A DNA stretch of 64,000 nucleotides, taken from contig DASSJT010000063.1 in assembly GCA_035691065.1 (NCBI GenBank), positions 19,489 to 83,488 of the forward strand, written 5' to 3'. This stretch comes from Dermatophilaceae bacterium. GTDB taxonomy: Bacteria > Actinomycetota > Actinomycetes > Actinomycetales > Dermatophilaceae. Both the position numbers and the translations under genes were made by a program. The notes below the pieces were generated by a model. The model was not told the origin of the DNA and ran no database searches. It was given only the letters and a program-made list of their open reading frames with translations. Shown piece by piece: positions 1 through 64,000 of the stretch; position 1 is the stretch's first letter; every line of letters begins with the position of its first letter.

Positions 1-14
1 AGGCCCTCGAGTCC

Positions 15-605
15 GTGGCGCATGCCAGGACTCTCAACATCGTCGCAGTCGAGATGGGCTGGACTCCCGAGTGGCGGGTCTCCCGGCCGCCCGACGTGCC
101 GCTGACTCTGGAGGTGCCGCGGGGGCCGCACCACGCGCTCTCGCTCGCGGACATCGCGGCCGACAGCTCGGACGAGGTGCCGCTCCAGGCGAAGTTCCGC
201 ACCGGCGCGACGCCGACGTGGCACTGGCCCGACGAGCGCGAGCTGGCCGGGTTCATCCGCTCCGCCGTCGACCACGAGCTGGCGTTCAAGCTGACCGGCG
301 GTCTCCACCACGCCGTCCGCGGCACCTACCCGGGGGACCCGGCGGATCTCAGCAGCGCGCCGGAGGAACAGCACGGGGTGCTCAACGTCCTGTGCGCGGT
401 GCGGTGGGCCCTCAACGGGGACGAGGTCGGCGAGCTGGCGTCGGTGCTCTCGGAGCGCGACCCGGCCGTTCTCGTGCCGATGGTCACCCGCATGAGCAGC
501 GCCGACGCGAGCATTGTGCGGGCCTTCTTCACGGCATACGGCTGCTGCACGGTGACCGACCCGATCGGCGAGCTCGCCGCCCTCAACCTGATCCAGGAGC
601 CCTGA
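15..605 (+). CDS. hypothetical protein (possibly 5' truncated by the window edge)
   Basis: 196-aa ORF whose stop lies 1 nt before the fahA start. The frame stays open back to position 3, so the true start may lie upstream of the window. No family recognised by eye (contains KLTGGLHHAVRG). Likely co-transcribed with fahA. Confidence 0.45.
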   Translation: MAHARTLNIVAVEMGWTPEWRVSRPPDVPLTLEVPRGPHHALSLADIAADSSDEVPLQAKFRTGATPTWHWPDERELAGFIRSAVDHELAFKLTGGLHHAVRGTYPGDPADLSSAPEEQHGVLNVLCAVRWALNGDEVGELASVLSERDPAVLVPMVTRMSSADASIVRAFFTAYGCCTVTDPIGELAALNLIQEP

Positions 606-606
606 G

Positions 607-1887
607 ATGGACATGCCAGCGACGTCCTGGCTCGAGCTTCCCGCCGACCATCCCTTCGGCCTTGCCAACCTGCCCTATGGCGTCTTCTCGACGCCTGGCA
701 CGCCTCCGAGAGTCGGTGTTCGCATGGGCGACCTGGTGCTCGACGCCCCAGCGGTGGCGGCACTGGGCGGCGACCCGGGCGATGGTCCCGACCTGGCCAA
801 GGCCTGGCGGCACGCCAGCCTCAACGCCTTCCTAGACCTCGGGCGCCCAGCGTGGAACGTGGCGCGGTGGTGGCTCACCGAGATCTTCTCCGACCCGGTG
901 CACCAGGCGGGCGTCGAGCCGCATCTCATCCCGGTCAGTGAGGTGACGATGCACCTGCCGATCGAGGTTGCCGACTATGTCGACTTCTACGCGAGCGAAC
1001 ACCACGCGGCCAACGTCGGGCGCATCTTCCGGCCCGACTCCGAGCCGCTCACGCCGAACTGGAAGCACCTGCCCATCGGCTACCACGGCCGCTCGAGCAC
1101 GGTCGTGGTCAGCGGCACTGGCATCGTGCGCCCCTGCGGACAGCGCAAGGGCAAGGGCGATCCGGCGCCGGTGTTCGGGCCCAGCGTGCGGCTCGACATC
1201 GAGGCCGAGCTGGGGTTCGTGGTCGGGAGTCCGACCCGGGTGGGCGAGCCGGTGCCGGTCGAGGCGGCCGACGAGCACCTCTTCGGCGTGGTCCTGCTCA
1301 ACGACTGGAGCGCCCGCGACATCCAGGCCTGGGAGTACGTGCCCCTGGGGCCGTTCCTCGGCAAGTCCTTCGCCACGTCCATCTCGCCATGGGTGGTGAC
1401 GCTGGACGCCCTGGCGGCGGCCCGTGTGCCGCTTCCGGCCCAAGACCCCGAGCCCCTCCCCTACCTCCGCGGGGAACCGGGCGAGAGGCGAGGGGAGGGC
1501 GGAGCCGCGGGTGCGCCCGTGTACGGGCTCGACCTCGACTATGAGGTCGAGTGGAACGGCACGGTGGTGAGCCGGCCCCGCTTCCGCGACATGTACTGGT
1601 CGCCTGCGCAGATGCTGGCGCACCTGACGGTCAACGGGGCGAGCGTGCGGTCGGGCGACCTGTTCGGGTCGGGGACGATCTCCGGACCCGAGAAGGACTC
1701 CCGGGGCAGCTTCCTCGAGCTGTCCTGGAACGGCCAGGAGCCCGTAGTCCTCAACGACGGTTCGACGCGGACCTTCCTCGAGGACGGCGACACCGTGGTG
1801 CTGCGGGCGACCGCGCCAGGCCCGGGCGGGTCGGTGATCGGCCTCGGGGAGTGCTCGGGCACGGTCCTGCCAGCGCGGCGGGCGTGA
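607..1887 (+). CDS. fahA: fumarylacetoacetase (fumarylacetoacetate hydrolase)
   Basis: 426 aa. N-terminus SWLELPADHPFGLANLPYGVFS and a FAH-fold C-terminal half (LLNDWSARDIQAWEYVPLGPFLGKSF) are typical of fumarylacetoacetase. Clustered with hppD. Confidence 0.9.
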   Translation: MDMPATSWLELPADHPFGLANLPYGVFSTPGTPPRVGVRMGDLVLDAPAVAALGGDPGDGPDLAKAWRHASLNAFLDLGRPAWNVARWWLTEIFSDPVHQAGVEPHLIPVSEVTMHLPIEVADYVDFYASEHHAANVGRIFRPDSEPLTPNWKHLPIGYHGRSSTVVVSGTGIVRPCGQRKGKGDPAPVFGPSVRLDIEAELGFVVGSPTRVGEPVPVEAADEHLFGVVLLNDWSARDIQAWEYVPLGPFLGKSFATSISPWVVTLDALAAARVPLPAQDPEPLPYLRGEPGERRGEGGAAGAPVYGLDLDYEVEWNGTVVSRPRFRDMYWSPAQMLAHLTVNGASVRSGDLFGSGTISGPEKDSRGSFLELSWNGQEPVVLNDGSTRTFLEDGDTVVLRATAPGPGGSVIGLGECSGTVLPARRA

Positions 1888-2005
1888 CCGGCTGCCTGAC
1901 GCGGCGGGCGTGACCGGCAGCCTGACGCGGCTGGCGTGACCGGCTGCCCGGCGCGGCGGGCGTGACCGGCTGCCCGGCGCGGCCGACCTGAGCGGCTGCC
2001 TGACG
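1875..2005. repeat. 26-bp tandem repeat, 4 good copies plus 1 degenerate
   Basis: The unit GCGGCGGGCGTGACCGGCTGCCTGAC occurs at 1875, 1901, 1927 and 1953 (degenerate at 1979). The fahA stop codon is the TGA of unit 1. The array fills the convergent spacer up to the RDD gene stop. Confidence 0.85.
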
Positions 2006-2015
2006 CGCCGCCTGG

Positions 2016-2999
2016 TCAGCCGTGGCGACGCGGCGGCTGGCGGCCCACGACCACCACGGTGCCGGCGACCTTGTCGTGCAGGGCCTGCCGCTGCGGGTCG
2101 AAGGCGGGGAAGATGTGGTCCAGCGCCCACAGCGGGAGCGACAACAGGCTGATCCCCTGGACGTTGCCCAGCGCGTCGATCACGGCGACAAAGCCGTAGC
2201 GCCGCAGGGCGGTGGAGAAGCTGAGGGTGCCCGGCTGGTCGCGGAGCCGCACGCTGATGTTGGCGAGCCGCTTGCCCGGTGTGGCACCCCAGCGCATGAG
2301 GAAGAAGACGTTGTAGACGACGCCGACGGCGATCCCGAGGAACGAGAACCCGAGCATCCAACCGGTGTCCACGTTCTGCAGGGCGTCCATGTAGCCCGCC
2401 CAGTCACCCCGCTGCAGGGCGCTGGTCATGGGGTCCAGGACCGGCTGGATCGCGCGGTACAGGAACACCCCACCCAGGAGCAGCACCAGCACGTAGCGGA
2501 TCACACCGTCCATGAAGAAGGCCCCGACGCGCACGCCGTAGGAGGCGAGTGGGACGCCGTCGGGAGTCGTCGGGCCACGCTGGCCTGCGTACGGGGCCTG
2601 CCAGCCGGCGCCAGGCTGCTGCCCCGGCTGCTGCCCGGGCCATGGACCCTGCGGCTGGCCCTGCCGCTGGTCAGGTGCCTGACCCTGGTACTGCTGGCCG
2701 CCCGGGTACCAGTGCCCCTGCCCTCCGGGAGGCTGCCCTCCCGGGGGCTGCCCAGCGCCCGGCCAGCCCCCCGGCTGGTGCCAGGACTGCTGGGAGGGAT
2801 GCCTCGAGCTCGCCTCTCCGGCGTTGTCTCCGCCCGCGGACGGTGTCGGGCCGCTGGTCGGCGCCTGGCCGGCATACCGGCTGTCGGTGCGGGTGCGGCG
2901 AGGCGTCGTGTGCTGGGTCCAGACCACCCCGTCGAAGTAGCGAAGCTGGTCAGGCTGCTGCGGGTCGTCGTACCACCCCGGGCCCTGCGGCGTCTCCAT
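2016..2999 (-). CDS. RDD family membrane protein with DUF2510-like N-terminus and a Pro/Gly/Gln-rich linker
   Basis: N-terminal GWYDDPQQPDQLRYFDGVVWTQH motif, about 130 aa of PGQ low complexity, then a C-terminal multi-TM region ending in an RDD-type domain. Confidence 0.7.
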   Translation of the reverse strand: METPQGPGWYDDPQQPDQLRYFDGVVWTQHTTPRRTRTDSRYAGQAPTSGPTPSAGGDNAGEASSRHPSQQSWHQPGGWPGAGQPPGGQPPGGQGHWYPGGQQYQGQAPDQRQGQPQGPWPGQQPGQQPGAGWQAPYAGQRGPTTPDGVPLASYGVRVGAFFMDGVIRYVLVLLLGGVFLYRAIQPVLDPMTSALQRGDWAGYMDALQNVDTGWMLGFSFLGIAVGVVYNVFFLMRWGATPGKRLANISVRLRDQPGTLSFSTALRRYGFVAVIDALGNVQGISLLSLPLWALDHIFPAFDPQRQALHDKVAGTVVVVGRQPPRRHG

Positions 3000-3322
3000 G
3001 TCGGAAGCATGTCACGCGCGGATGTGAATCCTCGCAGGTGGATGGCCGGGCCTCAGCGAACGCCGCGGCGGAGGGAGGCGAACCACACCGCACCGACCAC
3101 CAGATGCATCGGCGCGAGGGTGAGGTGGGTGGCCGTGGAAGCGGTCACGGTCAACGGCATGACGATACTGACCACGGCGATGACCAGCCCAGCCCAGGCG
3201 ACGAACCCCAGTCTCGCGAGGGCGAGCGCCTGCGCGGCATCCTCGCCAACGGGGTCGGAGTCGGCTCGACGGTCATGGCCAAGCTGACCAAGGCCGAGCG
3301 CGGCCAGCTCGGTGCGCTCCTC

Positions 3323-5169
<1,847 letters not shown>

Positions 5170-5176
5170 GGAGGCC

Positions 5177-5392
5177 TTATTCGTGGCTCTCGATCCGGAA
5201 GCCGATCTTGACGGTCACCTGCCAGTGCGCGATCGCACCCTCGACGAGCTGGCCGCGGACGTTCTGCACCTCGAACCAGTCGAGGTTGCGAACCGTCCGC
5301 GCCGCCTGGGCCACGGCGTTGGAAACCGCCTGCTCGATGCTGTCGGGTGAGCTGCCGACGATCTCGGAGATGGAGTACACGTGGTTCGCCAT
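5177..5392 (-). CDS. dodecin family protein
   Basis: 71 aa: MANHVYSISEIVGSSPDSIEQAV...HWQVTVKIGFRIESHE. This is the 3' end of a spurious 769-aa track ORF. Size and sequence are typical of dodecin. Confidence 0.75.
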   Translation of the reverse strand: MANHVYSISEIVGSSPDSIEQAVSNAVAQAARTVRNLDWFEVQNVRGQLVEGAIAHWQVTVKIGFRIESHE

Positions 5393-5502
5393 GTCTGACC
5401 TCGCTCCGTCGCGCCGGCCCCGGGCAGGCCGGACAGCCGACAACCTAGACCCGTCCACGCCCTGCCGCCATGAGTCCGATGGAGGCGATGGCGCCGATGG
5501 CT

Positions 5503-7251
5503 TCAGCGGCGGCCCACGAACCACTCCCGGATCTTGGCGATGCGCGCGGTGACCTGCTCGGACGTGGCCTCCTCCAGTGGGGGGCCGCCACAGGTGCGGC
5601 GCAGGTCTATGTGCACGTTCGCGTGGGCCGCGCCGGTCTTGCGCGCGTACGCCGACACCAGCTTGTTGAGCTCCTTGCGCTGCCCGGCCAGCGCGCGGTG
5701 CGCCGCCACGGGCTCGGCGGCGCGGCGCGGCCGCGACGCGTGCCTCGCCTGCCGCTCGTGGAGCAGGGCGGTCACCTGGTCGGGTTCGAGCAGCCCGGGC
5801 AGCCCGAGGTAGTCCTGCTCCTCCTCCGATCCGACCTCGGCGTGCAGCCCGAACTGTTTGGCGTCGAAGAGCACGTGGTCGAAGTGGGCGTCCGACTCCA
5901 GCGCCTCGAACTGCGCGTCGTCGGGACCGACGTTGTTCTGGGCGCGGTTGGCCTCGGCGATCAGCGCCTCCTCCTCGGCCCACATGCTCGCTGCGGAGTC
6001 GACGCCGCGGATCCGGTCGAGGGCGTGGTCGCGCTCGTCCTCCAGCCGCGCCGCGTGCTCGAGGATGACCGGGACCGAGGGGAGGAATACCGAGGCAGTC
6101 TCGCCTCGGCGACGGGCCCGGACGAAGCGCCCGACCGCCTGCGCGAAGAACAGCGGTGTCGAGGTGGACGTCGCGTAGACCCCGACACAGAGACGGGGGA
6201 CGTCGACGCCCTCCGACACCATGCGCACGGCGACCATCCAGCGCTGGCTCCCCACGGCATACTCCTCGATCCGCGCGGACGCGCCCGCGTCGTCGGAGAG
6301 GACCACGGTCGGCCTTTCTCCGGTGAGGCTCTCGAGGATGCGCGCGTAGGACCTGGCCGACGTCTGGTGGGAGGCGATGACCAGGCCACCCGCATCCGGA
6401 ACGCCGCGGCGTACCTCGGTGAGCCGCTTGTCGGCCGCCGCGAGGACCGAGGGGATCCACTCGCCCCTGGGGTCGAGGGCGGTGCGCCACGCCTGCGCCA
6501 TGGCGTCCTTGGTGAGGGGCTCGCCGAGCCGGGCTGCGACCTCGTCGCCGGCCTTGGTGCGCCACCGCATGGCGCCGCCGTAGGCGAGGAACAGGACGGG
6601 GCGGACCACGCCGTCGCGCAGGGCTTCCGCGTAGCCGTAGGTGTAGTCGGAGGCGGAGCGCCGGATGCCGTCGTCGTCCAGCTCGTAGCGGACGAACGGG
6701 ATCGGCGAGGTGTCCGAGCGGAACGGTGTGCCGGTGAGCGCGAGACGACGGGTCGCGGGCTCGAAGGCCTCGCGCATGGCGTCGCCCCAGGAGCGGTTGT
6801 CGCCGCCGTGGTGGATCTCGTCGAGGATCACGAGGGTGGGCACGCGCTCGGTGCGGGTGCGGTGCAGGTCCGGCCGGCTGGCCACCTGGGCGTAGGTCAG
6901 GGCCACGCCGTGGTAGTCGCGGGAGTGGCGTGCCGAGGAGTTGGAGAAGCTGGGGTCCAGGTGGATCCCGACGCGCGCGGCGGCGTCGGCCCACTGGGTC
7001 TTGAGGTGTTCGGTGGGGGCGACCACGGTGATGGCCCGGACCTCGCCCCGGCCGAGCAGCTCGGCGGCGAGCCGGAGCGCGTAGGTCGTCTTGCCGGCTC
7101 CGGGCGTGGCGGCGGCGAGGAAGTCGCGGGCGTCGGAGGCCAGGTACTGGGACATCGCCGCAGCCTGCCAAGCCCGCAGCTTCGATGCCGTTCCCCACGC
7201 CGCGCGCTTCGGGAATGCTGGTGACAGGTGGGCGGCTGCGGCGGTACTCAT
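5503..7251 (-). CDS. SF2 DEAD/DEAH-box helicase
   Basis: 582 aa. Walker A ATPGAGKTT, DEIH box (VILDEIHHGG) and helicase C-terminal motifs. Lies next to DUF3039, as in many Actinobacteria. Confidence 0.85.
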   Translation of the reverse strand: MSTAAAAHLSPAFPKRAAWGTASKLRAWQAAAMSQYLASDARDFLAAATPGAGKTTYALRLAAELLGRGEVRAITVVAPTEHLKTQWADAAARVGIHLDPSFSNSSARHSRDYHGVALTYAQVASRPDLHRTRTERVPTLVILDEIHHGGDNRSWGDAMREAFEPATRRLALTGTPFRSDTSPIPFVRYELDDDGIRRSASDYTYGYAEALRDGVVRPVLFLAYGGAMRWRTKAGDEVAARLGEPLTKDAMAQAWRTALDPRGEWIPSVLAAADKRLTEVRRGVPDAGGLVIASHQTSARSYARILESLTGERPTVVLSDDAGASARIEEYAVGSQRWMVAVRMVSEGVDVPRLCVGVYATSTSTPLFFAQAVGRFVRARRRGETASVFLPSVPVILEHAARLEDERDHALDRIRGVDSAASMWAEEEALIAEANRAQNNVGPDDAQFEALESDAHFDHVLFDAKQFGLHAEVGSEEEQDYLGLPGLLEPDQVTALLHERQARHASRPRRAAEPVAAHRALAGQRKELNKLVSAYARKTGAAHANVHIDLRRTCGGPPLEEATSEQVTARIAKIREWFVGRR

Positions 7252-7425
7252 AGGGCCGCAACCCTAGCCAATTCCGTTGTGCGACATGCCGAGGCCCTGT
7301 TGCCGGCCCGGGGTCATGGGTTGTGTTATGGCGGCGGTCGGCCCGCGCTCGAGGGCCGCCCATCGTGGCTGGGCGGGAGTGCCCGGGCGGGCGTGATTGG
7401 GCGGGCGTGGCTGGGCGGGGCTCGC

Positions 7426-7728
7426 CTACTCCTTGCCGTCCTCCGGCGGGCGCAGGCCCTCGTAGATCTCCTTGCACACAGGACACACCGGGAACCGTTT
7501 GGGGTCGCGCCCGGGCACCCAGACCTTGCCGCAGAGCGCGGTGACCGGCTCACCGGACAGAGCGCTCTCGAGGATCCTCTCCTTGCGCACGTAGTGGGCG
7601 AACCGCTCGTGGTCGCCGGGCTCCTGGAGCTGGCGCTCGGCGACTTCCTCACGCTCCAGCACCGCGGTGGTCTGCGGCTGGAGGGCCGGGGCGACGGGCT
7701 CGTCCTGCGGGCGCTGCGGGTCACTCAT
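7426..7728 (-). CDS. DUF3039 domain-containing protein
   Basis: 100 aa. C-terminal FAHYVRKERILESALSGEPVTALCGKVWVPGRDPKRFPVCPVCKEIY with a Cys pattern like a zinc ribbon. Confidence 0.8.
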   Translation of the reverse strand: MSDPQRPQDEPVAPALQPQTTAVLEREEVAERQLQEPGDHERFAHYVRKERILESALSGEPVTALCGKVWVPGRDPKRFPVCPVCKEIYEGLRPPEDGKE

Positions 7729-7807
7729 GCCTCGAGTCTAAGCCGCCGGACCGAGCCTCCCGCGGACGGAGGCCGTCCCCGGAGGACGGGTGGCAGCGCA
7801 GCGGAAG

Positions 7808-8395
7808 TCAGTTCATCGAGGGGTCTTCGGGGAAGGTCGCCACGAACGCGAGCTGGTCGCGCTGCCGCCGCAACACCCGCACCCACATGCCGGCCGGGTC
7901 GTCGCTGAAGGCGTCCCTGTTCTCGGCATCCACGACGTACCAGCTCCCCGTGCGGATCTCGACCTCGAGCTGCCCGGGCGACCAGCCGGCATACCCCGCG
8001 AAGATCCGCAGGCCGGCGATCTCGGGGATGACGAGTACGGGAGGCGTGTCGAGGTCGATAAGGGCGATGCCCCCGAAGAGCCGCTTCACTCCGAGGGGCT
8101 CCACGCCGTCGCCCGGGACGGTGACCAGCCCCAGCGCCGAGTCGAGCCCGACCGGTCCGCCCTGGAACAGCCGCTGTGGGCGGGTCGCGTGCTCCTGCCA
8201 GCCGGGCAGGACCGCCTCGATGTCCGCGTCCATGGGCCGGTTCAGGATCACGCCCTGGGCTCCGTCCTCGTCATGGTGCAGGAGCAGCACGACGCTGCGG
8301 TGGAAGATCCCGTCGCCGATCTGCGGGGTCGCCACCAGAAGCTGTCCGGTCAGGCTGTCGCCGTCCACAGATCCATTGTGCCCATGACAGGCCAA
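7808..8395 (-). CDS. YqgE/AlgH family protein (UPF0301)
   Basis: 195 aa. LTGQLLVATPQIGDGIFHRSVVLLLHHDEDGAQGVILNRP is typical of the family. Confidence 0.85.
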   Translation of the reverse strand: MACHGHNGSVDGDSLTGQLLVATPQIGDGIFHRSVVLLLHHDEDGAQGVILNRPMDADIEAVLPGWQEHATRPQRLFQGGPVGLDSALGLVTVPGDGVEPLGVKRLFGGIALIDLDTPPVLVIPEIAGLRIFAGYAGWSPGQLEVEIRTGSWYVVDAENRDAFSDDPAGMWVRVLRRQRDQLAFVATFPEDPSMN

Positions 8396-8497
8396 CCGCT
8401 CCGGTCGACGTCGAGACTCGCCCCGCGTCGCTGTGGTGTCGCGCTGTGGTGTCGTGCGGTGTTGTCGCGGCGTTGGGTCGGCGTGTCGGCTGCGGGA

Positions 8498-10522
8498 TCA
8501 GTCGCGCGGCGCCCGGACGAAACCCGAGCGAGAGTCGCGGCCCTGACGCTGGCCATCACGACGCTGACCGCCGGGACGCCTGCGCGGACCCGAGCCGCCT
8601 GGCCGCTGACCTGCCCGTCGGCTCCTGGGTCCCTCGACGATGCGGCGGAACTCGTCGTCCGAGACCGGCACACCGGTGGGCTCGCTGGCCCCCGTCGCCG
8701 TGAGGACGGCATCGCCGGGGGCCACCTTGACCAGCGGGATGTCCACGCCTGCCTCGCGCAGCTGGCGCTCCATGGTGCGGCGCTGGTGGGGCAGGGCCAG
8801 GGTGACGACCGTCCCCTCCTCACCGGCCCGAGCCGTGCGGCCCGAGCGGTGCAGGTAGTCCTTGTGGTCGGCCGGCGGGTCGACCTGGAGCACGACCGAC
8901 ACGTCGTCCACGTGGATGCCGCGGGCCGCCACGTCGGTGGCGACCAGGACGGGCAGAGTGCCGTCGCGGAAGGCGCCGAGGACGCGGTTGCGGGCGTTCT
9001 GGGTCAGGCCCCCGTGCAGCGCCGCGGCGAGGACGCCTTGCTCACGCAGCTGCATCGCCACCCGGTCGGCACCGAGCTTGGTCCGGACGAACACGAGGGT
9101 GCGCCCCTTGCGGTTCGCCACGTGCGCCGTGATCACCTTCTTGTGCGTCGGCTCGATGAGCAGCGCATGGTGGGCCATCGTCGTCACGCTGGCCTTCGCC
9201 TCGTCGGTCGAGTGGGTGACCGGGTCGGACAGGTAGCGCTCGACCAGGGTGTCGATGCCGTTGTCGAGCGTGGCCGAGAACAGCAGCCGCTGGCCGCCGG
9301 CGGGAACCTCGTCGAGGATCGACGTGACCTCCGGCAGGAAGCCCATGTCGGCCATGTGGTCGGCCTCGTCGAGCACGGCCACCTCCACGTCGCGCAGCTC
9401 CACGGCCCCGCGGTCGAGCAGGTCGCGCAGACGGCCGGGCGTCGCGATCAGGAGGTCGACCCCCCGATCGAGCGCCGCGATCTGGGTGGCGTACGAGAGG
9501 CCTCCGGCCACCAGCTTGTGGCGCAGGCCGATGACGTGGACCAGCGGCTCGAGCGCGTCGGACACCTGCATGGCCAGCTCGCGGGTCGGCACGAGCACCA
9601 GCGCGCGAGGGCGCTTCGGGGTCGACTGGCGGCCGGAGAGGCGGGTGAGGGTCGGGAGCCCGAAGGCCAGCGTCTTGCCGGAGCCGGTCTGACCGCGGCC
9701 GAGGACGTCGCGGCCGGCGAGGGCATCGGGAATCGTCGCGGCCTGGATCGGGAACGGGCTGGTGATGCCGTCCCTGGCGAGTCGCTCCACTAGGCGCTCA
9801 GGGAGCCCCAGTGCAGCGAAGCCGTTGTCCTCGGCGACCTCGACCGGGCCGGTCATGGACGCCCGAGTGGCCTTGGTCCAGGTGTCGGCCATGCTGCGCT
9901 CGGCCTCTGCCTCGGCGTGACGCTGCGCACGTTCGACGTCGGCGTTGGTCCGGTCGAACCGTCGCCGGTCACCGTAGCTGTTGCGCTCGAACTCACGCCG
10001 CGCGGGCCGCTCAACGCCGTCGAACCTGCGCGCAGGTCGCTCGCCGCCGTCGAACCTGCGTGCAGGCCGCTCAACGCGGTCGAAGTCACGCCGCGCAGAC
10101 CGCTCAACGCGGTCCAACTCACGCCGCGCAGGCCGCTCAACGCGGTCGAAGTCACGCCGTGTAGGCCGCTCGCCGCCGTCGAACCTCCGTGCAGGCCGCT
10201 CAAGGCGGTCGAACTCCCGCCGCGCAGGACGGGCGGCTTGCGCGCCGCGGTCAGACCCAGCGGGCGCTGGCCGCTCGAAGCGGGCGACGTCGCGACGCGC
10301 CGGACGACCGGGCTGCTCGGGCCGCTCGAACCGGCGCGGCGAGCCGCCCTCGCGAGCCGGCCGGCCGGCATACTCCCGCTTCTTGTCGGTAGCGGGAGCG
10401 GGAGCCTGCCCGCGGTGATGGGGCTTCTTGGCGCCCTTTGTCGAGGCGCGCTTGGCCTCGGCCTTCTGGGCGGGGGTCCAGCGGGCCTTTTTGGGCGTGC
10501 TGGATCGGGTGGTCTTGGGCAC
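8498..10522 (-). CDS. rhlE: DEAD-box ATP-dependent RNA helicase with a repetitive Arg-rich N-terminal region
   Basis: Q motif FPIQAATIP, Walker A GRGQTGSGKT, DEAD (VLDEADHM), SAT, HRSGRTARAG. The N-terminal ~200 aa is made of ERPARR(D)FD(R/G)V repeats. Confidence 0.88.
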   Translation of the reverse strand: MPKTTRSSTPKKARWTPAQKAEAKRASTKGAKKPHHRGQAPAPATDKKREYAGRPAREGGSPRRFERPEQPGRPARRDVARFERPAPAGSDRGAQAARPARREFDRLERPARRFDGGERPTRRDFDRVERPARRELDRVERSARRDFDRVERPARRFDGGERPARRFDGVERPARREFERNSYGDRRRFDRTNADVERAQRHAEAEAERSMADTWTKATRASMTGPVEVAEDNGFAALGLPERLVERLARDGITSPFPIQAATIPDALAGRDVLGRGQTGSGKTLAFGLPTLTRLSGRQSTPKRPRALVLVPTRELAMQVSDALEPLVHVIGLRHKLVAGGLSYATQIAALDRGVDLLIATPGRLRDLLDRGAVELRDVEVAVLDEADHMADMGFLPEVTSILDEVPAGGQRLLFSATLDNGIDTLVERYLSDPVTHSTDEAKASVTTMAHHALLIEPTHKKVITAHVANRKGRTLVFVRTKLGADRVAMQLREQGVLAAALHGGLTQNARNRVLGAFRDGTLPVLVATDVAARGIHVDDVSVVLQVDPPADHKDYLHRSGRTARAGEEGTVVTLALPHQRRTMERQLREAGVDIPLVKVAPGDAVLTATGASEPTGVPVSDDEFRRIVEGPRSRRAGQRPGGSGPRRRPGGQRRDGQRQGRDSRSGFVRAPRD
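9985..10235. repeat. 30/33-bp in-frame tandem repeat, about 8 copies, inside the rhlE 5' region
   Basis: CCGCTCAACGC-type cores occur at 10007, 10037, 10067, 10100, 10133, 10166 and 10196. Confidence 0.8.
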
Positions 10523-10731
10523 GGGTGTTCAACTCACTTCGGTACTCGAGCAGACACGTCTCGAGCCACCTGGCGAGGGTAACCATGGAAGACGAGCCTC
10601 AGACCGGGACGAGCCGGTCCGGTGGACCAGAGCAGCGGGACGCTCTCCGGTGCGCTCGCGCGGGTGGGGACGGACGGAGGCTTCGGTGCCTCGGGTGGCG
10701 CTGCCAGCGCCGCCGCGCGAGTGCAACCAGT

Positions 10732-11148
10732 CTACCAGCGGCGCAGCCTCGCCCAGACCACGCCCACAGCGCCCCCGAGGCCCACCCCGACGAGGTCGGC
10801 GAGCGCGTCGAGCGGATCGCCCGTGCGATGCGGCAGGACGTCATGCTGGACGACCTCGCTCACCGGAGCGTGGACGGCAAGGAGCCCGAGGACGTATGCC
10901 GGTCGCAGCCGGGCCAGCACCCCCGCGGCTGCCGGGGCGGCGAAGATGAGGACGTGAGCGGCCTTGTCGGCCCACGAGAAGGGCTGCTCGACCGCGACCC
11001 GCGGCCAGTAGAGCGCGACGAGCTGGACCGCCAGCAGGAGCATGAAGGGCAGGGGCGCGAGTGCCGAGCGGGGGCGTTGGGTGGGCCCGGGATCGGCCGT
11101 CAGCGCACTCCCGGTGTCAGGTTCGCCGGGCTCGGGTGTGGTCGTCAC
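10732..11148 (-). CDS. VanZ-like family membrane protein
   Basis: 138 aa with 3-4 TM segments. ADKAAHVLIFAAPA and DPLDALADLVGVGLG resemble VanZ-like proteins. Its start overlaps the malic enzyme stop. Confidence 0.6.
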   Translation of the reverse strand: MTTTPEPGEPDTGSALTADPGPTQRPRSALAPLPFMLLLAVQLVALYWPRVAVEQPFSWADKAAHVLIFAAPAAAGVLARLRPAYVLGLLAVHAPVSEVVQHDVLPHRTGDPLDALADLVGVGLGGAVGVVWARLRRW

Positions 11149-12635
11149 AGTGCCGTGGGGTCGGCACCCGGCGCGCCCGCAGCGGCCAGTGACGTGGCCC
11201 CGGACGTCCCGTCGGACGTCGTGCCGGACCCCGCCGCCGACTTCCGGGCCGCGGCCTCCACGGAGTGGGCGACGACCTTCGCCACATCGGGGTGGAAGAC
11301 GCTGGGGACGATGTACGCCGGGTTCAGCTCCTCTGGCAGCACGGTGCCGGCGAGCGCCTGGGCCGCGGCCAGCATCACCTCCTCCGTGACCGTGGTGGAG
11401 TGCGCGTCGAGCAGCCCGCGGAACACGCCGGGAAAGACCAGCACGTTGTTGATCTGGTTGGCGAAGTCGGAGCGCCCCGTGGCGACCACGGCAGCGTGCC
11501 GCGCGGCCTCGGCCGGGTCGACCTCCGGATCGGGGTTGGCCAGCGCGAACACGATGGCGTCATCGGCCATCGTCGCGATGTCGTCACCCGAGAGGAGGTT
11601 GGGAGCGGAGACCCCGACGAAGACGTCGGCACCCGCCACGGCCTCCTTCAGCGTGCCGCGCAGGCCGCGAGCGTTGGTGTGCTCGGCCGACCAGCGCAGG
11701 GAGGGGTTGGCACCGCTTGCGATGTCCTCGCGATCGAGGTGGAGCACCCCGTGGTAGTCCGCCACGACCACGTCCTTCGCCCCCGCGTGCAGCATCAGCT
11801 TGAGGATGGCCGTCCCCGCTGCCCCCGCCCCGCTCATGACCACGCGAACGTCCTCGAGGCGTTTGCCGACCACCCGCAGCGCATTGGTGAGCGCGGCCAG
11901 GACCACGATCGCCGTGCCGTGCTGGTCGTCGTGGAAGACGGGGATGTCGAGCTCGTCGCGCAGCCTGGCCTCGATCTCGAAGCAGCGCGGTGCCGAGATG
12001 TCCTCGAGGTTGATGCCGGCGAACACCGGCGAGATCGCCTTGACGGTGCGGATGATCTCCTCGGTGTCCTGGGTGTCGAGGCAGATCGGGAACGCGTCGA
12101 TGTCGGCGAAGCGCTTGAACAGCGCGGCCTTGCCCTCCATCACCGGCAGTGCGGCGAGGGGGCCGAGGTTGCCCAGGCCCAGCACCGCGGAACCGTCGGT
12201 GACGACCGCCACCGTGTTGCGCTTGATCGTCAGCCGCCGGGCATCCTCCGGGTTGGCCGCGATGGCGGTGCAGATGCGCGCGACTCCCGGGGTGTAGATC
12301 AGCGAGAGGTCGTCGCGGTTGCGGATCGGCACCTTGGGCTCGATCTTGAGCTTGCCGCCCAGGTGGACCAGGAACGTTCGGTCGGAGACCTTGCCGATCT
12401 CGACGCCCTCGACCGCCCGCATGGCCTCGACCAGCTCGTCGGCGTGGGCGGTGTCGCGCGCCGCGGCGGTCACGTCGACCCGCAGCCGGGCAGGCCCGGA
12501 GGCGGTGACGTCGAGACCGGTCACGAGCCCGCCGGCCGCCTCGATCACCCCCGTGAGCTCACTGACGGCGGTGGCCCGGGCCGGGAGGATGAGCCTCACG
12601 GTGATGGAGTTGGACACTGAGGGAACGGCGGTCAT
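11145..12635 (-). CDS. NAD(P)-dependent malic enzyme with N-terminal ACT-like domain
   Basis: 496 aa. ACT-like first ~75 aa, then LSLIYTPGVARI and the Rossmann motif VVMSGAGAAGTAI typical of short bacterial malic enzymes. Confidence 0.88.
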   Translation of the reverse strand: MTAVPSVSNSITVRLILPARATAVSELTGVIEAAGGLVTGLDVTASGPARLRVDVTAAARDTAHADELVEAMRAVEGVEIGKVSDRTFLVHLGGKLKIEPKVPIRNRDDLSLIYTPGVARICTAIAANPEDARRLTIKRNTVAVVTDGSAVLGLGNLGPLAALPVMEGKAALFKRFADIDAFPICLDTQDTEEIIRTVKAISPVFAGINLEDISAPRCFEIEARLRDELDIPVFHDDQHGTAIVVLAALTNALRVVGKRLEDVRVVMSGAGAAGTAILKLMLHAGAKDVVVADYHGVLHLDREDIASGANPSLRWSAEHTNARGLRGTLKEAVAGADVFVGVSAPNLLSGDDIATMADDAIVFALANPDPEVDPAEAARHAAVVATGRSDFANQINNVLVFPGVFRGLLDAHSTTVTEEVMLAAAQALAGTVLPEELNPAYIVPSVFHPDVAKVVAHSVEAAARKSAAGSGTTSDGTSGATSLAAAGAPGADPTAL

Positions 12636-12652
12636 GGAAGCGATTCAACCAA

Positions 12653-13135
12653 CTACCGCCCAGTACGCCGAAGCCGCTCTATCGTCCGGCGCCGCGCCAT
12701 GGCGAACAGGTCCCGTTCGTGGAGGTTCTGGCCGTTGACCGCCAGCCAGACACAGGCGGCCGCCAGGGGCAGCTCGACGACGAGCGCCATGCCCAGCGCG
12801 ACCCACCGCTCACTCGCTGTCGGGGACATCACCACGTCGAACCACCCGTCGACACACAGGAGCGTCGCGGTCGCCGTAGCTGCCACAGGGAGCCATCTCC
12901 CCAGGCGCACCGCCGACCAGGCCGTGACGCCCAGTGCCACCACCAAGGCCAGGTCGAAGCCGCCCCAGGCCATCGCGTAGTTCGCAGCAGTCTCATGGTC
13001 GGGCAGGGTCCACACGAGGTATGCCGTCCATGGCACCAGGAGTGCCGAGCAGGCGGCGAAGACCCATCCGACCCACCGGGTCAGGCGCCTGACCTCATGG
13101 GTCTCAGTGGGCCGTGCCGCGAGTGGGTCAGGCAT
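12653..13135 (-). CDS. hypothetical membrane protein
   Basis: 160 aa from the internal ATG (MPDPLAARP...) with 4 predicted TM segments. The start overlaps the stop of the upstream methyltransferase gene. Confidence 0.5.
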   Translation of the reverse strand: MPDPLAARPTETHEVRRLTRWVGWVFAACSALLVPWTAYLVWTLPDHETAANYAMAWGGFDLALVVALGVTAWSAVRLGRWLPVAATATATLLCVDGWFDVVMSPTASERWVALGMALVVELPLAAACVWLAVNGQNLHERDLFAMARRRTIERLRRTGR

Positions 13136-13835
13136 GGCCTGCGGGCAGGTCGGACGACTCCAGGGTAGCGGCAACGGGAGGTGCCGCAGGCAGGTCCTCG
13201 GCGATGTCGGCCGCCAGCAGGAACCGCTCATGGTCGATGGGCTTGCCCCAGTAGACCGGGTCGTCGAGCGGCACGACGCGGACCGCCGTGGCCAGGGGAG
13301 CGACCGCCTCGCGCAGCTCCGCCGCTGTGACACCGGTGCGCCACGGCAGCTGCGGCTTGTCACCGGAGTCCGCATCCTCACTGCCCCAGAACCCCTCGAC
13401 GAGGACCATCCGGCCCCCCGGCCGCAGCGTCGAGGCCCACCGGCGCAACGAGGCCACCGGGTCGGGAAGGGTCCACAAGACGTGGCGGGAGAACACCGCG
13501 TCGAAGGTCTGTGGTGCCACGGGCGGGTCGCTCACGTCCGCTTTGAGCACGTGCACGGCCGCGCCGAACTGCGTCGTCTTCACCCGGGCCCGCTCGACCA
13601 TCTCGGCCGACAGGTCGAAGGCCTGCACCTCGTGGCCCAGCTCGGCCGCCACGACGCTCAGCGTCCCGGTGCCGCAGCCGAAGTCGCCGACAACGCCGGG
13701 GGTGGACGGCAGCCAGGTCCGCAGCAGGTCCTTCCAGGCCCGGCGGGTGTCGGCGTCGAGCAGACCGTGGTCTGCCTCCTTGTCGTAGTCCTCGGCGCGG
13801 GCATCCCACGTGGCCTCGATCTCGGAGAGCTCCAT
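13128..13835 (-). CDS. class I SAM-dependent methyltransferase
   Basis: 235 aa with motif I VGDFGCGTGTLS. Confidence 0.8.
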   Translation of the reverse strand: MELSEIEATWDARAEDYDKEADHGLLDADTRRAWKDLLRTWLPSTPGVVGDFGCGTGTLSVVAAELGHEVQAFDLSAEMVERARVKTTQFGAAVHVLKADVSDPPVAPQTFDAVFSRHVLWTLPDPVASLRRWASTLRPGGRMVLVEGFWGSEDADSGDKPQLPWRTGVTAAELREAVAPLATAVRVVPLDDPVYWGKPIDHERFLLAADIAEDLPAAPPVAATLESSDLPAGHA

Positions 13836-13960
13836 CGGGCCACACTCTCACGCGCGCGGCCCACTCCCCCATCGACTTTGTCTGCTGGCGGAGCGGCGGG
13901 AGCACACGAAGGCGGGGGGCAGCGCTCCTGTCGCAGACGAAGTCGGCCTAGGCTCGGGGG

Positions 13961-14593
13961 ATGAGCCCGCGCGCAGATGCCAGCCCGTACCTGGAGGTTG
14001 TCGGCGCCGGATCTGCCAGCGGTGCGCCGGACACGGTCGCCATCCTCGCCCGCGTGCAGTGCGAGGCGCCCGACGTGGCGACCGCGCTCGGCGACGTGGG
14101 CAGCCGCGCCGCGGGGATGGCGCAGGCCGCCCGGGACCACGGTGTGGCGACCTCCGACCTGCAGACCGCCGGCGCCGGGGTCCAGCCGCAGCGCGACCGG
14201 GACGGGCAGCGCGTCATCGGCTACACGGCATACCAGACGCTCAAGGTGCGCGTGCGCGACCAGGGCCGCGTCGGCGACCTGATCTCCGCCTTCGCCGGCA
14301 TCGCCGGCAACGCCCTCGCCATCGACAACATCTCGCTCGAGCTCAGCGACCCCGACCCTCTCCTGCGCCGGGCGCGGGACGCCGCGTTCGCCAACGCCCG
14401 CGAGAAGGCGGAGCAGTATGCCGGGCTGGCGGGACGCACGCTCGGGGCCGTGGTGTGGGTCAGCGACCTGCCCGCCCGGGGGCCTGGCCCCATGCCGAGG
14501 TACGAGATGATGGCGGCAAAGTCAGACCTGTCCATGGAGATGGGCGAACACACCGTGACCACCCAGGTCGCGGTCCGATGGGAATGGACCTAA
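13961..14593 (+). CDS. SIMPL (DUF541) domain-containing protein
   Basis: 210 aa. GYTAYQTLKVRVRD and AFANAREKAEQYAGLAGRTLG are typical of SIMPL/DUF541. Confidence 0.75.
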   Translation: MSPRADASPYLEVVGAGSASGAPDTVAILARVQCEAPDVATALGDVGSRAAGMAQAARDHGVATSDLQTAGAGVQPQRDRDGQRVIGYTAYQTLKVRVRDQGRVGDLISAFAGIAGNALAIDNISLELSDPDPLLRRARDAAFANAREKAEQYAGLAGRTLGAVVWVSDLPARGPGPMPRYEMMAAKSDLSMEMGEHTVTTQVAVRWEWT

Positions 14594-14595
14594 GC

Positions 14596-14955
14596 ATGGC
14601 CAGCACCACGCTCACTGCCGAGAACTTCCAGTCGACCGTGACGGGGAACGACATCGTCCTCGTCGACTTCTGGGCCGACTGGTGCGGCCCGTGCCGGCGG
14701 TTCGCGCCGGTCTACGAGGAGGCGTCGGAGAAGCACGGCGACATCGTGTTCGGGAAGGTCGACACCGAGGCCGAGCAGGCGCTGGCCCGGGTCGCGAACA
14801 TCACGTCGATCCCGACCCTCATGGCCTTCCGCGAGGGCATCATGGTCTTCGCCCAGCCCGGCGCCCTGCCGCCGCCGGCCCTGGAGTCGGTCATCGAGGG
14901 GGTGCGCGGTCTCGACATGGGCCAGGTTCGCTCCCAGCTCACCAACGAGGGCTGA
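14596..14955 (+). CDS. thioredoxin
   Basis: 119 aa from the ATG at 14596, 2 nt after the SIMPL stop. Active site WADWCGPC. Confidence 0.9.
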   Translation: MASTTLTAENFQSTVTGNDIVLVDFWADWCGPCRRFAPVYEEASEKHGDIVFGKVDTEAEQALARVANITSIPTLMAFREGIMVFAQPGALPPPALESVIEGVRGLDMGQVRSQLTNEG

Positions 14956-14959
14956 GGCC

Positions 14960-15463
14960 TCAGCGGCCGCCGACCGGGAGCCGCTCACCAGCTGGTGAGA
15001 CGGCGTCCAGGATCCGGCTACCGACCGCGCGCAGCTGGACCTGCTGGGTCCTGGTGAGCGGGTCGAGGACGAGCTCCCGCACGCGGTTCACGTGACGTGG
15101 AGCCGCCGCGACCACGGTCTCCCAGCCGGCGTCGGTCAGGACGGCGTTGATCGCGCGGCCGTCGCCGGGGCACGGCTCGCGGCGCAGCAGACCGCGCCGC
15201 TCCAGCTTGGCCGCCACGTGCGACAGCCTGGACATCGAGCCGTTGGTGACCGCGGCGAGCCGGCTCATGCGCAGCGTCCGGTCCTCCTGCTCGGAGAGCA
15301 TGGCCAGGACCATGTACTCGAAGAACGACAGCCCCGAGTCCCGCTGCAGCTGCGCGTCGAGCGCACCGGGCAGCGTCTGGAGCAGGCTCACCAGGACGAG
15401 CCAGGTCAGGCGCTCGTCCGCGTCGAGCCACCGGGGGGCGTCACTGCTCAGGTCCTCGTGCAT
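14960..15463 (-). CDS. MarR family transcriptional regulator
   Basis: 167 aa with a winged-HTH region (FFEYMVLAMLSEQEDRTLRMSRLAAVTNGSMSRLSHVAAKLERRGLL). Confidence 0.85.
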   Translation of the reverse strand: MHEDLSSDAPRWLDADERLTWLVLVSLLQTLPGALDAQLQRDSGLSFFEYMVLAMLSEQEDRTLRMSRLAAVTNGSMSRLSHVAAKLERRGLLRREPCPGDGRAINAVLTDAGWETVVAAAPRHVNRVRELVLDPLTRTQQVQLRAVGSRILDAVSPAGERLPVGGR

Positions 15464-15491
15464 GTCATCAGCCTATCACTTTGGTTGACCC

Positions 15492-15529
15492 TTCAAGTTT
15501 CTCCTGCTAGATTTAACTTGAATGTTCAA
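15492..15529. promoter_or_regulatory. candidate MarR operator (inverted repeats) in the marR/npdG-like divergent region
   Basis: TTCAAGT(15492-98)...ACTTGAA(15516-22), overlapping TTGAA-TG-TTCAA (15518-29). This is the most AT-rich stretch of the window and lies between divergent genes. Confidence 0.45.
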
Positions 15530-15547
15530 ACAAATCGAAGGAGCGTC

Positions 15548-16177
15548 ATGAGCAGCATCACGATCATCGGCTCGGGCAACATGGCTCGAGGCATCGGCAC
15601 GCGGGCGGCGGCGGCCGGCTACGGCATCCAGGTCCTCGACCGCGACCCTTCCAACGCCGCCGCACTCGCGGGTGACCTGTCCAGCGCCACCTCTGGGGCC
15701 CTTGGCGAGGCACCCGCCGGCGACATCGTCGTCCTGGCCCTCCCCTACGGCGCCGTTGCCGAGGTGGTCAGGCAGTATGGCGCCGCCCTCGACGGGAAGG
15801 TCCTCGTCGACATCACCAACCCGGTCGACTTCCAGACCTTCGCCGGACTCGTCACTCCGCCGGACAGCTCGGCCGCGCAGGAGATCGCCAAGCTCGTGCC
15901 CGGCGCCAAGGTCGTCAAGGCCTTCAACACCACCTTCGCGTCGACCCTGGTGGACGGGACCGTGGACGACCAGCCGCTGGACGTGCTGATCGCCGGCGAC
16001 GACGAGGCCGCCAAGGCCTCGGTCGCCACGTTCATCGAGGCGGCAGGCCTCCGCCCCCTCGACGTCGGCCCGCTCGCCCAGGCCCATTGGCTCGAGGGCA
16101 TCGGCTTCCTCCACATCGGGCTGCAGGTCAGCAAGGGCTGGGGCTGGAACACCGCCGTCAAGGTGATCGGCGTCTGA
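15548..16177 (+). CDS. NADPH-dependent F420 reductase (NpdG)-like oxidoreductase
   Basis: 209 aa. GAAGGAG RBS upstream of the ATG at 15548. N-terminal Rossmann ITIIGSGNMARGIG. Length and C-terminus are typical of the NpdG-like family. Confidence 0.7.
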   Translation: MSSITIIGSGNMARGIGTRAAAAGYGIQVLDRDPSNAAALAGDLSSATSGALGEAPAGDIVVLALPYGAVAEVVRQYGAALDGKVLVDITNPVDFQTFAGLVTPPDSSAAQEIAKLVPGAKVVKAFNTTFASTLVDGTVDDQPLDVLIAGDDEAAKASVATFIEAAGLRPLDVGPLAQAHWLEGIGFLHIGLQVSKGWGWNTAVKVIGV

Positions 16178-16197
16178 CCCACGCCACGCTCGGCAAA

Positions 16198-16225
16198 GCG
16201 CGGGTCCGCCGGGGCGGACCCGCGC
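16198..16225 (+). terminator. GC-rich hairpin downstream of the npdG-like gene
   Basis: GCGCGGGTCCGCC / GGCGGACCCGCGC perfect inverted repeat starting 21 nt after the stop. No T-tract. Confidence 0.5.
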
Positions 16226-16250
16226 TGGAGGCAGCGGGAGCGGTTGGAAA

Positions 16251-16289
16251 CCAAAGGGCCCACCATCCCCTGATTGGCGGGCCCTTTGG
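16251..16289 (-). terminator. hairpin downstream of the ssrA 3' end
   Basis: CCAAAGGGCC...GGCCCTTTGG 10-bp arms, followed on the minus strand by TTT. It lies 24 nt past the tmRNA CCA end. Confidence 0.5.
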
Positions 16290-16312
16290 ACAACTCGCGG
16301 ATGCGTGCGCAG

Positions 16313-16679
16313 TGGTGGAGGTGGCGGGAATTGAACCCGCGTCCATTGACGGGAGACCAGGACTTCTCCGGGTGCAGTGCGCTCAGGCTTTTCTCGGCCC
16401 CAAGGCTCGCGCGCACACGTTCCCTGACAGGCCCAGTTGAGTGAGAGTCCCGCGCAGCCCCCCAACATGGCTACGCAGCAAGCTTCCTAGCTGACGCCAG
16501 GCACTGAGACGGAAGCTAGCTCAGGCTGACGGACTTCGGGGCTCGCTCAGGCGGCGAGGGCGAAGTCGGTGCGCTTGGTGTTGGCACCTATTGGTTTGCA
16601 AGGAGCGTTAACGAGATAACCCTGCATCCTCGACCCGCTTCCCCTGGTATGCCGACCAATGTCGAAACCGATCACCCCC
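16313..16679 (-). ncRNA. ssrA: tmRNA (transfer-messenger RNA)
   Basis: The minus strand reads 5' GGGGGTGATCGGTTTCGAC ... GGACGCGGGTTCAATTCCCGCCACCTCCACCA 3'. The acceptor stem has a G3:U pair. The internal tag reading frame GCC AAC ACC AAG CGC ACC GAC TTC GCC CTC GCC GCC TGA gives ANTKRTDFALAA. smpB is nearby. Confidence 0.95.
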
Positions 16680-16946
16680 ATGCTCCTGTGAGACAGGGGC
16701 GCACACATCCCGCTGTTGAGTTGTTTGCCGGTCGCACCGGCGTCTACAAACAGTATCTCCTGCCGCCGACACTGACTCCAACCAAATTTCGGAGCACGGC
16801 ATTCCCACCGTCGCGGCCGCCCGGTGCACGGGGTGCCGCCCCGCCTGCGGCCACAGCCTGTGTCCGTATGCCGGTACAGACGTCTCAGCGTATGGCACGT
16901 CACTAGGATCAATCCCGACGTCATCCCCCACACCCGGGAGGCCCAC

Positions 16947-19900
16947 GTGTTCAGCAAGGTTCTCGTCGCCAACCGAGGCGAGATCGCGGTCAGGGCGTTT
17001 CGCGCCGCCACTGAGCTAGGGGCCAAGACGGTGGCCGTCTTTCCGCACGAGGACCGCACGTCCGAGCACCGCCTCAAGGCCGACGAGGCCTACCAGATCG
17101 GCCAGGAGGGCCACCCGGTCCGTGCCTACCTCGACCCCGAGGGCATTGTGCGCACCGCCGTGGAATGTGGTGCGGACGCGGTCTACCCGGGCTACGGGTT
17201 CCTGTCGGAGAACCCGGCTCTCGCCGAGGCATGCGTCGCGGCCGGAATCACCTTCGTCGGTCCACCGAGCGACGTCCTGCACCTCACCGGCAACAAGGCG
17301 CGCGCCATCGCGGCTGCCAGGGCCGCCGGGCTTCCCACGCTGCGCAGCGCTCCGCCGAGCGACCAGCTCGAGGACCTCCTGGCCGCCGCGGACGGTGTCG
17401 GCTTCCCGGTCTTCGTCAAGGCGGTCGCCGGCGGGGGCGGGCGCGGGATGCGCCGGGTCGAGCGCGCCGAGGATCTGCGCGATGCCCTCACTGCGGCCAT
17501 GCGCGAGGCCGAGTCGGCCTTCGGCGACCCCACGGTGTTCCTGGAGGAGGCCGTGGTGGACCCACGGCACATCGAGGTCCAGGTGCTCGCCGACGGCCAG
17601 GGCAACGTCATCCACCTGTACGAACGGGACTGCTCGGTGCAGCGCCGCCACCAGAAGGTCGTGGAGATCGCCCCGGCGCCCAACCTCGAGCCAGAGCTGC
17701 GCGACCGGATCTGCGCCGATGCCGTCGCCTTCGCCCGCGAGATCGGCTATGTCAATGCCGGGACCGTCGAGTTCCTGCTGGACCCCACCGGTCGGCACGT
17801 CTTCATCGAGATGAACCCGCGCATCCAGGTCGAGCACACGGTGACGGAAGAGATCACCGACGTCGACCTCGTGGGCGCCCAGCTGCGAATCGCGAGCGGC
17901 GAGACCCTCGCTGACCTCGGCCTGAGCCAGGACCGGATCAGGGTCCGTGGGGCTGCCCTCCAGTGCCGCATCACCACCGAGGACCCGGCCAACGAGTTCC
18001 GCCCGGACACGGGCCGGATCACCGTGTACCGGTCCGTGGGCGGAGCCGGGGTGCGACTCGACGGGGGAACGGTCTTCGTAGGGGCCGAGATCGGCGCGCA
18101 CTTCGACTCCATGCTCGTCAAGCTCACCTGCCGTGGCTCCGACTTTCCCACAGCAGTGCGGCGGGCCCGGCGGTCACTCGCGGAGTTCCGGATCCGCGGT
18201 GTCAGCACCAACATCCCCTTCCTGCAGGCGCTGCTCGAACAGCCCGAGTTCCAAGCCGGCCGCATCACAACCGGGTTCATCGACGCCCACCCCGAGCTGC
18301 GCACGTCCCGGGTGCCGGCCGACCGGGGTACCAAGCTCCTGACCTACCTGGCAGCGATCACCGTCAACCAGCCGCATGGCCCGGCGCGCACTCGGGTCTC
18401 CCCGCGCAGCCGCCTCCCGGAGATCGACCGCGACGCTCCGCCGCCCCCCGGGGCCCGCGACCAGCTGCTGCTCCACGGGCCTGAGGCGTTCGCGCGGAGC
18501 CTGCGTGAGCAGACCGCCGTCGGAGTCACGGACACGACCTTCCGCGACGCCCACCAGTCACTGCTGGCGACCCGGGTGCGCACTCGAGACCTGATGCACG
18601 TCGCTCCGTACGTCGCGCGGCTGACGCCCCAGCTGCTGAGCGTCGAGGCCTGGGGAGGCGCCACGTACGACGTCGCGCTGAGGTTCCTCTTCGAGGACCC
18701 GTGGGAGCGGCTTGCCCTGCTGCGCCAGGCCATGCCGAACCTCCCGCTCCAGATGCTGCTGCGCGGCCGCAACACCGTCGGCTACACGCCCTACCCCACC
18801 CGCGTCACCGACGCCTTCGTGACCGAGGCGGCCCGCGCAGGTATCGACATCTTCCGGATCTTCGACGCGCTCAACGACATCGACCAGATGTGCCCCGCCA
18901 TCGACGCGGTCCGAGAGACCGGCACGGCGGTCGCCGAGGTGGCCCTGTGCTACACCGGCGACCTGACCAGCCCGGGTGAGCGGCTCTACACCCTCGACTA
19001 CTACCTCCGGCTCGCCGAGCAGATCGTCGACGCGGGCGCCCACATCCTCGCCATCAAGGACATGGCCGGGCTCCTGCGCGCTCCGGCGGCCACCCGCCTG
19101 GTGACCGCCCTCCGGCAGAACTTCGACCTCCCGGTGCACCTGCACACCCACGACACCGCAGGTGGCCAGCTGGCCACCCTGCTCGCCGCCATCGAGGCCG
19201 GGGTCGACGCGGTCGATGCCGCGAGCGCGCCGATGGCCGGGACCACCAGCCAGCCGCCGTTGTCGGCCCTGGTCGCGGCGACCAACGGCACCGAGCGCGA
19301 GACCGGCCTCGACCTACGGGCCCTCTGCGACCTCGAGCCCTACTGGGAGGGTGTGCGCCATCTCTACGCGCCGTTCGAGTCCGGGCTGCCCTCACCCACC
19401 GGCCGCGTCTACCGGCACGAGATCCCCGGGGGGCAGCTGTCCAACCTGCGCCAGCAGGCGATCGCCCTCGGGCTCGGCGAGCGGTTCGAGGCCATCGAGG
19501 ACATGTACGCCGCGGCCAACGACATCCTCGGCAACATCGTCAAGGTCACCCCCTCGTCCAAGGTCGTGGGCGACCTCGCCCTGGCCCTCGTGGGAGCGGG
19601 AGCCGACCCGCGCGACTTCGAGGCCAACCCCACGGCATACGACATCCCGGACTCGGTCATCGGCTTCCTCAACGGCGAGCTGGGCGACCCCCCCGGAGGG
19701 TGGCCCGAGCCGTTCCGCACCAAGGCACTGGAGGGGCGCACCGCCCGACCCCGCGTCACAGAGCTGTCGGTCGAGGACGAGAAGGCGCTGGCCGAGTCAC
19801 CCCGCCAGGCCCTCAACCGGCTGCTCTTCGCGGGCCCGGCCAAGGACTTCGAGGCGTCGCGGGAGGCCTACTCCGATCTCGCGGTCCTCGGCACCCGGGA

Positions 19901-20324
19901 GTTCCTGCACGGCCTCGATCTCGAGGTCGAGCACGAGGTCGACCTCGAGCCGGGCAAGAAGCTGATCCTCGGGCTCCAGTCGATCTCGGAGCCGGACGAG
20001 CGTGGCATGCGCACGGTCATGTGCACCGTCAACGGGCAGCTCCGGCCGGTACTGGTGCGCGACGAGTCGATCGCGGTCGACGTGCGCACCGCTGAGAAGG
20101 CCGACCCGACCGCCAGGGGTCAGGTGGCCGCGCCGTTCGCCGGTGTCGTGAGCCTCGCCGTGGAGCAGGGTCAGCACGTCGAGGCCGGTTCTGTCGTGGC
20201 CACGATCGAGGCCATGAAGATGGAGGCGAACATCACCACGCCGGTCGCCGGGACGGTGGAGCGCCTGGCCATCGGCTCCCAGCAGCAGGTCGAGGGCGGT
20301 GACCTGCTCGTCGTGATCGGCTGA
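16947..20324 (+). CDS. pyc: pyruvate carboxylase
   Basis: 1125 aa from the GTG at 16947 (GGGAGG 6 nt upstream). Biotin carboxylase N-terminus KVLVANRGEIAVRAFRA, a central carboxyltransferase domain, and C-terminal biotinyl motif EAMKME. Confidence 0.93.
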   Translation: MFSKVLVANRGEIAVRAFRAATELGAKTVAVFPHEDRTSEHRLKADEAYQIGQEGHPVRAYLDPEGIVRTAVECGADAVYPGYGFLSENPALAEACVAAGITFVGPPSDVLHLTGNKARAIAAARAAGLPTLRSAPPSDQLEDLLAAADGVGFPVFVKAVAGGGGRGMRRVERAEDLRDALTAAMREAESAFGDPTVFLEEAVVDPRHIEVQVLADGQGNVIHLYERDCSVQRRHQKVVEIAPAPNLEPELRDRICADAVAFAREIGYVNAGTVEFLLDPTGRHVFIEMNPRIQVEHTVTEEITDVDLVGAQLRIASGETLADLGLSQDRIRVRGAALQCRITTEDPANEFRPDTGRITVYRSVGGAGVRLDGGTVFVGAEIGAHFDSMLVKLTCRGSDFPTAVRRARRSLAEFRIRGVSTNIPFLQALLEQPEFQAGRITTGFIDAHPELRTSRVPADRGTKLLTYLAAITVNQPHGPARTRVSPRSRLPEIDRDAPPPPGARDQLLLHGPEAFARSLREQTAVGVTDTTFRDAHQSLLATRVRTRDLMHVAPYVARLTPQLLSVEAWGGATYDVALRFLFEDPWERLALLRQAMPNLPLQMLLRGRNTVGYTPYPTRVTDAFVTEAARAGIDIFRIFDALNDIDQMCPAIDAVRETGTAVAEVALCYTGDLTSPGERLYTLDYYLRLAEQIVDAGAHILAIKDMAGLLRAPAATRLVTALRQNFDLPVHLHTHDTAGGQLATLLAAIEAGVDAVDAASAPMAGTTSQPPLSALVAATNGTERETGLDLRALCDLEPYWEGVRHLYAPFESGLPSPTGRVYRHEIPGGQLSNLRQQAIALGLGERFEAIEDMYAAANDILGNIVKVTPSSKVVGDLALALVGAGADPRDFEANPTAYDIPDSVIGFLNGELGDPPGGWPEPFRTKALEGRTARPRVTELSVEDEKALAESPRQALNRLLFAGPAKDFEASREAYSDLAVLGTREFLHGLDLEVEHEVDLEPGKKLILGLQSISEPDERGMRTVMCTVNGQLRPVLVRDESIAVDVRTAEKADPTARGQVAAPFAGVVSLAVEQGQHVEAGSVVATIEAMKMEANITTPVAGTVERLAIGSQQQVEGGDLLVVIG

Positions 20325-20397
20325 GCACGCCGTTTGGGGCCGGAGCCGGCGGGTACCACGAGGGGGTCCGAACGCCCCGACTCCAAGGAGCTGTGAC

Positions 20398-20574
20398 ATG
20401 GGATTCGACGACAAGGTCTCGAACACGACCGAGGACCTGGCCGGCAAGGCGAAGGAAGCGGCCGGCAAGGCCACCGACGACGAGAGCCTCGAGGCCGAGG
20501 GTCAGATGGACCAGAGCAAGGCCGACCTGAAGCAGGCCGGCGAGAAGGTGAAGGACGCCTTCGACCGGGACTGA
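20398..20574 (+). CDS. CsbD family protein
   Basis: 58-aa ORF not in the track. AAGGAG RBS upstream. MGFDDKVSNTTEDLAGKAKEAAGKATDDESLEAEGQMDQSKADLKQAGEKVKDAFDRD is typical of CsbD. Confidence 0.8.
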   Translation: MGFDDKVSNTTEDLAGKAKEAAGKATDDESLEAEGQMDQSKADLKQAGEKVKDAFDRD

Positions 20575-20638
20575 CCTCTTTGACGGGTGAGCGCTGCGTG
20601 CCAGGGGGTGCGCTCCGCCGCTCGTGACGAACCCGGAT

Positions 20639-20678
20639 GAGTGCGGGCGGTGTGCCAGGGGGTGCACGGCCCGCACTC
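20639..20678. terminator. strong hairpin in the convergent csbD/DUF2207 intergenic region
   Basis: GAGTGCGGGC...GCCCGCACTC outer arms, with inner pairs extending the stem. A weaker sibling with the same loop word GTGCCAGGGGGTGC lies at 20589-20615. Confidence 0.5.
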
Positions 20679-20760
20679 GCATGTCGCGAGACGTCGCCAC
20701 CAGACTTGTGTCGGCCGAGACGCTCGTCACCGCCCGGCCGTCGTGACCGCCCGGCCGTGG

Positions 20761-22902
20761 TCACCAGGAGCCGCCGGAGTCCCCTCCACCGCCACCGCCG
20801 GAGAACCCGCCACCCGCGGAGAAACCGCTTCGGCCGGACGACCCGGGTGTCGAGACAAACGTTCCCGCGGCCGTCGTTGAGAACGAGTCCATGCTCGCCG
20901 CGAGGTGGCCGAAGCCTCCGTCGGGGAAGGCGCCGATGTACCAGATCGGCGCCGGGATGGTGTACCCAGCCGCACGAGCTGCGGCCGCCACCTCCTCGAA
21001 CGTCTGCGCCCACTTCTCGGCGACGCCGAAGACGATGGCGAAGGGGAGGTAGCGGCTGAAGATGTCCTGCGCCTCCTCCCACTTGATCTGGTTGGCCTCG
21101 GCGGTGACGAGGTACTGGCGGAAGCCGAGCGACTGTGCCAGCACCGCCGACCCATCTGCTGTGCGTGCGGCCATCCGCTTGCCCAGGGCGCTCACGATGA
21201 AGCCGCTGACGATGATGCCGGCCGACAGGGCCAGGGGCGGTGGGAACGGCAGCGGGCCGTTCTCGAACAGTCCGCCGAAACCCCCGCCGAAACCGAAGAC
21301 CCAGATCGAGAAGAACCCCGCACCCACGAGCAACCGGCCAAAGTTGACCCAGCCGCTGCGCTGTGCCCGCGGGGAGCGGCGGAACCAGCCGCGGCGCACC
21401 ACTTCGTCGTACATCAGGGACTGGACCCGGCCCAACGTGGGAGCGAAGGAGTTCTTGAGGTCACTGAGGTAGACCGTTGGCCCGGAGGCGAAGACGCCGT
21501 CGAGGAGCTCCTGCTCGTAGGGCGCCAGGGCCGGCCCGGTGGGCGGGGCGTCGGTGCGGGTGAGCAGCCAGTCGCCCCGCGAGAACATGCTGCGGCCGGC
21601 GACTTCCGCGAGGGTGAGGTGCCCCCGCACCGCGAGGTCGATGAGCGTCCCAGTCACGTCGACGACGTCAGCCGACTCGTCGATGACCGTGCCCAGCATG
21701 CCCGGCTGCACCGCGGCGGGCGGCGTGAACTGGACGGCGACGGTGGGCGCGTGGCTGGTCACGACGACCTGGCCCGAGTCGCCGGTGCCGGGAGTCAGCC
21801 CGGGGGTCAGGCCGGCATACTGCTCGTCCCTGCCCCGCTGGTAGACGAGCAGGCCCATGAACCCGGCCGCGAGCAGCGGCAGCAGTCCCCCGAGCCCGAG
21901 GAACAGCCCGGTGGCCAGGCGCTGGGTGCGCGGCGACAGCACGCTCTCGTTGGAGGTGCCGGCGTCGCCCTCGCGGACGTCCGGCTCCAGGGTCCCGAAC
22001 GCGGAGCGCGGGAACGACGCCAGGATCGAGGCGCCCTCACCCGGCTTGGCATCGGGCGCGGCGAACGTCGTGACGCTGCCCGCCTTGGCCTCGCACTGGT
22101 CCGTCGCGCCGCGCTCGCCGTAGAAGCACGCCGCCTTGGTCGCCGGGACCGGGCCGGTGAGCGTGGCCGAGACGTTCTCGTAGACGTCGTTGTTGGAGGG
22201 GTCGACGAGGTTGTAGTAGAACTCGGCGCTGGTGTCGTCGATCGCGTTGATGTAGTTGGCCAGGCGGAACTTCACGACGTAGCTCTGCCGACCCTCCACG
22301 CTTTTGGACGGGCTTCCGATCCGGATCCGCTTGAAGGCCCCGAAGTCGCTGATCGAGATGTCCGCCGGGGCGCCGGTCGGTGAGGCCGCCGACACCTCGC
22401 TGAGCTCGTAGTAGCGGTAGCGGTTCGGCTGGTCCTGGTAGCCCGCTCGGACCTTCACCAGCCGCTCGATGCCGTGGCGCACCTCGCCCTCGGGGAACTG
22501 CCAGGTGATGCTCTGCGTGACGCTGATGGACCCGTCGCCGTTGGCGACATAGTCGACGTGGAACCGGGTTGCCTTGTCCTGCGCGCTCACTCCCCAGGCG
22601 GTGGCCGGGACGGCGGTGGCCGGGAAGGCGGTCGTCGGCACACGCGCAGCTGAGGCGTATGCCGTGCCGGCACCGGCCGTGCCCGCGCCCAGGAGCAGGG
22701 TCGCCGCCATGGCCGCCACGTGGGCACCGCGCCGTGTCGGGCGCGCCAGTCGTGCCGGGCGCGCCTGTCGTGCCGGTCTTGCCAGTCGTTCCGGTGCGGC
22801 TTTTCGTGCCGGTGGTGCCTGTCGTGCTGGGCGCTTCCGCGCCATGGGGCGAGGTGGCCCCGGCCGCCGCGGTTCCTCTCGCGGTCTCGACGGCAGCGGC
22901 AT
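20761..22902 (-). CDS. DUF2207 domain-containing membrane protein
   Basis: Up to 713 aa. Extracytoplasmic DUF2207-like N-domain (ITWQFPEGEVRHGIERLVKVR...YVVKFRLANYINAI), several TM segments and a Gly-rich C-terminus. The ATG overlaps the smpB stop (ATGA). The start is uncertain because the N-terminus is a low-complexity RPAR repeat. Confidence 0.75.
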   Translation of the reverse strand: MPLPSRPREEPRRPGPPRPMARKRPARQAPPARKAAPERLARPARQARPARLARPTRRGAHVAAMAATLLLGAGTAGAGTAYASAARVPTTAFPATAVPATAWGVSAQDKATRFHVDYVANGDGSISVTQSITWQFPEGEVRHGIERLVKVRAGYQDQPNRYRYYELSEVSAASPTGAPADISISDFGAFKRIRIGSPSKSVEGRQSYVVKFRLANYINAIDDTSAEFYYNLVDPSNNDVYENVSATLTGPVPATKAACFYGERGATDQCEAKAGSVTTFAAPDAKPGEGASILASFPRSAFGTLEPDVREGDAGTSNESVLSPRTQRLATGLFLGLGGLLPLLAAGFMGLLVYQRGRDEQYAGLTPGLTPGTGDSGQVVVTSHAPTVAVQFTPPAAVQPGMLGTVIDESADVVDVTGTLIDLAVRGHLTLAEVAGRSMFSRGDWLLTRTDAPPTGPALAPYEQELLDGVFASGPTVYLSDLKNSFAPTLGRVQSLMYDEVVRRGWFRRSPRAQRSGWVNFGRLLVGAGFFSIWVFGFGGGFGGLFENGPLPFPPPLALSAGIIVSGFIVSALGKRMAARTADGSAVLAQSLGFRQYLVTAEANQIKWEEAQDIFSRYLPFAIVFGVAEKWAQTFEEVAAAARAAGYTIPAPIWYIGAFPDGGFGHLAASMDSFSTTAAGTFVSTPGSSGRSGFSAGGGFSGGGGGGDSGGSW

Positions 22903-23369
22903 CAGCGCCCCCTGGAGTGGAGTGCGCGCTCGGCGTCGCGGCGGTCCTGCCGCTCACGAAGCGCCTGGCGCTTGTCGTAGGACTTCTTGCCCTTGGCGAT
23001 GGCGATCTCGACCTTGGCGCGGCCGTCCTTGAAGTACAGCGAGAGGGGAACGATGGTGTGGCCGCTCTCGCGCGTCTTCTGCGCGATCTTGTCGAGCTCG
23101 CGACGGTTGAGCAGCAGCTTGCGGCGCCGGCGGGGGGTGTGGTTGGTCCAGGTGCCGGCGACGTACTCGGGGATGTGGACCCCCTCGAGCCAGAGCTCGT
23201 CGCCCCGGAAGGTGGCGTAGCCGTCGACAAGCGAGGCGCGGCCCATCCGCAGGGACTTCACCTCGGTGCCCATCAAGACCAGGCCGGCTTCGAAGGTGTC
23301 CTCGATGAGGTAGTCGTGGCGCGCCTTGCGGTTGCTCGCAATCACCTTGCGCCCCTGCTCCTTGGCCAC
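22902..23369 (-). CDS. smpB: SsrA-binding protein SmpB
   Basis: 155 aa: [32 protein letters not shown]...[15 protein letters not shown]. Confidence 0.95.
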
Positions 23370-23502
23370 CGCCGATCCCTCACTCCGCGCTCGCTGCCGA
23401 CTCGGGTGGCAACGCTACCGTGCACGGGCGAATGCTCCGCCACCGCCGCGTCCGGGGGCTCCCCACCTGCCGCCTCGGGGTCGCCCCACTCTCCTCGACG
23501 TT

Positions 23503-23560
23503 GTATGCCGGAGGAGCGGGCTCCGGTGCCCCGGGCACCCCAAACGCTCCACCGGCATAC
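23503..23560. repeat. REP-like palindromic intergenic element bounded by inverted GTATGCCGG / CCGGCATAC
   Basis: GTATGCCGGAGGAGCG...CGCTCCACCGGCATAC, with 16-nt arms complementary except at one position. A sibling lies at 27506-27564. Confidence 0.7.
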
Positions 23561-23607
23561 AACCTCGGCTCTGCGGTTCGGCGGGTGCTCGGGATCGGAG
23601 CGCGGGG

Positions 23608-24930
23608 CTACAGCCACCTGCGGGGGTCGACCGGCGTGCCGTCCTGTCGGGTCTCGAAGTGGAGGTGGCAGCCAGTGGAGAGCCCGGTCGTGCCGACGTA
23701 GCCGATGACCTGGCCGCGCTGGACGTGGCCGCCCCGGACCGCGAACCGGCTCATGTGGTTGTAGGTCGTGGTGAGGTCGACGCCGCGGTGGATGCCGTGG
23801 TCGATCACGATCCGGTTGCCGTAGCCACCGCCCCAGCCTGCGGAGATGATCGTCCCCGAGGCCGCGGCGTAGATCGGCGAGCCACACGCGCCGGCGTAGT
23901 CGCGACCGGCGTGCAGGCGCCAGTAGTGCAGGATCGGGTGCCAGCGCAGCCCGAACTCCGAGGAGACCCAGGCGCTGGAGGGCGCCGAGAGGTACCCACC
24001 CGAGTCACGCGGTGGCACGTAGGCACGGCCCGACCGGCGAGCCGCCGCCCGCGCGGCGGCCTCACGGGCTGCGGCTGCCCGCTTCTCGGCCGCGGCACGA
24101 GCGCGCAGCACGGCCGCGAGCCGGTCGGACTCCCGCTGCATGTCGGCGAGCCGCCTGTGCTCGGCCGCCTGCTTCGCCGTGAGTGCCTTGGTCTGGGCAG
24201 CTTGGGTGACCGCCAGGGCGTCGAGCTCGGTCTTCGCGGTTGCCGCGGCGCCCCGGGCAGCGGCGGCCTGCTGGAGTGCCTCAGCCGCCTGCGCCTCGGC
24301 CCGGGCGACATCCTCGCGCAGGGCGGTCAGGTGGGCGCGCTGGGCGTTGGCACTGGCCTGCTGCGCAGCCAGCCGCCCGAGGCTCTGGGCCTGCACGTCG
24401 AGGACCGTGTCGGCCATTGCTATGCGGGTCGCGAAGTCGTCAGGGCTCGTCGAGTCCATGGCGACGGACAGCTGGCCGAGCCCCTGGTCCTGGTACATCT
24501 GGGCGGCGAAGTGGGCGACTCGGCTGCGAGCCGCGGAGATCTGGTCGGTCGTCTTCGCCAGCTCTTCCTCGGCCCGAGTCTCGTTCGCACGGGCCACGTC
24601 GAGGGCGATCAGCATCGCATCGTGGCGCTGGCTCGCGGTGCGCTCGTCGGCCTGGGCCTTGAGCAGCTTCGCCTGGGCGACCGGGATCGCGGCCTGTGTC
24701 TTCTCCAGGGCCGCGGCTACGCGTCGGAGATCGGCCGACGTGTCGTCGAGGTTGCTCTTGAGCTGCTCGATGCCGCGGTCGACCTTGCGCTTCTGGTCGC
24801 GGGTGTCAGCCGTCGCCGCCGTCGAGGCCACGAGGGCCAGGCAGCAGCCCATGACGATGCTGATGCCCAGCAGCTGACCGAGCAGTCGACTTCGCTGGAG
24901 CACGGGCATGGGCAAGCCGTCGGGTCCCAT
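23608..24930 (-). CDS. M23 family metallopeptidase with long coiled-coil (EnvC/PcsB-like layout)
   Basis: 440 aa. Hydrophobic N-terminus, about 250 aa of Ala/Gln/Arg-rich coiled coil, and a C-terminal LytM domain (HAGRDYAG, GTTGLSTGCHLHFE). The start could instead be the second ATG at 24909. Confidence 0.85.
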   Translation of the reverse strand: MGPDGLPMPVLQRSRLLGQLLGISIVMGCCLALVASTAATADTRDQKRKVDRGIEQLKSNLDDTSADLRRVAAALEKTQAAIPVAQAKLLKAQADERTASQRHDAMLIALDVARANETRAEEELAKTTDQISAARSRVAHFAAQMYQDQGLGQLSVAMDSTSPDDFATRIAMADTVLDVQAQSLGRLAAQQASANAQRAHLTALREDVARAEAQAAEALQQAAAARGAAATAKTELDALAVTQAAQTKALTAKQAAEHRRLADMQRESDRLAAVLRARAAAEKRAAAAREAAARAAARRSGRAYVPPRDSGGYLSAPSSAWVSSEFGLRWHPILHYWRLHAGRDYAGACGSPIYAAASGTIISAGWGGGYGNRIVIDHGIHRGVDLTTTYNHMSRFAVRGGHVQRGQVIGYVGTTGLSTGCHLHFETRQDGTPVDPRRWL

Positions 24931-25000
24931 GAGTCACAGTGGTAACACGCATCACAGTGGTGTGACAACGCAACGCGCCGCGCGGGGACGGCGGCGCTGG

Positions 25001-25125
25001 GAAATCGCGCCATGGCGACGTTTTCGGCCGGTCGGACCACTCGACGCCGGCGGAATCGCGCCGTGGCGACGTTTTCAGCCACTCGGACCACTGGACGCCG
25101 GCGGAGTCGCGCCATGGCGGGAGAC
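25001..25125. repeat. 51-52 bp tandem repeat (2.4 copies), each unit carrying a CGCCATGGCG-type palindrome
   Basis: Units start at 25001, 25053 and 25104. The array lies in the ftsX-stop to M23-start spacer. Confidence 0.8.
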
Positions 25126-25160
25126 TCCCGCCTGGGTGGACCGTCAGAGGCGGAGATCCC

Positions 25161-26069
25161 TCAGACGCGCAGGTAGCGCCAGAGCGTCAGCCAGGCCGTG
25201 GCGATCGACAGGGCGGCCATGCCCAGGACCATCCACGGCGTGATCACCCACACGTCGGAGACCCCGATGAAGGCCTGGTCGAGGATCAGCTTGTTCAGGT
25301 AGTGGCCGAACCCATAGTTGACCGTCGCCCACAGCAAGGCGGTGGCCAGGACGGCACCCGCAAGCGCCGCGACCAGGGTCTCGACGATGAACGGGAAGCG
25401 GATCGTGAAGTTCGACGCACCGACCAGCTTCATGATGCCGATCTCGCGTCTTCGGGTGAACGCCGCCTGCCGGATCGTGGTCGCCATGAGGAGGGTGGCG
25501 CACAGCACCATCAGGGCAGCCAGGATGAACGAGAACAGCGTGATCAGGTTGATCCCGGTGAAGACCTTCTCGAGCACCTTCTTCTGGTCCTGCACCAGGC
25601 CCACGCCGGGCGCCCCCTCGAACGAGCTCACGATGATGTCGTACTTCGTCGGGTCGGATAGCTGTACGCGATAGCTCTGTGGAATGTCCCCCACCTGCAC
25701 GCTCCCGGCGAGGGGGCTGTTGCGGAACTGCGCCTGGAACCGGTCGTACGCCTGCTGCTCGGACTCGTAGTAGACGTTCTTCACCAGCGGCTTCATCGTC
25801 TCCAGCTGGGCCTTGATGGTCTGCTTCTGCTCCTCGGTCACCGCGCGGCCGGCACAGTTGGGCTGTCCGGAGTTCTCGGTGCACATGAAGATCGTGACCT
25901 GCACCCGGTCGTACCAGAAGCCCTTGAGGGTGTCGGCCTGGCGCTGGGCCAGCAGCCCCAGCCCGAGCAGGTACATCGACACCATCGTCACGAGGATGAC
26001 CGAGAGGGCCATGGTCAGGTTGCGTCGCAGACCGATCCAAATCTCGCTGAGCATGAACTGCAGTCGCAT
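25161..26069 (-). CDS. ftsX: cell division permease FtsX
   Basis: 302 aa from the ATG at 26069 (MRLQFMLSEIWIGLRRNLTMALS). It has 4 TM segments and a periplasmic loop. The longer track ORF is a GC artefact. Confidence 0.9.
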   Translation of the reverse strand: MRLQFMLSEIWIGLRRNLTMALSVILVTMVSMYLLGLGLLAQRQADTLKGFWYDRVQVTIFMCTENSGQPNCAGRAVTEEQKQTIKAQLETMKPLVKNVYYESEQQAYDRFQAQFRNSPLAGSVQVGDIPQSYRVQLSDPTKYDIIVSSFEGAPGVGLVQDQKKVLEKVFTGINLITLFSFILAALMVLCATLLMATTIRQAAFTRRREIGIMKLVGASNFTIRFPFIVETLVAALAGAVLATALLWATVNYGFGHYLNKLILDQAFIGVSDVWVITPWMVLGMAALSIATAWLTLWRYLRV

Positions 26070-26217
26070 CAGGTATGCCGTGTTCTTCCGTGTGTGAGCG
26101 CGTCCGGTGGGTGCGGGGCTGAGTGCTGTGCTGGTGGGGTGGGCGCTGGCCGGGCGGGTGCCTGTGGGGTGGGGGTTGGCAGAGCCGCCGTGCGGGTCTC
26201 CTCGGTCTTCCGGGAGC

Positions 26218-27348
26218 TCAGGCCTCGTCGCCGGAGGGGCCGATGGGCTTGCTCTGCCGGGACCGCCTGACCTTGCGTGCCGTCTTGGGCACGGTCTCGG
26301 GACCGCTGCCAGCCTTCGCCTGGGCCGGTTCGGCTGGCGGTTCGGCTGGCGATGCGACAGCCGGTTCGGATGCCGGTGCGGCAGCCGGTTCGGGTGCCGA
26401 TGCGGCACGCGGTTCGGCTGCTGACGAGGGCGGCGAAGCATCCGTCGGCTCAGACGCCTCGACAGCGGGCTCGACAGCGGGCTCGACAGCGGGCTCGACA
26501 ACGGGCATGACAGCGGGCTCGACGTCGCGCTGAGCGGCGGGCCCGGTCGCCTGCCGGTCCGCCGTGTCACCGCGGTCCGCTTGGGCGGCCGGCCCAGCCC
26601 GCTGAGCCTGCCCAGCCCGCTCCATTCGCTCAGCCGGCTCAGCCCGCTCAGGCGGCTCAGCGGGAGCCGGCTCGTAGCTGCCGCGGCTCTCGTCCCGGAC
26701 CACGACCCCGTCGCTCAGCTCGACCACCCGCTTGCGCAGCTGGTTAACGATGTCGTCGTCGTGAGTGGCCATGACGATGGTGGTGCCGGTGCGGTTGATC
26801 CGGTCGAGCAGGCGCACGATGTCGAGGCTGATCGCCGGGTCGAGGTTTCCGGTCGGCTCGTCGGCGAGCAGGATCGGCGGCTTGTTGACGAACGCCCGCG
26901 CGATCGCGACCCGCTGCTGCTCGCCGCCGGACAGCTCGTGCGGCAGCCGCTTCTCCTTGCCCGCGAGGCCCACCATCTCCAGGGTCTCCGGCACGACCTG
27001 CCGGATCGCGTGGCCCGACTTGCCCAACACCTGCAGGGCGAAGGCGACGTTCTGGTAGACGGTCTTGTTGGGCAGGAGCCGGAAGTCCTGGAACACCGTG
27101 CCGATCTCGCGCCGCAACCGGGGCACCTTGCGCAGCGGAAGGGTGCGCAGCTCGCGCCCAGCCACGAGCACCGAGCCCTCGGTCGCCTGCTCCTCCCGCA
27201 GCACGAGCCGCAACAGGGTGGACTTGCCTGAGCCGGACGGCCCCACGACGAAGACGAACTCGCCGCGCTCGATGTTGAGGTCGACCCCGGAAAGAGCGGG
27301 ACGGCTCGACCTCGGGTAGGTCTTGGTGACGTTCTCGAACCGGATCAT
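26218..27348 (-). CDS. ftsE: cell division ATP-binding protein FtsE with ~150-aa low-complexity C-terminal extension
   Basis: Starts [11 protein letters not shown]. Walker [10 protein letters not shown], signature LSGGEQQR, Walker B ILLADEPT. The frame stays open about 450 nt past the ABC domain through PAE/VEPA repeats. Confidence 0.88.
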
Positions 27349-27505
27349 GCGCGGTCTGCGGCCTTCACGCCTTGGGGACAGGACGGCATACGGGCTGGAC
27401 ATGCGCCAGCGGCGCACCCGGGTGCCTTTCGAGGATAGGCAGAGCACCGCCCGATCGGGCGCAGCGCCCGCCTGTCGGCGTGGCACCCAACCACGCCGAC
27501 AGTCC

Positions 27506-27564
27506 GTATGCCGGCCGAGCGGCCTGGGCGGGGCCGGGCACCGGACCCCGCTCCCCCGGCATAC
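27506..27564. repeat. REP-like palindromic intergenic element bounded by inverted GTATGCCGG / CCGGCATAC
   Basis: GTATGCCGGCCGAGCGG...CCGCTCCCCCGGCATAC. It shares the internal words GAGCGG, CCGGGCACC and CGCTCC with the element at 23503-23560. It lies between the prfB stop and the ftsE start. Confidence 0.7.
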
Positions 27565-27576
27565 GACGTCGCAGCG

Positions 27577-28692
27577 TCAGGCCTGCGCCTTCTCCTGCTC
27601 CTTGCGCCACCGGATGCCGGCCTCGATGAAGCCGTCGATGTCGCCGTCGAAGACGGCCTGGGGGTTGCCGACTTCATAGTCGGTGCGCAGGTCCTTGACC
27701 ATCTGGTAGGGCTGCAGCACGTAGGACCGCATCTGGTCGCCCCAGCTGGCCTTGACGTCGCCCGCCATCTCCTTCTTGGTGGCGGCCTCCTCGGCCTTCT
27801 TCAGCAGAAGGAGCCGCGACTGGAGCACGCGGAGCGCGGCGGCGCGGTTCTGGATCTGGGACTTCTCGTTCTGCATCGACACGACGATGCCGGTTGGGAG
27901 GTGCGTCATGCGCACCGCAGAGTCGGTCGTGTTGACCGACTGGCCGCCGGGGCCGCTGGAGCGGAAGACGTCGACCTTGATCTCGCTGTCGGGAATTTCG
28001 ATGTGGTCGGTCGACCCGATGAGCGGGATCACCTCGACCGCGGCGAAGCTGGTCTGGCGACGGCCCTGGTTGTCGAACGGGCTGATCCGCACCAGCCGGT
28101 GGGTGCCGCCCTCGACCGAGAGGTTGCCGTAGGCGTACGGCACGTTGACCTCGAAGGTGGCCGACTTCAGCCCGGCCTCCTCGGCGTAGGACGTGTCCAT
28201 CACCTTGGTCGGGTAGCCGTGGCGCTCGGCCCAGCGGAGGTACATACGCAGCAGCATCTCGGCGAAGTCGGCCGCGTCGACGCCGCCCGCGCCGGACCGG
28301 ATCGTCACGACCGCCTCGCGCTCGTCGTACTCCCCGTTGAGCAGCGTGCGGACCTCCAGCTCGCCGACGGCTTTCTTGACCGACCGCAGCTCCTGCTCTG
28401 CCTCGACCATCGTCTCGGCGTCGCCGCCGTCCTCAGTACCCATCTCGACCAGGGTCTCGAGGTCGTCGATCTGCGCATCCATGCTCGTCACCCGCTCGAA
28501 CTCCGCATTCGCGCGCGACAGCGCGGAGGTGACGACCTGGGCCCTCTCCTGGTCATCCCAGAGGTCGGGCGCCGCCGCCTTGGTCTCGAGGTCGGCGATC
28601 CGGGCCTTGAGGGACTCGAGGTCAGTCACCTCGCGCACGGACGCCATGGTCGCGCGCAGGTCCTTGATCTCCTGGGTGAAGTCGACAGCCAC
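27577..28692 (-). CDS. prfB: peptide chain release factor 2
   Basis: 371 aa from the GTG at 28692 (a TTG at 28701 is possible). SPF motif (RISPFDNQ) and GGQ motif ([10 protein letters not shown]). A single continuous frame with no programmed frameshift. Confidence 0.92.
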
Positions 28693-28749
28693 AAAGGTCA
28701 AGCCTAAGGCACCCGCGGGGGTATGCCGGTCGGCCGCCGACCCCGCCAC

Positions 28750-28900
28750 CCTTCCGAGGCTGCCCTGCTGGCTGCGCTTCCGAGGCTGCCCTTCGCATGC
28801 TGCCCTTCGCATGCTGCCCTTCGCAGGCTGCCCCTCCGACGCCGGCCCCTGCTGACACTGCCCTGCTGACGCCCCACTGCTGACACTGACGCTGCCCACC
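28750..28900. repeat. patchwork of short direct repeats in the prfB/PIG-L divergent region
   Basis: CTTCCGAGGCTGCCC x2, a 14-bp TGCCCTTCGCATGC unit x2.5, and CCTGCTGAC x3. The periods are not multiples of 3. Confidence 0.7.
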
Positions 28901-28961
28901 CTCCCACTGCGCGCCGCCCGCGCTCCCCGCGGAACCTGATCCGTGCCCGTAAGGTTCGGAC

Positions 28962-29690
28962 ATGGGCGATCAGCTGATGGCTTTCGACGAGGACTGGTCC
29001 ACCGCACTGTGCATCGCGGCGCACCCTGACGACCTCGAGTACGGCACTGCCGCGGCGGTGCACCGCTGGATCGAGCAGGGCAAGACCGTCACCTATGCAC
29101 TGGTGACGCGAGGCGAGGCCGGCATCGACGGCATGGCGCCCGCCGAGGCAGGGTCGGTGCGCGAGGCAGAGGAGGTTGCCGGAGCCGCCGAGGTAGGGGT
29201 CGACGTCGTCGACTTCCTCGACGGCTTCACAGACGGCACGGTCGAGTACGGGCTGGCCCTGCGCCGCGCCCTCGCCCGCGAGATCCGCCGCCGCCAACCC
29301 GACGTCGTCATCACCGGCACCCACCACGAGCGGTTCGCCGGCGGCGGCACCAACCAGGCCGACCACCGGGCAGTCGGCCTCGCGGTGATCGACGCCTGCG
29401 CAGACGCGGGAAACCGGTGGATCTTCCCCGACCTCATCAAGGAGGGCTTCGAGCCCTGGGGCGGCGTGCGCAGGATCGGCCTCGCCGCCTCGCCCGAGGC
29501 GACGCACTTCGTCGACGTCGCGGGCCACTTCCACCCCGCGGTCCGGTCGCTGGAGGCGCACACGCACTACCTCGAGGGGCTCGGCGACAGCTACCCGCCC
29601 CCGCGCGACCTGCTCAACATGATCCTCGGTGGCGGCGGCCAGCGGGCCGGCGTCGAGCACGCCCTGCTGCTGGAGGTCTTCGAGCGGTGA
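28962..29690 (+). CDS. PIG-L/LmbE family deacetylase
   Basis: 242 aa with the AHPDDLEYG motif near the N-terminus, typical of the LmbE/MshB/Mca-type fold. Confidence 0.8.
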
Positions 29691-30976
29691 CCCTCGGCCC
29701 TCGGGAGCGGGCCGTGGCTGCCGCGATCGACGCGGGTCAGGTCGAGCGCGATCTTGCGGCACTGGTGGCGATCCCGTCGGTCGACGGCACCTCTGGCGAG
29801 CTCGAGGCCCAGCGCTGGTGCGCCGACCGGCTGCGCGAGCTGGGCCTGGCCGTCGACGAGTGGGACGTCGACGTGGCCGCCCTCAGCCGCCACCCGGACT
29901 TCCCGGGGATGGAGGTCGACCGCGAGACAGCGGTCGGGTGCGTGGGGCTGATGGGCGCCGGGACCGACGGTCCGCCCGTCCCTGGGTCGTATGCCGTGCC
30001 GGGACTGGCGCTGTACGGCCACACGGACGTGGTGCCCGCGGGCGAGCCCGCCTCGTGGAGCGGCCACGACCCCTTCCGGCTGCGAGTCGAGGGCGACCTC
30101 GCTCACGGACGCGGGGCGTGCGACATGAAGGCGGGCGTCGTGGCCGTGCTGGCCGCCGTGCGGGCCCTCCAGAGCCTCGACATCCGGCTCACGCGGCCGC
30201 TCGCGGTCCACCTGGTGAGCGCCGAGGAGGATGGCGGCGTGGGTGCGGTCGCGACGCTGGCCCGAGGCCACACGTCCGAGGCCGTCGTGATCGCCGAGCC
30301 GACCGGCGGGACCGTCGTGCCCGCCAACGGCGGCTCCCTGACCTTCCGGCTCGAGGTGCCCGGGCTGGCGACCCACGGCTCCACCCGCACCCGGGGGGTC
30401 AGCGCGGTCACGGCCTTCGAGCGGGTCCACGCCGCACTCCGTGGCCTCGAGGCGCGGCGCAACACCACTCCCCCACCCCTGTTCGCCCACCTCGACCTGC
30501 CCTGGCCGCTATCCGTCGGCGTGGTGCGCGCCGGCGACTGGGCGAGCACCGTCCCCGACGCGCTCGTCGCGGAGGGCCGCTACGGCGTCGCGATCGGCGA
30601 GACCGTCGAGGACGCCCAGGCCGAGTTCGAGCGAGCCGTCGCTCAGGTCTGCGCCGGCGACGCCTGGCTGCGCGACCACCCGGTCCGGGTGAGCTGGCCA
30701 GGCGGCCGGTTCGCCTCCGCGTCTCTACCGGAGGACTCGCCGCTGCTCGTCCAGGTCGGCTCCGCCGTCCGGGACGTGCGCGGCGCGGCGCCCCCGGTCC
30801 TGGGCGCCCCCTATGGCTCCGACCTGCGACATTACCGGGCACACGGCATACCGGCCCTGCAGTATGGGCCCGGTGACGTGCGCTTCGCGCACGCCAGCGA
30901 CGAGCACGTGAGCCTTGCCGACACGGTTGCCTGCGCGCAGGTGTATGCCGTGCTCACGCTCGCCCTCTGCGGTTGA
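29687..30976 (+). CDS. M20 family metallo-hydrolase (ArgE/DapE/ACY1/CPG2-type deacylase)
   Basis: 429 aa from the GTG at 29687, overlapping the upstream stop (GTGA). Motifs LYGHTDVVPAG, CDMKAG and SAEEDGG. Confidence 0.8.
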   Translation: MTLGPRERAVAAAIDAGQVERDLAALVAIPSVDGTSGELEAQRWCADRLRELGLAVDEWDVDVAALSRHPDFPGMEVDRETAVGCVGLMGAGTDGPPVPGSYAVPGLALYGHTDVVPAGEPASWSGHDPFRLRVEGDLAHGRGACDMKAGVVAVLAAVRALQSLDIRLTRPLAVHLVSAEEDGGVGAVATLARGHTSEAVVIAEPTGGTVVPANGGSLTFRLEVPGLATHGSTRTRGVSAVTAFERVHAALRGLEARRNTTPPPLFAHLDLPWPLSVGVVRAGDWASTVPDALVAEGRYGVAIGETVEDAQAEFERAVAQVCAGDAWLRDHPVRVSWPGGRFASASLPEDSPLLVQVGSAVRDVRGAAPPVLGAPYGSDLRHYRAHGIPALQYGPGDVRFAHASDEHVSLADTVACAQVYAVLTLALCG

Positions 30977-31060
30977 GCCGCGCGGAGCCCAAGTCCGCCC
31001 CAAGTCCGCCTCAAGCGCAGGTCGGCACCGTGGTTCCACAACATCCACGAAGGAGCCGCC

Positions 31061-31520
31061 ATGAGCATCGACTCGACCCTCGGCCCGGCCGTCACCCGGG
31101 CCGGCGCGCCCGACAAGGCGCAGGTCAACCCGTCCACCCGCTTCGCGGCCGACAGCCGCGCAGACGGCCTGCGCACCCCTGGCCGCGAGGTCATCCACCT
31201 GCCCGGCGATCCCGGCTACGACGTCGCCAGGCTGCCCCTGGCAGGCCTCCGTAGACCAGCGCCCGGCTGCAGTCGCCACGCCGAGGACGGCGGCTGAGAC
31301 CGCCGCGTGGTCCGCGCCGCCGTGCGCGCCAGCCTGCGGGTTGCGCCGCAGAGCACCGGCCACAACGCTGCTCCGCTCGCGGCCCACGGGCTGGACGACG
31401 TCGTCCTGGTCCGCACGTCCGGGATGGCCGACGTCAGCATCGACGCCGACCGTCGGATCGTATGCGTGGGCGGCGGGACCCTGTGGCTGCCGGCCGTGGA
31501 GGCGGCGGCCGGCACCGGGA
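31061..31520 (+). pseudogene. FAD-binding (PCMH-type) oxidoreductase, frameshifted and 3'-truncated remnant
   Basis: GAAGGAG RBS and ATG at 31061. PGDPGYDVAR, then the expected QRPAAVATPRTAAETAA appears only in another frame. The original frame has an in-frame TGA at 31295, then resumes with VVRAAVRASLRVAPQSTGHNA...VGGGTLW and ends where the antisense MMPL fragment begins. Confidence 0.65.
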
Positions 31521-31860
31521 TGCCGCCGCTCCCCACGCCAAGGCCGACGAGGGCCACGGCAATCGGAAGCTCTGCGCTGACCACCGCGCCGAAGGCGCAG
31601 ACCAGGGTGAGCAGGGCCGCGATGATGCCGATGGCCTCGCCCCGCCCGCCGATCTTGGCAGTCGCGGTGTCGGAGAGGTCACCGCCGACCTCGACCTGGA
31701 GGCCGGCGGCCTGCAGCGGCGCGATCGCGCCCTCCAGCGGGCCGATCGTCCCCATGAGGTCCGGGTCGGTGACCGGGACGTCGTAGCTGACCGTGACCAG
31801 CGCCGTGTGGCCATCGCGGGACAGCCGCGGCCGGGCATGGGGTTCGGCGGTGGGGTCGCC
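31520..31860 (-). pseudogene. MMPL family transporter internal fragment
   Basis: About 110 aa: DGHTALVTVSYDVPVTDPDLMGTIGPLEGAIAPLQAAGLQVEVGGDLSDT...EAIGIIAALLTLVCAFGAVVSAELPIAVALVGLGVG. This is typical of the first periplasmic loop and TM2 of MMPL proteins. Both ends are missing. Boundaries are approximate. Confidence 0.6.
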
Positions 31861-31865
31861 GAGAC

Positions 31866-33107
31866 TCAGTCGGTGTCGGCGGTATGGCTCACGAACGCGT
31901 TCACCCAGCGGGCCCGCGGTACCCGGTCGACGAACATCGCCTTGACGAACAGGGTGAGCGGCACAGCCAGGAGGAGGCCGAGCGGTCCCATGACGATGGC
32001 CCAGAAGGCCAGCGACACGAAGGTCACTGTGGCGCTGAGCCCAACGGCGTCTCCGGCGAACTTCGGCAGCAGCAGGCTCTGGGTGACGAAGTTGATGGCC
32101 AGGTAGGCGGCGACCACCACGATCAGTGTCGTGGTGCCCCCGTCGAGGTACCCCAGGATCGCTGGCGGGATCAGCGCGAGCAGGAAGCCGATGTTGGGAA
32201 TGTAGTTCGCGACGAAGGCCAGCAGCCCGAAGGTGAACGCCAGCGGCACATCGATCACCAGCAGGGTTACGACGTCGAGGGCTGCCAGCAGAACGCCGAA
32301 GATGGTGCTTACGGCCCAGTACCGGCGCACATGGTGGGCGAAGTCGTTCAGGGCTTCGACCACGTCGCCGCGCTGGCCCGCGATGGCCTCCAGCCGCCGT
32401 GGCATGTTCTGGCCGTCGATGGCCAGGAACGCCAGTGCCAGGAGCAGCAGCAGGGTCAGGGTGGTGGCGCCGCCGATGCTGGCCAGAAGGGTCTGGGCAG
32501 CCCCGATGATGCTGCTCGGGTCGATGCGACTCAGGGCGGTGTCGACCTGGGCCTGGTCGATGCCCAAACGCGCCAGCTGGTCCAGGAGCCTCTGGTAGAG
32601 GTCCGAGAACTGGCCGGCGTAGTTGGGCACGACGGTGGCGAACCGCGCGGCGGCGACGCCGATCGCACTCAACATCCCGAGCACGAGGAGGTACAGGATC
32701 ACGAGCATGGCCACGGTTCCACTCCAGGCGGGCAGGCCACGGCCGGTCATCCACGTCCGGATCGGCTGAACCGTGATGACCAGGGTCACGGCGAGGAACA
32801 GCGGGCCCAGGATCTGGGAGAAGGTCTGCAGGCCCATGACCGCAAGGAACGCGGCACCCATGCCCACCAGCGCCGCGAGCGGCGCCGAGGAGGCGATGAC
32901 CTGACCGCTGCTGGGGGGCTGGCCGCTGCCGGCTGGCTGGCTGCTGCCGGGGGGCTGGCTGCTGCCGCCTGGCTGGCTGCTGCCGGCTGGCTCGAGGCCG
33001 GATTGCCCACTACTACTGGGGGGGTCGCTGCGGAGGGAGGACGACACGGGGCTCCTCAGGGTGGCGGTGCTGCGTCGCCCCATCCTTGCGCATCGTGGCT
33101 CGCCCAA
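31866..33107 (-). CDS. AI-2E family transporter (PerM-like)
   Basis: Up to 413 aa with a multi-TM core (LFLAVTLVITVQPI...IPNIGFLLALIPPAILGYL). The N-terminus has GSSQPx hexapeptide repeats, so the start is uncertain. Confidence 0.8.
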   Translation of the reverse strand: MGEPRCARMGRRSTATLRSPVSSSLRSDPPSSSGQSGLEPAGSSQPGGSSQPPGSSQPAGSGQPPSSGQVIASSAPLAALVGMGAAFLAVMGLQTFSQILGPLFLAVTLVITVQPIRTWMTGRGLPAWSGTVAMLVILYLLVLGMLSAIGVAAARFATVVPNYAGQFSDLYQRLLDQLARLGIDQAQVDTALSRIDPSSIIGAAQTLLASIGGATTLTLLLLLALAFLAIDGQNMPRRLEAIAGQRGDVVEALNDFAHHVRRYWAVSTIFGVLLAALDVVTLLVIDVPLAFTFGLLAFVANYIPNIGFLLALIPPAILGYLDGGTTTLIVVVAAYLAINFVTQSLLLPKFAGDAVGLSATVTFVSLAFWAIVMGPLGLLLAVPLTLFVKAMFVDRVPRARWVNAFVSHTADTD

Positions 33108-33190
33108 GCACGTCGGGGAGCAGAGCCGGGATCCTCAGGCACCAGTCCAAGGCCGGCCGTGCATCGGGCCCGCACCGGTCTCCTGGGGCC

Positions 33191-33220
33191 GGGCCCACCG
33201 GCATACGCACCGGTGGGCCC
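33191..33220 (-). terminator. hairpin downstream of the hydrolase gene, with the octamer core in its loop
   Basis: GGGCCCACCG gcatacgcac CGGTGGGCCC: a 10-bp perfect stem about 33 nt past the stop at 33253. Confidence 0.5.
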
Positions 33221-33252
33221 AGCCGACCCACCCGAGCCTGCGCGGCCCGCAG

Positions 33253-34704
33253 TCAGAGGTTGCAGGTGTTGAGCAGGTCGCCGCTCTGCGGCCTCGGGTG
33301 GAAGCCGTCGGCGGGCGGCTCGGCGCCGTTCTCGACCCACCCGGTCAGCAGGTCGAACGCGCTCCGCGCGCAGGGCAGCAACGGCCGCAGCCGGTCGGGG
33401 AAGGCCGGGTAGAGGCCGTCGACGTGGTTGCCGTCCGCAATGGTGTAGTAGCGGTGAAGCGAGCCTGAGCCGGCCTGGTCGACGAGCCGGTCGTAGACGT
33501 CGGAGTCGGTCGCCGGCGGCAGGAGCGCGTCGAGCGAGCCCTGGACGGTGATCATCGGCTTGCCGATCCGGCCGGTCAGCTGGACCGAGCGAACGGCGTC
33601 CCTCACCGCCGCGGGGCGGGAGGCGTAGTCGTAGTCGGCGTCGCAGTCCGGGGTTCCGCTGGCGCAGAAGGGCACTCCCGCCTTGAGGTCGCCGTCGTAG
33701 TCCGGGTCGAGCTCCTCGCGGTAGATGCGCTGGGTGAGGTCCCAGTACACCTGGTAGTGGAACGGCCACAGGAACTCCGACCCCGGGGCGAACCCGGCCG
33801 CGATCATCGCGTCATGGGCCGCCGGGTCGCCGGTCGCGGCATACGCCGGGTAGTTCTTGAGCGCCGCGGGGAGGTAGGTGAGCAGGTTCGGGCCGGCAGC
33901 GCGGAAGAGGGTGCCCTCCCAGTCGACGCCCCCGTCGTACAGCTCCGGGTGGTTCTCCAGCTGCCAGCGGGTGAGGTACCCGCCGTTGGAGATGCCGAAC
34001 ATCCACGTCCGCGACGGCACCTTCGTGTAGACCTGCCGCGCGGCGTCCTTGGTCGCCAGCGTGAGCTGCGTGACCCGCTCGTTCCACTCGGCGATCGAGC
34101 CGCCCGGCGCGGAGCCGTCGTCGAAGAACGCCGCCCCGGTGTTGCCCTTGTCGGTCGAGGCGAAGGCGTATCCCCGGGCGAGCACCCAGTCGCTGATGAT
34201 GAAGTCGTTGGCGTACTGCCGCCGCACGCCCGGCGCCCCGCTGACGACCACCCCGCCGTTCCAGCTGTCCGGGAACCGGATCACGAACTGCGAGTCGTGG
34301 TTCCAGCCGTTGTTGGTGTTGCCGTGCGAGGTGTCCGGGAAGTAGCCGTCGACCTGGATGCCGGGCACGCCGCTCGGGTTGGCCGTGCCGGGGGCGTGCA
34401 GTCCGTTCCAGTCCGCCTGCACGGTGTGGCCGGTCGTGAGCGTGCCGGCAGTGGTCAGGTCGTCGAGGCAGGCGGTCTTCTGCACCTCAGCGCCCCGCAC
34501 GCTGATCTTGTCGATGCGGGCGCAGTGCTCGCCCTTGTGCGGTTTGTTCTTGGCGTATGCCGTGGGGCCGGCGAGCGCGGCACCGCCCAGGAACAGCGCG
34601 CTCACCGCGGCGAGCGAGGCGACCCGGCGTAGGGCGGGCCGGGCTGACCGGTTGCGGGTGGGCCGGTTGCTGCTGGGCCGGGCGGGGGCTGACTCCGTTG
34701 TCAT
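33253..34704 (-). CDS. secreted alpha/beta hydrolase (tannase/feruloyl esterase or 3-hydroxybutyrate-oligomer hydrolase-like)
   Basis: 483 aa. Arg-rich N-terminus plus a hydrophobic signal (LAAVSALFLGGAALAGPTAYA), nucleophile elbow GISNGG, and several Cys pairs. Confidence 0.6.
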   Translation of the reverse strand: MTTESAPARPSSNRPTRNRSARPALRRVASLAAVSALFLGGAALAGPTAYAKNKPHKGEHCARIDKISVRGAEVQKTACLDDLTTAGTLTTGHTVQADWNGLHAPGTANPSGVPGIQVDGYFPDTSHGNTNNGWNHDSQFVIRFPDSWNGGVVVSGAPGVRRQYANDFIISDWVLARGYAFASTDKGNTGAAFFDDGSAPGGSIAEWNERVTQLTLATKDAARQVYTKVPSRTWMFGISNGGYLTRWQLENHPELYDGGVDWEGTLFRAAGPNLLTYLPAALKNYPAYAATGDPAAHDAMIAAGFAPGSEFLWPFHYQVYWDLTQRIYREELDPDYDGDLKAGVPFCASGTPDCDADYDYASRPAAVRDAVRSVQLTGRIGKPMITVQGSLDALLPPATDSDVYDRLVDQAGSGSLHRYYTIADGNHVDGLYPAFPDRLRPLLPCARSAFDLLTGWVENGAEPPADGFHPRPQSGDLLNTCNL

Positions 34705-34975
34705 GGGCGTTCATCGAACGCCCCTGCCGTCCTGCGCTCAATGTGGATTCGGCACACAACCATCGAGCGGGCATGTGGGCACCCCCGCCTCAGGTGCGGG
34801 TGCTGCGCCGCGTTGACCAGTCGGGCTGACGAGGTGAGCGGGCTCGTCCGAATGGCCGATGCGCGTATCACCCATGGCGCGATACGCCTCCTGTAGAGCG
34901 CACGTCACGACCGCGCCCGAGAGCCGCCGTGGGGCGGCCAGCGGCCGCGACCAGCAGGGGAAAGGGAGTCGCACG

Positions 34976-37045
34976 ATGGCAGACAGCATGACGGTCCTGC
35001 GCAACGCTGGCCCTCCAGGGACCAAGCGGAACATCGCCATCCTGGGAGATGGCTTCACGGCGGCCGACCAACCCGCCTACAACACCTGGGTGGAGAACAC
35101 CCTGATGCAGGGCGTCTTCGGGCACGACTACTTCTCCGAGGACGCGTCGGCCTACAACATCTACCGGGTCAACCTCGAGTCGGTGGACTCGGGGGTCAGC
35201 ACCCGGACGTACGACGAGAAGGGCACGGTCGACCCGTCTGACGACACCATCGTCTCCGAGGTGGTTCGCAACACCGCGCTCGGGATGATCTTCAGCGGCT
35301 CGTGGTCGCACTGCTGGCTGGAGTACGGCACCAACACCGAGACCCTGCTCCAGGCAGCGCTCAACACGTGGGTTCCCGACGCGAACGAGATCCTCGTCGT
35401 CCTCAACAACCCCAACTACGGCGGCTGCGGTGGCGGTGGCCGTGCCCACGTGCCCATGGGCGTCGACTGGACCGTCATCGCCCACGAGTTCGGCCACGGG
35501 ATCGGCGGATTCGCCGATGAGTACTGCGTGACCGGTGCTTACGCGGGTGGGGAACAGGGCTGGATCAACCTGACGACGATCACAGACCGCGCGACCACGA
35601 AGTGGAAGCAGTTCATCGACCCCACCACCCCCCTGCCGACCGGTGTCGGCGCCTGCGCGGACTACAACCAGGGCACCCGCCCGACCACGTGGAGCAGCAA
35701 CTTCGACGTCGGGCTCTTCGAGGGGGGCGGGACGATGAACACCGGCATCTACCGTCCGGTGGAGAACTGCCGGATGAGGGGCAACACCCCCGAGTACTGC
35801 CCCGTCTGCTACACCTCGATCAAGACCGCCCGCGACCACGAGACCGAGCACCACTTCCGGGGGGCGCACGCCGGCAACTTCTTCGGGAGCGGGCGCAGTG
35901 ACGTGCTGCTCCACCACGGCCGGTCGATCCAGCTGTTCCGCAACGACGGCAGCGGCTTCGCTCACAGCTTCAGCGGGGTCGAGCGGGTGCCGGGGTCGTG
36001 GCAGTTCCAGCCCAACGACCAGATCGTCGTCGGCGACTTCAACGGTGACGGGGTCGACGAGGTCGTGATCTTCAACGGGTCGGACTGGGCGATTCCGTAT
36101 CTCGGGCTCCTCGCCTCCGACGGCGCGGGAGGGCTTCGGCTCATCGCGCGCTACGACGGGGACATTCCCGGCTGGGGCGGGTTCGCGAAGAACGACCGCT
36201 TCTTCGCGGCGGACCTCAACGGTGACGGCAAGGACGACCTCGTGGTGTTCAACGGCGACGACTGGTCCATGACCTATGTGGGCCTGTTGCGCAGCACTGG
36301 CTTCGGCTTCTACCTCACCAACCGCTACGACGGGGACATCCCGGGCTGGGGCGGCTTGGCACAGCACGACGAGCTGTTCGTCGGCGACCTCAACGGCAAC
36401 GGCAAGGACGACCTGGTCATCTTCAACGGCGACGACTGGTCCATGGCGTATGTCGGGCTGTTCCGCTCCCAGGCCAGTGGGCTGAACATGACCGCTCGCT
36501 ATGACGGGGACATCCCCGGCTGGGGAGGCCTGGCTCGGAACGACCGACTGACCCTCGGCGACTTCGACGGCGACCGGCGCTGCGACGTGTTCATCTTCAA
36601 CGGCGACGACTGGGCCATCCCCTACCTCGGGATGTTCCGCTCGTCCGGCAATGGCCTTGCCTACGTCAACCGGTACGACGGCGACGTGCCCGCATGGGGC
36701 GGTCTCGCCCGGCACGACCGCTTCATCGCCGCCGACCTGAACGGCGACGGGCGGTGCGACCTGTGGGCCTGGAACTACCAGGACTGGTCAACGGAGTACC
36801 TCGGCCGGATGATCTCGACCGGCACGGGCCTTCAGGCCAGCTTTGCCGGAGACTGGATCGGTGAGTGGAACCTGGGACCAGCCGATGCCTTCGAAGTGGC
36901 CCGCTTCTCGGGCAAGACCGGCCAGCCGCACCTCTACGTCCACAACACCGACTGGTTCGGCGTGCTGGACGGGGCCAGCGGCTACGGCCTGGACCGGATC
37001 TACTACCGGTGGATCCGCGACTACCGGTATGGCCGGAACTGGTGA
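34976..37045 (+). CDS. M64-like zinc metallopeptidase fused to a 7-blade FG-GAP/VCBS beta-propeller
   Basis: 689 aa from the ATG at 34976 (AAGGGAG RBS). N-domain NIAILGDGFT...HEFGHGIGGFADEYC. It has about seven ~60-aa repeats with D(F/L)NGDGxDD Ca-binding-like loops. No signal peptide or TM segment is visible. Confidence 0.75.
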   Translation: MADSMTVLRNAGPPGTKRNIAILGDGFTAADQPAYNTWVENTLMQGVFGHDYFSEDASAYNIYRVNLESVDSGVSTRTYDEKGTVDPSDDTIVSEVVRNTALGMIFSGSWSHCWLEYGTNTETLLQAALNTWVPDANEILVVLNNPNYGGCGGGGRAHVPMGVDWTVIAHEFGHGIGGFADEYCVTGAYAGGEQGWINLTTITDRATTKWKQFIDPTTPLPTGVGACADYNQGTRPTTWSSNFDVGLFEGGGTMNTGIYRPVENCRMRGNTPEYCPVCYTSIKTARDHETEHHFRGAHAGNFFGSGRSDVLLHHGRSIQLFRNDGSGFAHSFSGVERVPGSWQFQPNDQIVVGDFNGDGVDEVVIFNGSDWAIPYLGLLASDGAGGLRLIARYDGDIPGWGGFAKNDRFFAADLNGDGKDDLVVFNGDDWSMTYVGLLRSTGFGFYLTNRYDGDIPGWGGLAQHDELFVGDLNGNGKDDLVIFNGDDWSMAYVGLFRSQASGLNMTARYDGDIPGWGGLARNDRLTLGDFDGDRRCDVFIFNGDDWAIPYLGMFRSSGNGLAYVNRYDGDVPAWGGLARHDRFIAADLNGDGRCDLWAWNYQDWSTEYLGRMISTGTGLQASFAGDWIGEWNLGPADAFEVARFSGKTGQPHLYVHNTDWFGVLDGASGYGLDRIYYRWIRDYRYGRNW

Positions 37046-37059
37046 ACGGAGAGAAGACC

Positions 37060-37854
37060 ATGAGGAAGCAAGAGCGCGGCGCCGAGCCTCGGCGGGCCAG
37101 CGGACGGCCGACCAAGCCGCCGGCGCCCACCAAAGCCGCTGCCGCAGAACGGAACACCACCCCGCCCTCGTACGGCGGACCCGCCAAGGGCGAGAGCCCA
37201 CCCGAGCGCCGGGGCCGGCCCACCCGTAAGCCGACCAAGGCCGAGGTCGAGCCCGAGGCCACGCGCCGGCCACGCCGCCCGCGGGGCGAGCCCGACCTTC
37301 CCGACCAGGAGCCACGACGCGCCCGAAGAGGAGGCAGAAGCCGTGGCCGGAGCCGCGCCGCCGCGGGCCGGCCGTCTGAGCAGTACATCCGGCTGCGGAT
37401 GCGGGTCCGGGGAGACCGCCTGAGCGTGCTCGACAGCCACCTCGTTGACGGGCCGCTGGCACAGACGACGACGTTCCCCGAGGGCAATGCCTACGAGGTG
37501 ACCCTCGGAAACCAGCTCCTGCACGCCGGCTACCTGCCCGACCTCGGGGTCCAGCGGTCCTTCGTCAACCCTTCAGGGCCTCCCGAGCAGCGCGGTCACC
37601 ACTTCCAGGAGCGCGAGGTCTACGAGTTCAACGCCCGGGTGCCCGCAGAGCACGTCACGCCGGAGACCATCGGCGAGATCCGCGTGCGGCTGCACCGAGT
37701 CAAGGAAGAGGCGCGCAGCGATGTCCTGCGCGACCTACCGCTGCAGCAACAGTTCGAGCGCGAGGTGAGGCCGGTGGCCGAGCTCGTCGGCCTGCCCGAG
37801 TCCGCTCTGCCGGAGGCGATCCAGGAGCGCGGCGGTCGCACTCCCAGTCTCTAG
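37060..37854 (+). CDS. hypothetical protein (basic disordered N-terminus plus ~160-aa unknown domain)
   Basis: 264 aa. The ATG lies 14 nt after the M64/FG-GAP stop, with GGAGAG upstream. The first ~105 aa are rich in R, P, K and E. No family recognised. Confidence 0.55.
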   Translation: MRKQERGAEPRRASGRPTKPPAPTKAAAAERNTTPPSYGGPAKGESPPERRGRPTRKPTKAEVEPEATRRPRRPRGEPDLPDQEPRRARRGGRSRGRSRAAAGRPSEQYIRLRMRVRGDRLSVLDSHLVDGPLAQTTTFPEGNAYEVTLGNQLLHAGYLPDLGVQRSFVNPSGPPEQRGHHFQEREVYEFNARVPAEHVTPETIGEIRVRLHRVKEEARSDVLRDLPLQQQFEREVRPVAELVGLPESALPEAIQERGGRTPSL

Positions 37855-37915
37855 GGAAGCGCTGAGGCGCGCGAAGCGGCGAATGGGCGACCGCCTCGAG
37901 AGCGACCGTGAGACG

Positions 37916-37950
37916 CTGCCTCCGGCCGGCAGTATGCCGGCCGGCGGCAG
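37916..37950 (+). terminator. strong hairpin after the 37060-37854 gene
   Basis: CTGCCTCCGGCCGGCA gta TGCCGGCCGGCGGCAG: a 16-bp stem with one mismatch. The octamer GTATGCCG spans the loop and the 3' arm. Confidence 0.6.
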
Positions 37951-38031
37951 CGTCGGGGTCTGCCCGGTTGGGCTGGGTCAGATGAGCTGGGTCAGCTGAC
38001 TGGGGTCAGATCAGCTATTCAGATCGGCCGT

Positions 38032-38163
38032 TCAGATCAGCTTGGTCAGCGTCAGCAGGGCCAGCCCGACGGCCACGAGGCTGATCTTCCTGACCTGGAA
38101 GCCGAAGGCAGCCCCGATGAAGGCGATCAGGGCCAGGATGTACAGGATCTTGTCGGTCGACAC
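38032..38163 (-). CDS. small hydrophobic protein (43 aa, 2 TM)
   Basis: The GTG at 38163 is preceded by GAGAGGAA. VSTDKILYILALIAFIGAAFGFQVRKISLVAVGLALLTLTKLI. Not in the track as a separate ORF. Confidence 0.4.
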   Translation of the reverse strand: MSTDKILYILALIAFIGAAFGFQVRKISLVAVGLALLTLTKLI

Positions 38164-38369
38164 GACGCGGATTCCTCTCTGCTGCAGGGGATGCAGGACA
38201 CGCTGGCAGTACCCACTTCCGCCTGTTTGAGTCGGCTCCTCGAGGCGACCAGGGCAGGGCCAGCGAGGGCGGAGCCTAGCGGTGCCGCGGCCCGAAGTGC
38301 CGCAGGCGCTCGGCGCGCCTGCGGCATACTGCGGCATACCCGGGGAGCCAGCCGGTCGGCATACCTCCG

Positions 38370-39146
38370 TCAGGCAGCCGGAGCGGGAGTGGCAGCCCCC
38401 TTCTTGGGCAACAGGTTTCGGACCCGTGCAGGGATCATCGCGCGGAGGTCCTTGCCCTTGGCCAGCCAGGAGAGTCCGAACGCCCAGACGGAGACGACCT
38501 CGCCGAGGTAGAGCGGGGTGAGCGTGAACAGGTTGAGCCGGAAGAACCCACCCACCGCGACCCAGGCGATCGCGCCGAGGATGGCCCAGCCACACGCGCG
38601 GTGGAAGCGCATGCGCTTGACGTGCCCCTTGGTGGCCTCCTCGTGGGCGAAGAGGAAGCAGATCACGGCCAGCATCAGGATGAAGATTGCTGCAGAGGTG
38701 AAATGGACTCTCGCCGTGGCGAGTTCGCCGAACTTGCCCTCGGTCGGCGAGCAGGTGCCGGTCGGGAACTGCGCGCCCGGGTCGCCGCAGCGGGGAGCGC
38801 CCTGGGGCACGTCGGGCCGCTCCGTCGGGAAGAAGACCACGAGCAGCACCGCGATGCCCGCGACCAGGCTGAGCCAGAACTCGCGGCGGCGCGGCGGCGC
38901 GGCACGGTAGGTGATCAGCAGGAAGCCGACGACGCACAGGCTGCCGACGAAGAAGTCGCGCATGACCGTGTGGTAGTAGGAGCTCAGCGAGCCGCGCACC
39001 TGGATCGTGCCGGGGAGGAAGAAGTAGTCGCCCAGCACCAGGACCACCGGCAGCAGGAAGCCGATGGCGCCGACGACGGTGCGGATGAGGAGGTAGGAGT
39101 CGCGGTACTGCGGCGTGTCGTCGTCCTCGTTGTCAGGCGCCGCCAT
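38370..39146 (-). CDS. hypothetical integral membrane protein
   Basis: 258 aa from the ATG at 39146 (MAAPDNEDDD...) with 6-7 TM segments. An alternative GTG at 39305 overlaps the rhodanese stop (GTGA) and would add a DAHTGP-repeat leader. Confidence 0.6.
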   Translation of the reverse strand: MAAPDNEDDDTPQYRDSYLLIRTVVGAIGFLLPVVLVLGDYFFLPGTIQVRGSLSSYYHTVMRDFFVGSLCVVGFLLITYRAAPPRRREFWLSLVAGIAVLLVVFFPTERPDVPQGAPRCGDPGAQFPTGTCSPTEGKFGELATARVHFTSAAIFILMLAVICFLFAHEEATKGHVKRMRFHRACGWAILGAIAWVAVGGFFRLNLFTLTPLYLGEVVSVWAFGLSWLAKGKDLRAMIPARVRNLLPKKGAATPAPAA

Positions 39147-39301
39147 GACGCGGAGGCGGGCAGCCGCCCGTTGCGTGAGAGGCAACCCGTCGGAGCCGGA
39201 GTGCGCATCGGGTCCGGTGTGGGCGTCGGGTCCGGTGTGGGCGTCGGGCTCGGGGCGCCCTTCGGGGTTGGTGCCATCGTGGGTGTCGTGCCGCTGGTCG
39301 G

Positions 39302-39868
39302 TCACGGTGCCGGCTCCTCTGCGCGGTCGAGGTGAACGGTTGATCCTGCCTGGAGCGCCAGCCAGGCCTGGTAGCTGCCCTCGAGGTCGGTGGCGCGGGT
39401 GAGGTCGAGCTGCCTGAGCGTAGCCGCGGCGAGGCTGGAGGCGTATCCCTCGTTGCAGACGACGATGATCCGCCGCTCGCGCCCCCCGAGGCCGGGAATC
39501 CGGTGGGGGCTTGTCGGATCGAGCCGCCACTCCAGGACGTTGCGGTCGATGACCAGCGCTCCCGGCAGCTTCCCGTCTCGCGCGCGCTGTGCGGCCGGGC
39601 GGGTGTCGACGACCAGCGCTCCTGCGTCCATCTCGGCGAGGAGGTCGGCGGGCGCCACCCGGTCCAGGCCGAGGCGCGCCTGCGCCAGGAGGGCATCGAC
39701 GGCAGATATCCAGGCGGTGCCTCCCGGCTGCGGCGGCGACAGCTGCGCGGGCATCTGCGGCGACAGCTGCGCGGGCATCTGCGGCGGCACCCGCGCCGGC
39801 TTCTGCGCCGGCACCCGGGTCTGCGCCGGCTTCTGCGCCGAAACCCGCGTCCGCGCCTGCTCGCCCAC
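39302..39868 (-). CDS. rhodanese-like domain-containing protein
   Basis: C-terminal ~120 aa: LVVDTRPAAQRARDGKLPGALVIDRNVLEWRLDP...RRIIVVCNEGYASSLAAATL, with the active-site Cys in CNEGYAS. The N-terminus is a PAQ-rich repeat, so the start is uncertain. Confidence 0.7.
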   Translation of the reverse strand: MGEQARTRVSAQKPAQTRVPAQKPARVPPQMPAQLSPQMPAQLSPPQPGGTAWISAVDALLAQARLGLDRVAPADLLAEMDAGALVVDTRPAAQRARDGKLPGALVIDRNVLEWRLDPTSPHRIPGLGGRERRIIVVCNEGYASSLAAATLRQLDLTRATDLEGSYQAWLALQAGSTVHLDRAEEPAP

Positions 39869-40103
39869 GAGACGAGTGTGCCGCCCACCGTGCGCGCCTG
39901 TCTCGCGGTTCGCCCAGCGGGCCAGGAGAGGTCCGCACTCGGCCCCTCAGGCCGAACCGCGGCCCCGGCCGCCTATCTTCTCAACGGCAAGACCTAGCCC
40001 GGTCCAGACCGGTGCACGTCGCGCAGCTGCACGCCAAGGGACCGCCAAGGGACCGGGGCCTTCGTCACTACCCACCGCCCACGGCGACCGCCACCGTGGA
40101 GTC

Positions 40104-40694
40104 ATGACCGAGCTTCACGTTGACACCCCGGTGGCCACAGGCGGACCGCTACCCAAGACGATCGCGGCCCGAGGAGTGACGCGCTGCATCGTCAGATCGG
40201 CAGTGCTTCTCGCCCGGCGCAGGGTCCAGCTGCCGCGCGGGAACGTGGGGCGCCGCCTGCGCTTCGCGGACGGCTCGGTTGCCCGGGTCTACCGCGAGAC
40301 GCGGCTGCGCGAGGCTGCCCCCGCACGTCCCTGTGTCCTCGTGGTCGGCTTCCGCCTGCGGTGGGTCCGCGGCCGTGGGCATGCGGCGTTCCGGGTCGAG
40401 AGCCTGCTCAACACGCCCCTGTTCGTCGGCTTCCCTGGCTTCGTCTCCAAACTGTGGCTGGCCCACGACGGCGCCGACCGCTACCGCGGCCTCTACGAGT
40501 GGGACGGGGCCAGAGCGGCACGGAGGTATGCCGGGTGCCTGTGGTGGGTGCTGGCCCTGGTCAGCGAGCGTGCGTCCATCGACTACCGCGTGGTCGAGGG
40601 CGTCCGCCGCGACGACGTCCTCGCCGACCCACGGCTGCTCGACGGCGTCGAGCCGGGGGAGGACCGGGCGTGGTGGCGTCTGACGGCGGCCTGA
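40104..40694 (+). CDS. hypothetical protein
   Basis: 196 aa from the ATG at 40104. The 3' end overlaps the start of the FAD monooxygenase by about 25 nt. No family recognised. Confidence 0.45.
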   Translation: MTELHVDTPVATGGPLPKTIAARGVTRCIVRSAVLLARRRVQLPRGNVGRRLRFADGSVARVYRETRLREAAPARPCVLVVGFRLRWVRGRGHAAFRVESLLNTPLFVGFPGFVSKLWLAHDGADRYRGLYEWDGARAARRYAGCLWWVLALVSERASIDYRVVEGVRRDDVLADPRLLDGVEPGEDRAWWRLTAA

Positions 40695-42562
40695 CCGACG
40701 TGCTGGTGGTCGGCGCCGGGCCGACGGGGCTGGCCACCGCGTTGCAGGTCTGCGCCCACGGCGGCGGCGTTCGCATCGTCGAGCGTCGGCACCAGGCCCC
40801 CCGACCCTCCCGCGCGATGATCCTGCATCCGCGGACGCTCGAGGTGCTCCGGCCGCTCGGGGTGACCGATGCCCTGTTGGAGCGCGCCGACACCCGCCCC
40901 CGGGCCCAGCTCCATGTGGGCCACAGGGTCCTCGACGTTCAGCTCGGCGAGTTCGCCTTGCCCGACTCGGCCTTCCCGCATCTGACGCTGATCCGGCAGA
41001 TGGACGTGGAGGCCGTGCTCGCCGATGCCCTCGAGGCGCGCGGGGTGGTGGTCGAGCGCGGCACCGAGCTCACCGGGCTCAGGGGTATGCCGGCTGGCAT
41101 CGTCCCGCTTTCGCGGAGGCTGCCCGGGGTGGGCGCGGTGGATGGCGCGGGTAACGGGTCGGTTGCCGGCCAGCGCGCGGGTGACGGGTCGGTTGCCGGC
41201 CAGCGCGCGGGTAACGGGTCGATGGCCGGCGGGCGCGCGGGTAACGGGTCGATGCCCGGCCGGCGCCCCGGTGACGGGTCGGTTGCCGGCCAGGCCTCGG
41301 TCATCGGCCCCCCGCCCACCTGGAACGTCGGCGTCGATGCCGTCCTGCGTGCTGAGGGCGGCACCTTTGCGCTCCGGAGCAGGTACATCGTGGGCTGCGA
41401 CGGCCCGGCCAGCAGCACGCGCCGGTTGCTCGGCATCGGGTGGCGTGGAGCGGCATACCACCAGGAAGTGGTCCTGGCAGACGTCGACCTCGAGCCCTGG
41501 GACGATGCCGAGCTGGCGCCGGGTGTCCTCCACGCTGTGGCGGGCCGCGGGGGCCTCGTCTTCCTCTTCGCCCTCGGCGAGGGCGCACCCTGGCGGCTGC
41601 TGGCCACGCGAGCCGCCGGACCCGGGGGCAGTGCGTTCGGCCAGCCGGGTGAGTCGGTTGCGCGGCTCGAGCTTCAGGAGATCCTCGACACGGCCGGGCT
41701 GCCGGCCCGGATTGGGCGGCTGGCCTGGTCGGCGCGGGTGCCGCTGCAGCACCGGATGGCGGACTCCTTCCGGGAGGGCCGGCTGTTCCTGGCGGGCGAT
41801 GCCGCGCACGCCCACTCGCCAGCCGGCGGGCAGGGGATGAACACCGGCATCCAGGACGCCCTGAACCTGGGCTGGAAGCTGGCCTTCGCCGCGCAGGCCG
41901 AGACTCGCTCCACGTCTGCGGTGGCCGACTCGTGGACGGTGGAGCCCAGCGATCGGCTGGGGGCACGGCTGCTCGGCGCCGCCGCGCGGAGCGCCGGATC
42001 TCTGGCCCCGCTGCTTCAGTCCTACGAGGAAGAGCGGCGATGTGTGGCCCGACGCGTTCTGGCCCTGACCCACCTGATCTTCTTCGCCGAGGCCTCGACC
42101 ACCCCGCTCGCCCGCTGGGTTCGCACCGAGCTGGCTCCTGTCCTCGCCCCAGCGCTGCCCGTGGTCCTGCGCCGGCGGCGTCTGGTAGCCGAGGGAGTGC
42201 GCACGTTGTCCCAGCTCCGGACGCGGTACCACGGCAGCCCAATATCAGTGGACCTGGGGGCGGCGGGCGCGCTGGACCTGCGGCCGGGAGGTCGGGTCGG
42301 CGACGAGTGGGTGACCTGCGACGGGAGGAGACAGCGCCTGCAGGAGCTGGTCGGACGTCCCGGTATCCACCTGCTGTCGTGTCGCGACGCCGCACCGCTC
42401 GATCAGCAGGCTCTCGGCCCGCAGGTCACCGTCCATCGGCTGTCGGACCGCGCCGGCGCGGGCGTGGTGGCGGTGCGGCCCGACGGCTATGTGGGCTTCC
42501 GCAGTGCCAAGGCCGACGCGGGCGAGGTCACCACCTGGCTCGAGCTGGTCGCAGCCCGCTGA
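40670..42562 (+). CDS. FAD-dependent monooxygenase (aromatic-ring hydroxylase type) with a 50-aa tandem-repeat insertion
   Basis: GTG at 40670/40673. DVLVVGAGPTGLATA dinucleotide-binding motif, FLAGDAAHAHSPAGGQGMNTGIQDA FAD motif, and a thioredoxin-like C-terminal domain. Five 30-bp repeats lie at 41145-41294. Confidence 0.82.
   Translation: MVASDGGLTDVLVVGAGPTGLATALQVCAHGGGVRIVERRHQAPRPSRAMILHPRTLEVLRPLGVTDALLERADTRPRAQLHVGHRVLDVQLGEFALPDSAFPHLTLIRQMDVEAVLADALEARGVVVERGTELTGLRGMPAGIVPLSRRLPGVGAVDGAGNGSVAGQRAGDGSVAGQRAGNGSMAGGRAGNGSMPGRRPGDGSVAGQASVIGPPPTWNVGVDAVLRAEGGTFALRSRYIVGCDGPASSTRRLLGIGWRGAAYHQEVVLADVDLEPWDDAELAPGVLHAVAGRGGLVFLFALGEGAPWRLLATRAAGPGGSAFGQPGESVARLELQEILDTAGLPARIGRLAWSARVPLQHRMADSFREGRLFLAGDAAHAHSPAGGQGMNTGIQDALNLGWKLAFAAQAETRSTSAVADSWTVEPSDRLGARLLGAAARSAGSLAPLLQSYEEERRCVARRVLALTHLIFFAEASTTPLARWVRTELAPVLAPALPVVLRRRRLVAEGVRTLSQLRTRYHGSPISVDLGAAGALDLRPGGRVGDEWVTCDGRRQRLQELVGRPGIHLLSCRDAAPLDQQALGPQVTVHRLSDRAGAGVVAVRPDGYVGFRSAKADAGEVTTWLELVAAR
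41145..41294. repeat. 30-bp in-frame tandem repeat x5 inside the FAD monooxygenase gene
   Basis: The unit GCGCGGGTAACGGGTCGGTTGCCGGCCAGC encodes (R)AGNGSVAGQ-type decapeptides. Confidence 0.85.
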
Positions 42563-42680
42563 TCCACGCCGGCGAGACCGCCCGTCGGGGTGGGGATCCG
42601 GCTCGACCGCGACTGGCCAGCCGCGGTGACCCGGCCGCCTCAGGCTCTGGCCGGCATACCGGCTGGGGCTGTATTGGGAC

Positions 42681-42702
42681 GGGGTGGTGCACACACCACC
42701 CC
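42681..42702 (+). terminator. hairpin downstream of the monooxygenase gene
   Basis: GGGGTGGTG caca CACCACCCC: a 9-bp stem with a 4-nt loop. Confidence 0.4.
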
Positions 42703-42817
42703 TGGGCTTGGCCGTCTGGGCGATTGACCTCTCCACGGGGTGGGTGGAGCATGGCGGCGAAGCGTGCCCGTCTCCTTGTGAGCAACGGCGCTCGCGCGGG
42801 CACGCGCAGGAGGGGCT

Positions 42818-44761
42818 ATGAGGATCAGGCCCGCCACTGCTGGCGTCGCCGCGCTGGCTCTCGCATCGACCGTGCTCGCGGCCTCGGCCGCCGACGCGAG
42901 GGACCGTCCGTTCTCGACCACCAGGATGACCGTCAGACCGGACCTCGATGCCGCCGAAGCCGGCACCACCCTCGGCGGCAGTGGCCAGTTCAGCGTGTCC
43001 CAGATCGAGCGGTACCGGTGCAATGTCGCGGCCGGGGCCGCCTACGGCTCCCCCGGCGGCGCGATGGACATCTCGTGCAACGACGCGCAGCCGTACCGGC
43101 AGGACTTCGCACCCGACAACGAGCTGGCGATCGTGGCCAACCCCAAGGTGCCGACCGCCTTGCTGGCAGGCTCCAACGACTACTTCTACCGGTTCAACAA
43201 CTCCACCGGGGCCCGCCAGGCGATCGTACCGACCGGGTTCTTCAGCTCCTTCGACGCCGGCGCCAGCTGGGTCGACGGGCAGATCCCGATGAAGAGCGGA
43301 AACGGTGCCGGCGACCCGTCGCCCGCGTTCGACGGCAAGCTCTCAGGAACCACGCCGCAGACCGGCTGGGCGATGATGGCGCAGCTGGAGAACACCGGCG
43401 GGCAGGGCGGTCCCTGGGTCTCGCAGGGCAACGTCTCGGTGAGCTGGTCGCGCGACGGCGGCATCACTTGGGAGGGCCCCACCGTCGTGATGAAGGGCCA
43501 GGGAGCGGGGATCGGGCCGGCCACCAATGCGCTCTTCTTCGACAAGGAGTGGCTGACGGTCGACAACTACCCGGGCTCACCGCACTATGGGCGGGCCTAC
43601 CTGGTGGCCGCTCGCTACCTCAACGACATCCAGGGCGCGTACAACGAGTCCCCGGTCTACTTCGCCTACTCCGACGACGGCGGCCTCACCTGGTCGACGC
43701 CGAAGGAGATCTCCGGGTCGAACCCGCTGTGTCACTTCCAGAACGCGGGCCCGGTAGGAGAGTGCGATGAGGACAGCTTCCCCATCACGGAGGTGGCGCC
43801 GAACGGTGACATCGTCGTGCACTTCGCCACGGGGAATGTCGACGCCGCCTGGGAGACGGCTGGCGAGTACGAGCAGACCCTCATGGCGGTCAAGTCCACC
43901 GACGGCGGGGCGACGTTCAGCAACCCGGTCGTCATAGCCAACCTCGAGGACGGCGCGGCGGACACGCCGTGGAGCGTCATCGGCCGGCAGACGGTGACCG
44001 GCCACCAGATCCGCTGGCAGTCACCGGGCACGATCACCGCCGACCCGACGAACCCGGCCCACTGGGTGGTCGTCTACAACGACAACTTCGCCGGCACCCA
44101 CGATGCGGCGCCCGCGAGCTGCCTCAACGACCTCCCGGGCACCGCGCCGGACTACAACCCGTGCCATGCGGTGACGAACACGAACATCTACATGGCCGAG
44201 AGCTGGACAGGTGGCGCGAGCTGGAACCCGCGCATCGCCCTGGACACCTCCGCAGGTGACCAGTGGTTCCCGTGGGCCGACTTCCGCTCGGACGGCTCAC
44301 TGGCCGTGGCGTACGACTCGAACGAGAACATCGCCGACCCGGGCGGCGGCCGCAACGACACGTTCAACCACGTGCTCCTGACGGTGGCTCCGCGGACCTC
44401 GACGAGCGGCGCGCCGGTCATCAGCGGCCGTGAGGTCCTCGTGCCCAACGGCGCTGGACGGCAGCCGACCGAGCAGGTCGACATCTCGGTGACCCACTGG
44501 GCCGGACAGTACGTGCCGCAGAGCGCCTGGCCGAGTGTCTGCGGGCCGGACGGCTACACCGACCCGCCGGTCACCAACGCCGAGGGCAAGGACTGCAACG
44601 TGTTCGACGGCGACTACACCGGCTTGGCGGTCGGTAACGACGACCACATCAACGTCGTGTGGACCGGCCTGAACCGCTGGGCGACGTCGCCGCAGATCGA
44701 CCCGTACACGGGCGCGCAGCACGACGGGTACGCCCAGGACGCCATGTTCGCCCGGAGGTGA
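42818..44761 (+). CDS. secreted BNR/Asp-box repeat protein (sialidase-like glycosyl hydrolase fold)
   Basis: 647 aa. Signal peptide MRIRPATAGVAALALASTVLAASA. Asp-box motifs SRDGGITW, SDDGGLTW, STDGGATF, TGGASW. Confidence 0.7.
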   Translation: MRIRPATAGVAALALASTVLAASAADARDRPFSTTRMTVRPDLDAAEAGTTLGGSGQFSVSQIERYRCNVAAGAAYGSPGGAMDISCNDAQPYRQDFAPDNELAIVANPKVPTALLAGSNDYFYRFNNSTGARQAIVPTGFFSSFDAGASWVDGQIPMKSGNGAGDPSPAFDGKLSGTTPQTGWAMMAQLENTGGQGGPWVSQGNVSVSWSRDGGITWEGPTVVMKGQGAGIGPATNALFFDKEWLTVDNYPGSPHYGRAYLVAARYLNDIQGAYNESPVYFAYSDDGGLTWSTPKEISGSNPLCHFQNAGPVGECDEDSFPITEVAPNGDIVVHFATGNVDAAWETAGEYEQTLMAVKSTDGGATFSNPVVIANLEDGAADTPWSVIGRQTVTGHQIRWQSPGTITADPTNPAHWVVVYNDNFAGTHDAAPASCLNDLPGTAPDYNPCHAVTNTNIYMAESWTGGASWNPRIALDTSAGDQWFPWADFRSDGSLAVAYDSNENIADPGGGRNDTFNHVLLTVAPRTSTSGAPVISGREVLVPNGAGRQPTEQVDISVTHWAGQYVPQSAWPSVCGPDGYTDPPVTNAEGKDCNVFDGDYTGLAVGNDDHINVVWTGLNRWATSPQIDPYTGAQHDGYAQDAMFARR

Positions 44762-44791
44762 CAGCTAACCGAATTTGCTGCTGATCCAACG

Positions 44792-44832
44792 GCGGACGGC
44801 TCTCCAGGACGCGGTTCTGGAGAGCCGTCCGC
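44792..44832 (+). terminator. strong hairpin after the BNR gene
   Basis: GCGGACGGCTCTCCAG gacgcggtt CTGGAGAGCCGTCCGC: a 16-bp perfect stem 31 nt past the stop. Confidence 0.65.
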
Positions 44833-44912
44833 TGCCGCCTGCAAGGTTTTGCCGGCCGCCGACCGGGTAGCCGAGTTGGTACATGCACGTCATGCAACGA
44901 AGGGAGAACAGC

Positions 44913-45284
44913 ATGACCAACCCCACATGGGACGCCTGGAACTACCGTGAAGGAACCGAACTGTCGAGCGACGCAGCTCGCACGCCCGTGGGCTTCTCGG
45001 TGCACGCCACGGATGGGGACATCGGCAAGGTCGATGCCGCGACCGTGGACGTCGGCAGCAGCTACATCGTGGTGGACACGGGCCCGTGGATCTTCGGCCG
45101 CAAGGTGCTCTTGCCGGCCGGGACGATCGACCGGATCGACTGGGACGACCAGAAGGTCTATGTCGACCGGACGAAGGGCCAGATCAAGGACTCCCCCGAG
45201 CTGGCGGACGTCGACTTCGACGACCCGGCCTACCGGGACAAGCTCGGCAGCTACTACGGCGACACCTACGACCGGCCGCTCTGA
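44913..45284 (+). CDS. PRC-barrel domain-containing protein
   Basis: 123 aa from the ATG at 44913 (AAGGGAG RBS). VHATDGDIGKVDAATVDVGSSYIVVDTGPWIFGRKVLLPAGTI is typical of a PRC barrel. Confidence 0.75.
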   Translation: MTNPTWDAWNYREGTELSSDAARTPVGFSVHATDGDIGKVDAATVDVGSSYIVVDTGPWIFGRKVLLPAGTIDRIDWDDQKVYVDRTKGQIKDSPELADVDFDDPAYRDKLGSYYGDTYDRPL

Positions 45285-45349
45285 GGCGTCCAGGTGACGT
45301 GACCGCCGACTGCGGCTGAGCACGATCGAGCCCGGTGGCGAGGACCCTC

Positions 45350-45450
45350 CTCGTCACCGGGCTCTCGTCGTCACCTGGGCGCTCGTGGTCACCGGGCTCT
45401 CGTCGTCACCGGGCTCTCGTCGTCACCGGACCCACGTCGTCACGTCACCA
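45350..45450. repeat. 17-18 bp tandem repeat, about 6 copies
   Basis: The unit TCGTCGTCACCGGGCTC fills the convergent spacer between the PRC-barrel and glpQ stops. The period is not a multiple of 3. Confidence 0.8.
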
Positions 45451-45463
45451 GGCCCTCGCCAGT

Positions 45464-46315
45464 TCACCCCAGGTGGCCAATGCCCTCCAGGACGTCGGCC
45501 GGCCGGTCGGTGATCACCCCGGCGACATCGAAGGACAGGGCAAGGTCGAGGTCGTTCTGGTTGTTGACCGTCCACGCGTACACCGGGTGGCCGTGGGCCT
45601 GCACCCGCCGCACGAAGTCAGGTCGCCCACGGAGCAGGCGGACCCCCGGGCCGGCGATGGCCACACCCCTGGGCAGCCTTCCACTCGCCCGCCAGGGGGC
45701 CGGCCGCTGGATCAGGAGCACGGTGGGGAGCCTCGGCGCGCGCTGCCGGACTCGCCGCAGCGCCAGCTCGGAGAAGCTCATCACGGTGACGACGGACGTT
45801 TGCTCGGTGCGGGGATCGGCCAGGCCATACCTGCGCAGGAGCCGCACGAGCTGCTTCTCGACCTGGCCGGCGTACCGGGTGGGGTGCTTGGTCTCGATCA
45901 GCAGGCGGACCCGGCGCGGCGCGGCCAGGACCTCCTGGAGGAGCGTCTCGAGGGTGAGGACAGGGGCGGGTTGCCCCGAAGCCGCACGGCCCTCCACACC
46001 TTCCACCAGCTGGTCTTCGCCCGCATGGATAGACCTCTCGTCTTTCCAGGCGGCGAAGTCCAGCTGCCCCAGAGTCGCGAGGTCGAACTCCGACACGGTG
46101 CCGGTCCCGTTGGACGTGCGGTCGATACGGCGGTCGTGCACACAGACGAGATGGCCGTCCCGGGTGAGCCGCACATCGCACTCGAGCGCGTCGGCTCCCT
46201 CGGCGATCGCCTGCCGGTAGGCCTGCAACGTGTGCTCCGGGGCTGAATGGGATGACCCGCGGTGGGCGATGATCGACGGCCTGGGTCCGCTCATAGATCG
46301 ATCCCTACCCCGCAT
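45464..46315 (-). CDS. glpQ: glycerophosphodiester phosphodiesterase
   Basis: Up to 283 aa. IIAHRGSSHSAPEHTLQAY...ALECDVRLTRDGHLVCVHD GDPD motifs. The start may be the internal ATG at 46294. Confidence 0.85.
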   Translation of the reverse strand: MRGRDRSMSGPRPSIIAHRGSSHSAPEHTLQAYRQAIAEGADALECDVRLTRDGHLVCVHDRRIDRTSNGTGTVSEFDLATLGQLDFAAWKDERSIHAGEDQLVEGVEGRAASGQPAPVLTLETLLQEVLAAPRRVRLLIETKHPTRYAGQVEKQLVRLLRRYGLADPRTEQTSVVTVMSFSELALRRVRQRAPRLPTVLLIQRPAPWRASGRLPRGVAIAGPGVRLLRGRPDFVRRVQAHGHPVYAWTVNNQNDLDLALSFDVAGVITDRPADVLEGIGHLG

Positions 46316-46546
46316 GGCCCGGGCGCAACCTGGGAGTCATTGTTTGAGCTCGGCGCGGCATGTCAATCCCCAGTGACGTATGCCCGGCCGTCCACCGAGC
46401 CGCCTGACAATCGGGTCGGGGTCAACCAAGTCCTCGCCGTGAAGCCGGAGCCCGGCGGGGTCAGCGGGGTCAGCGGCATCCCACGGACACGCCAAGAACT
46501 GCGCGAGCGTCCCTCCGCGCCGGCTGAGTGACGATCCGAGGGAGTC

Positions 46547-46681
46547 TCAGCGCTTCTTGCCGTGCGGGAAGACGTCGGTGACGTTGTGCGCCTCCGTCTT
46601 CGCCTGCTTATCGGCCCGTTTCTCTTTGAGCGACTTGCCCGATTTCTTGGACATATGTTGTCGTGGCGACTTGTCAGCCAT
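46547..46681 (-). CDS. small lysine-rich hypothetical protein (44 aa)
   Basis: MADKSPRQHMSKKSGKSLKEKRADKQAKTEAHNVTDVFPHGKKR. GGGGAG upstream of the ATG. Not in the track (under 60 aa). Confidence 0.45.
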   Translation of the reverse strand: MADKSPRQHMSKKSGKSLKEKRADKQAKTEAHNVTDVFPHGKKR

Positions 46682-46786
46682 GGCTGCTCCCCTGGTCGGG
46701 CGCCTGGATGGCTCCGCACTCTCGACAGTACCCCTCTGGAGATGTCGGTGGCCCCTTCCGGCGCATCCGCGCAGAACTGCCGCGGC

Positions 46787-47266
46787 TCAGGGGCTGAGCT
46801 CGGCGCGGGCCCGCGACTCGACCGTGATGGTGACCGAGCCGCCCAAAGCCGAGAGGGCGGGGCCGATGAGCGGCAGGTCGGCCTGCCCGGTCAGCCGGAC
46901 CACCGCGGTCTGTCCGTCCGGAGTTCCCGTTCCCGACACCACCCACCAGCCGATCATGCCGACCGGGAGGGGCCTCGACGCGAGGTACTGCTCCGCGGTG
47001 GTCCGGACCGTGGCGTCGCTCACCGCCACGGCATGGTCCAGCCCCTTCTGGTATGCCGTGGTGTCCAGTGAGTCCGCGGCGTCCAGAGCCGCGCCGTCGG
47101 CGGCGTCGAGCAGTCGCATTCGCGACAGCTGGGCGGAGGTCACGGCGATGCCACCGACGATCAGTGTTGCAGCGATGAGTGTCATCGCCAGGATCAGAAT
47201 CGAGATCTGTCCGCGTTCACCGCCCGGTCGGGGCCGGTGGATGCGCTGGCTGCCGTTGGGAGTCAC
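46787..47266 (-). CDS. TadE/TadG-like pilus assembly protein (pseudopilin-like)
   Basis: 159 aa. Single N-terminal TM GQISILILAMTLIAATLIVGGIAV. Last gene of the tad operon. The ATG overlaps the upstream stop. Confidence 0.65.
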   Translation of the reverse strand: MTPNGSQRIHRPRPGGERGQISILILAMTLIAATLIVGGIAVTSAQLSRMRLLDAADGAALDAADSLDTTAYQKGLDHAVAVSDATVRTTAEQYLASRPLPVGMIGWWVVSGTGTPDGQTAVVRLTGQADLPLIGPALSALGGSVTITVESRARAELSP

Positions 47267-47802
47267 GGCGCATTCCGGAACCGGTCGACGGTCGACAGGT
47301 GCCGCGCCGTGACGGGGATTTCGAGTGGGACCAGCCGGCGCGCGAAGGAGGGAACCAGCGGGAGCGGTACGGTGACCGTCGCGGTCACCTCGACCCGACC
47401 CTCGGGACGCAGGCAGGGCAGGCCGTCGCAGTCGATGACCAGCGAGGTTCCACCGCGAAAACCTTGGTCCTCGAAGGCGATTCGGGCTGCGGCGTTCGCT
47501 CGTGCCTCTGCCGTCTCGGCGGATGTGGCGGTCACGAAGGCGCGCCCGGCCTCCCGCGCGGCCTGGGTGGTCGCGAAGGCGCCGGCCTGTAGCCGGCTCA
47601 CCATCAGGACCAGGTAGATCAGCGGCACCAGCATGAGGACGCCGAGGTAGACGAACTCGACCACCGCACTGCCTCCCTCGCCGGACAGCCGCCGACCGCG
47701 GCCTTCCGCACCGGACAGCGGCCCAACACCGCGCCGCCCCTCACCGGACGGGCGCCGACCGGGGTCCCCCCGACCGGCCGCCCGACATACGGCATGGATC
47801 AC
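47263..47802 (-). CDS. TadE-like protein
   Basis: SAVVEFVYLGVLMLVPLIYLVLMV TadE-type N-terminal segment. The GTG at 47802 overlaps the upstream stop (GTGA). The start is uncertain. Confidence 0.6.
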   Translation of the reverse strand: MIHAVCRAAGRGDPGRRPSGEGRRGVGPLSGAEGRGRRLSGEGGSAVVEFVYLGVLMLVPLIYLVLMVSRLQAGAFATTQAAREAGRAFVTATSAETAEARANAAARIAFEDQGFRGGTSLVIDCDGLPCLRPEGRVEVTATVTVPLPLVPSFARRLVPLEIPVTARHLSTVDRFRNAP

Positions 47803-48188
47803 TGGGACTCCAGGTAGGCGCGACCGACCACGTCGAGCCGACCGTCTGGCCCGAATGGGCCGATCACGGGCAGCGGGGCGCGGACGTGCACGGCGACCAC
47901 CCCAACGCCGTCGACGGTCTCGACACTGGCCGAGACGTCCTGGGCGAACGTTGCCGAGATGGACCGCGCGATCAGCTGTCGGGCCCTCGCCGCTCCCTCC
48001 TCGGGTGCGGCGTCCGCCCGAGCGCCCAGCCGGGCGCCCTCGGATGCGCATGAGATCAGGGTGTTGCGGATGTGCATGGCAAGACCGACCTGGAAGACCG
48101 CGACGAAGACGAGCGTGACCAGCCCGGAGACCATGGCGAAATCGGCGATGGCCGCGCCGCGCTCACGGCGGACCCCATGGTGGTCCAC
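47799..48188 (-). CDS. TadE family protein
   Basis: ERGAAIADFAMVSGLVTLVFVAVFQVGLAMH TadE-type N-terminus. I propose the GTG at 48188; the longer track ORF overlaps flp. Confidence 0.6.
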   Translation of the reverse strand: MDHHGVRRERGAAIADFAMVSGLVTLVFVAVFQVGLAMHIRNTLISCASEGARLGARADAAPEEGAARARQLIARSISATFAQDVSASVETVDGVGVVAVHVRAPLPVIGPFGPDGRLDVVGRAYLESQ

Positions 48189-48283
48189 AAGGCCTTTGCC
48201 GGCTCGCGGGCGGTCACCTGTGTCGCAGCCAGGCCGGCCACCCAGCCGGCTGGCCGGTCGTGGTCGCACCGGCGGCACCTGGT

Positions 48284-48505
48284 TCAGGGTCCGGTCACGC
48301 TGTTCATCGCTCTGGTGAACAGCGCCTGGAGCTGGTTCTGGGCGACGCCCCACAGGACCGCGACCAGGCCGGCGGTCATGAGCGTGATGAGCACCCAGCC
48401 GGGGACGTCACCCCGCTCCCGGCCCGGGCCGGTGGCGCGGCGCACCAGGGCCAGGGCGCGCACCTGCGCGTGCGTCAGCGAGTAGGTGAGGTCTCGGGTC
48501 ATCAT
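48284..48505 (-). CDS. Flp-type pilin-like protein (DUF4244-like)
   Basis: At most 73 aa. Charged leader, then the hydrophobic segment GWVLITLMTAGLVAVLWGV. It sits between tadC and the tadE genes, as in the mycobacterial Rv3656c-type locus. Confidence 0.55.
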   Translation of the reverse strand: MMTRDLTYSLTHAQVRALALVRRATGPGRERGDVPGWVLITLMTAGLVAVLWGVAQNQLQALFTRAMNSVTGP

Positions 48506-48536
48506 GTCGGCGGAGTGCCTCTCTGTGCGGCGTGGG

Positions 48537-49472
48537 TCAGATCGTGAAGCGGAAGAAGGTAAACCCGGGGAAGACGAGGAAGAGCACGGTGATGGGCAGT
48601 ACCAGAAAGACGACGGGGACCATCATCAGGATCTCCTTGCGGCCACCTGCCTCCATCACCTGCCGACGGCCTGCCTCTCGAACGTCCTGGGCCTGAGCCC
48701 TCAGCACATCGGCCAAAGGGGTCCCTCGCTGGACGGCGACCACGATGCCGTCGACGAAGCGGGACAGGCTGATCAGCCCGGTGCGGTCGGCCAGCCCCTG
48801 GAGGGCGGTGGGAAGGTTGGCGCCCGCGCGCGCATCGGCGAGGCACCGGGACAGCTCGGCGGACAGCTCGCCCCGGGAGAGGCGACAGACCCGCTCCAAG
48901 GCCCCGACGGCGCCCTCTCCGGCTCCGACCGCCAGCGCCAAGAGTTCGGCAATCGTGGGGAACTCGGCCAGCATCCGCTGCTCGCGCCGGTTGGCCTGGG
49001 CGCTCAGGGCCTGGTCCCGGGCCACGACGCCCGCGCCGGCGAAGGACAGCGTCACCACGACGACCGGCATTGCGGAGGTGCCGTTCAGCACCCACATCAG
49101 AGCGCCGACGACGACTCCGCAGGCGCCTCCCGCGGCACCCCAGAGCACCTGCTCCGCCCGGAACCGCTCGAGGTCGGGTGGCCGGCCGGCGCGTTGAAGG
49201 CGACGTCGCACCGATGCCGCCCCGCCGAGCATCCGCTCCACCGCGGCGGACAGGTCGGCAAGCACCGGCATGAGCAGGGCCCCGACGGTGCCCCCGACCG
49301 CGAAGCGGTCCTGGGCGAGCAGCCTCGACGGTATCGGCGTGTCCCGAAGGTAGGGCAGCAGGCGCCCAGCCAGCCCTGGCCTGCGGCGGTGCGGCAGACC
49401 GGCATTCATCAGCAGCAGCCCCAGCCCAACAGTCGCACCGAGCACGGCGCCGGTGCGTGGCAGGCCGGTCAC
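48537..49472 (-). CDS. tadC: type II secretion system F family protein TadC
   Basis: 311 aa from the GTG at 49472, overlapping the tadB stop. T2SS-F-type C-terminal domain (LADRTGLISLSRFVDGIVVAVQRGTPL) and terminal TM segments. Confidence 0.75.
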   Translation of the reverse strand: MTGLPRTGAVLGATVGLGLLLMNAGLPHRRRPGLAGRLLPYLRDTPIPSRLLAQDRFAVGGTVGALLMPVLADLSAAVERMLGGAASVRRRLQRAGRPPDLERFRAEQVLWGAAGGACGVVVGALMWVLNGTSAMPVVVVTLSFAGAGVVARDQALSAQANRREQRMLAEFPTIAELLALAVGAGEGAVGALERVCRLSRGELSAELSRCLADARAGANLPTALQGLADRTGLISLSRFVDGIVVAVQRGTPLADVLRAQAQDVREAGRRQVMEAGGRKEILMMVPVVFLVLPITVLFLVFPGFTFFRFTI

Positions 49473-50338
49473 CGCAGCACCCGCTCGTCCTCGGGCAGGC
49501 GACCGATCCACATCATGAGCCGATAGGCAACCAGGCTCAGCACCGCGCCGAAACCGAGAACCGCCGCACCGAGACGGGTGTTGTAGGCCTGTACCGCCTC
49601 CGCCCGAGAGCAGAGCATGACCAGCACGATCCAGGGGGCCGCGACCGCCAGCCGCGCGGCATTGACGGTCCAGCCCTGCCGGGTCTCCAGCTCCGCCCGC
49701 GTGCGAGCGTCCTCCCGCAAGAACGAGGAGAGGGTTCGCAGCAGGTTGCCGAGGTCGCTTCCGCCAACCTCGCGGGCGATGCGCAGCGACTCGACCAGCC
49801 GGTCGCCCACCGGATCGCTGAGCCGCTCCTTCAGGCGGTTGAGGCAGTCCTGGAACCGGCCCGTGGTTCGGTAGTCCTCGCCGAAGGCGGCGAAGGCCGG
49901 CCGCAGCTCCTCGGGGCCGCGGACGGCGAGCTGCGCAAGTGCCTCGGGGAGGGCCATCCCGGCCCTGACCGCGGAGGCGATGTTGTCCACGGCATCGGGC
50001 CACAGGTCCCGCAGGGTTGCGCGCCGGCGCCGAGCGCGGAGTCTCACGAGGGCGATAGGGCCCCACCCCGCCAGCACCGCGAAGCACACCGCAATGGCCG
50101 GGACCGAGCTCACGGCAAGGATCAGCAGGAACGCCATGACGGATCCGATGGCACAGGAGGTGAGGAGAGCTCGAGGGCCAACGGACTCGTAGCCGGCCTG
50201 GACCAGCTCGTCACGAAGCCGCGCCAAAACCATGCTGCCCCGCACCGGTTGGTGAGAACCCGAGGCGGGAGCCCAGCAAGACCACCAGATGCAGAAGAAC
50301 CCCACGCCCATGACGAGTCCGATCAGCAAACCTCTCAC
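49469..50338 (-). CDS. tadB: type II secretion system F family protein TadB
   Basis: 289 aa. TM-cytoplasmic domain-TM layout (LWPDAVDNIASAVRAGMALPEAL). Confidence 0.75.
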   Translation of the reverse strand: MRGLLIGLVMGVGFFCIWWSCWAPASGSHQPVRGSMVLARLRDELVQAGYESVGPRALLTSCAIGSVMAFLLILAVSSVPAIAVCFAVLAGWGPIALVRLRARRRRATLRDLWPDAVDNIASAVRAGMALPEALAQLAVRGPEELRPAFAAFGEDYRTTGRFQDCLNRLKERLSDPVGDRLVESLRIAREVGGSDLGNLLRTLSSFLREDARTRAELETRQGWTVNAARLAVAAPWIVLVMLCSRAEAVQAYNTRLGAAVLGFGAVLSLVAYRLMMWIGRLPEDERVLR

Positions 50339-50347
50339 GCCGATTCC

Positions 50348-51568
50348 TCACTGCGCCAAGAGAGCGGCGACGTCGTAGCCCGCGCGCTCGAACCGGTCCG
50401 GGTGGGGCGGATAACCCTCGGCCCGCACGAGTCGGCCATCCCGTTGAACGAACAGGTCGGCGATCTCGACGACGTCTCCCTCGACCCGCCCGGGAACTGC
50501 GGCGATCTCGCGCACCCGGCGGACCCCGTCGCGCTCGAGGGCCGCATGCACGACGAGGTCGATCGAGCCCGCGACGGTCGGGACGACGAACCGTGAGCCC
50601 ACGTTCTCTCCAGCCAGCAGCGGAAGTGTGCACATCTTGGTCACGGCCTCGCGAGCGCTGTTGGCATGGATGGTGCACATGCCGGGGACGCCGCTGTTGA
50701 GCGCGATCAACAGGTCCAGCGACTCTGCCTGCCGGACCTCGCCGACGATGATGCGCGAGGGCCGCATCCGCAGGGCCTCTTTGACCAGCTTGCGCAGCGG
50801 CACCTCTCCCGTGCCCTCGAGGCTGGGCTGACGGCACTGCATCGAGGCCACGTCGCGCAGGGGGATCTTCAGCTCGAAGACCTCTTCGCACGTAACGATC
50901 CGCTCCCGCGGCGGGATCGCCGCGGCCAGGCAGTTGAGGAGGGTGGTCTTTCCGGCCTGGGTCCCCCCGGCGACGAGGATGTTGAGGCCGGAGGCGACGG
51001 CTGCCTCGAGGAACCGGGCAGCCTGCTTGGTCAGCGTCCCGAGCCGCACGAGGTCGTCGAGGTGGTCAGCCTTGACGACGAACTTGCGGATGTTGACGAA
51101 CCAGTGCTCTCTGGTGATGTCGGGGATCACGACATGCAGACGGGAGCCGTCGGGCAGAACAGCGTCGACGAATGGCGACGAAAGGTCGACCCGTCGCCCT
51201 GACGACTTGAGCATCCGCTCGACCAGGTCGCGAACCTCATCTCCCGTGAGAATCGTGTTGGTGAGCTCGGCGACACCGCTTCTGGCCACGAACACCTTCG
51301 AGGGCTCGTTGACCCAGATCTCCTCGATCTGCGGATCGTCGAAATAACGCTGTAGTGGCCCGAATCCGGCAACGCTGTCGAGCACTGCCTTGACGGCGTC
51401 ATCGAGGTTGCCGAGCACCGGCAGGCCGCCGTGCATCGCCCGGTCGTCGTAGTCGTTGACCGCCTCCCGCACGAGCCGCGAGACCGCCGCCGGGTCGCGG
51501 GCAGGGTCGAGTCCGGTGCGGCGGATGAGCTCGCGGACCTCGTCCTCGACGGTGCGCACAGCTTCCAC
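50348..51568 (-). CDS. tadA: Tad/Flp pilus assembly ATPase (CpaF/TadA family)
   Basis: 406 aa from the GTG at 51568 (GGGGGAGG RBS 7 nt upstream). Walker A GGTQAGKTT, and secretion-ATPase Asp and His boxes (RIIVGEVR, TIHANS). Confidence 0.9.
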   Translation of the reverse strand: MEAVRTVEDEVRELIRRTGLDPARDPAAVSRLVREAVNDYDDRAMHGGLPVLGNLDDAVKAVLDSVAGFGPLQRYFDDPQIEEIWVNEPSKVFVARSGVAELTNTILTGDEVRDLVERMLKSSGRRVDLSSPFVDAVLPDGSRLHVVIPDITREHWFVNIRKFVVKADHLDDLVRLGTLTKQAARFLEAAVASGLNILVAGGTQAGKTTLLNCLAAAIPPRERIVTCEEVFELKIPLRDVASMQCRQPSLEGTGEVPLRKLVKEALRMRPSRIIVGEVRQAESLDLLIALNSGVPGMCTIHANSAREAVTKMCTLPLLAGENVGSRFVVPTVAGSIDLVVHAALERDGVRRVREIAAVPGRVEGDVVEIADLFVQRDGRLVRAEGYPPHPDRFERAGYDVAALLAQ

Positions 51569-51804
51569 GCGATTGCCTCCCCCAAGCGCCGATGCCCAAC
51601 GAACGCGACAGATGCGCGGCACAGCATAGGAACTCGCGCAAACTTCGTCCAACGACTGTCCACAGGCTGGCTGGCTTCCCAAGGTCGACCAATGCGCGCT
51701 GAAACTCCACCAAAGTCCACCACCCCGGCCGATCGTGATGTTTTGCGGCATAACTGTGGGTAACTCCGCGGCAACCCTCTCCAGAGTGGCTACCGTGCGC
51801 ATCC

Positions 51805-54800
51805 ATGAACCTGACGTTGTCCATCGCGGTGCCGGAGGTGGGGACCCCGCCGGTCGACGTCGACGTCAGCGCACCACCCGGCACGACGGCCGGCGAGCTT
51901 GCGGTTCTGCTCGCTGCCGAGTTCGGCATGGCGAGTGGCCGGCTCCGATGCAGTACCGGATCCATTCCCGACGACGCGCCGGTTGGTTTGCCACCCCTCC
52001 TCCACAGGGCATGTCTGTCACTTGTCGCTCGCGGGCACCGTCAGTCGCGAGCACACCCGCGACCCACTCCGCTGGAACTCGCGGTTGTGTCGGGTCCGGA
52101 CTGCGGTCGACGGTTCCCTCTCGAGCCCGGCCGCCACGTGCTGGGGCGGGGTGCCGGAGCAACACTCAGGGTGGACGACCCGGGACTCTCCCGCACCCAC
52201 GCCATTCTCTCCGTAGGTCCCGACGGCATTCACGTGGCCGACGCGGGATCCACCAACGGCATGCATCTCGATGGAGAACCGGTGCCTCGAGCGGGCACAG
52301 CGCTAGCTCCCGGCCAGACACTCCGGGCCGGTCACTCCCTCATCCAGGTCCGGAGTCCTGGCGTGCGGCCCGCCGCCGTGGAGCCCGACGGCCACGGACA
52401 CCTGCTCGTCAACCGAGCGCCTCGGGTGCCCACTAAGACAGAGCCGGTGACGATCACACTCCCCACCCCGCCGGAGCGACGTCGCAGCGCGCGGCTCCCC
52501 TGGCTGGCAATGCTGCTGCCGCTTCCGGTGTGCGCGGTGCTGGCGGCGCTGATGGGCCCACAGCTGCTTCTGTTCACCCTGATGACGCCAGTCATGATGC
52601 TGGGAAACGCAGTGAGCGACCGGGTCACTGGGCGACGGGAGTATGCCGGTCAGCTGGCCGAGTTCGAACGTGCCAGTGCCGCTGTAGCACAGAGCGTCGT
52701 CGAGGTGTGTCGTCACGACGTAGCCATGCGCCGCATGAAGTCCCCGGATCCGGTCACCGTCCTCCAGACCGCCCAGGGGCCGGGCAGTCGGCTCTGGGAG
52801 CGGCGCCGAAGCGATCCCGATGTGCTCGCACTCCGTGTCGGAAGCGGAAATGTGCCGGCTTCGGTTCGCATCGTCGACCCGTCGGTGGGGCACCAGGGCC
52901 GCGTGCCCAGCCTTTCCGAGGCACCGGTGATCATCGACCTGGAACGCCTGAAAGTGCTCGGGATCGCAGGGCAGCGCCGTGAAGTCGCTCCCCTGCTCCG
53001 AAACATCCTTGGCCAGCTGACCACCCTCCATTCGCCGCGTGACCTGCGCCTGGTCGTGATTGCGGCACAAGAAGGCGCGGCGTCGGAATGGGGATGGGTA
53101 AGGCTTCTGCCCCACTGCGATGACGTGACATCGCTTGATCACGACCGATGTGCGTCGGTCATCGCAGCGCTCCAGCCGGACGGTGATGGGGCGCTGTCTC
53201 CTCATCGACGCCCGCACGCCGTCGAGCGGTCGGAGGCGGATGCCGAGACGGTGTGGAGCGGCACGCGAACAACGTTGGTACTCATGGGCTCCCGTGATCT
53301 GCGCGCCCAACCCGGCATCGCGCCTCTCCTGAGCCTGAGCCGGGGCACCGAGAACGGGCTGCGCATCATTGCCGTCGACGTTGATCGCTCTGCGCTCCCC
53401 CTGGAATGCCGAGCGGTGCTCGCCGTCGACTCCGATGGCGTCACAGCACACCTGGAGTCCCCAAACCACGAGGCGCCGTTCATCTTCGCGCCGGACGGAT
53501 GCAACGACTCCTGGGCGGAGCAGCTGGCCCGGGCGATGGCCTCGCTCAAGGACAACACGCCTGACGGTTCGACGGCCGTGCCTGAGGTGGTCCGACTCGC
53601 GGATCTGCATGGATCGGCCGTGTTCGACCCCGAGTCGATCGCTAGCAGCTGGACTTCATCCGCGGGTGTGACTGTCGCTGTCCTCGGCTCGGGCGCGGGC
53701 GGCCCGTTCTCGGTCGACCTGGTCCGGGACGGGCCTCACGTGCTGGTCGGTGGAACGACGGGGTCGGGCAAGTCGCAGCTACTTCAGACTCTGGTGGTCT
53801 CCCTGGCCCTTGCCAACCGGCCCGAGGATCTCGGGTTCGTGCTCGTCGACTACAAGGGTGGATCCGCCTTCAGTTCGTGCAGCAACCTCCCGCACACCGT
53901 CGGGATGGTCACCGACCTCGACGGCCATCTGGCGCAACGGGCCCTGCGGTCGCTGCGCGCCGAGCTGTCGCGTCGTGAACGGCTTTTCGCGAGAGTGGGT
54001 GCCACCGACTTCGACGACTACGGTGCCAAGGCAGGTGGAAACGACGAGACGCTCGGGCGGCTCGTGCTCGTCATCGACGAATTCCGAGCACTAGCAGAAG
54101 AGCTCCCCGAGTTCCTCGAGGAAATGGTGCGGCTGGCTTCGGTGGGCCGATCGCTGGGTGTCCACCTCGTCTTGGCAACGCAGCGGCCCGGCGGCATCGT
54201 CTCGGCTGACATCCGGGCCAACGTCAACCTGCGCATCGCCCTACGGTTTCGTGACCGCGTCGACAGCGAGGACGTCATCGAGTCGCCCGATGCGGCGGAG
54301 CTCGATGAGCGACATCGCGGTCGAGCGCTCGCCCGGTCTGGCGGTGGGCGGCTCATGGCATTCCAGACCGCGTGGCTTGGCGCCCGGGATCGGCAGGAGG
54401 AAGTGGCGGATCTGAGAGTCAGACGGCATGGTCTCCCGACGGGGGCGTATCCCGGGCCGTCGCCATCCGCCGACCTGAGAGGCCAGGATTCCCAACAGAC
54501 ACCCACGGACCTCGACCGGGTGGTCGCCGCCCTGTGTAGCGCCGCCGCGTCGGCCGGGTGCGCTCTCCCGCGACGACCCTGGCACCCACCCCTGCCCGAG
54601 GCTGTTCCACTCGATGACCTTGCGCCGTCCAGTGCGCCCAGCCACGAGGTCCGCGTCGACGGGCAAGCAATCGACCGGCCCCCTTTGGGGAAGGTGCCGG
54701 TGAGCGTCCCGTGGGGCTTGGCGGACGACCCGGCAGGTCAGCGCCAGCCCGTGTTCTGGTGGGACGGGGCGGGCAGTGCCAACTCCGCTGGTCATTGGAT

Positions 54801-56244
54801 CATCGGCGGTGCAGGGGGTTCTGGCCGCACGTCGGCCCTCCGGACGTTGGCCTTTGCGGCCACGCGACGACACATCGCCGACGACCTGCACGTGTACGTC
54901 ATCGACGGCTCCTCCAACGCCCTGCGGGCCCTCGAGAGCCTTCCCCATGTCGGGGCGGTCGTTCCTCGGGCCGACTTCGCTCGCGTCGTGCGGCTGGTCA
55001 ACCGCCTGGCCGGCGAAGTCGCCCGAAGACACCAGCTGCTCGCGGCCGCGGGCTTCTCCAGCCTGGACGAGTGGGTCGCATCCGTCGATGAGCACCAGGC
55101 CACCAGGGCTGGCACACCGGCATACCTGCTGCTGCTCGTGGACGACTGGGACCTGCTTTGGCGGGACAGCGAGCAGCTCGATCACGGCCAGACGGCGGAG
55201 CGGCTTGCCGGTCTGCTGCGCGAAGGCGGGCCGGTCGGGCTGCGGGCCGTTGTGACCGGCGATCGGAGTGTGCTGATCGGTCGCGGCACGGCTTGGGCCA
55301 CCCACCGGCTCGTCCTGCGTCTTGCGGATCCCGGTGACGCCGCTGTGGTGGGCGTTCCGCGTGACGCCATCCCGGGGCACCAGCCACCCGGCCGGGGGGT
55401 CGTGGCGGGCAGCGGGATGGAGCTACAGCTGGCCCACCTCGGGGAGGTGCCTGACGGGGCTGCGGCTGCTCGCGCCATCGCGGACCTCGCTGCGACCCTG
55501 CACGAGCCGGTGGTCAACCTCCCCTTCCGTGTGGCGACGATGCCTGCCGATGTGGTGACGACCCAGCTCACAGCGACCGCTCGGGGTCTGGAGTTCGCTG
55601 TGGGCGGCGAGGAATGCTGCACCATAGGGCTCGAGTTCGAGCGCCACGGCCGTCAGGTCCTGATCGCCGGGCCAGCACGCAGTGGCAAGTCCACGGCTCT
55701 GGCCACCCTTGCGCTGGCTGCTCGACGAAAGGGCTACCACGTCGCCATCGTCGCCCCCAACGGTGTGGAACGTGGTTCGGACCGCCTGGCGGAGCGCGCC
55801 TTCGACGTGGTCGGCAGTGACGAGGCCGCGCGGCTGTCAGCGCTGTGCCGCGACCAACCCGACCTCGTCGTCTGTGTCGACGACGCTGACCAGCTGCTCG
55901 ACACCCCAGCCGAGGCCGTGCTTCGGGCGTTTCGGGGCACGCTCGACCGAACCAGTGGTGCCATCATCTGCGCCGCGAACTCGGTTGCCCTCGCCAGCCA
56001 GTTCCGGGGTGTCGCGGTCGAGGTCAGTCGCCACCAGACCGGACTGCTGCTCAGCCCCCGGACCGTCGCCGACGGAGACCTCTTGGGGATCCGGGTGCCC
56101 AGGGGAACGGCCAGCCACCACCCGGGTCGGGGCTTCTTCGCCTGTCGCGGCGAAGCCGTCGAGGTGCAGGTCGCTCGGCCGCCAGACATGGCGAACCGAC
56201 CGGAGAGAAACCGACCGGACAAGCGGGCTCAGCCCTTGACGTAG
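51805..56244 (+). CDS. FHA domain-containing FtsK/SpoIIIE-family triple-ATPase (EssC/EccC-like architecture)
   Basis: 1479 aa. FHA region aa ~90-175 (GRHVLGRG...LRVDDPGLSRTHAIL...STNGMHLDG), two TM segments aa ~231-270, and three P-loops: GGTTGSGKS (aa 649-657, Walker B VLVIDEF), GGAGGSGRT (aa 1001-1009) and GPARSGKST. Confidence 0.85.
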   Translation: MNLTLSIAVPEVGTPPVDVDVSAPPGTTAGELAVLLAAEFGMASGRLRCSTGSIPDDAPVGLPPLLHRACLSLVARGHRQSRAHPRPTPLELAVVSGPDCGRRFPLEPGRHVLGRGAGATLRVDDPGLSRTHAILSVGPDGIHVADAGSTNGMHLDGEPVPRAGTALAPGQTLRAGHSLIQVRSPGVRPAAVEPDGHGHLLVNRAPRVPTKTEPVTITLPTPPERRRSARLPWLAMLLPLPVCAVLAALMGPQLLLFTLMTPVMMLGNAVSDRVTGRREYAGQLAEFERASAAVAQSVVEVCRHDVAMRRMKSPDPVTVLQTAQGPGSRLWERRRSDPDVLALRVGSGNVPASVRIVDPSVGHQGRVPSLSEAPVIIDLERLKVLGIAGQRREVAPLLRNILGQLTTLHSPRDLRLVVIAAQEGAASEWGWVRLLPHCDDVTSLDHDRCASVIAALQPDGDGALSPHRRPHAVERSEADAETVWSGTRTTLVLMGSRDLRAQPGIAPLLSLSRGTENGLRIIAVDVDRSALPLECRAVLAVDSDGVTAHLESPNHEAPFIFAPDGCNDSWAEQLARAMASLKDNTPDGSTAVPEVVRLADLHGSAVFDPESIASSWTSSAGVTVAVLGSGAGGPFSVDLVRDGPHVLVGGTTGSGKSQLLQTLVVSLALANRPEDLGFVLVDYKGGSAFSSCSNLPHTVGMVTDLDGHLAQRALRSLRAELSRRERLFARVGATDFDDYGAKAGGNDETLGRLVLVIDEFRALAEELPEFLEEMVRLASVGRSLGVHLVLATQRPGGIVSADIRANVNLRIALRFRDRVDSEDVIESPDAAELDERHRGRALARSGGGRLMAFQTAWLGARDRQEEVADLRVRRHGLPTGAYPGPSPSADLRGQDSQQTPTDLDRVVAALCSAAASAGCALPRRPWHPPLPEAVPLDDLAPSSAPSHEVRVDGQAIDRPPLGKVPVSVPWGLADDPAGQRQPVFWWDGAGSANSAGHWIIGGAGGSGRTSALRTLAFAATRRHIADDLHVYVIDGSSNALRALESLPHVGAVVPRADFARVVRLVNRLAGEVARRHQLLAAAGFSSLDEWVASVDEHQATRAGTPAYLLLLVDDWDLLWRDSEQLDHGQTAERLAGLLREGGPVGLRAVVTGDRSVLIGRGTAWATHRLVLRLADPGDAAVVGVPRDAIPGHQPPGRGVVAGSGMELQLAHLGEVPDGAAAARAIADLAATLHEPVVNLPFRVATMPADVVTTQLTATARGLEFAVGGEECCTIGLEFERHGRQVLIAGPARSGKSTALATLALAARRKGYHVAIVAPNGVERGSDRLAERAFDVVGSDEAARLSALCRDQPDLVVCVDDADQLLDTPAEAVLRAFRGTLDRTSGAIICAANSVALASQFRGVAVEVSRHQTGLLLSPRTVADGDLLGIRVPRGTASHHPGRGFFACRGEAVEVQVARPPDMANRPERNRPDKRAQPLT

Positions 56245-56597
56245 GAGAGTTTCTCGCAGACCTTGCCCTCACGGAATCGCATCACGTCGACACCGCGGAC
56301 ATGGCCGGGTGATCCGTCCGCGCTGGTCCACGAGTAGGTCCAGCGCACCACGGCACGATCGCCGCTCAGGAAGGACTCCTCCTCGGCGAACACCGGATCG
56401 ATGCTGCCGCGCACGATCTCAGACCAGACCTTCAGCACCGCGTCCACCCCCTCGAACCGATGGCCGTCCGGTGCCGGGCTGGTCGACTCGAACACCACGT
56501 CATCGGTGACCATGCCCCGCAGGGCCTGGAGGTCAGCGCGAGCGAAGGCGGCCGAGAAGGCCCGCACCAGTTCCGAACTTGCCCCTCCGGTGCTCAC
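56229..56597 (-). CDS. SnoaL-like / NTF2 family protein
   Basis: 122 aa. FARADLQALRGMVTDDVVFES...RWTYSW...DVMRFREGKVCEKLSYVKG is typical of the SnoaL-like fold. Confidence 0.7.
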   Translation of the reverse strand: MSTGGASSELVRAFSAAFARADLQALRGMVTDDVVFESTSPAPDGHRFEGVDAVLKVWSEIVRGSIDPVFAEEESFLSGDRAVVRWTYSWTSADGSPGHVRGVDVMRFREGKVCEKLSYVKG

Positions 56598-57247
56598 CCT
56601 GCGCCCTCACCCTCGAGTGCTCGCCCTGCGCGCCCACCCTCGCGAGTCCGATGGCGCCCGCTCCCCGTGCCGCCGCCGGGCGTGGTCCACGCCGCAGACC
56701 GCCCGAAGGCTGCCAGGAGGTCGGTCTGGGGGTCGCCAGCATCGTCCGGACGTACCGCCACCGCGCCGCCGGCGCGATACATCTCCTCACGGTCGGCGAA
56801 CCAGGCCGCCACCTCATCGACCAGCTCCGGGTCCATGCGTCGGTCGGCCCCCACTGCCGCCGCGAGGTCCCAGCCGTGGATGAGGTGGTCGGCACAGAGT
56901 TGGCGCGCGTACTCCTCCATGTCCTCCTCGCCGTAGGAAAGGTGCACCCGCCCGCCAGTGGGCAGCAGCGCAGCCGCCGACGAGCCCGCCTCCTCAGCCG
57001 CCTCATGGGCCGATGCCACGGGGTCGTCGCCCAGCGGGTCGCCGTCGAAGCGGTGGCCGGCCTCCGCGATGGTGGCCCCCTCCAGCAGGGGCGCGGTCCA
57101 CCGGTCCTCGGCCACCACGTGGTTGACCAAGTCGCGCACACTCCACTTCGTGCATGGCGTCGGATCCGACCACTGCCCCTCGCCAACCGTGTCCACGCGG
57201 GTCACCCACCAGTCGAGCGTTCGCTGGTACAGCGTGGGAAGGTCCAT
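56594..57247 (-). CDS. mycothiol-dependent maleylpyruvate isomerase N-terminal (DinB-like) domain protein, TIGR03086-like
   Basis: 217 aa: PTPCTKWSVRDLVNHVVAEDRW...LCADHLIHGWDLAAAVG. Confidence 0.75.
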   Translation of the reverse strand: MDLPTLYQRTLDWWVTRVDTVGEGQWSDPTPCTKWSVRDLVNHVVAEDRWTAPLLEGATIAEAGHRFDGDPLGDDPVASAHEAAEEAGSSAAALLPTGGRVHLSYGEEDMEEYARQLCADHLIHGWDLAAAVGADRRMDPELVDEVAAWFADREEMYRAGGAVAVRPDDAGDPQTDLLAAFGRSAAWTTPGGGTGSGRHRTREGGRAGRALEGEGAG

Positions 57248-57269
57248 GGCTGTGCTCCTCTCGGTCGCG

Positions 57270-58124
57270 TCAGGGAAGCTCGCGGCGCGAGCCCGATGTC
57301 AATGCGGCGAGGAGGCCCAACAGCGCAACCACAAGCACGGTGCCGCCGATCAGGCCTTGGCCACCCTGGAACAAGCCCCACGCCACAGGCAGCAGCAGGG
57401 CGTTCCAGACGGCGGTCGGCGTTCCCGGCCATCCCGCGCCGCGCCACCAGGCCACAGCCAGCACAGCCAGCGCGACCGCGAAGATGGCGATGAGCACGAT
57501 CGACATCACCACACGTACCGGGTTGTCGCTCTCCCCCCGTGCGAGGCCAACCGCATAAAAGCCGCAGATGCCCAGGAGCGCCAGCGCTTGAAGACCGGAC
57601 ACGACTGACGCGAGCGTCCTTCCGGCGGTGCGGGGGGTCGACGACCCCTCGGGCGGGCTCGACGTCTGGTCCTGCCTGCCGTCTGGCAGGTTCGACGCCT
57701 GGTCCTGCCTGCCGTCCGGCGGGCTCGACGTCTGGTCCTGCCTGCCGTCCGGCAGGTTCGACGTCTGGTCCTGCCTGCCGTCCGGCGGGTTCGGCGCCTG
57801 GTTCTGCCTGCCGTCCGGCGGGTTCGGCGCCTGGTCCTGCGTGCTCCCCGATGCGTCTCGCCCATTGCCCGGCTTCGCGGTTCCCGGCGTGGCGCGTGGC
57901 GTGGCTCCCCGGGCGGCGCCCCGGGACGTGGCCGCCCCGGCCTTGCGTTCCCTGCTGCGGCGAGGCCGGCTCTGGGGTGAAGTCACGCCAGCAAGAGTAG
58001 CCACGCATGCATTGATCTCCGAGGAGTGGGCACAGGACCCCAATGACTGTTTCCAGCGCACGAACGCGGACCCCCGACGAGCGCGCGAGCCGTGCACCCG
58101 GCATACTGGAGTGGCAGGTTCCAC
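57270..58124 (-). CDS. hypothetical membrane protein with 11-aa tandem repeats
   Basis: C-terminal 4-TM domain (LQALALLGICGFYAVGL...). The N-terminal region is PPDGRQDQTSN x ~5.5. The start is uncertain. Confidence 0.55.
   Translation of the reverse strand: MEPATPVCRVHGSRARRGSAFVRWKQSLGSCAHSSEINACVATLAGVTSPQSRPRRSRERKAGAATSRGAARGATPRATPGTAKPGNGRDASGSTQDQAPNPPDGRQNQAPNPPDGRQDQTSNLPDGRQDQTSSPPDGRQDQASNLPDGRQDQTSSPPEGSSTPRTAGRTLASVVSGLQALALLGICGFYAVGLARGESDNPVRVVMSIVLIAIFAVALAVLAVAWWRGAGWPGTPTAVWNALLLPVAWGLFQGGQGLIGGTVLVVALLGLLAALTSGSRRELP
57650..57850. repeat. 33-bp in-frame tandem repeat, about 6 copies
   Basis: CTGGTCCTGCCTGCCGTC recurs at 57666, 57699, 57732, 57765, 57798 and 57831. Confidence 0.85.
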
Positions 58125-58344
58125 GCCCTGAGACGGATAGGTCCGGGGAACACAAATCGGCGCTGCACCGTTGGCAAGACGGGGCTGGTGCCTAACAATG
58201 GTGCCTGCAACCCGGCAAACCCGTGACGGCCGCCCCCTGCGCCGTTACCATGGCGGTTTGCCTCGCACGATCGCCGCCGCGCCCCAAGCCAGAGGCTCGG
58301 AGCCCGGCGTGCAACCCACGACGCTGACAAGGAGCACGATCCTC

Positions 58345-58593
58345 ATGGACTGGCGCGACCGCGCTGCCTGCCTGGACGAAGACCCGGAGCTGTTCTTCCC
58401 CATCGGAAACACTGGGCCGGCCCTTCTCCAGATCGAAGAGGCGAAGGCTGTGTGCCGCCGCTGTGAGGTCATCGACACCTGCCTGAAGTGGGCCCTGGAG
58501 TCCGGTCAGGACGCCGGCGTGTGGGGAGGTCTGTCCGAGGACGAGCGTCGCGCGCTGAAGCGTCGCAACGCTCGCGCCCGTCGGGCGGGCTGA
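58345..58593 (+). CDS. whiB1: WhiB family transcriptional regulator (WhiB1/WblE-like)
   Basis: 82 aa with an AAGGAG RBS. MDWRDRAACLDEDPELFFP...AKAVCRRCEVIDTCLKWALE...GVWGG, with four conserved Cys. Adjacent to a pdtaS-like gene, as in mycobacteria. Confidence 0.88.
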   Translation: MDWRDRAACLDEDPELFFPIGNTGPALLQIEEAKAVCRRCEVIDTCLKWALESGQDAGVWGGLSEDERRALKRRNARARRAG

Positions 58594-58719
58594 ACCCCGC
58601 GTCTGTGTCTGCAGAATCCGGTCCCTGGGCCGGACGGACGGCAGGGTCGATGGTCTGACACCTGGCCACCGCCGAAGGAGCCGCGCTGGAACCCTTGTTC
58701 CCGCGCGGCTTCTCTGCGT

Positions 58720-58780
58720 CTGCGCAACAGCCTGGGCAACAGCTTGCGCAACAGCCTGGACAACAGCCCTGGGCAACAGG
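58720..58780. repeat. 12-bp tandem repeat x5 (GCGCAACAGCCT-like)
   Basis: CAACAG recurs at 58725, 58737, 58749, 58761 and 58774, in the convergent whiB1/pdtaS spacer. Confidence 0.75.
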
Positions 58781-58814
58781 AGGCCCCGCCTTCAGCGAAG
58801 GGTGACCAGGTCCC

Positions 58815-60320
58815 TCAGTCGGTCACTCCTGCCGGACGGGCGTCCCGCTCCAGCGGCCGCAGCATCGCATTGAACTGCACGCGGGTGCCATGCGGTTTGG
58901 CCGGCTCCCAGCGGATCCGGCCGCGCAGGTCCTGGACGAGCGAGGTGACGATCCTCGTCCCGAGCCCCGCGAGCCCTGGACGGAAGCCGGCCGGCAGCCC
59001 GGCCCCGTTATCGGTGATGGTCACGGTCAGCTGGTCCTCGCCGTCTACGGGCTCTCGATGGGCAGCGATCTCGACCCGGCCACCGTGGTCGCCCAGGCCG
59101 TGCTCGGCGGCGTTCTGCACCAGCTCGGAGATGATCATCGCCAGCGCGGTTGCGTCCTCGGCTCGCATCCGCCCGAACGTGCCGGTCACCGACGACTCGA
59201 TCGTGTGCTCGCTCGTCGCCACCTCGACGACTGCCTTCAGCCCCCGCACCGCGATCTCGTCGAAGTTCACCGTCTCGTCGAACCCCTGGCTGAGCGTCTC
59301 GTGCACGAGGGCGATCGTGCCCACCCGCCGCACCGCCTCCTCCAACGCGTAGCGGCTCTGCCCCTCGGGCATCCGCCGCGCCTGCAGCCGCAGCAGTGCC
59401 GCCACGGTCTGGAGGTTGTTCTTGACCCGGTGGTGGATCTCCCGGATGGTCGCATCCTTCGTGAGCAGCTCGCGCTCCCGGCGCCGCAGCTCCGACACGT
59501 CGCGCAGCAGGATCAGGGCCCCCCGCCGCTGGCCGCGCTCGGTGAGCGGGATGGCGCGCATCGACACACTCGCCATGCGCGAGGCCACTTCCGAACGCCA
59601 GGGCGCTCGGCCGGTGACGACCAGGGCGAGGGACTCATCGACCGGGTCCTCGGCCTTCTCGACCACGTCGGCAACCACCTTGGACAGCACCTCGCCGATC
59701 ACGTCACCGACGTGCCCGAGGCGGTGGATCGCCGACACCGCGTTGGGGCTGGCGTAGACCACGACACCTTCGGTGTCGAGGTGCATGACGCCGTCCCCCA
59801 CCCGCGGCGCCCCGCGCCGGAGCCCGGTCGGCGCCGAGGCATTCGGGAACTCCCCCGCCGCGATCATGGCGGCCAGTGAGTCGCCCAAGGCCCGGTAGGT
59901 GACCTCGAGCCGGCTCGGTGTGCGAGCGCCGCCCAGGTTGGTATGCCGGGTGATCACCGCCAGCGCCCGCCCGTCCTTGACGACAGGGATGGCCTCCTCG
60001 CGCACCGGCACGTTGTCGTCGAAGTCGGCGCCGGAGTCCCGCACGATCGACCTGGTTGCGTAGGCCTCGCTCAGCATCCGCCGTCGGCCGATCCCGCTGC
60101 TCCATCCCACGATGTCCTCGTAGAACACCATCTGGCCGGTGGTCGGGCGCACGTGAGCCACCGATACCCATTCCTCGTCGGACTGCCGTGCCCAGAGCAC
60201 GAGGTCGGCGAATGACAGGTCGGACAGCAGCTGCCAGTCGCCGACCACCAGGTGCAGCCACTCGATCTCTTCTGCAGAGAGGTCTGTGGTGCGCTGGAGC
60301 GAGTCGTTCAGCGTTGCCAC
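58815..60320 (-). CDS. pdtaS: sensor histidine kinase PdtaS-like (GAF-PAS-HisKA_2-HATPase)
   Basis: 501 aa. N-terminus EIEWLHLVVGDWQLLSDLSFADLVLW, H-box IHHRVKNNLQ, and ATPase motifs (ELVQNAAEHG, DNGAGLP). Confidence 0.85.
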   Translation of the reverse strand: MATLNDSLQRTTDLSAEEIEWLHLVVGDWQLLSDLSFADLVLWARQSDEEWVSVAHVRPTTGQMVFYEDIVGWSSGIGRRRMLSEAYATRSIVRDSGADFDDNVPVREEAIPVVKDGRALAVITRHTNLGGARTPSRLEVTYRALGDSLAAMIAAGEFPNASAPTGLRRGAPRVGDGVMHLDTEGVVVYASPNAVSAIHRLGHVGDVIGEVLSKVVADVVEKAEDPVDESLALVVTGRAPWRSEVASRMASVSMRAIPLTERGQRRGALILLRDVSELRRRERELLTKDATIREIHHRVKNNLQTVAALLRLQARRMPEGQSRYALEEAVRRVGTIALVHETLSQGFDETVNFDEIAVRGLKAVVEVATSEHTIESSVTGTFGRMRAEDATALAMIISELVQNAAEHGLGDHGGRVEIAAHREPVDGEDQLTVTITDNGAGLPAGFRPGLAGLGTRIVTSLVQDLRGRIRWEPAKPHGTRVQFNAMLRPLERDARPAGVTD

Positions 60321-60329
60321 GACCGCAGC

Positions 60330-61142
60330 CTATGCGGGCGATCCCAGCAGCTCGACGTGCGGTATCACGAACAGGGCGCCGGGTGCAGTGCCCCAGGCGC
60401 GGAACGCCTCCGCGATCGCCTCGAGGTCATCCGGCGTGGCGAGCCGCCGCTCGACCGCCTGCCGCGCGAAGTCGGAGGCCACGCTGCGCTCAGCCCACGA
60501 CTCGGCCCACCAGGACACCTGATCGGTTGTCGCCCAACACCACGCCGAGGCACTCAGGCGCAGGTCGCGAAGACCCGCCTGCTCGGCCCAAGACCGAAGG
60601 TGCCTCCCGGCATCCGGCTCGGCGTCGTTGCTGCGCGCAACCCGCTGGTAGAGCTGGGCCCACCTGTCGAGGCCGGACAGCCGCGGGTACCACGCCATGG
60701 CCGCATAGTCGGCGTCCCGCGCGGCCACGGTGCCGGCCGGCCGGCATACCCGCGCCATCTCGCGCAGGGCGGCCACCGGGTCGGTGAGGTGCTGGAGCAC
60801 CTGGTGGGCATGGACGACATCGAAGCTGTCGTCGCCAAAGGGCAGGCTTGTGACGTCGCCCAGCGCGAGGGCCGCGCCGTCGATGCCGGCCAAGGTGGCC
60901 CGGGCGGTGTCCAAGGGTGCGGGCACCGCTTCGAGGCCCACGGCGGTGCCGCCCACCGCACGGGCGAGGTCGGCTGTGATCGTGCCCGGTCCGCAGCCCA
61001 CGTCGAGCAGGCGCAGCCCCGGCTTGAGCAACGGCAGGAGGTATGCCGCGGAGTCGCCTGCCGTGCGCCGGGCGTGGCTCCCAAGGACGCTGGCATGGTG
61101 GCCGTGGGTGTAGCGCCCCTTGGCTGGTTCGGATGCCGCCAT
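60330..61142 (-). CDS. class I SAM-dependent methyltransferase
   Basis: 270 aa from the ATG at 61142, with motif I LLDVGCGPGTIT. Confidence 0.8.
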   Translation of the reverse strand: MAASEPAKGRYTHGHHASVLGSHARRTAGDSAAYLLPLLKPGLRLLDVGCGPGTITADLARAVGGTAVGLEAVPAPLDTARATLAGIDGAALALGDVTSLPFGDDSFDVVHAHQVLQHLTDPVAALREMARVCRPAGTVAARDADYAAMAWYPRLSGLDRWAQLYQRVARSNDAEPDAGRHLRSWAEQAGLRDLRLSASAWCWATTDQVSWWAESWAERSVASDFARQAVERRLATPDDLEAIAEAFRAWGTAPGALFVIPHVELLGSPA

Positions 61143-61293
61143 GACCGCAGTCTGCGCCCGTCGGGCCGGAAGGGTCGGGCGCGACCGCATGGCGACCGGC
61201 CCTATGCCGCGAGGTCCCGGCCCTCGGAGCCAGGAGTGACGGACGAGTGTCACCATCGCGGCATTTGCATGAGCAAGCGACGGGTGGGTTTCG

Positions 61294-62013
61294 TCAGCGA
61301 GGCACGACGACGTCGCCGATCCGCACAGTGCCTGCCGTCACCACGTCGGCGTACACGGCGGTGCAGAGGTTGCGCTGATCGGAGATCGTCCGGAGCAGCC
61401 CGTCCACCTCGGCGACCTCGACCTGGGCGAGGTCGACCATGCGGCACCGCTCGATCCGCTCCACGACGCGCAGCACGACCGTGGCAGCATCCAGCGTGGC
61501 GCCGAAGGCGAGCTCGCGGCCGACCCACGACTCCTCGAGGAACGGCTCGTCGGTGTCGACCACGAGGTTGGCGCGGAGGTGGCGCACGTCGAGGGGGGCA
61601 TCGAGCCCGTGCAGGCGGGCGAGCTCGTCGAGCGTCGCCGAGCCCACGAGGCTGACCTGCCCTGCGTCCTGGTGCTGCACATCGCTCTCCGGCGCGACCT
61701 CGACCTCCTCGCCGAAGTGCTCGGAGAGGGCGACATCGGCGCGTCCCTCCCCAGCGCGGACGCGCTCGCCGGAAGGCAGCACGATGTCGATGCCCCCGCC
61801 GTTGGGAAGCGTCTCGGCCGCGAGTGCGAAGACCGGGTCCATGCGGCGGAACCGAGAGGTCATCTTTCCGCTGGCGAGCTTGCCTGCGGCGTCGTAGACC
61901 GCCCACTCCCGGTCGCCGACGAGCCCCCGGGTGTCGAGTGCCACCTCGGTCAGAGACTCACCTCCCATGGACTTGACCGGGAAGCGCCAGATCGCGCTCA
62001 CGGCATAGGTCAT
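61294..62013 (-). CDS. MOSC domain-containing protein
   Basis: 239 aa from the ATG at 62013, overlapping the gdh stop (ATGA). IWRFPVKSMGGESL N-terminal beta-barrel and RANLVV...CRMV MOSC motifs. Confidence 0.8.
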   Translation of the reverse strand: MTYAVSAIWRFPVKSMGGESLTEVALDTRGLVGDREWAVYDAAGKLASGKMTSRFRRMDPVFALAAETLPNGGGIDIVLPSGERVRAGEGRADVALSEHFGEEVEVAPESDVQHQDAGQVSLVGSATLDELARLHGLDAPLDVRHLRANLVVDTDEPFLEESWVGRELAFGATLDAATVVLRVVERIERCRMVDLAQVEVAEVDGLLRTISDQRNLCTAVYADVVTAGTVRIGDVVVPR

Positions 62014-64000
62014 GCCGAGGCCGCTCCGGACCGGACCACCGAGCGCATCGTGCGCAGGGCCACGGAAAGAGCCGCAATGTTGGGCGACTCCAGCCGGTCG
62101 ATCCCGGTGAGGGCGTTCGTGGCCCGCTGGAGGGATTCGCTGTTGGCCTTGGACCACAGCTCGAACCGGTCGGCCGGCTCGCCGCCACCCGGGGTTGTCT
62201 CGATGACGGAACGGGTCAGCGACTCCAGCACGGAGTAGAGGTCGTCGCGCAGGGCGCCTCGCGCGAGGGCGTCCCACCGGTCATCGCGCGGCAGCCTGGT
62301 CACCCGCGTCAGCATGAGGTCGATGCTGAACTTCTCGGAGAGCAGGTAGTAGAGCGGCGCAACGGCGGCCGGCTCCTCGCCGGTGTCGCTGCTGATGTCG
62401 ACGATGTCGAGCAGCGAGAACTGGTCGAGCAGCGTGGCCGCCTGCCTGGTCAGGGCAGCCGGAAGCCCGAGCTTCTCCAGCTCGCGGCACCGGCGCTGGA
62501 AGCGCTTGAGCTCCACGCCTTTGAGCAGCTCGGGGATCTTCGGGCCGAACTCGCGCACCACCCCGCTGAACCGGTCCACCTCGCGGGCGACGTCGAGTCG
62601 CGACGGCCTCGAGGACAGGAACCACCGGGTCGACCGGTCGAGCAGCCGACGGAACTCCAGGTAGGCCTGGGTCTGGGCGGCCGTGGGCACCTGGTTGTCG
62701 AGGGCCTCGATCTCGTGGACGAAGTCGGTGAGGTTGAAGATCTCGCGGCAGACCACGAAGGCGCGGGCAACCTGCTCCGGAGTGGCGCCAGTCTCCTCGA
62801 TCGCCCGGAACGCAAACGTGATCCCGCCGCGGTTGACCACCGAGTTGGCGACCGCGTTGGTGATGATCTCGCGCCTCAGTGGGTGGGCCTCGAGGCGCTC
62901 CCGGAACTGCTCCCGCACGGGGCCGGGGAAGTAGTCGACGAGGGTCCTCTGGAACCACGGTTCGTCGGGCAGCTCCGACGGGAGCAGGTCGTCCTTCAGC
63001 GCGAGTTTTGCGTAGGCCACCAGCACGGAGAACTCGGGCGACTTCAGGCCGAGGCCCGCCCGCTGCCGCTGCTCGATCTCGAAGTCGTTCGGCAGGAACT
63101 CCAGAGCCCGGTCGAGGTCGCCTCGCTCCTCCAGGGAGTGGATCAGCCGCTGGTGCACGGGCAGCATCGCGTTTTCCTGGGCTCGCGCGTTGCCGAGCAG
63201 GACGTTCTGCTCGTAGTTGTCGCGCAGCACCTGTGCGGCCACCTCATCGGTCATCGAGGCCAGCACTTTGTTGCGCTGCTTGATCGTCATGTCGCCCTCG
63301 CGGACCAGGTCGTTGAGGAGGATCTTGATGTTGACCTCATGGTCGGAGGTGTCCACCCCGGCCGAGTTGTCGATGGCGTCGGTGTTGACCCTGACGCCGT
63401 TGAGCGCCGCCTCGATGCGGCCCAGCTGGGACAGGCCCAGGTTGCCGCCCTCGCCGACGACCTTGACGCGCAGGTCACTCCCATCGACGCGGATGGCGTC
63501 GTTGGCCCGGTCGCCCACGGCCGAGGAGTCCTCGGTCGACGCCTTGACATACGTGCCGATGCCGCCGTTCCAGAGCAGGTCGACCGGCGCCAGGAGGATG
63601 GCCTTCATCAGCTCGGCGGGAGTCATGCGCTCGGCGTCCTTGGGGAGGTCGAGTGCCTCGGCCATCTGGGGGCTGATCGGGATCGACTTCAGCGATCGGC
63701 CGAAGACGCCGCCGCCCTCGCTGACGAGCGAGGTGTCGTAGTCGGCCCAGGACGAGCGCGGGAGCTCGAACAGCCGCTTGCGCTCGGCGAACGAGGTGCT
63801 CGCCGAGGGGTTGGGGTCGATGAAGATGTGGCGGTGGTCGAACGCCGCGAGCAGTCGGATGTGCTCCGACAGGAGCATGCCGTTGCCGAAGACGTCACCG
63901 CTCATGTCGCCGATCCCGACAACCGTGAAGTCCTCGCTCTGGGTGTCGACGCCCATCTCGCGGAAGTGGCGCTTGACCGACTCCCAGGCACCTCGGGCGG
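62010..64000 (-). CDS. gdh: NAD-specific glutamate dehydrogenase, large (~180 kDa) type, C-terminal part (5' end outside the window)
   Basis: VVGIGDMSGDVFGNGMLLSEHIRLLAAFDHRHIFIDPNP and a long helical C-terminal domain. The frame is open to the window edge. Confidence 0.88.
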   Translation of the reverse strand, partial: ARGAWESVKRHFREMGVDTQSEDFTVVGIGDMSGDVFGNGMLLSEHIRLLAAFDHRHIFIDPNPSASTSFAERKRLFELPRSSWADYDTSLVSEGGGVFGRSLKSIPISPQMAEALDLPKDAERMTPAELMKAILLAPVDLLWNGGIGTYVKASTEDSSAVGDRANDAIRVDGSDLRVKVVGEGGNLGLSQLGRIEAALNGVRVNTDAIDNSAGVDTSDHEVNIKILLNDLVREGDMTIKQRNKVLASMTDEVAAQVLRDNYEQNVLLGNARAQENAMLPVHQRLIHSLEERGDLDRALEFLPNDFEIEQRQRAGLGLKSPEFSVLVAYAKLALKDDLLPSELPDEPWFQRTLVDYFPGPVREQFRERLEAHPLRREIITNAVANSVVNRGGITFAFRAIEETGATPEQVARAFVVCREIFNLTDFVHEIEALDNQVPTAAQTQAYLEFRRLLDRSTRWFLSSRPSRLDVAREVDRFSGVVREFGPKIPELLKGVELKRFQRRCRELEKLGLPAALTRQAATLLDQFSLLDIVDISSDTGEEPAAVAPLYYLLSEKFSIDLMLTRVTRLPRDDRWDALARGALRDDLYSVLESLTRSVIETTPGGGEPADRFELWSKANSESLQRATNALTGIDRLESPNIAALSVALRTMRSVVRSGAASA

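What the first reader, a model, noticed from the sequence alone, without database searches (positions are those of the whole stretch)
533..61047. Hyper-abundant non-palindromic octamer CGGCATAC / GTATGCCG written into both coding and non-coding DNA
By manual scan I find 44 copies of the heptamer GGCATAC/GTATGCC, 22 in each orientation. Of these, 43 extend to the octamer CGGCATAC; the exception is at 46378. With about 70% GC, a composition-only model predicts about 2-3 octamer hits on both strands in 64 kb (my rough estimate). Enrichment is therefore an order of magnitude or more, with mean spacing of about 1.5 kb. Eighteen copies sit in the small non-coding fraction: 4569, 16647 (inside ssrA), 16866, 23503, 23554, 26073, 27385, 27506, 27558, 28721, 33200, 37932, 38323, 38333, 38358, 42653, 46378, 58100. 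They often lie in loops or stems of hairpins downstream of genes. Twenty-six copies lie inside CDSs in all three frames and are built from codons that should be disfavoured in such a GC-rich genome. Ala-Tyr is written GCA-TAC 11 times, 7 of them as ACG-GCA-TAC (Thr-Ala-Tyr). Tyr-Ala is written TAT-GCC 11 times. The remaining four are GGC-ATA-CCG (Ile ATA, 30845), CGG-CAT-ACC (59941), GTA-TGC (60743) and GGT-ATG-CCG (41085). Other AY/YA dipeptides in pyc use GCC-TAC or TAC-GCC/GCG, so the motif-forming codon pairs are not the default. This points to selection, or a directed repair or mutation process, acting on the DNA word itself. I offer these hypotheses, all inference. (a) A DNA uptake sequence analogue: density of about one per kb, orientation balance and paired inverted copies at terminators resemble Neisseria DUS and Pasteurellaceae USS. 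Flp/Tad pili are required for natural transformation in Micrococcus luteus, and a Tad operon lies in this window. (b) A HIP1-like hyper-iterated word linked to a methyltransferase or repair system. (c) A binding word for a nucleoid-associated or FtsK-like protein.
Basis: partly seen in the sequence, partly recalled or inferred. Interest (0 to 1): 0.85.

Follow-up and report, generated by a model that had tools for sequence, protein, structure and literature searches.

The report
Hyper-abundant octamer word in Dermatophilaceae genomes
The eight-letter DNA word CGGCATAC occurs about 30 times more often than expected across this actinobacterial chromosome and in some of its relatives; genome-wide signature words like this are known mainly from the DNA-uptake sequences of Neisseria and Haemophilus and from HIP1 of cyanobacteria, I found no report of one in Actinobacteria, and what reads this one is unknown.

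Summary
CGGCATAC/GTATGCCG occurs 43 times in 64 kb (21+/22-). Nulls give about 1 (dinucleotide shuffles), 2.6 (3rd-order Markov) and 1.3 (empirical rate in 1.1 Mb of other high-GC actinobacterial loci). It is the only strongly deviant 8-mer. Inside CDSs, 26 copies compare with 2.3 under synonymous-codon shuffling. All 6 Thr-Ala-Tyr tripeptides are written ACG-GCA-TAC. The window comes from a Phycicoccus-like member of Dermatophilaceae. The same word is enriched 32-fold in Knoellia, Phycicoccus sp. 3266, Arsenicicoccus and several MAGs or metagenome contigs. It sits at baseline in interleaved relatives and in 52 other comparable actinobacterial loci. Terracoccus and Humibacillus carry a dialect, CGGCATCC. 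Sites are made by synonymous changes to rare codons and sometimes by amino-acid changes. They turn over between genera, yet are conserved 2.5 times better than ordinary aligned 8-mers. The word shows no strand or orientation skew, is not part of a longer repeat, and is about 5 times denser in non-coding DNA. A directional force therefore acts on the DNA word itself. My best guess (about 0.4) is a DNA-uptake-sequence-like self-recognition word. A HIP1-like methylation-linked word, a nucleoid-protein site and biased mutation or repair remain open. Chi/KOPS-type polar motifs are excluded. The Tad link is untested.

The parts
532..539 (+). word copy, coding (ACG-GCA-TAC, Thr-Ala-Tyr) in the ORF 3-605
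2870..2877 (+). word copy, antisense to the RDD/DUF2510 gene (TAT-GCC-G, Tyr-Ala-Gly)
4569..4576 (-). word copy, non-coding, divergent region between the HPPD-like and AsnC genes
6255..6262 (+). word copy in the ResIII/DEAD helicase gene (TAT-GCC-G, Tyr-Ala-Val)
7987..7994 (+). word copy in the AlgH-like gene (Tyr-Ala-Gly); orthologues in L011 and L015 have TAC-GCG/GCC
10366..10373 (+). word copy in the DEAD-box helicase gene, variable N-terminal region (Tyr-Ala-Gly)
10894..10901 (-). word copy, ORF status uncertain
13019..13026 (-). word copy, ORF status uncertain
14226..14233 (+). word copy, coding Thr-Ala-Tyr; shared with both Knoellia loci, while word-less relatives encode TAH, TAQ or TAS here
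14416..14423 (-). word copy, coding Tyr-Ala-Gly; shared with L003
16647..16654 (-). word copy inside tmRNA, in its hypervariable 5' stretch; only the window has it among 13 relatives
16866..16873 (-). word copy, non-coding, between ssrA and pyc
19633..19640 (+). word copy in pyc (ACG-GCA-TAC); L003 has ACG-GCC-TAC and other relatives encode K, S or R at the Ala position
21813..21820 (+). word copy in the membrane-protein gene 20761-22902 (Tyr-Ala-Gly); also a word in L016, and TAC in word-less relatives
22657..22664 (-). word copy, same gene, Thr-Ala-Tyr in an unalignable N-terminal region
23503..23510 (-). word copy, non-coding (M23 peptidase-smpB spacer); forms an inverted pair with 23553
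23553..23560 (+). word copy, non-coding; inverted partner of 23503 (42-nt spacer)
26073..26080 (-). word copy at the ftsE-ftsX junction
27384..27391 (+). word copy, non-coding (prfB-ftsE spacer)
27506..27513 (-). word copy, non-coding, next to a strong hairpin; forms an inverted pair with 27557
27557..27564 (+). word copy, non-coding; inverted partner of 27506 (43-nt spacer)
28721..28728 (-). word copy, non-coding, upstream of prfB
29989..29996 (-). word copy in the ORF 29591-30508 (GGC-ATA frame; no protein family found)
30844..30851 (+). word copy, ORF status uncertain
30943..30950 (-). word copy, ORF status uncertain
33199..33206 (+). word copy at the apex of a perfect 11-bp hairpin between two same-strand genes
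33837..33844 (+). word copy in the esterase-like gene (Tyr-Ala-Ala)
34555..34562 (-). word copy in the esterase-like gene (Thr-Ala-Tyr)
37932..37939 (-). word copy forming the apex and stem of the strongest hairpin (-47 kcal/mol over 60 nt)
38322..38329 (+). word copy, first of a non-coding cluster of three direct copies within 43 nt
38332..38339 (+). word copy, second of the cluster
38357..38364 (+). word copy, third of the cluster
40526..40533 (-). word copy, ORF status uncertain (upstream part of the long ORF 40124-42562)
41085..41092 (-). word copy, ORF status uncertain, next to the 30-bp tandem repeats
41451..41458 (+). word copy in the FAD monooxygenase gene (GCG-GCA-TAC, Ala-Ala-Tyr)
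42652..42659 (+). word copy at a hairpin apex (CCGG-CATA-CCGG) downstream of the monooxygenase gene
46378..46384 (-). degenerate copy: heptamer GGCATAC preceded by G instead of C
47051..47058 (-). word copy in the TadG-like pseudopilin gene (Thr-Ala-Tyr)
52641..52648 (-). word copy in the FHA-FtsK/SpoIIIE gene (Tyr-Ala-Gly)
55118..55125 (+). word copy in the FHA-FtsK/SpoIIIE gene (Pro-Ala-Tyr)
58099..58106 (+). word copy at or near the start of the ORF 57270-58124 (status uncertain)
59941..59948 (-). word copy in the PdtaS-type kinase gene (CGG-CAT-ACC)
60742..60749 (+). word copy in the class-I SAM methyltransferase gene (GTA-TGC-CGG)
61041..61048 (-). word copy in the same gene (GCG-GCA-TAC)

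Best explanation
CGGCATAC is a lineage-specific genomic signature word of a subset of Dermatophilaceae. Shown: a persistent directional force acting on double-stranded DNA, regardless of strand, gene orientation or reading frame, keeps the word about 30-fold above background at about 0.66 copies per kb. Under an equilibrium model, the word-to-neighbour ratios imply a scaled advantage of roughly S = 3.3-4.3 over each compared one-mismatch neighbour. The force works against codon preference, occasionally changes amino acids, creates new copies and preserves old ones. Its specificity has shifted in sister lineages: CGGCATCC in Terracoccus and Humibacillus, and different preferred bases at position -1. 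Inferred: the force is most likely of the DNA-uptake-sequence type. Under this reading, a surface DNA receptor of a natural-transformation machine binds DNA that carries the word. Conspecific fragments carrying the word are then taken up and recombined more often than fragments lacking it. That bias both spreads new copies and repairs decayed ones, which is molecular drive, possibly reinforced by selection for self-DNA uptake. Which protein reads the word is unknown. Candidates are a Tad/Flp-pilus pseudopilin such as those at 46.4-48.4 kb, or another competence protein.
For: The word is real and unique in the window. It exceeds the synonymous-codon null 11-fold. Eligible tripeptides are saturated: TAY 6/6 and YAG 6/11, with rare codons. 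Use is 13 sense and 13 antisense. Orientation is 21/22 in the window and 81/74 over ten word-bearing loci. Density is about 2.2 per kb in non-coding DNA against 0.43 per kb in coding DNA. The word does not belong to any longer repeat family. The distribution is lineage-specific: 0.66 per kb in 235 kb from 10 word-bearing loci, 0.03 per kb in word-less family members and 0.021 per kb in 1.12 Mb of other actinobacteria. A dialect, CGGCATCC, reaches 0.93 per kb in Terracoccus and Humibacillus. The preferred base at position -1 differs by lineage: A in 13/17 copies of L208, G in 11/15 of L206, and C or A in the window. Copies are created by GCC/GCG to GCA and TAC to TAT changes. Some were created by several coordinated changes, including non-synonymous ones (SmpB codon 49 in L003; the gene 20761-22902, codon 116, in L012; ftsE codon 207 in L016). 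Sites are conserved above background: 20/38 against about 0.21 for any aligned 8-mer. These traits match published properties of DUS/USS: about 1 per kb, both orientations, presence in genes and intergenic DNA, biased reading frames and family-level dialects (PMC3630211; 10.1101/2025.10.24.684340). Natural transformation through Flp/Tad pili exists in another actinobacterium, Micrococcus luteus (PMC4322843), and a Tad locus lies in the window.
Against: No member of this family is known to be naturally transformable, and no com genes lie in the window. The word has 8 bp, against cores of 9-12 bp for USS and DUS. Only two inverted pairs exist, with 42-43-nt spacers. Association with hairpins is not significant overall, and there are no T-tailed terminators. 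One-mismatch variants are at baseline (ratio 0.96), and the transition precursor is depleted 2-10-fold. By my recollection, one-off USS are enriched in Haemophilus. Above-background conservation is the argument used for selection on HIP1, not for drive (PMC5861425). Word-bearing and word-less lineages are interleaved on the pyc tree, so several losses or horizontal spread are required. One 70%-GC siphovirus-like contig (L173) carries 6 copies in 14.8 kb, so the word is not confined to chromosomal DNA.
Confidence: 0.4

Rival explanations
1. A HIP1-like word: a hyper-iterated octamer that contains the target of an orphan DNA methyltransferase. Selection maintains it for a chromosome-level role such as nucleoid structure, or for methylation-dependent enhancement of transformation and recombination, as is now proposed for HIP1 itself. 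In the second case this rival merges with the uptake reading.
For: The word is an octamer with 32-fold over-representation, inside the 15-300-fold range reported for HIP1 (PMC5861425). Sites are conserved between genomes 2.5 times better than ordinary 8-mers, which is the same argument used for selection on HIP1. Lineage-specific variants exist, and HIP variants track methyltransferases (PMC4390886). The word is present in coding and non-coding DNA without strand bias.
Against: The word is not palindromic, whereas HIPs are defined as palindromes recognised by palindrome-specific methylases. No DNA methyltransferase lies in the window; the only methyltransferase gene, 60330-61337, is of the small-molecule class-I type. 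A fully specified asymmetric 8-bp methylase target would be unusual (my own knowledge of restriction-modification specificities). Periodicity cannot be assessed in 64 kb.
Confidence: 0.22
2. A recognition site for an abundant, non-polar DNA-binding protein, such as a nucleoid-associated protein, a condensin loader or a defence 'self' marker. Weak selection on each of a few thousand sites would maintain it.
For: The apparent scaled advantage of about S = 4 per site lies in the range of weak selection such as codon bias (derived). Sites are conserved above background. Spacing is fairly even: coefficient of variation 0.85 and largest gap 5.6 kb. A phage contig also carries the word.
Against: Selection would have to override codon preference and protein sequence at thousands of sites. 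Close relatives do without the word entirely. I know of no nucleoid-associated protein with an asymmetric, fully specified 8-bp site at this density. Some copies are clustered 10-25 nt apart (38322-38364).
Confidence: 0.15
3. A neutral by-product of sequence-specific mutation or repair. One version is a cytosine methylase acting on GTACGCCG (GGACGCCG in the dialect lineages), whose m5C deaminates to give GTATGCCG. Another is a context-specific mismatch-repair bias. The word itself would have no function.
For: The main route of creation is a single G:C to A:T transition at a CpG, at position 5 of the word. The matching precursor CGGCGTAC is depleted 2.2-3.7-fold. In the dialect genomes, CGGCGTCC is depleted 8-10-fold.
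Against: A simple hotspot conserves the sum of precursor and product. Here that sum is 1.7-3.5 times baseline, and the word alone exceeds the whole precursor pool. The word is 28-71 times enriched relative to each compared neighbour at positions 5, 6 and 7, not only relative to the transition precursor. Several copies arose by multiple coordinated substitutions at other positions, including amino-acid changes. Copies are conserved above background even though they use disfavoured codons. The direction of change is opposite to Vsr-type repair (my own knowledge).
Confidence: 0.12
4. A polar chromosome word, either a Chi-like recombination hotspot or a KOPS/AIMS-like FtsK guide.
For: The length of 8 bp and the asymmetry resemble Chi and KOPS. 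An FtsK/SpoIIIE-family gene lies in the window.
Against: There is no orientation bias: 21/22 in the window and 81/74 over ten loci. The FtsK-like gene has the FHA plus multi-ATPase architecture that I recognise, from my own knowledge, as typical of secretion ATPases of the EssC/EccC type. From my recollection, a 30-fold excess is far beyond known Chi or KOPS enrichments.
Confidence: 0.01

Closest known systems
DNA uptake sequences: DUS of Neisseriaceae and USS of Pasteurellaceae (collectively DUES)
   Same: A short, fully specified asymmetric word occurs at about 0.7 per kb on both strands without orientation skew. It is present in genes in a few preferred reading frames and is denser between genes. 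It is specific to a family and has dialects in sister lineages. Copies turn over, and some alter the encoded protein.
   Different: The word has 8 bp rather than 9-12 bp. The host is a high-GC Gram-positive with no demonstrated competence. Inverted-repeat terminator pairs are rare. One-mismatch variants are not enriched. No ComP-like receptor has been identified. Uptake bias is untested.
HIP1 (GCGATCGC) and related highly iterated palindromes of cyanobacteria
   Same: Both are octamers, tens-fold over-represented, found in coding and non-coding DNA and conserved between genomes above background. Both have lineage variants. The function is unresolved, and HIP1 has recently been linked to transformation.
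   Different: The word is not a palindrome. No associated methyltransferase is known. The phylum is different. Periodicity was not assessable.
Chi sites and KOPS/AIMS polar octamers
   Same: They are also asymmetric 8-mers over-represented on chromosomes.
   Different: Those are strongly co-oriented with replication and, as I recall, only modestly enriched. This word is orientation-neutral and 30-fold enriched.
Dcm/Vsr very-short-patch word bias in enterobacteria
   Same: A repair or mutation process tied to a specific short sequence skews word frequencies genome-wide and depletes a one-transition neighbour.
   Different: The direction here is G:C to A:T, not T to C. The magnitude is an order larger, the specificity is 8 bp, and the excess cannot be accounted for by converting the precursor pool.

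Membership tests
DNA uptake sequence (DUS/USS) | A hyper-abundant specific word, about 1 per kb, in both orientations without replication skew | tested here: met
   43 copies in 64 kb against an expectation of 1-2.6; 21+/22- in the window; 81+/74- over ten loci
DNA uptake sequence (DUS/USS) | Present in coding DNA in a few preferred frames and enriched in intergenic DNA | tested here: met
   Ala-Tyr and Tyr-Ala frames dominate; 2.2 per kb in non-coding DNA against 0.43 per kb in coding DNA
DNA uptake sequence (DUS/USS) | Family-restricted, with dialects in related lineages | tested here: met
   Enriched only in part of Dermatophilaceae; CGGCATCC in Terracoccus, Humibacillus and L254; the preferred base at position -1 varies by lineage
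DNA uptake sequence (DUS/USS) | Frequent inverted-repeat pairs that form transcription terminators | tested here: not met
   Only two inverted pairs, with 42-43-nt spacers. Folding energy around intergenic copies is not different from random (p=0.2). No T-tailed terminators overlap copies
DNA uptake sequence (DUS/USS) | Preferential uptake of word-bearing DNA by competent cells, through a specific receptor | not testable with these tools
   This needs uptake or transformation assays. A Tad locus with pseudopilin genes is present, but nothing links it to the word
HIP1-like highly iterated palindrome | An octamer 15-300-fold over-represented and conserved between genomes | tested here: met
   32-fold over the empirical baseline; 20/38 word sites conserved against 0.21 for any aligned 8-mer; criteria from PMC5861425
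HIP1-like highly iterated palindrome | Palindromic sequence | tested here: not met
   The reverse complement of CGGCATAC is GTATGCCG (direct reading of the sequence)
HIP1-like highly iterated palindrome | Contains the target of orphan DNA methyltransferases and is methylated | not testable with these tools
   No methylome data are available and no DNA methyltransferase lies in the window
Chi / KOPS / AIMS polar motifs | Strong co-orientation with the direction of replication | tested here: not met
   21/22 within one 64-kb stretch and balanced in every other locus
REP / MITE dispersed repeats | A longer conserved unit, essentially intergenic | tested here: not met
   Flanks are unconserved beyond position -2. 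No repeat family contains the word. More than half of the copies are inside genes

The most novel reading that the evidence does not exclude
This is a DNA-uptake-sequence system outside Proteobacteria; I found none reported in Actinobacteria. It would be an 8-bp self-recognition word with dialects (CGGCATAC, CGGCATCC and variants at position -1), read by a component of an actinobacterial Tad/Flp-type competence machine. That would imply that many Dermatophilaceae, including relatives of wastewater Tetrasphaera and Phosphoribacter, are naturally transformable and preferentially exchange DNA with their own kind.
Probability: 0.3. Interest if true: 0.92.

Novelty: new variant of a known kind. Interest (0 to 1): 0.8.

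Why it matters
Genome-wide signature words are rare. The well-studied cases are DUS/USS in two proteobacterial families and HIP1 in cyanobacteria, and they have shaped thinking about bacterial sex, self-recognition and molecular drive. A third, independent case would test which features are general. This one sits in a high-GC Gram-positive family, is asymmetric, and has clear dialects together with natural 'knock-out' relatives that lack it. The interleaved word-bearing, dialect and word-less lineages form a ready-made comparative design for finding the protein that reads the word. That has been difficult for USS and HIP1. In practice, the word could raise transformation efficiency in poorly tractable Dermatophilaceae. 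It could also serve as a taxonomic or binning marker and flag recently acquired DNA.

Tried and rejected
1. Longer repeat or MITE: a repeat search found many tandem coding repeats but no family that carries the word. Rejected.
2. Codon or dipeptide artefact: rejected by the synonymous-shuffle null, the non-coding enrichment and the word-less relatives.
3. Polar Chi/KOPS motif: rejected on orientation.
4. Pure m5C-deamination hotspot: the precursor depletion is real, but the mass balance fails. It is kept only as a low-probability rival.
5. Terminator association: not significant.
6. Placement in poorly conserved protein positions, a USS trait: 7 usable sites, mean conservation 0.64 against 0.70, p=0.26. 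Inconclusive.
7. Lower density in the lower-GC3 Tad/FtsK island: 3 copies in 9.9 kb against about 7 expected, not significant (own count).
It gave mostly chance hits, and low-GC phages with 5-7 copies were within the noise of their own top words. A stricter second scan gave 11 loci and nothing enriched. The one high-GC siphovirus-like contig, L173, carries 6 copies, but its host could not be assigned.
9. Source genome: an exact SmpB look-up found only two contigs of about 1.1 kb, one from an ENA assembly and one from a Logan assembly.
10. Literature: no paper in the library holds the word in this sense, and none links uptake sequences to this family or to Actinobacteria.
11. I ran no further search on Tad pilins, because presence or absence in individual contigs could not have been decisive.

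Full report
OBSERVATION. CGGCATAC and its complement GTATGCCG occur 43 times in the 64-kb window, 21 on the + strand and 22 on the - strand. Dinucleotide-preserving shuffles give a mean of 1.0 and a maximum of 5. The window is 70.4% G+C. In raw counts the word ties with pure-G+C octamers. Under a third-order Markov model it is expected 2.57 times (z=25). The next most deviant octamers are all overlapping sub-words, so no unrelated word behaves this way. The conserved core is exactly eight bases. Only positions -2 and -1 (C, then C or A) and +1 (C or G) show mild preferences.

NOT A CODING ARTEFACT AND NOT A REPEAT ELEMENT. In 42 crudely called CDSs (54.9 kb) there are 26 copies, 13 in sense and 13 in antisense orientation. 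Shuffling synonymous codons within each gene gives a mean of 2.3 and a maximum of 6. With a curated gene list, all 6 Thr-Ala-Tyr tripeptides are written ACG-GCA-TAC, and 6 of 11 Tyr-Ala-Gly tripeptides are written TAT-GCC-GGN. GCA is only 8% of Ala codons and TAT only 12% of Tyr codons. Both dominant frames place the word's positions 2, 5 and 8 at codon wobble positions. Non-coding DNA is about 14% of the window by my annotation and holds 19 copies: 2.2 per kb against 0.43 per kb in genes. One copy lies in the hypervariable 5' stretch of tmRNA, and none of 12 relatives has it there. A repeat search found many tandem repeats in the window but no dispersed family that carries the word. Four or five intergenic copies sit at the apex of strong hairpins (33199, 37932, 38322, 42652 and next to 27506). 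Taken together, windows around intergenic copies do not fold better than random intergenic windows (p=0.2). No T-tailed terminator overlaps a copy in the 23-43 kb region scanned.

WHO HAS IT. The window carries housekeeping genes: pyc, smpB, ssrA, ftsEX, prfB, malic enzyme and helicases. It also carries a Tad/Flp pilus locus at 46.4-51.8 kb (pseudopilin genes, two T2SSF-type genes and a CpaF-type ATPase gene). Next to that locus is a 1479-aa FHA plus FtsK/SpoIIIE-family gene. The closest pyc in one-genome-per-species GTDB is Phycicoccus sp. 3266 at 83% amino-acid identity, so the source is an unnamed Dermatophilaceae bacterium.

Counting the word in the 80 pyc-centred loci of up to 23 kb separates them cleanly.
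- Word-bearing loci:
  - Knoellia remsis, 23 copies
  - K. sinensis, 15 copies
  - Phycicoccus sp. 3266, 10 copies
  - MAG L016, 11 copies
  - Arsenicicoccus bolidensis, 5 copies in 12 kb
- Word-less family members, each with 0-1 copy:
  - Allobranchiibius
  - two further Phycicoccus-labelled genomes
  - MAG L009
  - Dermatophilaceae MAG L007
- Other actinobacterial loci: nearly all 0-2 copies (one has 3).

Among pyc-bearing metagenome contigs, seven of the eight at 78% identity or more, including a partial match at 83%, are clearly enriched. The eighth, L205, has 2 copies in 7.4 kb. The listed contigs at 76% identity or less are at baseline. Pooled, the word is at 0.66 per kb in 235 kb of word-bearing loci. 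It is at 0.03 per kb in word-less family members and at 0.021 per kb in 1.12 Mb of other 68-74% G+C actinobacterial loci. That is a 32-fold excess. Orientation is balanced everywhere, 81+/74- in total. On a pyc neighbour-joining tree, word-bearing lineages are interleaved with word-less ones. This implies an old trait with repeated loss, or horizontal spread of whatever causes it.

DIALECTS. Terracoccus (18 copies in 17 kb) and Humibacillus (20 in 23 kb) instead carry CGGCATCC. These copies are dispersed, occur in both orientations, and reach 0.93 per kb against 0.09-0.19 per kb elsewhere. A more distant metagenome contig, L254, shows the same variant. Among genomes with the main word, the preferred base at position -1 differs. 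It is A in 13 of 17 copies in L208, G in 11 of 15 in L206 and 8 of 11 in L016, and C (22) or A (13) of 43 in the window.

HOW COPIES ARISE AND PERSIST. Codon alignments of syntenic genes show copies made by single synonymous changes.
- In pyc of the window, ACG-GCC-TAC has become ACG-GCA-TAC.
- At the conserved Met-Tyr-Ala-Ala site of pyc, TAC-GCC has become TAT-GCC in Knoellia and L016, but not in the window or L003.

Other copies arose by several coordinated changes that include amino-acid replacements.
- SmpB codon 49 in L003.
- The gene 20761-22902, codon 116, in K. sinensis compared with K. remsis.
- ftsE codon 207 in L016.
- Tyr replaces His, Gln or Ser at codon 88 of the gene 13961-14593.

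Most copies are not shared between genera, yet they are kept better than average. In pairwise nucleotide alignments, 20 of 38 word sites are conserved as words, against about 0.21 for any aligned octamer. Between the two Knoellia species the figure is 6 of 8. One-mismatch variants as a class are at baseline (ratio 0.96). The one-transition precursor CGGCGTAC is depleted 2.2-3.7-fold. In the dialect genomes, CGGCGTCC is depleted 8-10-fold. The word-to-neighbour ratio is raised 28-71-fold for each compared neighbour at positions 5, 6 and 7. Under an equilibrium model this corresponds to a scaled advantage of S of about 3.3-4.3 for the whole word (derived).

WHAT THIS EXCLUDES. Protein- or RNA-level explanations fail on the sense/antisense equality and the non-coding excess. 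Polar motifs such as Chi and KOPS/AIMS fail on orientation. REP or MITE elements fail on anatomy. A pure m5C-deamination hotspot at GTACGCCG explains the main mutational route and the precursor depletion, but not the amount. A hotspot conserves precursor plus product, whereas the sum is 1.7-3.5 times baseline and the word alone exceeds the entire precursor pool. A hotspot also does not explain multi-substitution births or above-background conservation. Vsr-type repair works in the opposite direction (my own knowledge).

MOST LIKELY MECHANISM. It is shown that a persistent, orientation-blind force favours the complete 8-bp word in double-stranded DNA, and that its specificity evolves between lineages. 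It is inferred that this force is of the DNA-uptake-sequence type, in which word-bearing DNA is preferentially bound, taken up and recombined. This inference rests on the match to the published anatomy of DUS/USS: density, both orientations, presence in genes in a few frames and in intergenic DNA, and family-level dialects (PMC3630211; 10.1101/2025.10.24.684340). It also rests on the existence of Flp/Tad-pilus-dependent transformation in Micrococcus luteus (PMC4322843). I put this at about 0.4.

Several points count against it. Competence is unknown in this family. Inverted terminator pairs are scarce. One-off variants are not enriched. The conservation signal is the one used to argue for selection on HIP1 (PMC5861425).

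HIP1 itself is now proposed to enhance transformation in a methylation-dependent way and to act as an uptake signal (10.1101/2024.09.10.611283; 10.64898/2026.06.24.733823). A non-polar DNA-binding-protein site and a mutation or repair by-product remain possible at lower probability.

TAD LINK. The Tad locus is present and itself carries a copy (47051, in the TadG-like gene). Tad loci are widespread by my own knowledge.

NOVELTY. No paper in the searchable library contains the word in this sense. None links uptake sequences or hyper-iterated words to Dermatophilaceae, Intrasporangiaceae or Actinobacteria. I rate it a new variant of a known kind, the hyper-iterated genomic signature word. It is asymmetric, actinobacterial and has dialects. 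It is not yet assignable to the DUS/USS family, because uptake is untested and the terminator-pair feature is not met. It is not assignable to the HIP family either, because it is not a palindrome.

Noticed in passing
window 1844-2007, 9999-10227, 26356-26545, 32901-32990, 41115-41337, 45342-45444, 57613-57876, 35961-36831: There is an unusual number of short in-frame tandem repeat arrays (units of 12, 17, 18, 26, 30 and 33 bp, and a 174-bp FG-GAP repeat) inside or at the ends of genes. One is a 12-bp array in the C-terminal extension of ftsE, and another is a 33-bp array in the ORF 57270-58124.
   Followed up: no
window 25003-25104: Two tandem copies of a 51-bp unit, 90% identical, lie in the non-coding spacer between the M23 peptidase gene and ftsX.
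   Followed up: no
window 51805-56244 (+): A 1479-aa protein with an N-terminal FHA domain and at least two FtsK/SpoIIIE-type ATPase domains plus a third P-loop. The architecture is like EssC/EccC (my own reading). The gene is divergently adjacent to the Tad ATPase gene. Its relation to the Tad locus is unknown.
   Followed up: partly
window 16313-16679 (-): The tmRNA tag peptide is ANTKRTDFALAA. All 12 relatives examined have ANSKRTDFALAA or ADSKRTDFALAA.
   Followed up: no
L173 (IMGVR_UViG_3300027673_000039, 12525-27290): A 70%-G+C siphovirus-like structural module (tape measure, major tail and capsid/protease genes) carries 6 copies of the word in 14.8 kb, about 14 times the baseline. The host is unknown, and the nearest cultured relative of its capsid is Microcystis phage MinS1 at 50% identity.
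   Followed up: partly
L171, L118, L110, L170, L103 (IMG/VR contigs, 39-47% G+C): These low-GC phage contigs carry 5-7 dispersed copies of CGGCATAC in 12-14 kb. After allowing for the selection on two copies, the excess is no greater than that of other top words in the same contigs, so I treat it as chance.
   Followed up: yes
L015 6042-6717; L019; L021: Humibacillus has a tandem array in which copies of CGTACAAC recur every 36-99 bp over 6042-6717. L019 and L021 contain strongly repeated words (AACGGGAAAGGAAC-like and GGGCTTGACC-like) that may be CRISPR or other arrays.
   Followed up: no
L004 (Allobranchiibius), L018 (Nocardioides): There is a mild 4-6-fold excess of CGGCGTAC/CGTACGCC-type words, the CpG 'precursor' of the main word. 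It may be ordinary codon-pair bias and was not examined further.
   Followed up: no
L008, L012, L208 at position 9994 (-), 7 nt upstream of the pyc start: A copy of the word sits at the identical position just upstream of pyc in three genomes of at least two genera. This is the clearest case of a conserved non-coding copy.
   Followed up: no

Follow-up and report, generated by a model that had tools for sequence, protein, structure and literature searches.

An FHA-containing EccC/EssC-like ATPase beside a Tad operon in Dermatophilaceae belongs to a widespread actinobacterial family of type VII secretion ATPases

Introduction

The classification of type VII secretion systems (T7SSs) now lists T7SSa and T7SSd for Actinomycetota. 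A Ser/Thr kinase and a very large Ig-like surface protein accompany T7SSd, which lacks EccB, EccD, EccE and mycosin (Garrett et al., 2024; PMC11217815). Among the systems of Bacillota, T7SSg and T7SSh are “always encoded adjacent to Tad pilus genes”, and a component resembling TadZ belongs to T7SSf (Garrett et al., 2024). For Bacillus subtilis, published work places the ubiquitin-like protein YukD between the DUF of the ATPase YukB and its FHA domains, and finds it necessary for assembly. A fusion of an FHA domain to EccC (“EsrG fused to EccC”) has been mentioned, in passing only, by Wang et al. (2026, bioRxiv; PMC13622651).

A gene for a related ATPase is found in a 64-kb stretch of DNA from a Dermatophilaceae bacterium, referred to here as the window, where it lies divergently beside a Tad operon. 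The encoded protein is genuine and intact, and it belongs to a family of T7SS ATPases that is widespread in actinobacteria but has hardly been described; databases label its members only “FtsK/SpoIIIE domain-containing protein”. The family is widespread in a phylum for which the classification has only the two entries given above.

Domain architecture of the ATPase

The ATPase gene occupies 51805..56244 on the forward strand, has an ATG start and encodes 1479 amino acids, as the first-pass annotation of this DNA had claimed. From the N-terminus, the open reading frame, Pfam and NCBIfam matches and homologues define a ubiquitin-like domain, an FHA domain, two transmembrane helices, a DUF and three ATPase-type domains (D1-D3). 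The public gene call (P0002) comprises 1265 amino acids and lacks the ubiquitin-like and FHA portions. Two findings uphold the long form: homologue alignments span 99% of its length, and its fold is predicted with confidence. The annotation of the window should use it in place of the public call.

Residues 1-80 (51805..52044, +) are modelled by AF2 with a pLDDT of 92.6 as a beta-beta-alpha-beta-beta layout, i.e. a beta-grasp, and Foldseek ranks ubiquitin and ubiquitin-like proteins (ubiquitin, SUMO, ISG15) highest, with TM scores of 0.65-0.76. The ubiquitin-like N-terminus, which had been proposed from the sequence pattern, is thus upheld by fold. Pfam YukD (PF08817) matches none of 27 family N-termini, and PF00240 (ubiquitin) is matched at 3e-4 by two of them. 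A profile of the domain itself matches the ATPase N-terminus in 49 of 64 family loci versus none of 18 outgroups, and has no match in the sampled T7SSd-like ATPases. A precomputed PF08817 match exists for one distant homologue (P0099).

The FHA domain comprises residues 93-185 (52081..52359, +), with Pfam matches to FHA at 112-174 and to Yop-YscD_cpl at 94-182. The residues R115, S129, H132 and N151 are conserved in at least 90% of 38 homologues, and the predicted fold resembles FhaA, GarA and OdhI in AF2 and Foldseek comparisons (TMt 0.83-0.91). The presence of an FHA domain is therefore borne out, and by these residues and the fold it is of the canonical phosphothreonine-binding type. The two transmembrane helices expected after it correspond to residues 231-270 (52495..52614, +), two adjoining hydrophobic segments that form the sole region above the Kyte-Doolittle threshold of 1.6. 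In the two closest relatives, hairpin identity is 100% (L082) and 88% (L081) and FHA identity is 80-90%; the respective family means are 47% and 43%. Between the hairpin and D1 lies a DUF/D0 domain (residues ~273-600; 52621..53604, +), whose approximate boundaries are taken from the EssC and EccCa model alignments and which is an addition to the earlier domain list.

All three P-loop domains that had been described are present. D1 (53605..54384, +) has the Walker A motif GSGKS (K656) and the Walker B motif VIDEF (D758/E759), and all 75 aligned homologues share this Lys and the Asp-Glu pair. Pfam FtsK_SpoIIIE matches the protein at E=1.5e-54 over two stretches, the best of which is 615-796. D1 is the most conserved domain of the protein (59% mean identity family-wide), and its motifs identify it as the probable catalytic motor. 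D2 (54700..55449, +) has the motif GGSGRTS, in which the Walker A Lys is replaced by Arg; Arg is present in 35 of 57 family members versus Lys in 16 of 18 outgroups. D3 (55591..56154, +) has RSGKST and a Walker B motif VDDAD, and its P-loop region (1280-1371) is scored by Pfam as nSTAND_NTPase5, along with AAA P-loop matches. In 45 of 57 family members this Walker A site carries Arg, and the window protein retains Lys. The clade is marked by its fused ubiquitin-like domain and by the Lys-to-Arg changes in D2 and D3.

Relationship to type VII secretion ATPases

The NCBIfam models of the T7SS ATPases align with the protein as follows: EssC (TIGR03928) with 203-1209 (7e-140; 468 bits vs a cutoff of 778), EccCa (TIGR03924) with 221-858 (4e-106; 356 bits vs 509) and EccCb (TIGR03925) with 906-1304 (1.4e-87; 294 bits vs 347). 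The scores are below all three curated cutoffs, a point against the T7SS reading, and the protein represents a distinct clade and is not an equivalog of EssC or EccC. Among proteins of solved structure, the closest relatives are T. curvata EccC (4NH0; 5e-65), B. subtilis YukB (9QKS; 2.5e-61) and EccC5. The protein shares with EccC and EssC the two-helix anchor, the DUF/D0, the three P-loop domains, the D1 Walker A Lys and the Walker B Asp-Glu pair, in agreement with the proposal that it has the architecture of a T7SS coupling ATPase.

In a neighbour-joining tree, which has no support values, the protein falls within a large Actinomycetes clade, apart from Firmicute EssC and T7SSd-like proteins. 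The family includes members from Streptomyces, Micromonospora, Frankia, Geodermatophilus, Microbacterium, Arthrobacter, Intrasporangiaceae, Streptosporangiales and Acidimicrobiia. Of 83 loci from the family and its outgroups, 54 have a WXG100 gene within 10 kb of the ATPase gene; they include the sister clade (L012, L031), in which a WXG100 gene (Pfam 1e-16 and 2e-12) is located divergently and immediately upstream. RHS toxins with the T7SS_signal domain (PF21725) occur in 14 loci, and Ser/Thr kinases are found near some members. A module of MoxR, DUF58, transglutaminase and giant Ig protein genes lies directly upstream of the ATPase gene in eight loci (L021-23, L026, L029, L033, L039, L047) from Microbacterium, Pseudoclavibacter, Nocardioides, Cellulosimicrobium, Pseudarthrobacter and Iamiaceae. 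This module matches the Esr pathway (Wang et al., 2026; PMC13622651), and connects the family to a newly reported defence pathway against epibionts. The first-pass annotation had described the ATPase as a locally orphan T7SS component. It is an orphan in the window, but it is not a one-off, and the company that its relatives keep (WXG100 proteins, RHS toxins, kinases and Esr) makes a phosphothreonine-gated T7SS motor the best reading of the protein.

Gene neighbourhood and selection in the window clade

No other T7SS gene is visible in the window, as had been noted for the part from 46 kb to its end. Six WXG100 profiles searched against all six-frame open reading frames of at least 50 amino acids over the whole 64 kb gave nothing better than E=0.03, and a second-round profile found nothing. 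Pfam analysis of approximately 40 window genes detected no EccB, EccD, EccE, mycosin, EssA, EssB, EsaA, YukD, Ser/Thr kinase or MoxR; nor do EccB, EccD, EccE or mycosin recur in the neighbour clusters of the family. TsdA (WXG100), TsdD (Ser/Thr kinase), TsdH and TsdI are likewise absent from the window. The window clade comprises 11 loci (the window, L001, L002, L043, L054, L073 and L081-L085), and within 10 kb of the ATPase gene none of them has a gene for a substrate, a kinase or a T7SS accessory protein, so that a T7SS function in this clade is extrapolated from other clades.

Downstream of the ATPase gene is a conserved block (56229..60320) of SnoaL (56229-56597, -), MDMPI_N/DinB-like (56594-57247, -), a small four-transmembrane protein with a repeat extension (57270-58124, -), whiB (58171-58593, +) and pdtaS (58815-60320, -); the first two are the SnoaL-like and DinB-like neighbours named earlier, and the identities in the block are based on Pfam. 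The order ATPase, small membrane protein, whiB, pdtaS, MOSC, gdh is present in L081, L083, L084 and L085, and partly in L054, L063, L068 and L071. This synteny spans relatives of 41-89% ATPase identity, and whiB, pdtaS and gdh are more constant neighbours of the ATPase gene than the Tad operon.

The dN/dS of the ATPase gene is 0.23-0.32 against L081 and L082, which indicates purifying selection; that of tadA is 0.05-0.06. At the protein level the ATPase evolves approximately five times faster than TadA and TadB, a rate that fits a conflict-related protein and fits relaxed constraint as well.

The Tad operon and the divergent spacer

The gene tadA (-) encodes a T2SSE ATPase (Pfam 2.4e-38; 252 bits against TIGR03819, below the cutoff of 373 bits). 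Its open frame extends over 50348..51802, but the 406-amino-acid orthologues in L081 and L082 place a GTG start at 51568, giving a product of 406 amino acids encoded at 50348..51568 and a spacer of 236 bp at 51569..51804, in accord with the divergent region that had been described. The remainder of the operon (46787..50338, -) consists of tadB (49469-50338) and tadC (48537-~49439), which account for the two Pfam T2SSF matches, a pilin-like gene of 73 amino acids (48284-48505), TadE (47799-~48200, Pfam TadE), a TadE-like gene (47263-~47661) and a TadG-like gene (46787-47266); Pfam Tad (PF13400) is also matched within the operon. The same operon is found in L081, L082, L085 and L002. Two motifs in the spacer, ACTGTCCACAGG (51655-51666) and ACTGTGGGTAAC (51753-51764), are conserved in an alignment with L082, L002 and L081, and no sigma-70 consensus promoter was found in the 236 bp.

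In another type of Tad operon found elsewhere in the family, tadA is separated from the ATPase gene by an RcpC/CpaB-like gene (cluster c7), whose Pfam match is weak. In L036 and L042 an extra open reading frame beside tadA is CpaE-like by inspection and has no Pfam match.

The suggestion that the ATPase occupies the place of a CpaE/TadZ-like gene is not upheld in the sense of a substitute: the protein does not have the ParA/MinD and receiver architecture, its gene is on the opposite strand to tadA, and it persists after Tad loss.

Alternative explanations

Functional coupling of the ATPase to Tad, either by co-regulation from the spacer or as a joint contact-dependent machine, with contact or a conduit provided by the Tad fibre and effectors exported by the ATPase, is rather unlikely, although several observations point towards it. 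The divergent pair is retained in L082 (89% ATPase identity), L002 and L085 (41%), and related CTGTCCACAG / CTGTGG(A/G)TAAC motifs precede both genes. Three Tad lineages, whose TadA proteins are 80-93% identical within each type and 29-40% identical from one type to another, occupy this same position, divergent and upstream of the ATPase gene, and the Tad-flanked members are distributed, in the unsupported neighbour-joining tree, among the window clade, Streptosporangiales with S. yokosukanensis, an Acidimicrobiales MAG and L005. This is more than would be expected by chance, is not explained by simple synteny and counts against the explanation preferred below. The Tad neighbours of T7SSg and T7SSh and the TadZ-like component of T7SSf (PMC11217815) add a parallel from Bacillota. 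Against coupling, unrelated genes (PNPOx, glyoxalase, GTPase, GGDEF-like) separate tadA and the ATPase gene in five loci (L081, L083, L001, L054, L073). In L081 the insertion divides the spacer, and either motif stays beside its own gene, so that a shared promoter region is not required. In Phycicoccus badiiscoriae (L084) the Tad operon is destroyed, leaving a 233-amino-acid tadA stump beside an intact ATPase gene, and L043, L063, L068 and L071 have the ATPase and no Tad genes within 10 kb. Most family loci are without Tad genes (12 of the first 80 have them), and the fivefold rate difference between the ATPase and TadA/TadB also argues against coupling. The conservation of the adjacency, on which the earlier proposal depended, is thus real in three relatives and broken or missing in others, L043 of the window clade among the latter. 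The pairing is inherited gene order and not proof of joint function; it is not required for retention of the ATPase, and tadA is a neighbour and not a demonstrated partner. The pairing in the annotation of the window should not be over-read.

An extension of the same idea would make the whole family a minimal, as yet unnamed T7SS in Actinomycetes with functional ties to Tad-type fibres. At least three Tad lineages would have been recruited divergently upstream, in parallel to T7SSg/h of Bacillota, with Tad giving cell contact or an envelope path for effectors, and window-type clades would work without classical WXG100 genes nearby. We consider this broader scheme unlikely. The repeated T7SS-Tad adjacency, now seen in two phyla, is a testable lead on cooperation in contact-dependent antagonism.

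A stand-alone or repurposed ATPase, which in the window clade would have moved past WXG100 export to another substrate, to FHA-dependent signalling or scaffolding, or to slow decay as a relic, is also a doubtful reading. It is suggested by the lack of WXG100 genes within 10 kb in all 11 window-clade loci and in the whiB-linked Micrococcales loci, by a dN/dS above that of the neighbours and a GC3 of 0.77 vs ~0.9 in them, and by the degenerate D2 Walker A. However, the reading frame remains intact (1458-1511 amino acids) even in relatives with identity as low as 41%, dN/dS stays well below 1, the catalytic residues of D1 are invariant in the most conserved domain, and the hairpin and FHA domain are well conserved. 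Moreover, T7SS substrates are frequently encoded far from the ATPase gene, both in ESX and in T7SSb.

A DNA translocase of FtsK/SpoIIIE or TraB-like type, serving chromosome segregation, conjugation or Tad-pilus-linked DNA uptake, is highly improbable: weak matches to FtsK (84 bits vs a cutoff of 1566) and plasmid TraB (33 vs 800), the PADLOC resemblance of D1 to FtsK-like ATPases of defence systems (mad8, SspH) and the Tad pili reportedly necessary for natural transformation in Micrococcus luteus are outweighed by a DUF and three P-loop domains rather than one, the layout typical of protein-exporting EccC/EssC, by Pfam matches that include no Ftsk_gamma DNA-binding domain, by protein substrates (WXG100, RHS toxins) as family neighbours, and by a window without mobile-element, relaxase or competence (ComEA/ComEC) genes, so that the earlier proposal of a DNA translocase working with the Tad machine finds no support.

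Proposed function

The most probable explanation is that the protein is a self-contained, phosphothreonine-gated T7SS ATPase of the EccC/EssC type with inherited Tad synteny, whose substrates and kinase are presumed to be encoded elsewhere in the genome. Of the roles suggested earlier, that of an FHA-regulated secretion ATPase under Ser/Thr-kinase control is favoured, given the canonical FHA domain with its FhaA/GarA/OdhI-like fold, the ubiquitin-like N-terminus and the EccC/EssC architecture. The two-helix hairpin would anchor the protein in the membrane and permit oligomerisation, and ATP hydrolysis by D1 would drive export. As their counterparts do in other EccC/EssC proteins, D2 and D3, with their degenerate Walker A motifs, may have a regulatory role in which they sense nucleotide or substrate. 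The FHA domain would dock on phosphothreonine made by a Ser/Thr kinase encoded outside the window, so that secretion would be switched on after translation, and the fused ubiquitin-like domain may brace the FHA domain against the DUF, as YukD does in B. subtilis. The substrates, either WXG100-type proteins or toxins, would also be encoded outside the window. The gene itself belongs to a vertically inherited block of the core chromosome in which the Tad operon is divergent to the ATPase, small membrane protein, whiB, pdtaS, MOSC and gdh genes.

If this phospho-gating model is true, the ATPase offers a simple single-polypeptide system for kinase switching of a T7SS. The family combines a fused ubiquitin-like domain, a genuine phosphothreonine-reading type of FHA domain and degenerate D2 and D3, and the fusion could explain why family loci have no separate ubiquitin-like gene.

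Comparison with known systems

The ATPase resembles EccC of T7SSa/ESX in its transmembrane hairpin, DUF and D1-D3 and in its actinobacterial origin, and EccC (4NH0) is its best solved match. However, EccC has no FHA or ubiquitin-like domain, and ESX loci carry EccB, EccD, EccE, MycP and EsxA/B, none of which was found near the ATPase gene in the window or family loci. The likeness to EssC/YukB of Firmicute T7SSb extends to the N-terminal FHA, and T7SSb also requires a ubiquitin-like module beside FHA and DUF. EssC, in contrast, has two FHA domains without phosphothreonine-binding residues, which bind the EssB pseudokinase, whereas the window protein has a single canonical one; the window has no EssA, EssB or EsaA gene.

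TsdC of T7SSd is likewise from Actinomycetota and has an N-terminal FHA domain with conserved phosphothreonine-binding residues (PMC11217815). T7SSd is reportedly without a ubiquitin-like component (PMC11217815), and in the neighbour-joining tree, which has no support values, the Coriobacteriia proteins of T7SSd-like type (L076, L078) are placed outside the clade. The Esr-linked fusions share the class Actinomycetes and an FHA domain fused N-terminally to an Esx ATPase; the window differs in having no Esr gene, kinase, phosphatase or esx gene, and the report of these fusions is silent on a fused ubiquitin-like domain, the D2/D3 Lys-to-Arg changes, an orphan clade and Tad adjacency (Wang et al., 2026; PMC13622651). 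The ATPases of T7SSg/h are from another phylum and have no FHA domain, and their clusters contain WXG100 and a separate ubiquitin-like gene; the likeness lies in a T7SS ATPase gene beside a full Tad operon. The ubiquitin-like module takes a different form in each setting: in T7SSb it is YukD, a protein in its own right; in T7SSa it forms the N-terminal part of EccD; and in the window it is fused to the N-terminus of the ATPase itself.

Architecture of the ATPase

The 1479-aa EccC/EssC-like ATPase, hereafter T, is encoded by an ORF at 51805-56244 on the forward strand and is best explained as a self-contained, putatively phospho-gated motor of an unnamed type VII secretion system (T7SS) variant of Actinomycetes. 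In the clade of loci to which the window belongs, the presumed substrates and kinase of T are unlinked to it, and the Tad operon has long adjoined it but is at most a putative partner. Pfam places an FHA domain at residues 112-174, Yop-YscD_cpl at 94-182 and FtsK_SpoIIIE over two stretches (E=1.5e-54), while the third P-loop region (1280-1371) is scored as nSTAND_NTPase5. The NCBIfam models for EssC (residues 203-1209; 468 bits vs. cutoff 778), EccCa (221-858; 356 vs. 509) and EccCb (906-1304; 294 vs. 347) all align with T, and no NCBIfam model exceeds its curated cutoff. The Walker motifs, read from the sequence and the family alignment, agree with the first-pass annotation, which had described three P-loop domains (D1 to D3) with Lys replaced by Arg in the second. 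A hydropathy scan finds a single membrane region, residues 231-270, made of two adjoining segments. Likeness of D1 to mad8, SspH and HerA in PADLOC is at the P-loop level only, and T was rejected as a defence-system protein.

AlphaFold2 models of residues 1-215 and 1-81, built from a 38-sequence alignment, have mean pLDDT of 87.9 and 92.6, respectively. Residues 1-80 form a beta-beta-alpha-beta-beta beta-grasp, for which the PDB search ranks ubiquitin, SUMO, ISG15 and a bacterial ubiquitin-like protein highest (TM 0.65-0.76). The N-terminus had been likened to YukD/EccD-type domains; these models and matches back the ubiquitin-like fold, whereas membership of the YukD family is not backed, since none of 27 family N-termini matches Pfam YukD. 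In the B. subtilis structure, YukD has the FHA domains of YukB on one side and its DUF on the other and is needed for assembly, and on this basis such a role is proposed for the fused ubiquitin-like domain of T. Residues 93-185 resemble the FHA domains of FhaA, GarA and OdhI, which bind phosphothreonine (TMt 0.83-0.91, 30-36% identity), and R115, S129, H132 and N151 are kept in at least 90% of homologues. The public gene call for T, P0002, is 1265 aa long and begins past the FHA domain, so that both N-terminal domains (window 51805-52449) are lost. The 1479-aa form is backed instead by homologues and by the confidently predicted fold.

The family across Actinomycetes

A protein search returned many T homologues in Actinomycetes, 1200-1870 aa long (most 1400-1600 aa) and all labelled merely “FtsK/SpoIIIE domain-containing protein”. 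Among sequencing runs, the sequence is present only in soil and paddy metagenomic DNA, in many such metagenomes. Literature searches gave nothing useful on SCO4508, a putative Streptomyces FHA-FtsK protein, and nothing specific on Streptomyces FHA-EccC or on T7SS in Micrococcales or Intrasporangiaceae.

For 80 loci from a genome scan, flanking ORFs were called with a GC3-based filter and clustered, and representatives were annotated. In a neighbour-joining tree without support values, all Actinomycetes members form one clade, with Firmicute EssC and Coriobacteriia T7SSd-like proteins outside. The hallmarks of the family are the fused ubiquitin-like domain, present in 49 of 64 family loci and in none of 18 outgroups, and the Walker A Lys-to-Arg change in D2 (35/57 members) and D3 (45/57); the outgroups keep the D2 Lys in 16 of 18. 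D1 is the most conserved domain and its catalytic residues are invariant.

The neighbours of T vary with clade. In Streptomyces, Kineosporia, Frankia, Kribbella and Leifsonia, among others, it is accompanied by WXG100 genes and by RHS toxins whose N-terminus is a PF21725 T7SS_signal; Ser/Thr kinases and an RDD-FHA protein also occur. Profile searches limited to 10 kb on either side of T found a WXG100-like ORF in 54 of 83 loci. In L012 and L031, of the window's sister clade, such an ORF stands divergently, immediately upstream of T. Eight loci carry, directly upstream of T, a giant Big_9/cadherin/fn3 protein, a MoxR ATPase (AAA_3/bpMoxR), a DUF58 protein and a TgpA-type transglutaminase.

In L042, an Acidimicrobiales metagenome-assembled genome, a gene between the Tad operon and T (9203-9925, forward strand) encodes a product of 240 aa whose WXG100 match is borderline, at 26.9 bits vs. 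a cutoff of 27.3; the product may be a WXG-type substrate in extended form. Nine loci (L006, L009, L010, L015, L017, L018, L020, L034 and L036) encode a membrane protein of 460-920 aa without Pfam match (cluster c5), either beside T or at the distal end of the neighbouring Tad operon. A membrane segment at its N-terminus is joined by an extracytoplasmic region, a second TM and a C-terminal domain in the cytoplasm. The protein is a candidate for an unrecognised partner of this T7SS variant; the window has no homologue (best E=0.04).

Genomic setting of T

Pfam annotation shows that the window (G+C 68-74%) is a core-chromosome region. On the upstream side lie genes for fumarylacetoacetase, HPPD, helicases, malic enzyme, pyruvate carboxylase and smpB, with M23 peptidase, ftsX, ftsE, prfB and GDPD genes before the Tad operon; downstream of T are SnoaL, MDMPI_N, a small membrane protein, whiB, pdtaS, methyltransferase, MOSC and NAD-GDH. 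The tmRNA gene (16313-16679, reverse strand; tag ANTKRTDFALAA) and smpB (22902-23369, reverse strand), near prfB, ftsE, ftsX and the M23 peptidase gene, confirm this setting. Whether ESX genes lie just beyond the window was approached through relatives L081-L085, in which housekeeping genes flank the locus on both sides. Six WXG100 profiles and a second-round profile gave no match among all six-frame ORFs of the window. Together with the core-gene annotation, this confirms over the whole 64 kb that T is locally orphan, as had been proposed for the part from 46 kb to the window end.

T and the SnoaL gene converge, and their 3' ends have 16 bp in common (56229-56244); L081 and L082 share the convergent overlap, but over 84 bp in the called genes. 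A small 4-TM protein always stands between T and whiB. In the window (57270-58124, reverse strand) it has 284 aa against 110-151 aa in relatives, the extra length being an N-terminal extension with a 33-bp tandem repeat (57652-57844; 5.8 copies, 90% matches) that encodes PPDGRQDQxSN units.

Between 46 and 58 kb, GC3 is 0.77 for T, 0.81-0.85 for the tad genes and about 0.9 for most neighbours. The value for T prompted consideration of horizontal transfer, which was rejected on synteny conserved across relatives 41-89% identical; weak codon bias or fast evolution, not recent transfer, is probably responsible for the lower GC3 of T and the tad genes.

Pairing with the Tad operon

The divergent neighbour of T is tadA (T2SSE, 2.4e-38; reverse strand), the first gene of an operon that continues with tadB, tadC, a 73-aa pilin-like gene, TadE, and TadE-like and TadG-like genes. 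Its 406-aa orthologues place its start at 51568, which upholds the 236-bp divergent spacer of the first-pass annotation. A scan of the spacer found neither a consensus promoter nor a terminator. It contains related motifs, ACTGTCCACAGG in front of tadA (51655-51666) and ACTGTGG(G/A)TAAC in front of T (51753-51764), also written as CTGTCCACAG and CTGTGGRTAAC. In L081 an inserted gene parts the motifs and each stays with its own gene (~9060-9075 and ~9960-9975), and in L002 they together form a palindrome, GTCCACAGCTGTGGAT (~6195-6215). Across the window, TGTCCACAG shows no enrichment, with 6 matches vs. 14.7 expected. The form TGTGGATAA is the classical DnaA-box consensus read as its reverse complement, but could be a site of any regulator.

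Conservation of the adjacency, on which the earlier proposal of joint function with Tad depended, holds in part. A TadA homologue lies upstream of and divergent from T in 12 of the first 80 loci. Direct pairs are found in L082 (T 89% identical; matching spacer of 235 bp), L002 (Humibacillus) and L085 (T 41% identical). The pair is interrupted by a PNPOx gene in L081 (T 69% identical), by PNPOx, glyoxalase and gene fragments in L083 (T 54% identical), and by other insertions in L001, L054 and L073. L043 has no Tad genes within 10 kb of T. In L084 (Phycicoccus badiiscoriae JACCAB010000001.1), a 233-aa 3'-truncated tadA adjoins an intact 1460-aa T, and a DpdD/large helicase/PLD-nuclease island (L084 1-9821) replaces the rest of the operon; this island type is typical of a DNA-modification defence system. 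The constant partners of T lie on the other side (small 4-TM protein, whiB, pdtaS, MOSC and gdh), and the same whiB-side block occurs without Tad in Arthrobacter and Isoptericola loci. T also evolves much faster than tadA/tadB (dN/dS 0.23-0.32 vs. 0.05-0.07). The insertions, Tad losses, constant whiB-side block and rate gap favour inherited synteny over obligate coupling.

Tad operons adjoining family members fall into three lineages with 29-40% identity between types: the window type (80-93% identity among itself), the Streptosporangiales/S. yokosukanensis type (77-94%), in which cluster c7, RcpC/CpaB-like by a weak Pfam match, stands between tadA and T, and an Acidimicrobiales type. T7SSg and T7SSh, of the classes T7SSc-j defined by Garrett et al. 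(2024; PMC11217815), “always” adjoin Tad genes, which was left unexplained there. On the strength of this recurrence, together with that in T7SSg/h, a functional link between T and Tad is kept as a possible but unlikely reading.

Comparison with known systems

In T7SSd of Actinomycetota, the ATPase bears an FHA domain with phosphothreonine-binding residues; a kinase and a giant Ig-like protein accompany it, and a ubiquitin-like protein is lacking (PMC11217815). Schaalia uses its Esx system as a defence against Saccharibacteria, and the Esr pathway comprises a surface Ig protein, MoxR, vWA, transglutaminase, a kinase and an FHA output protein, the last being fused to EccC in “numerous instances” (Wang et al., 2026; PMC13622651). 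The eight T-family loci with MoxR, DUF58 and transglutaminase genes upstream correspond to this pathway.
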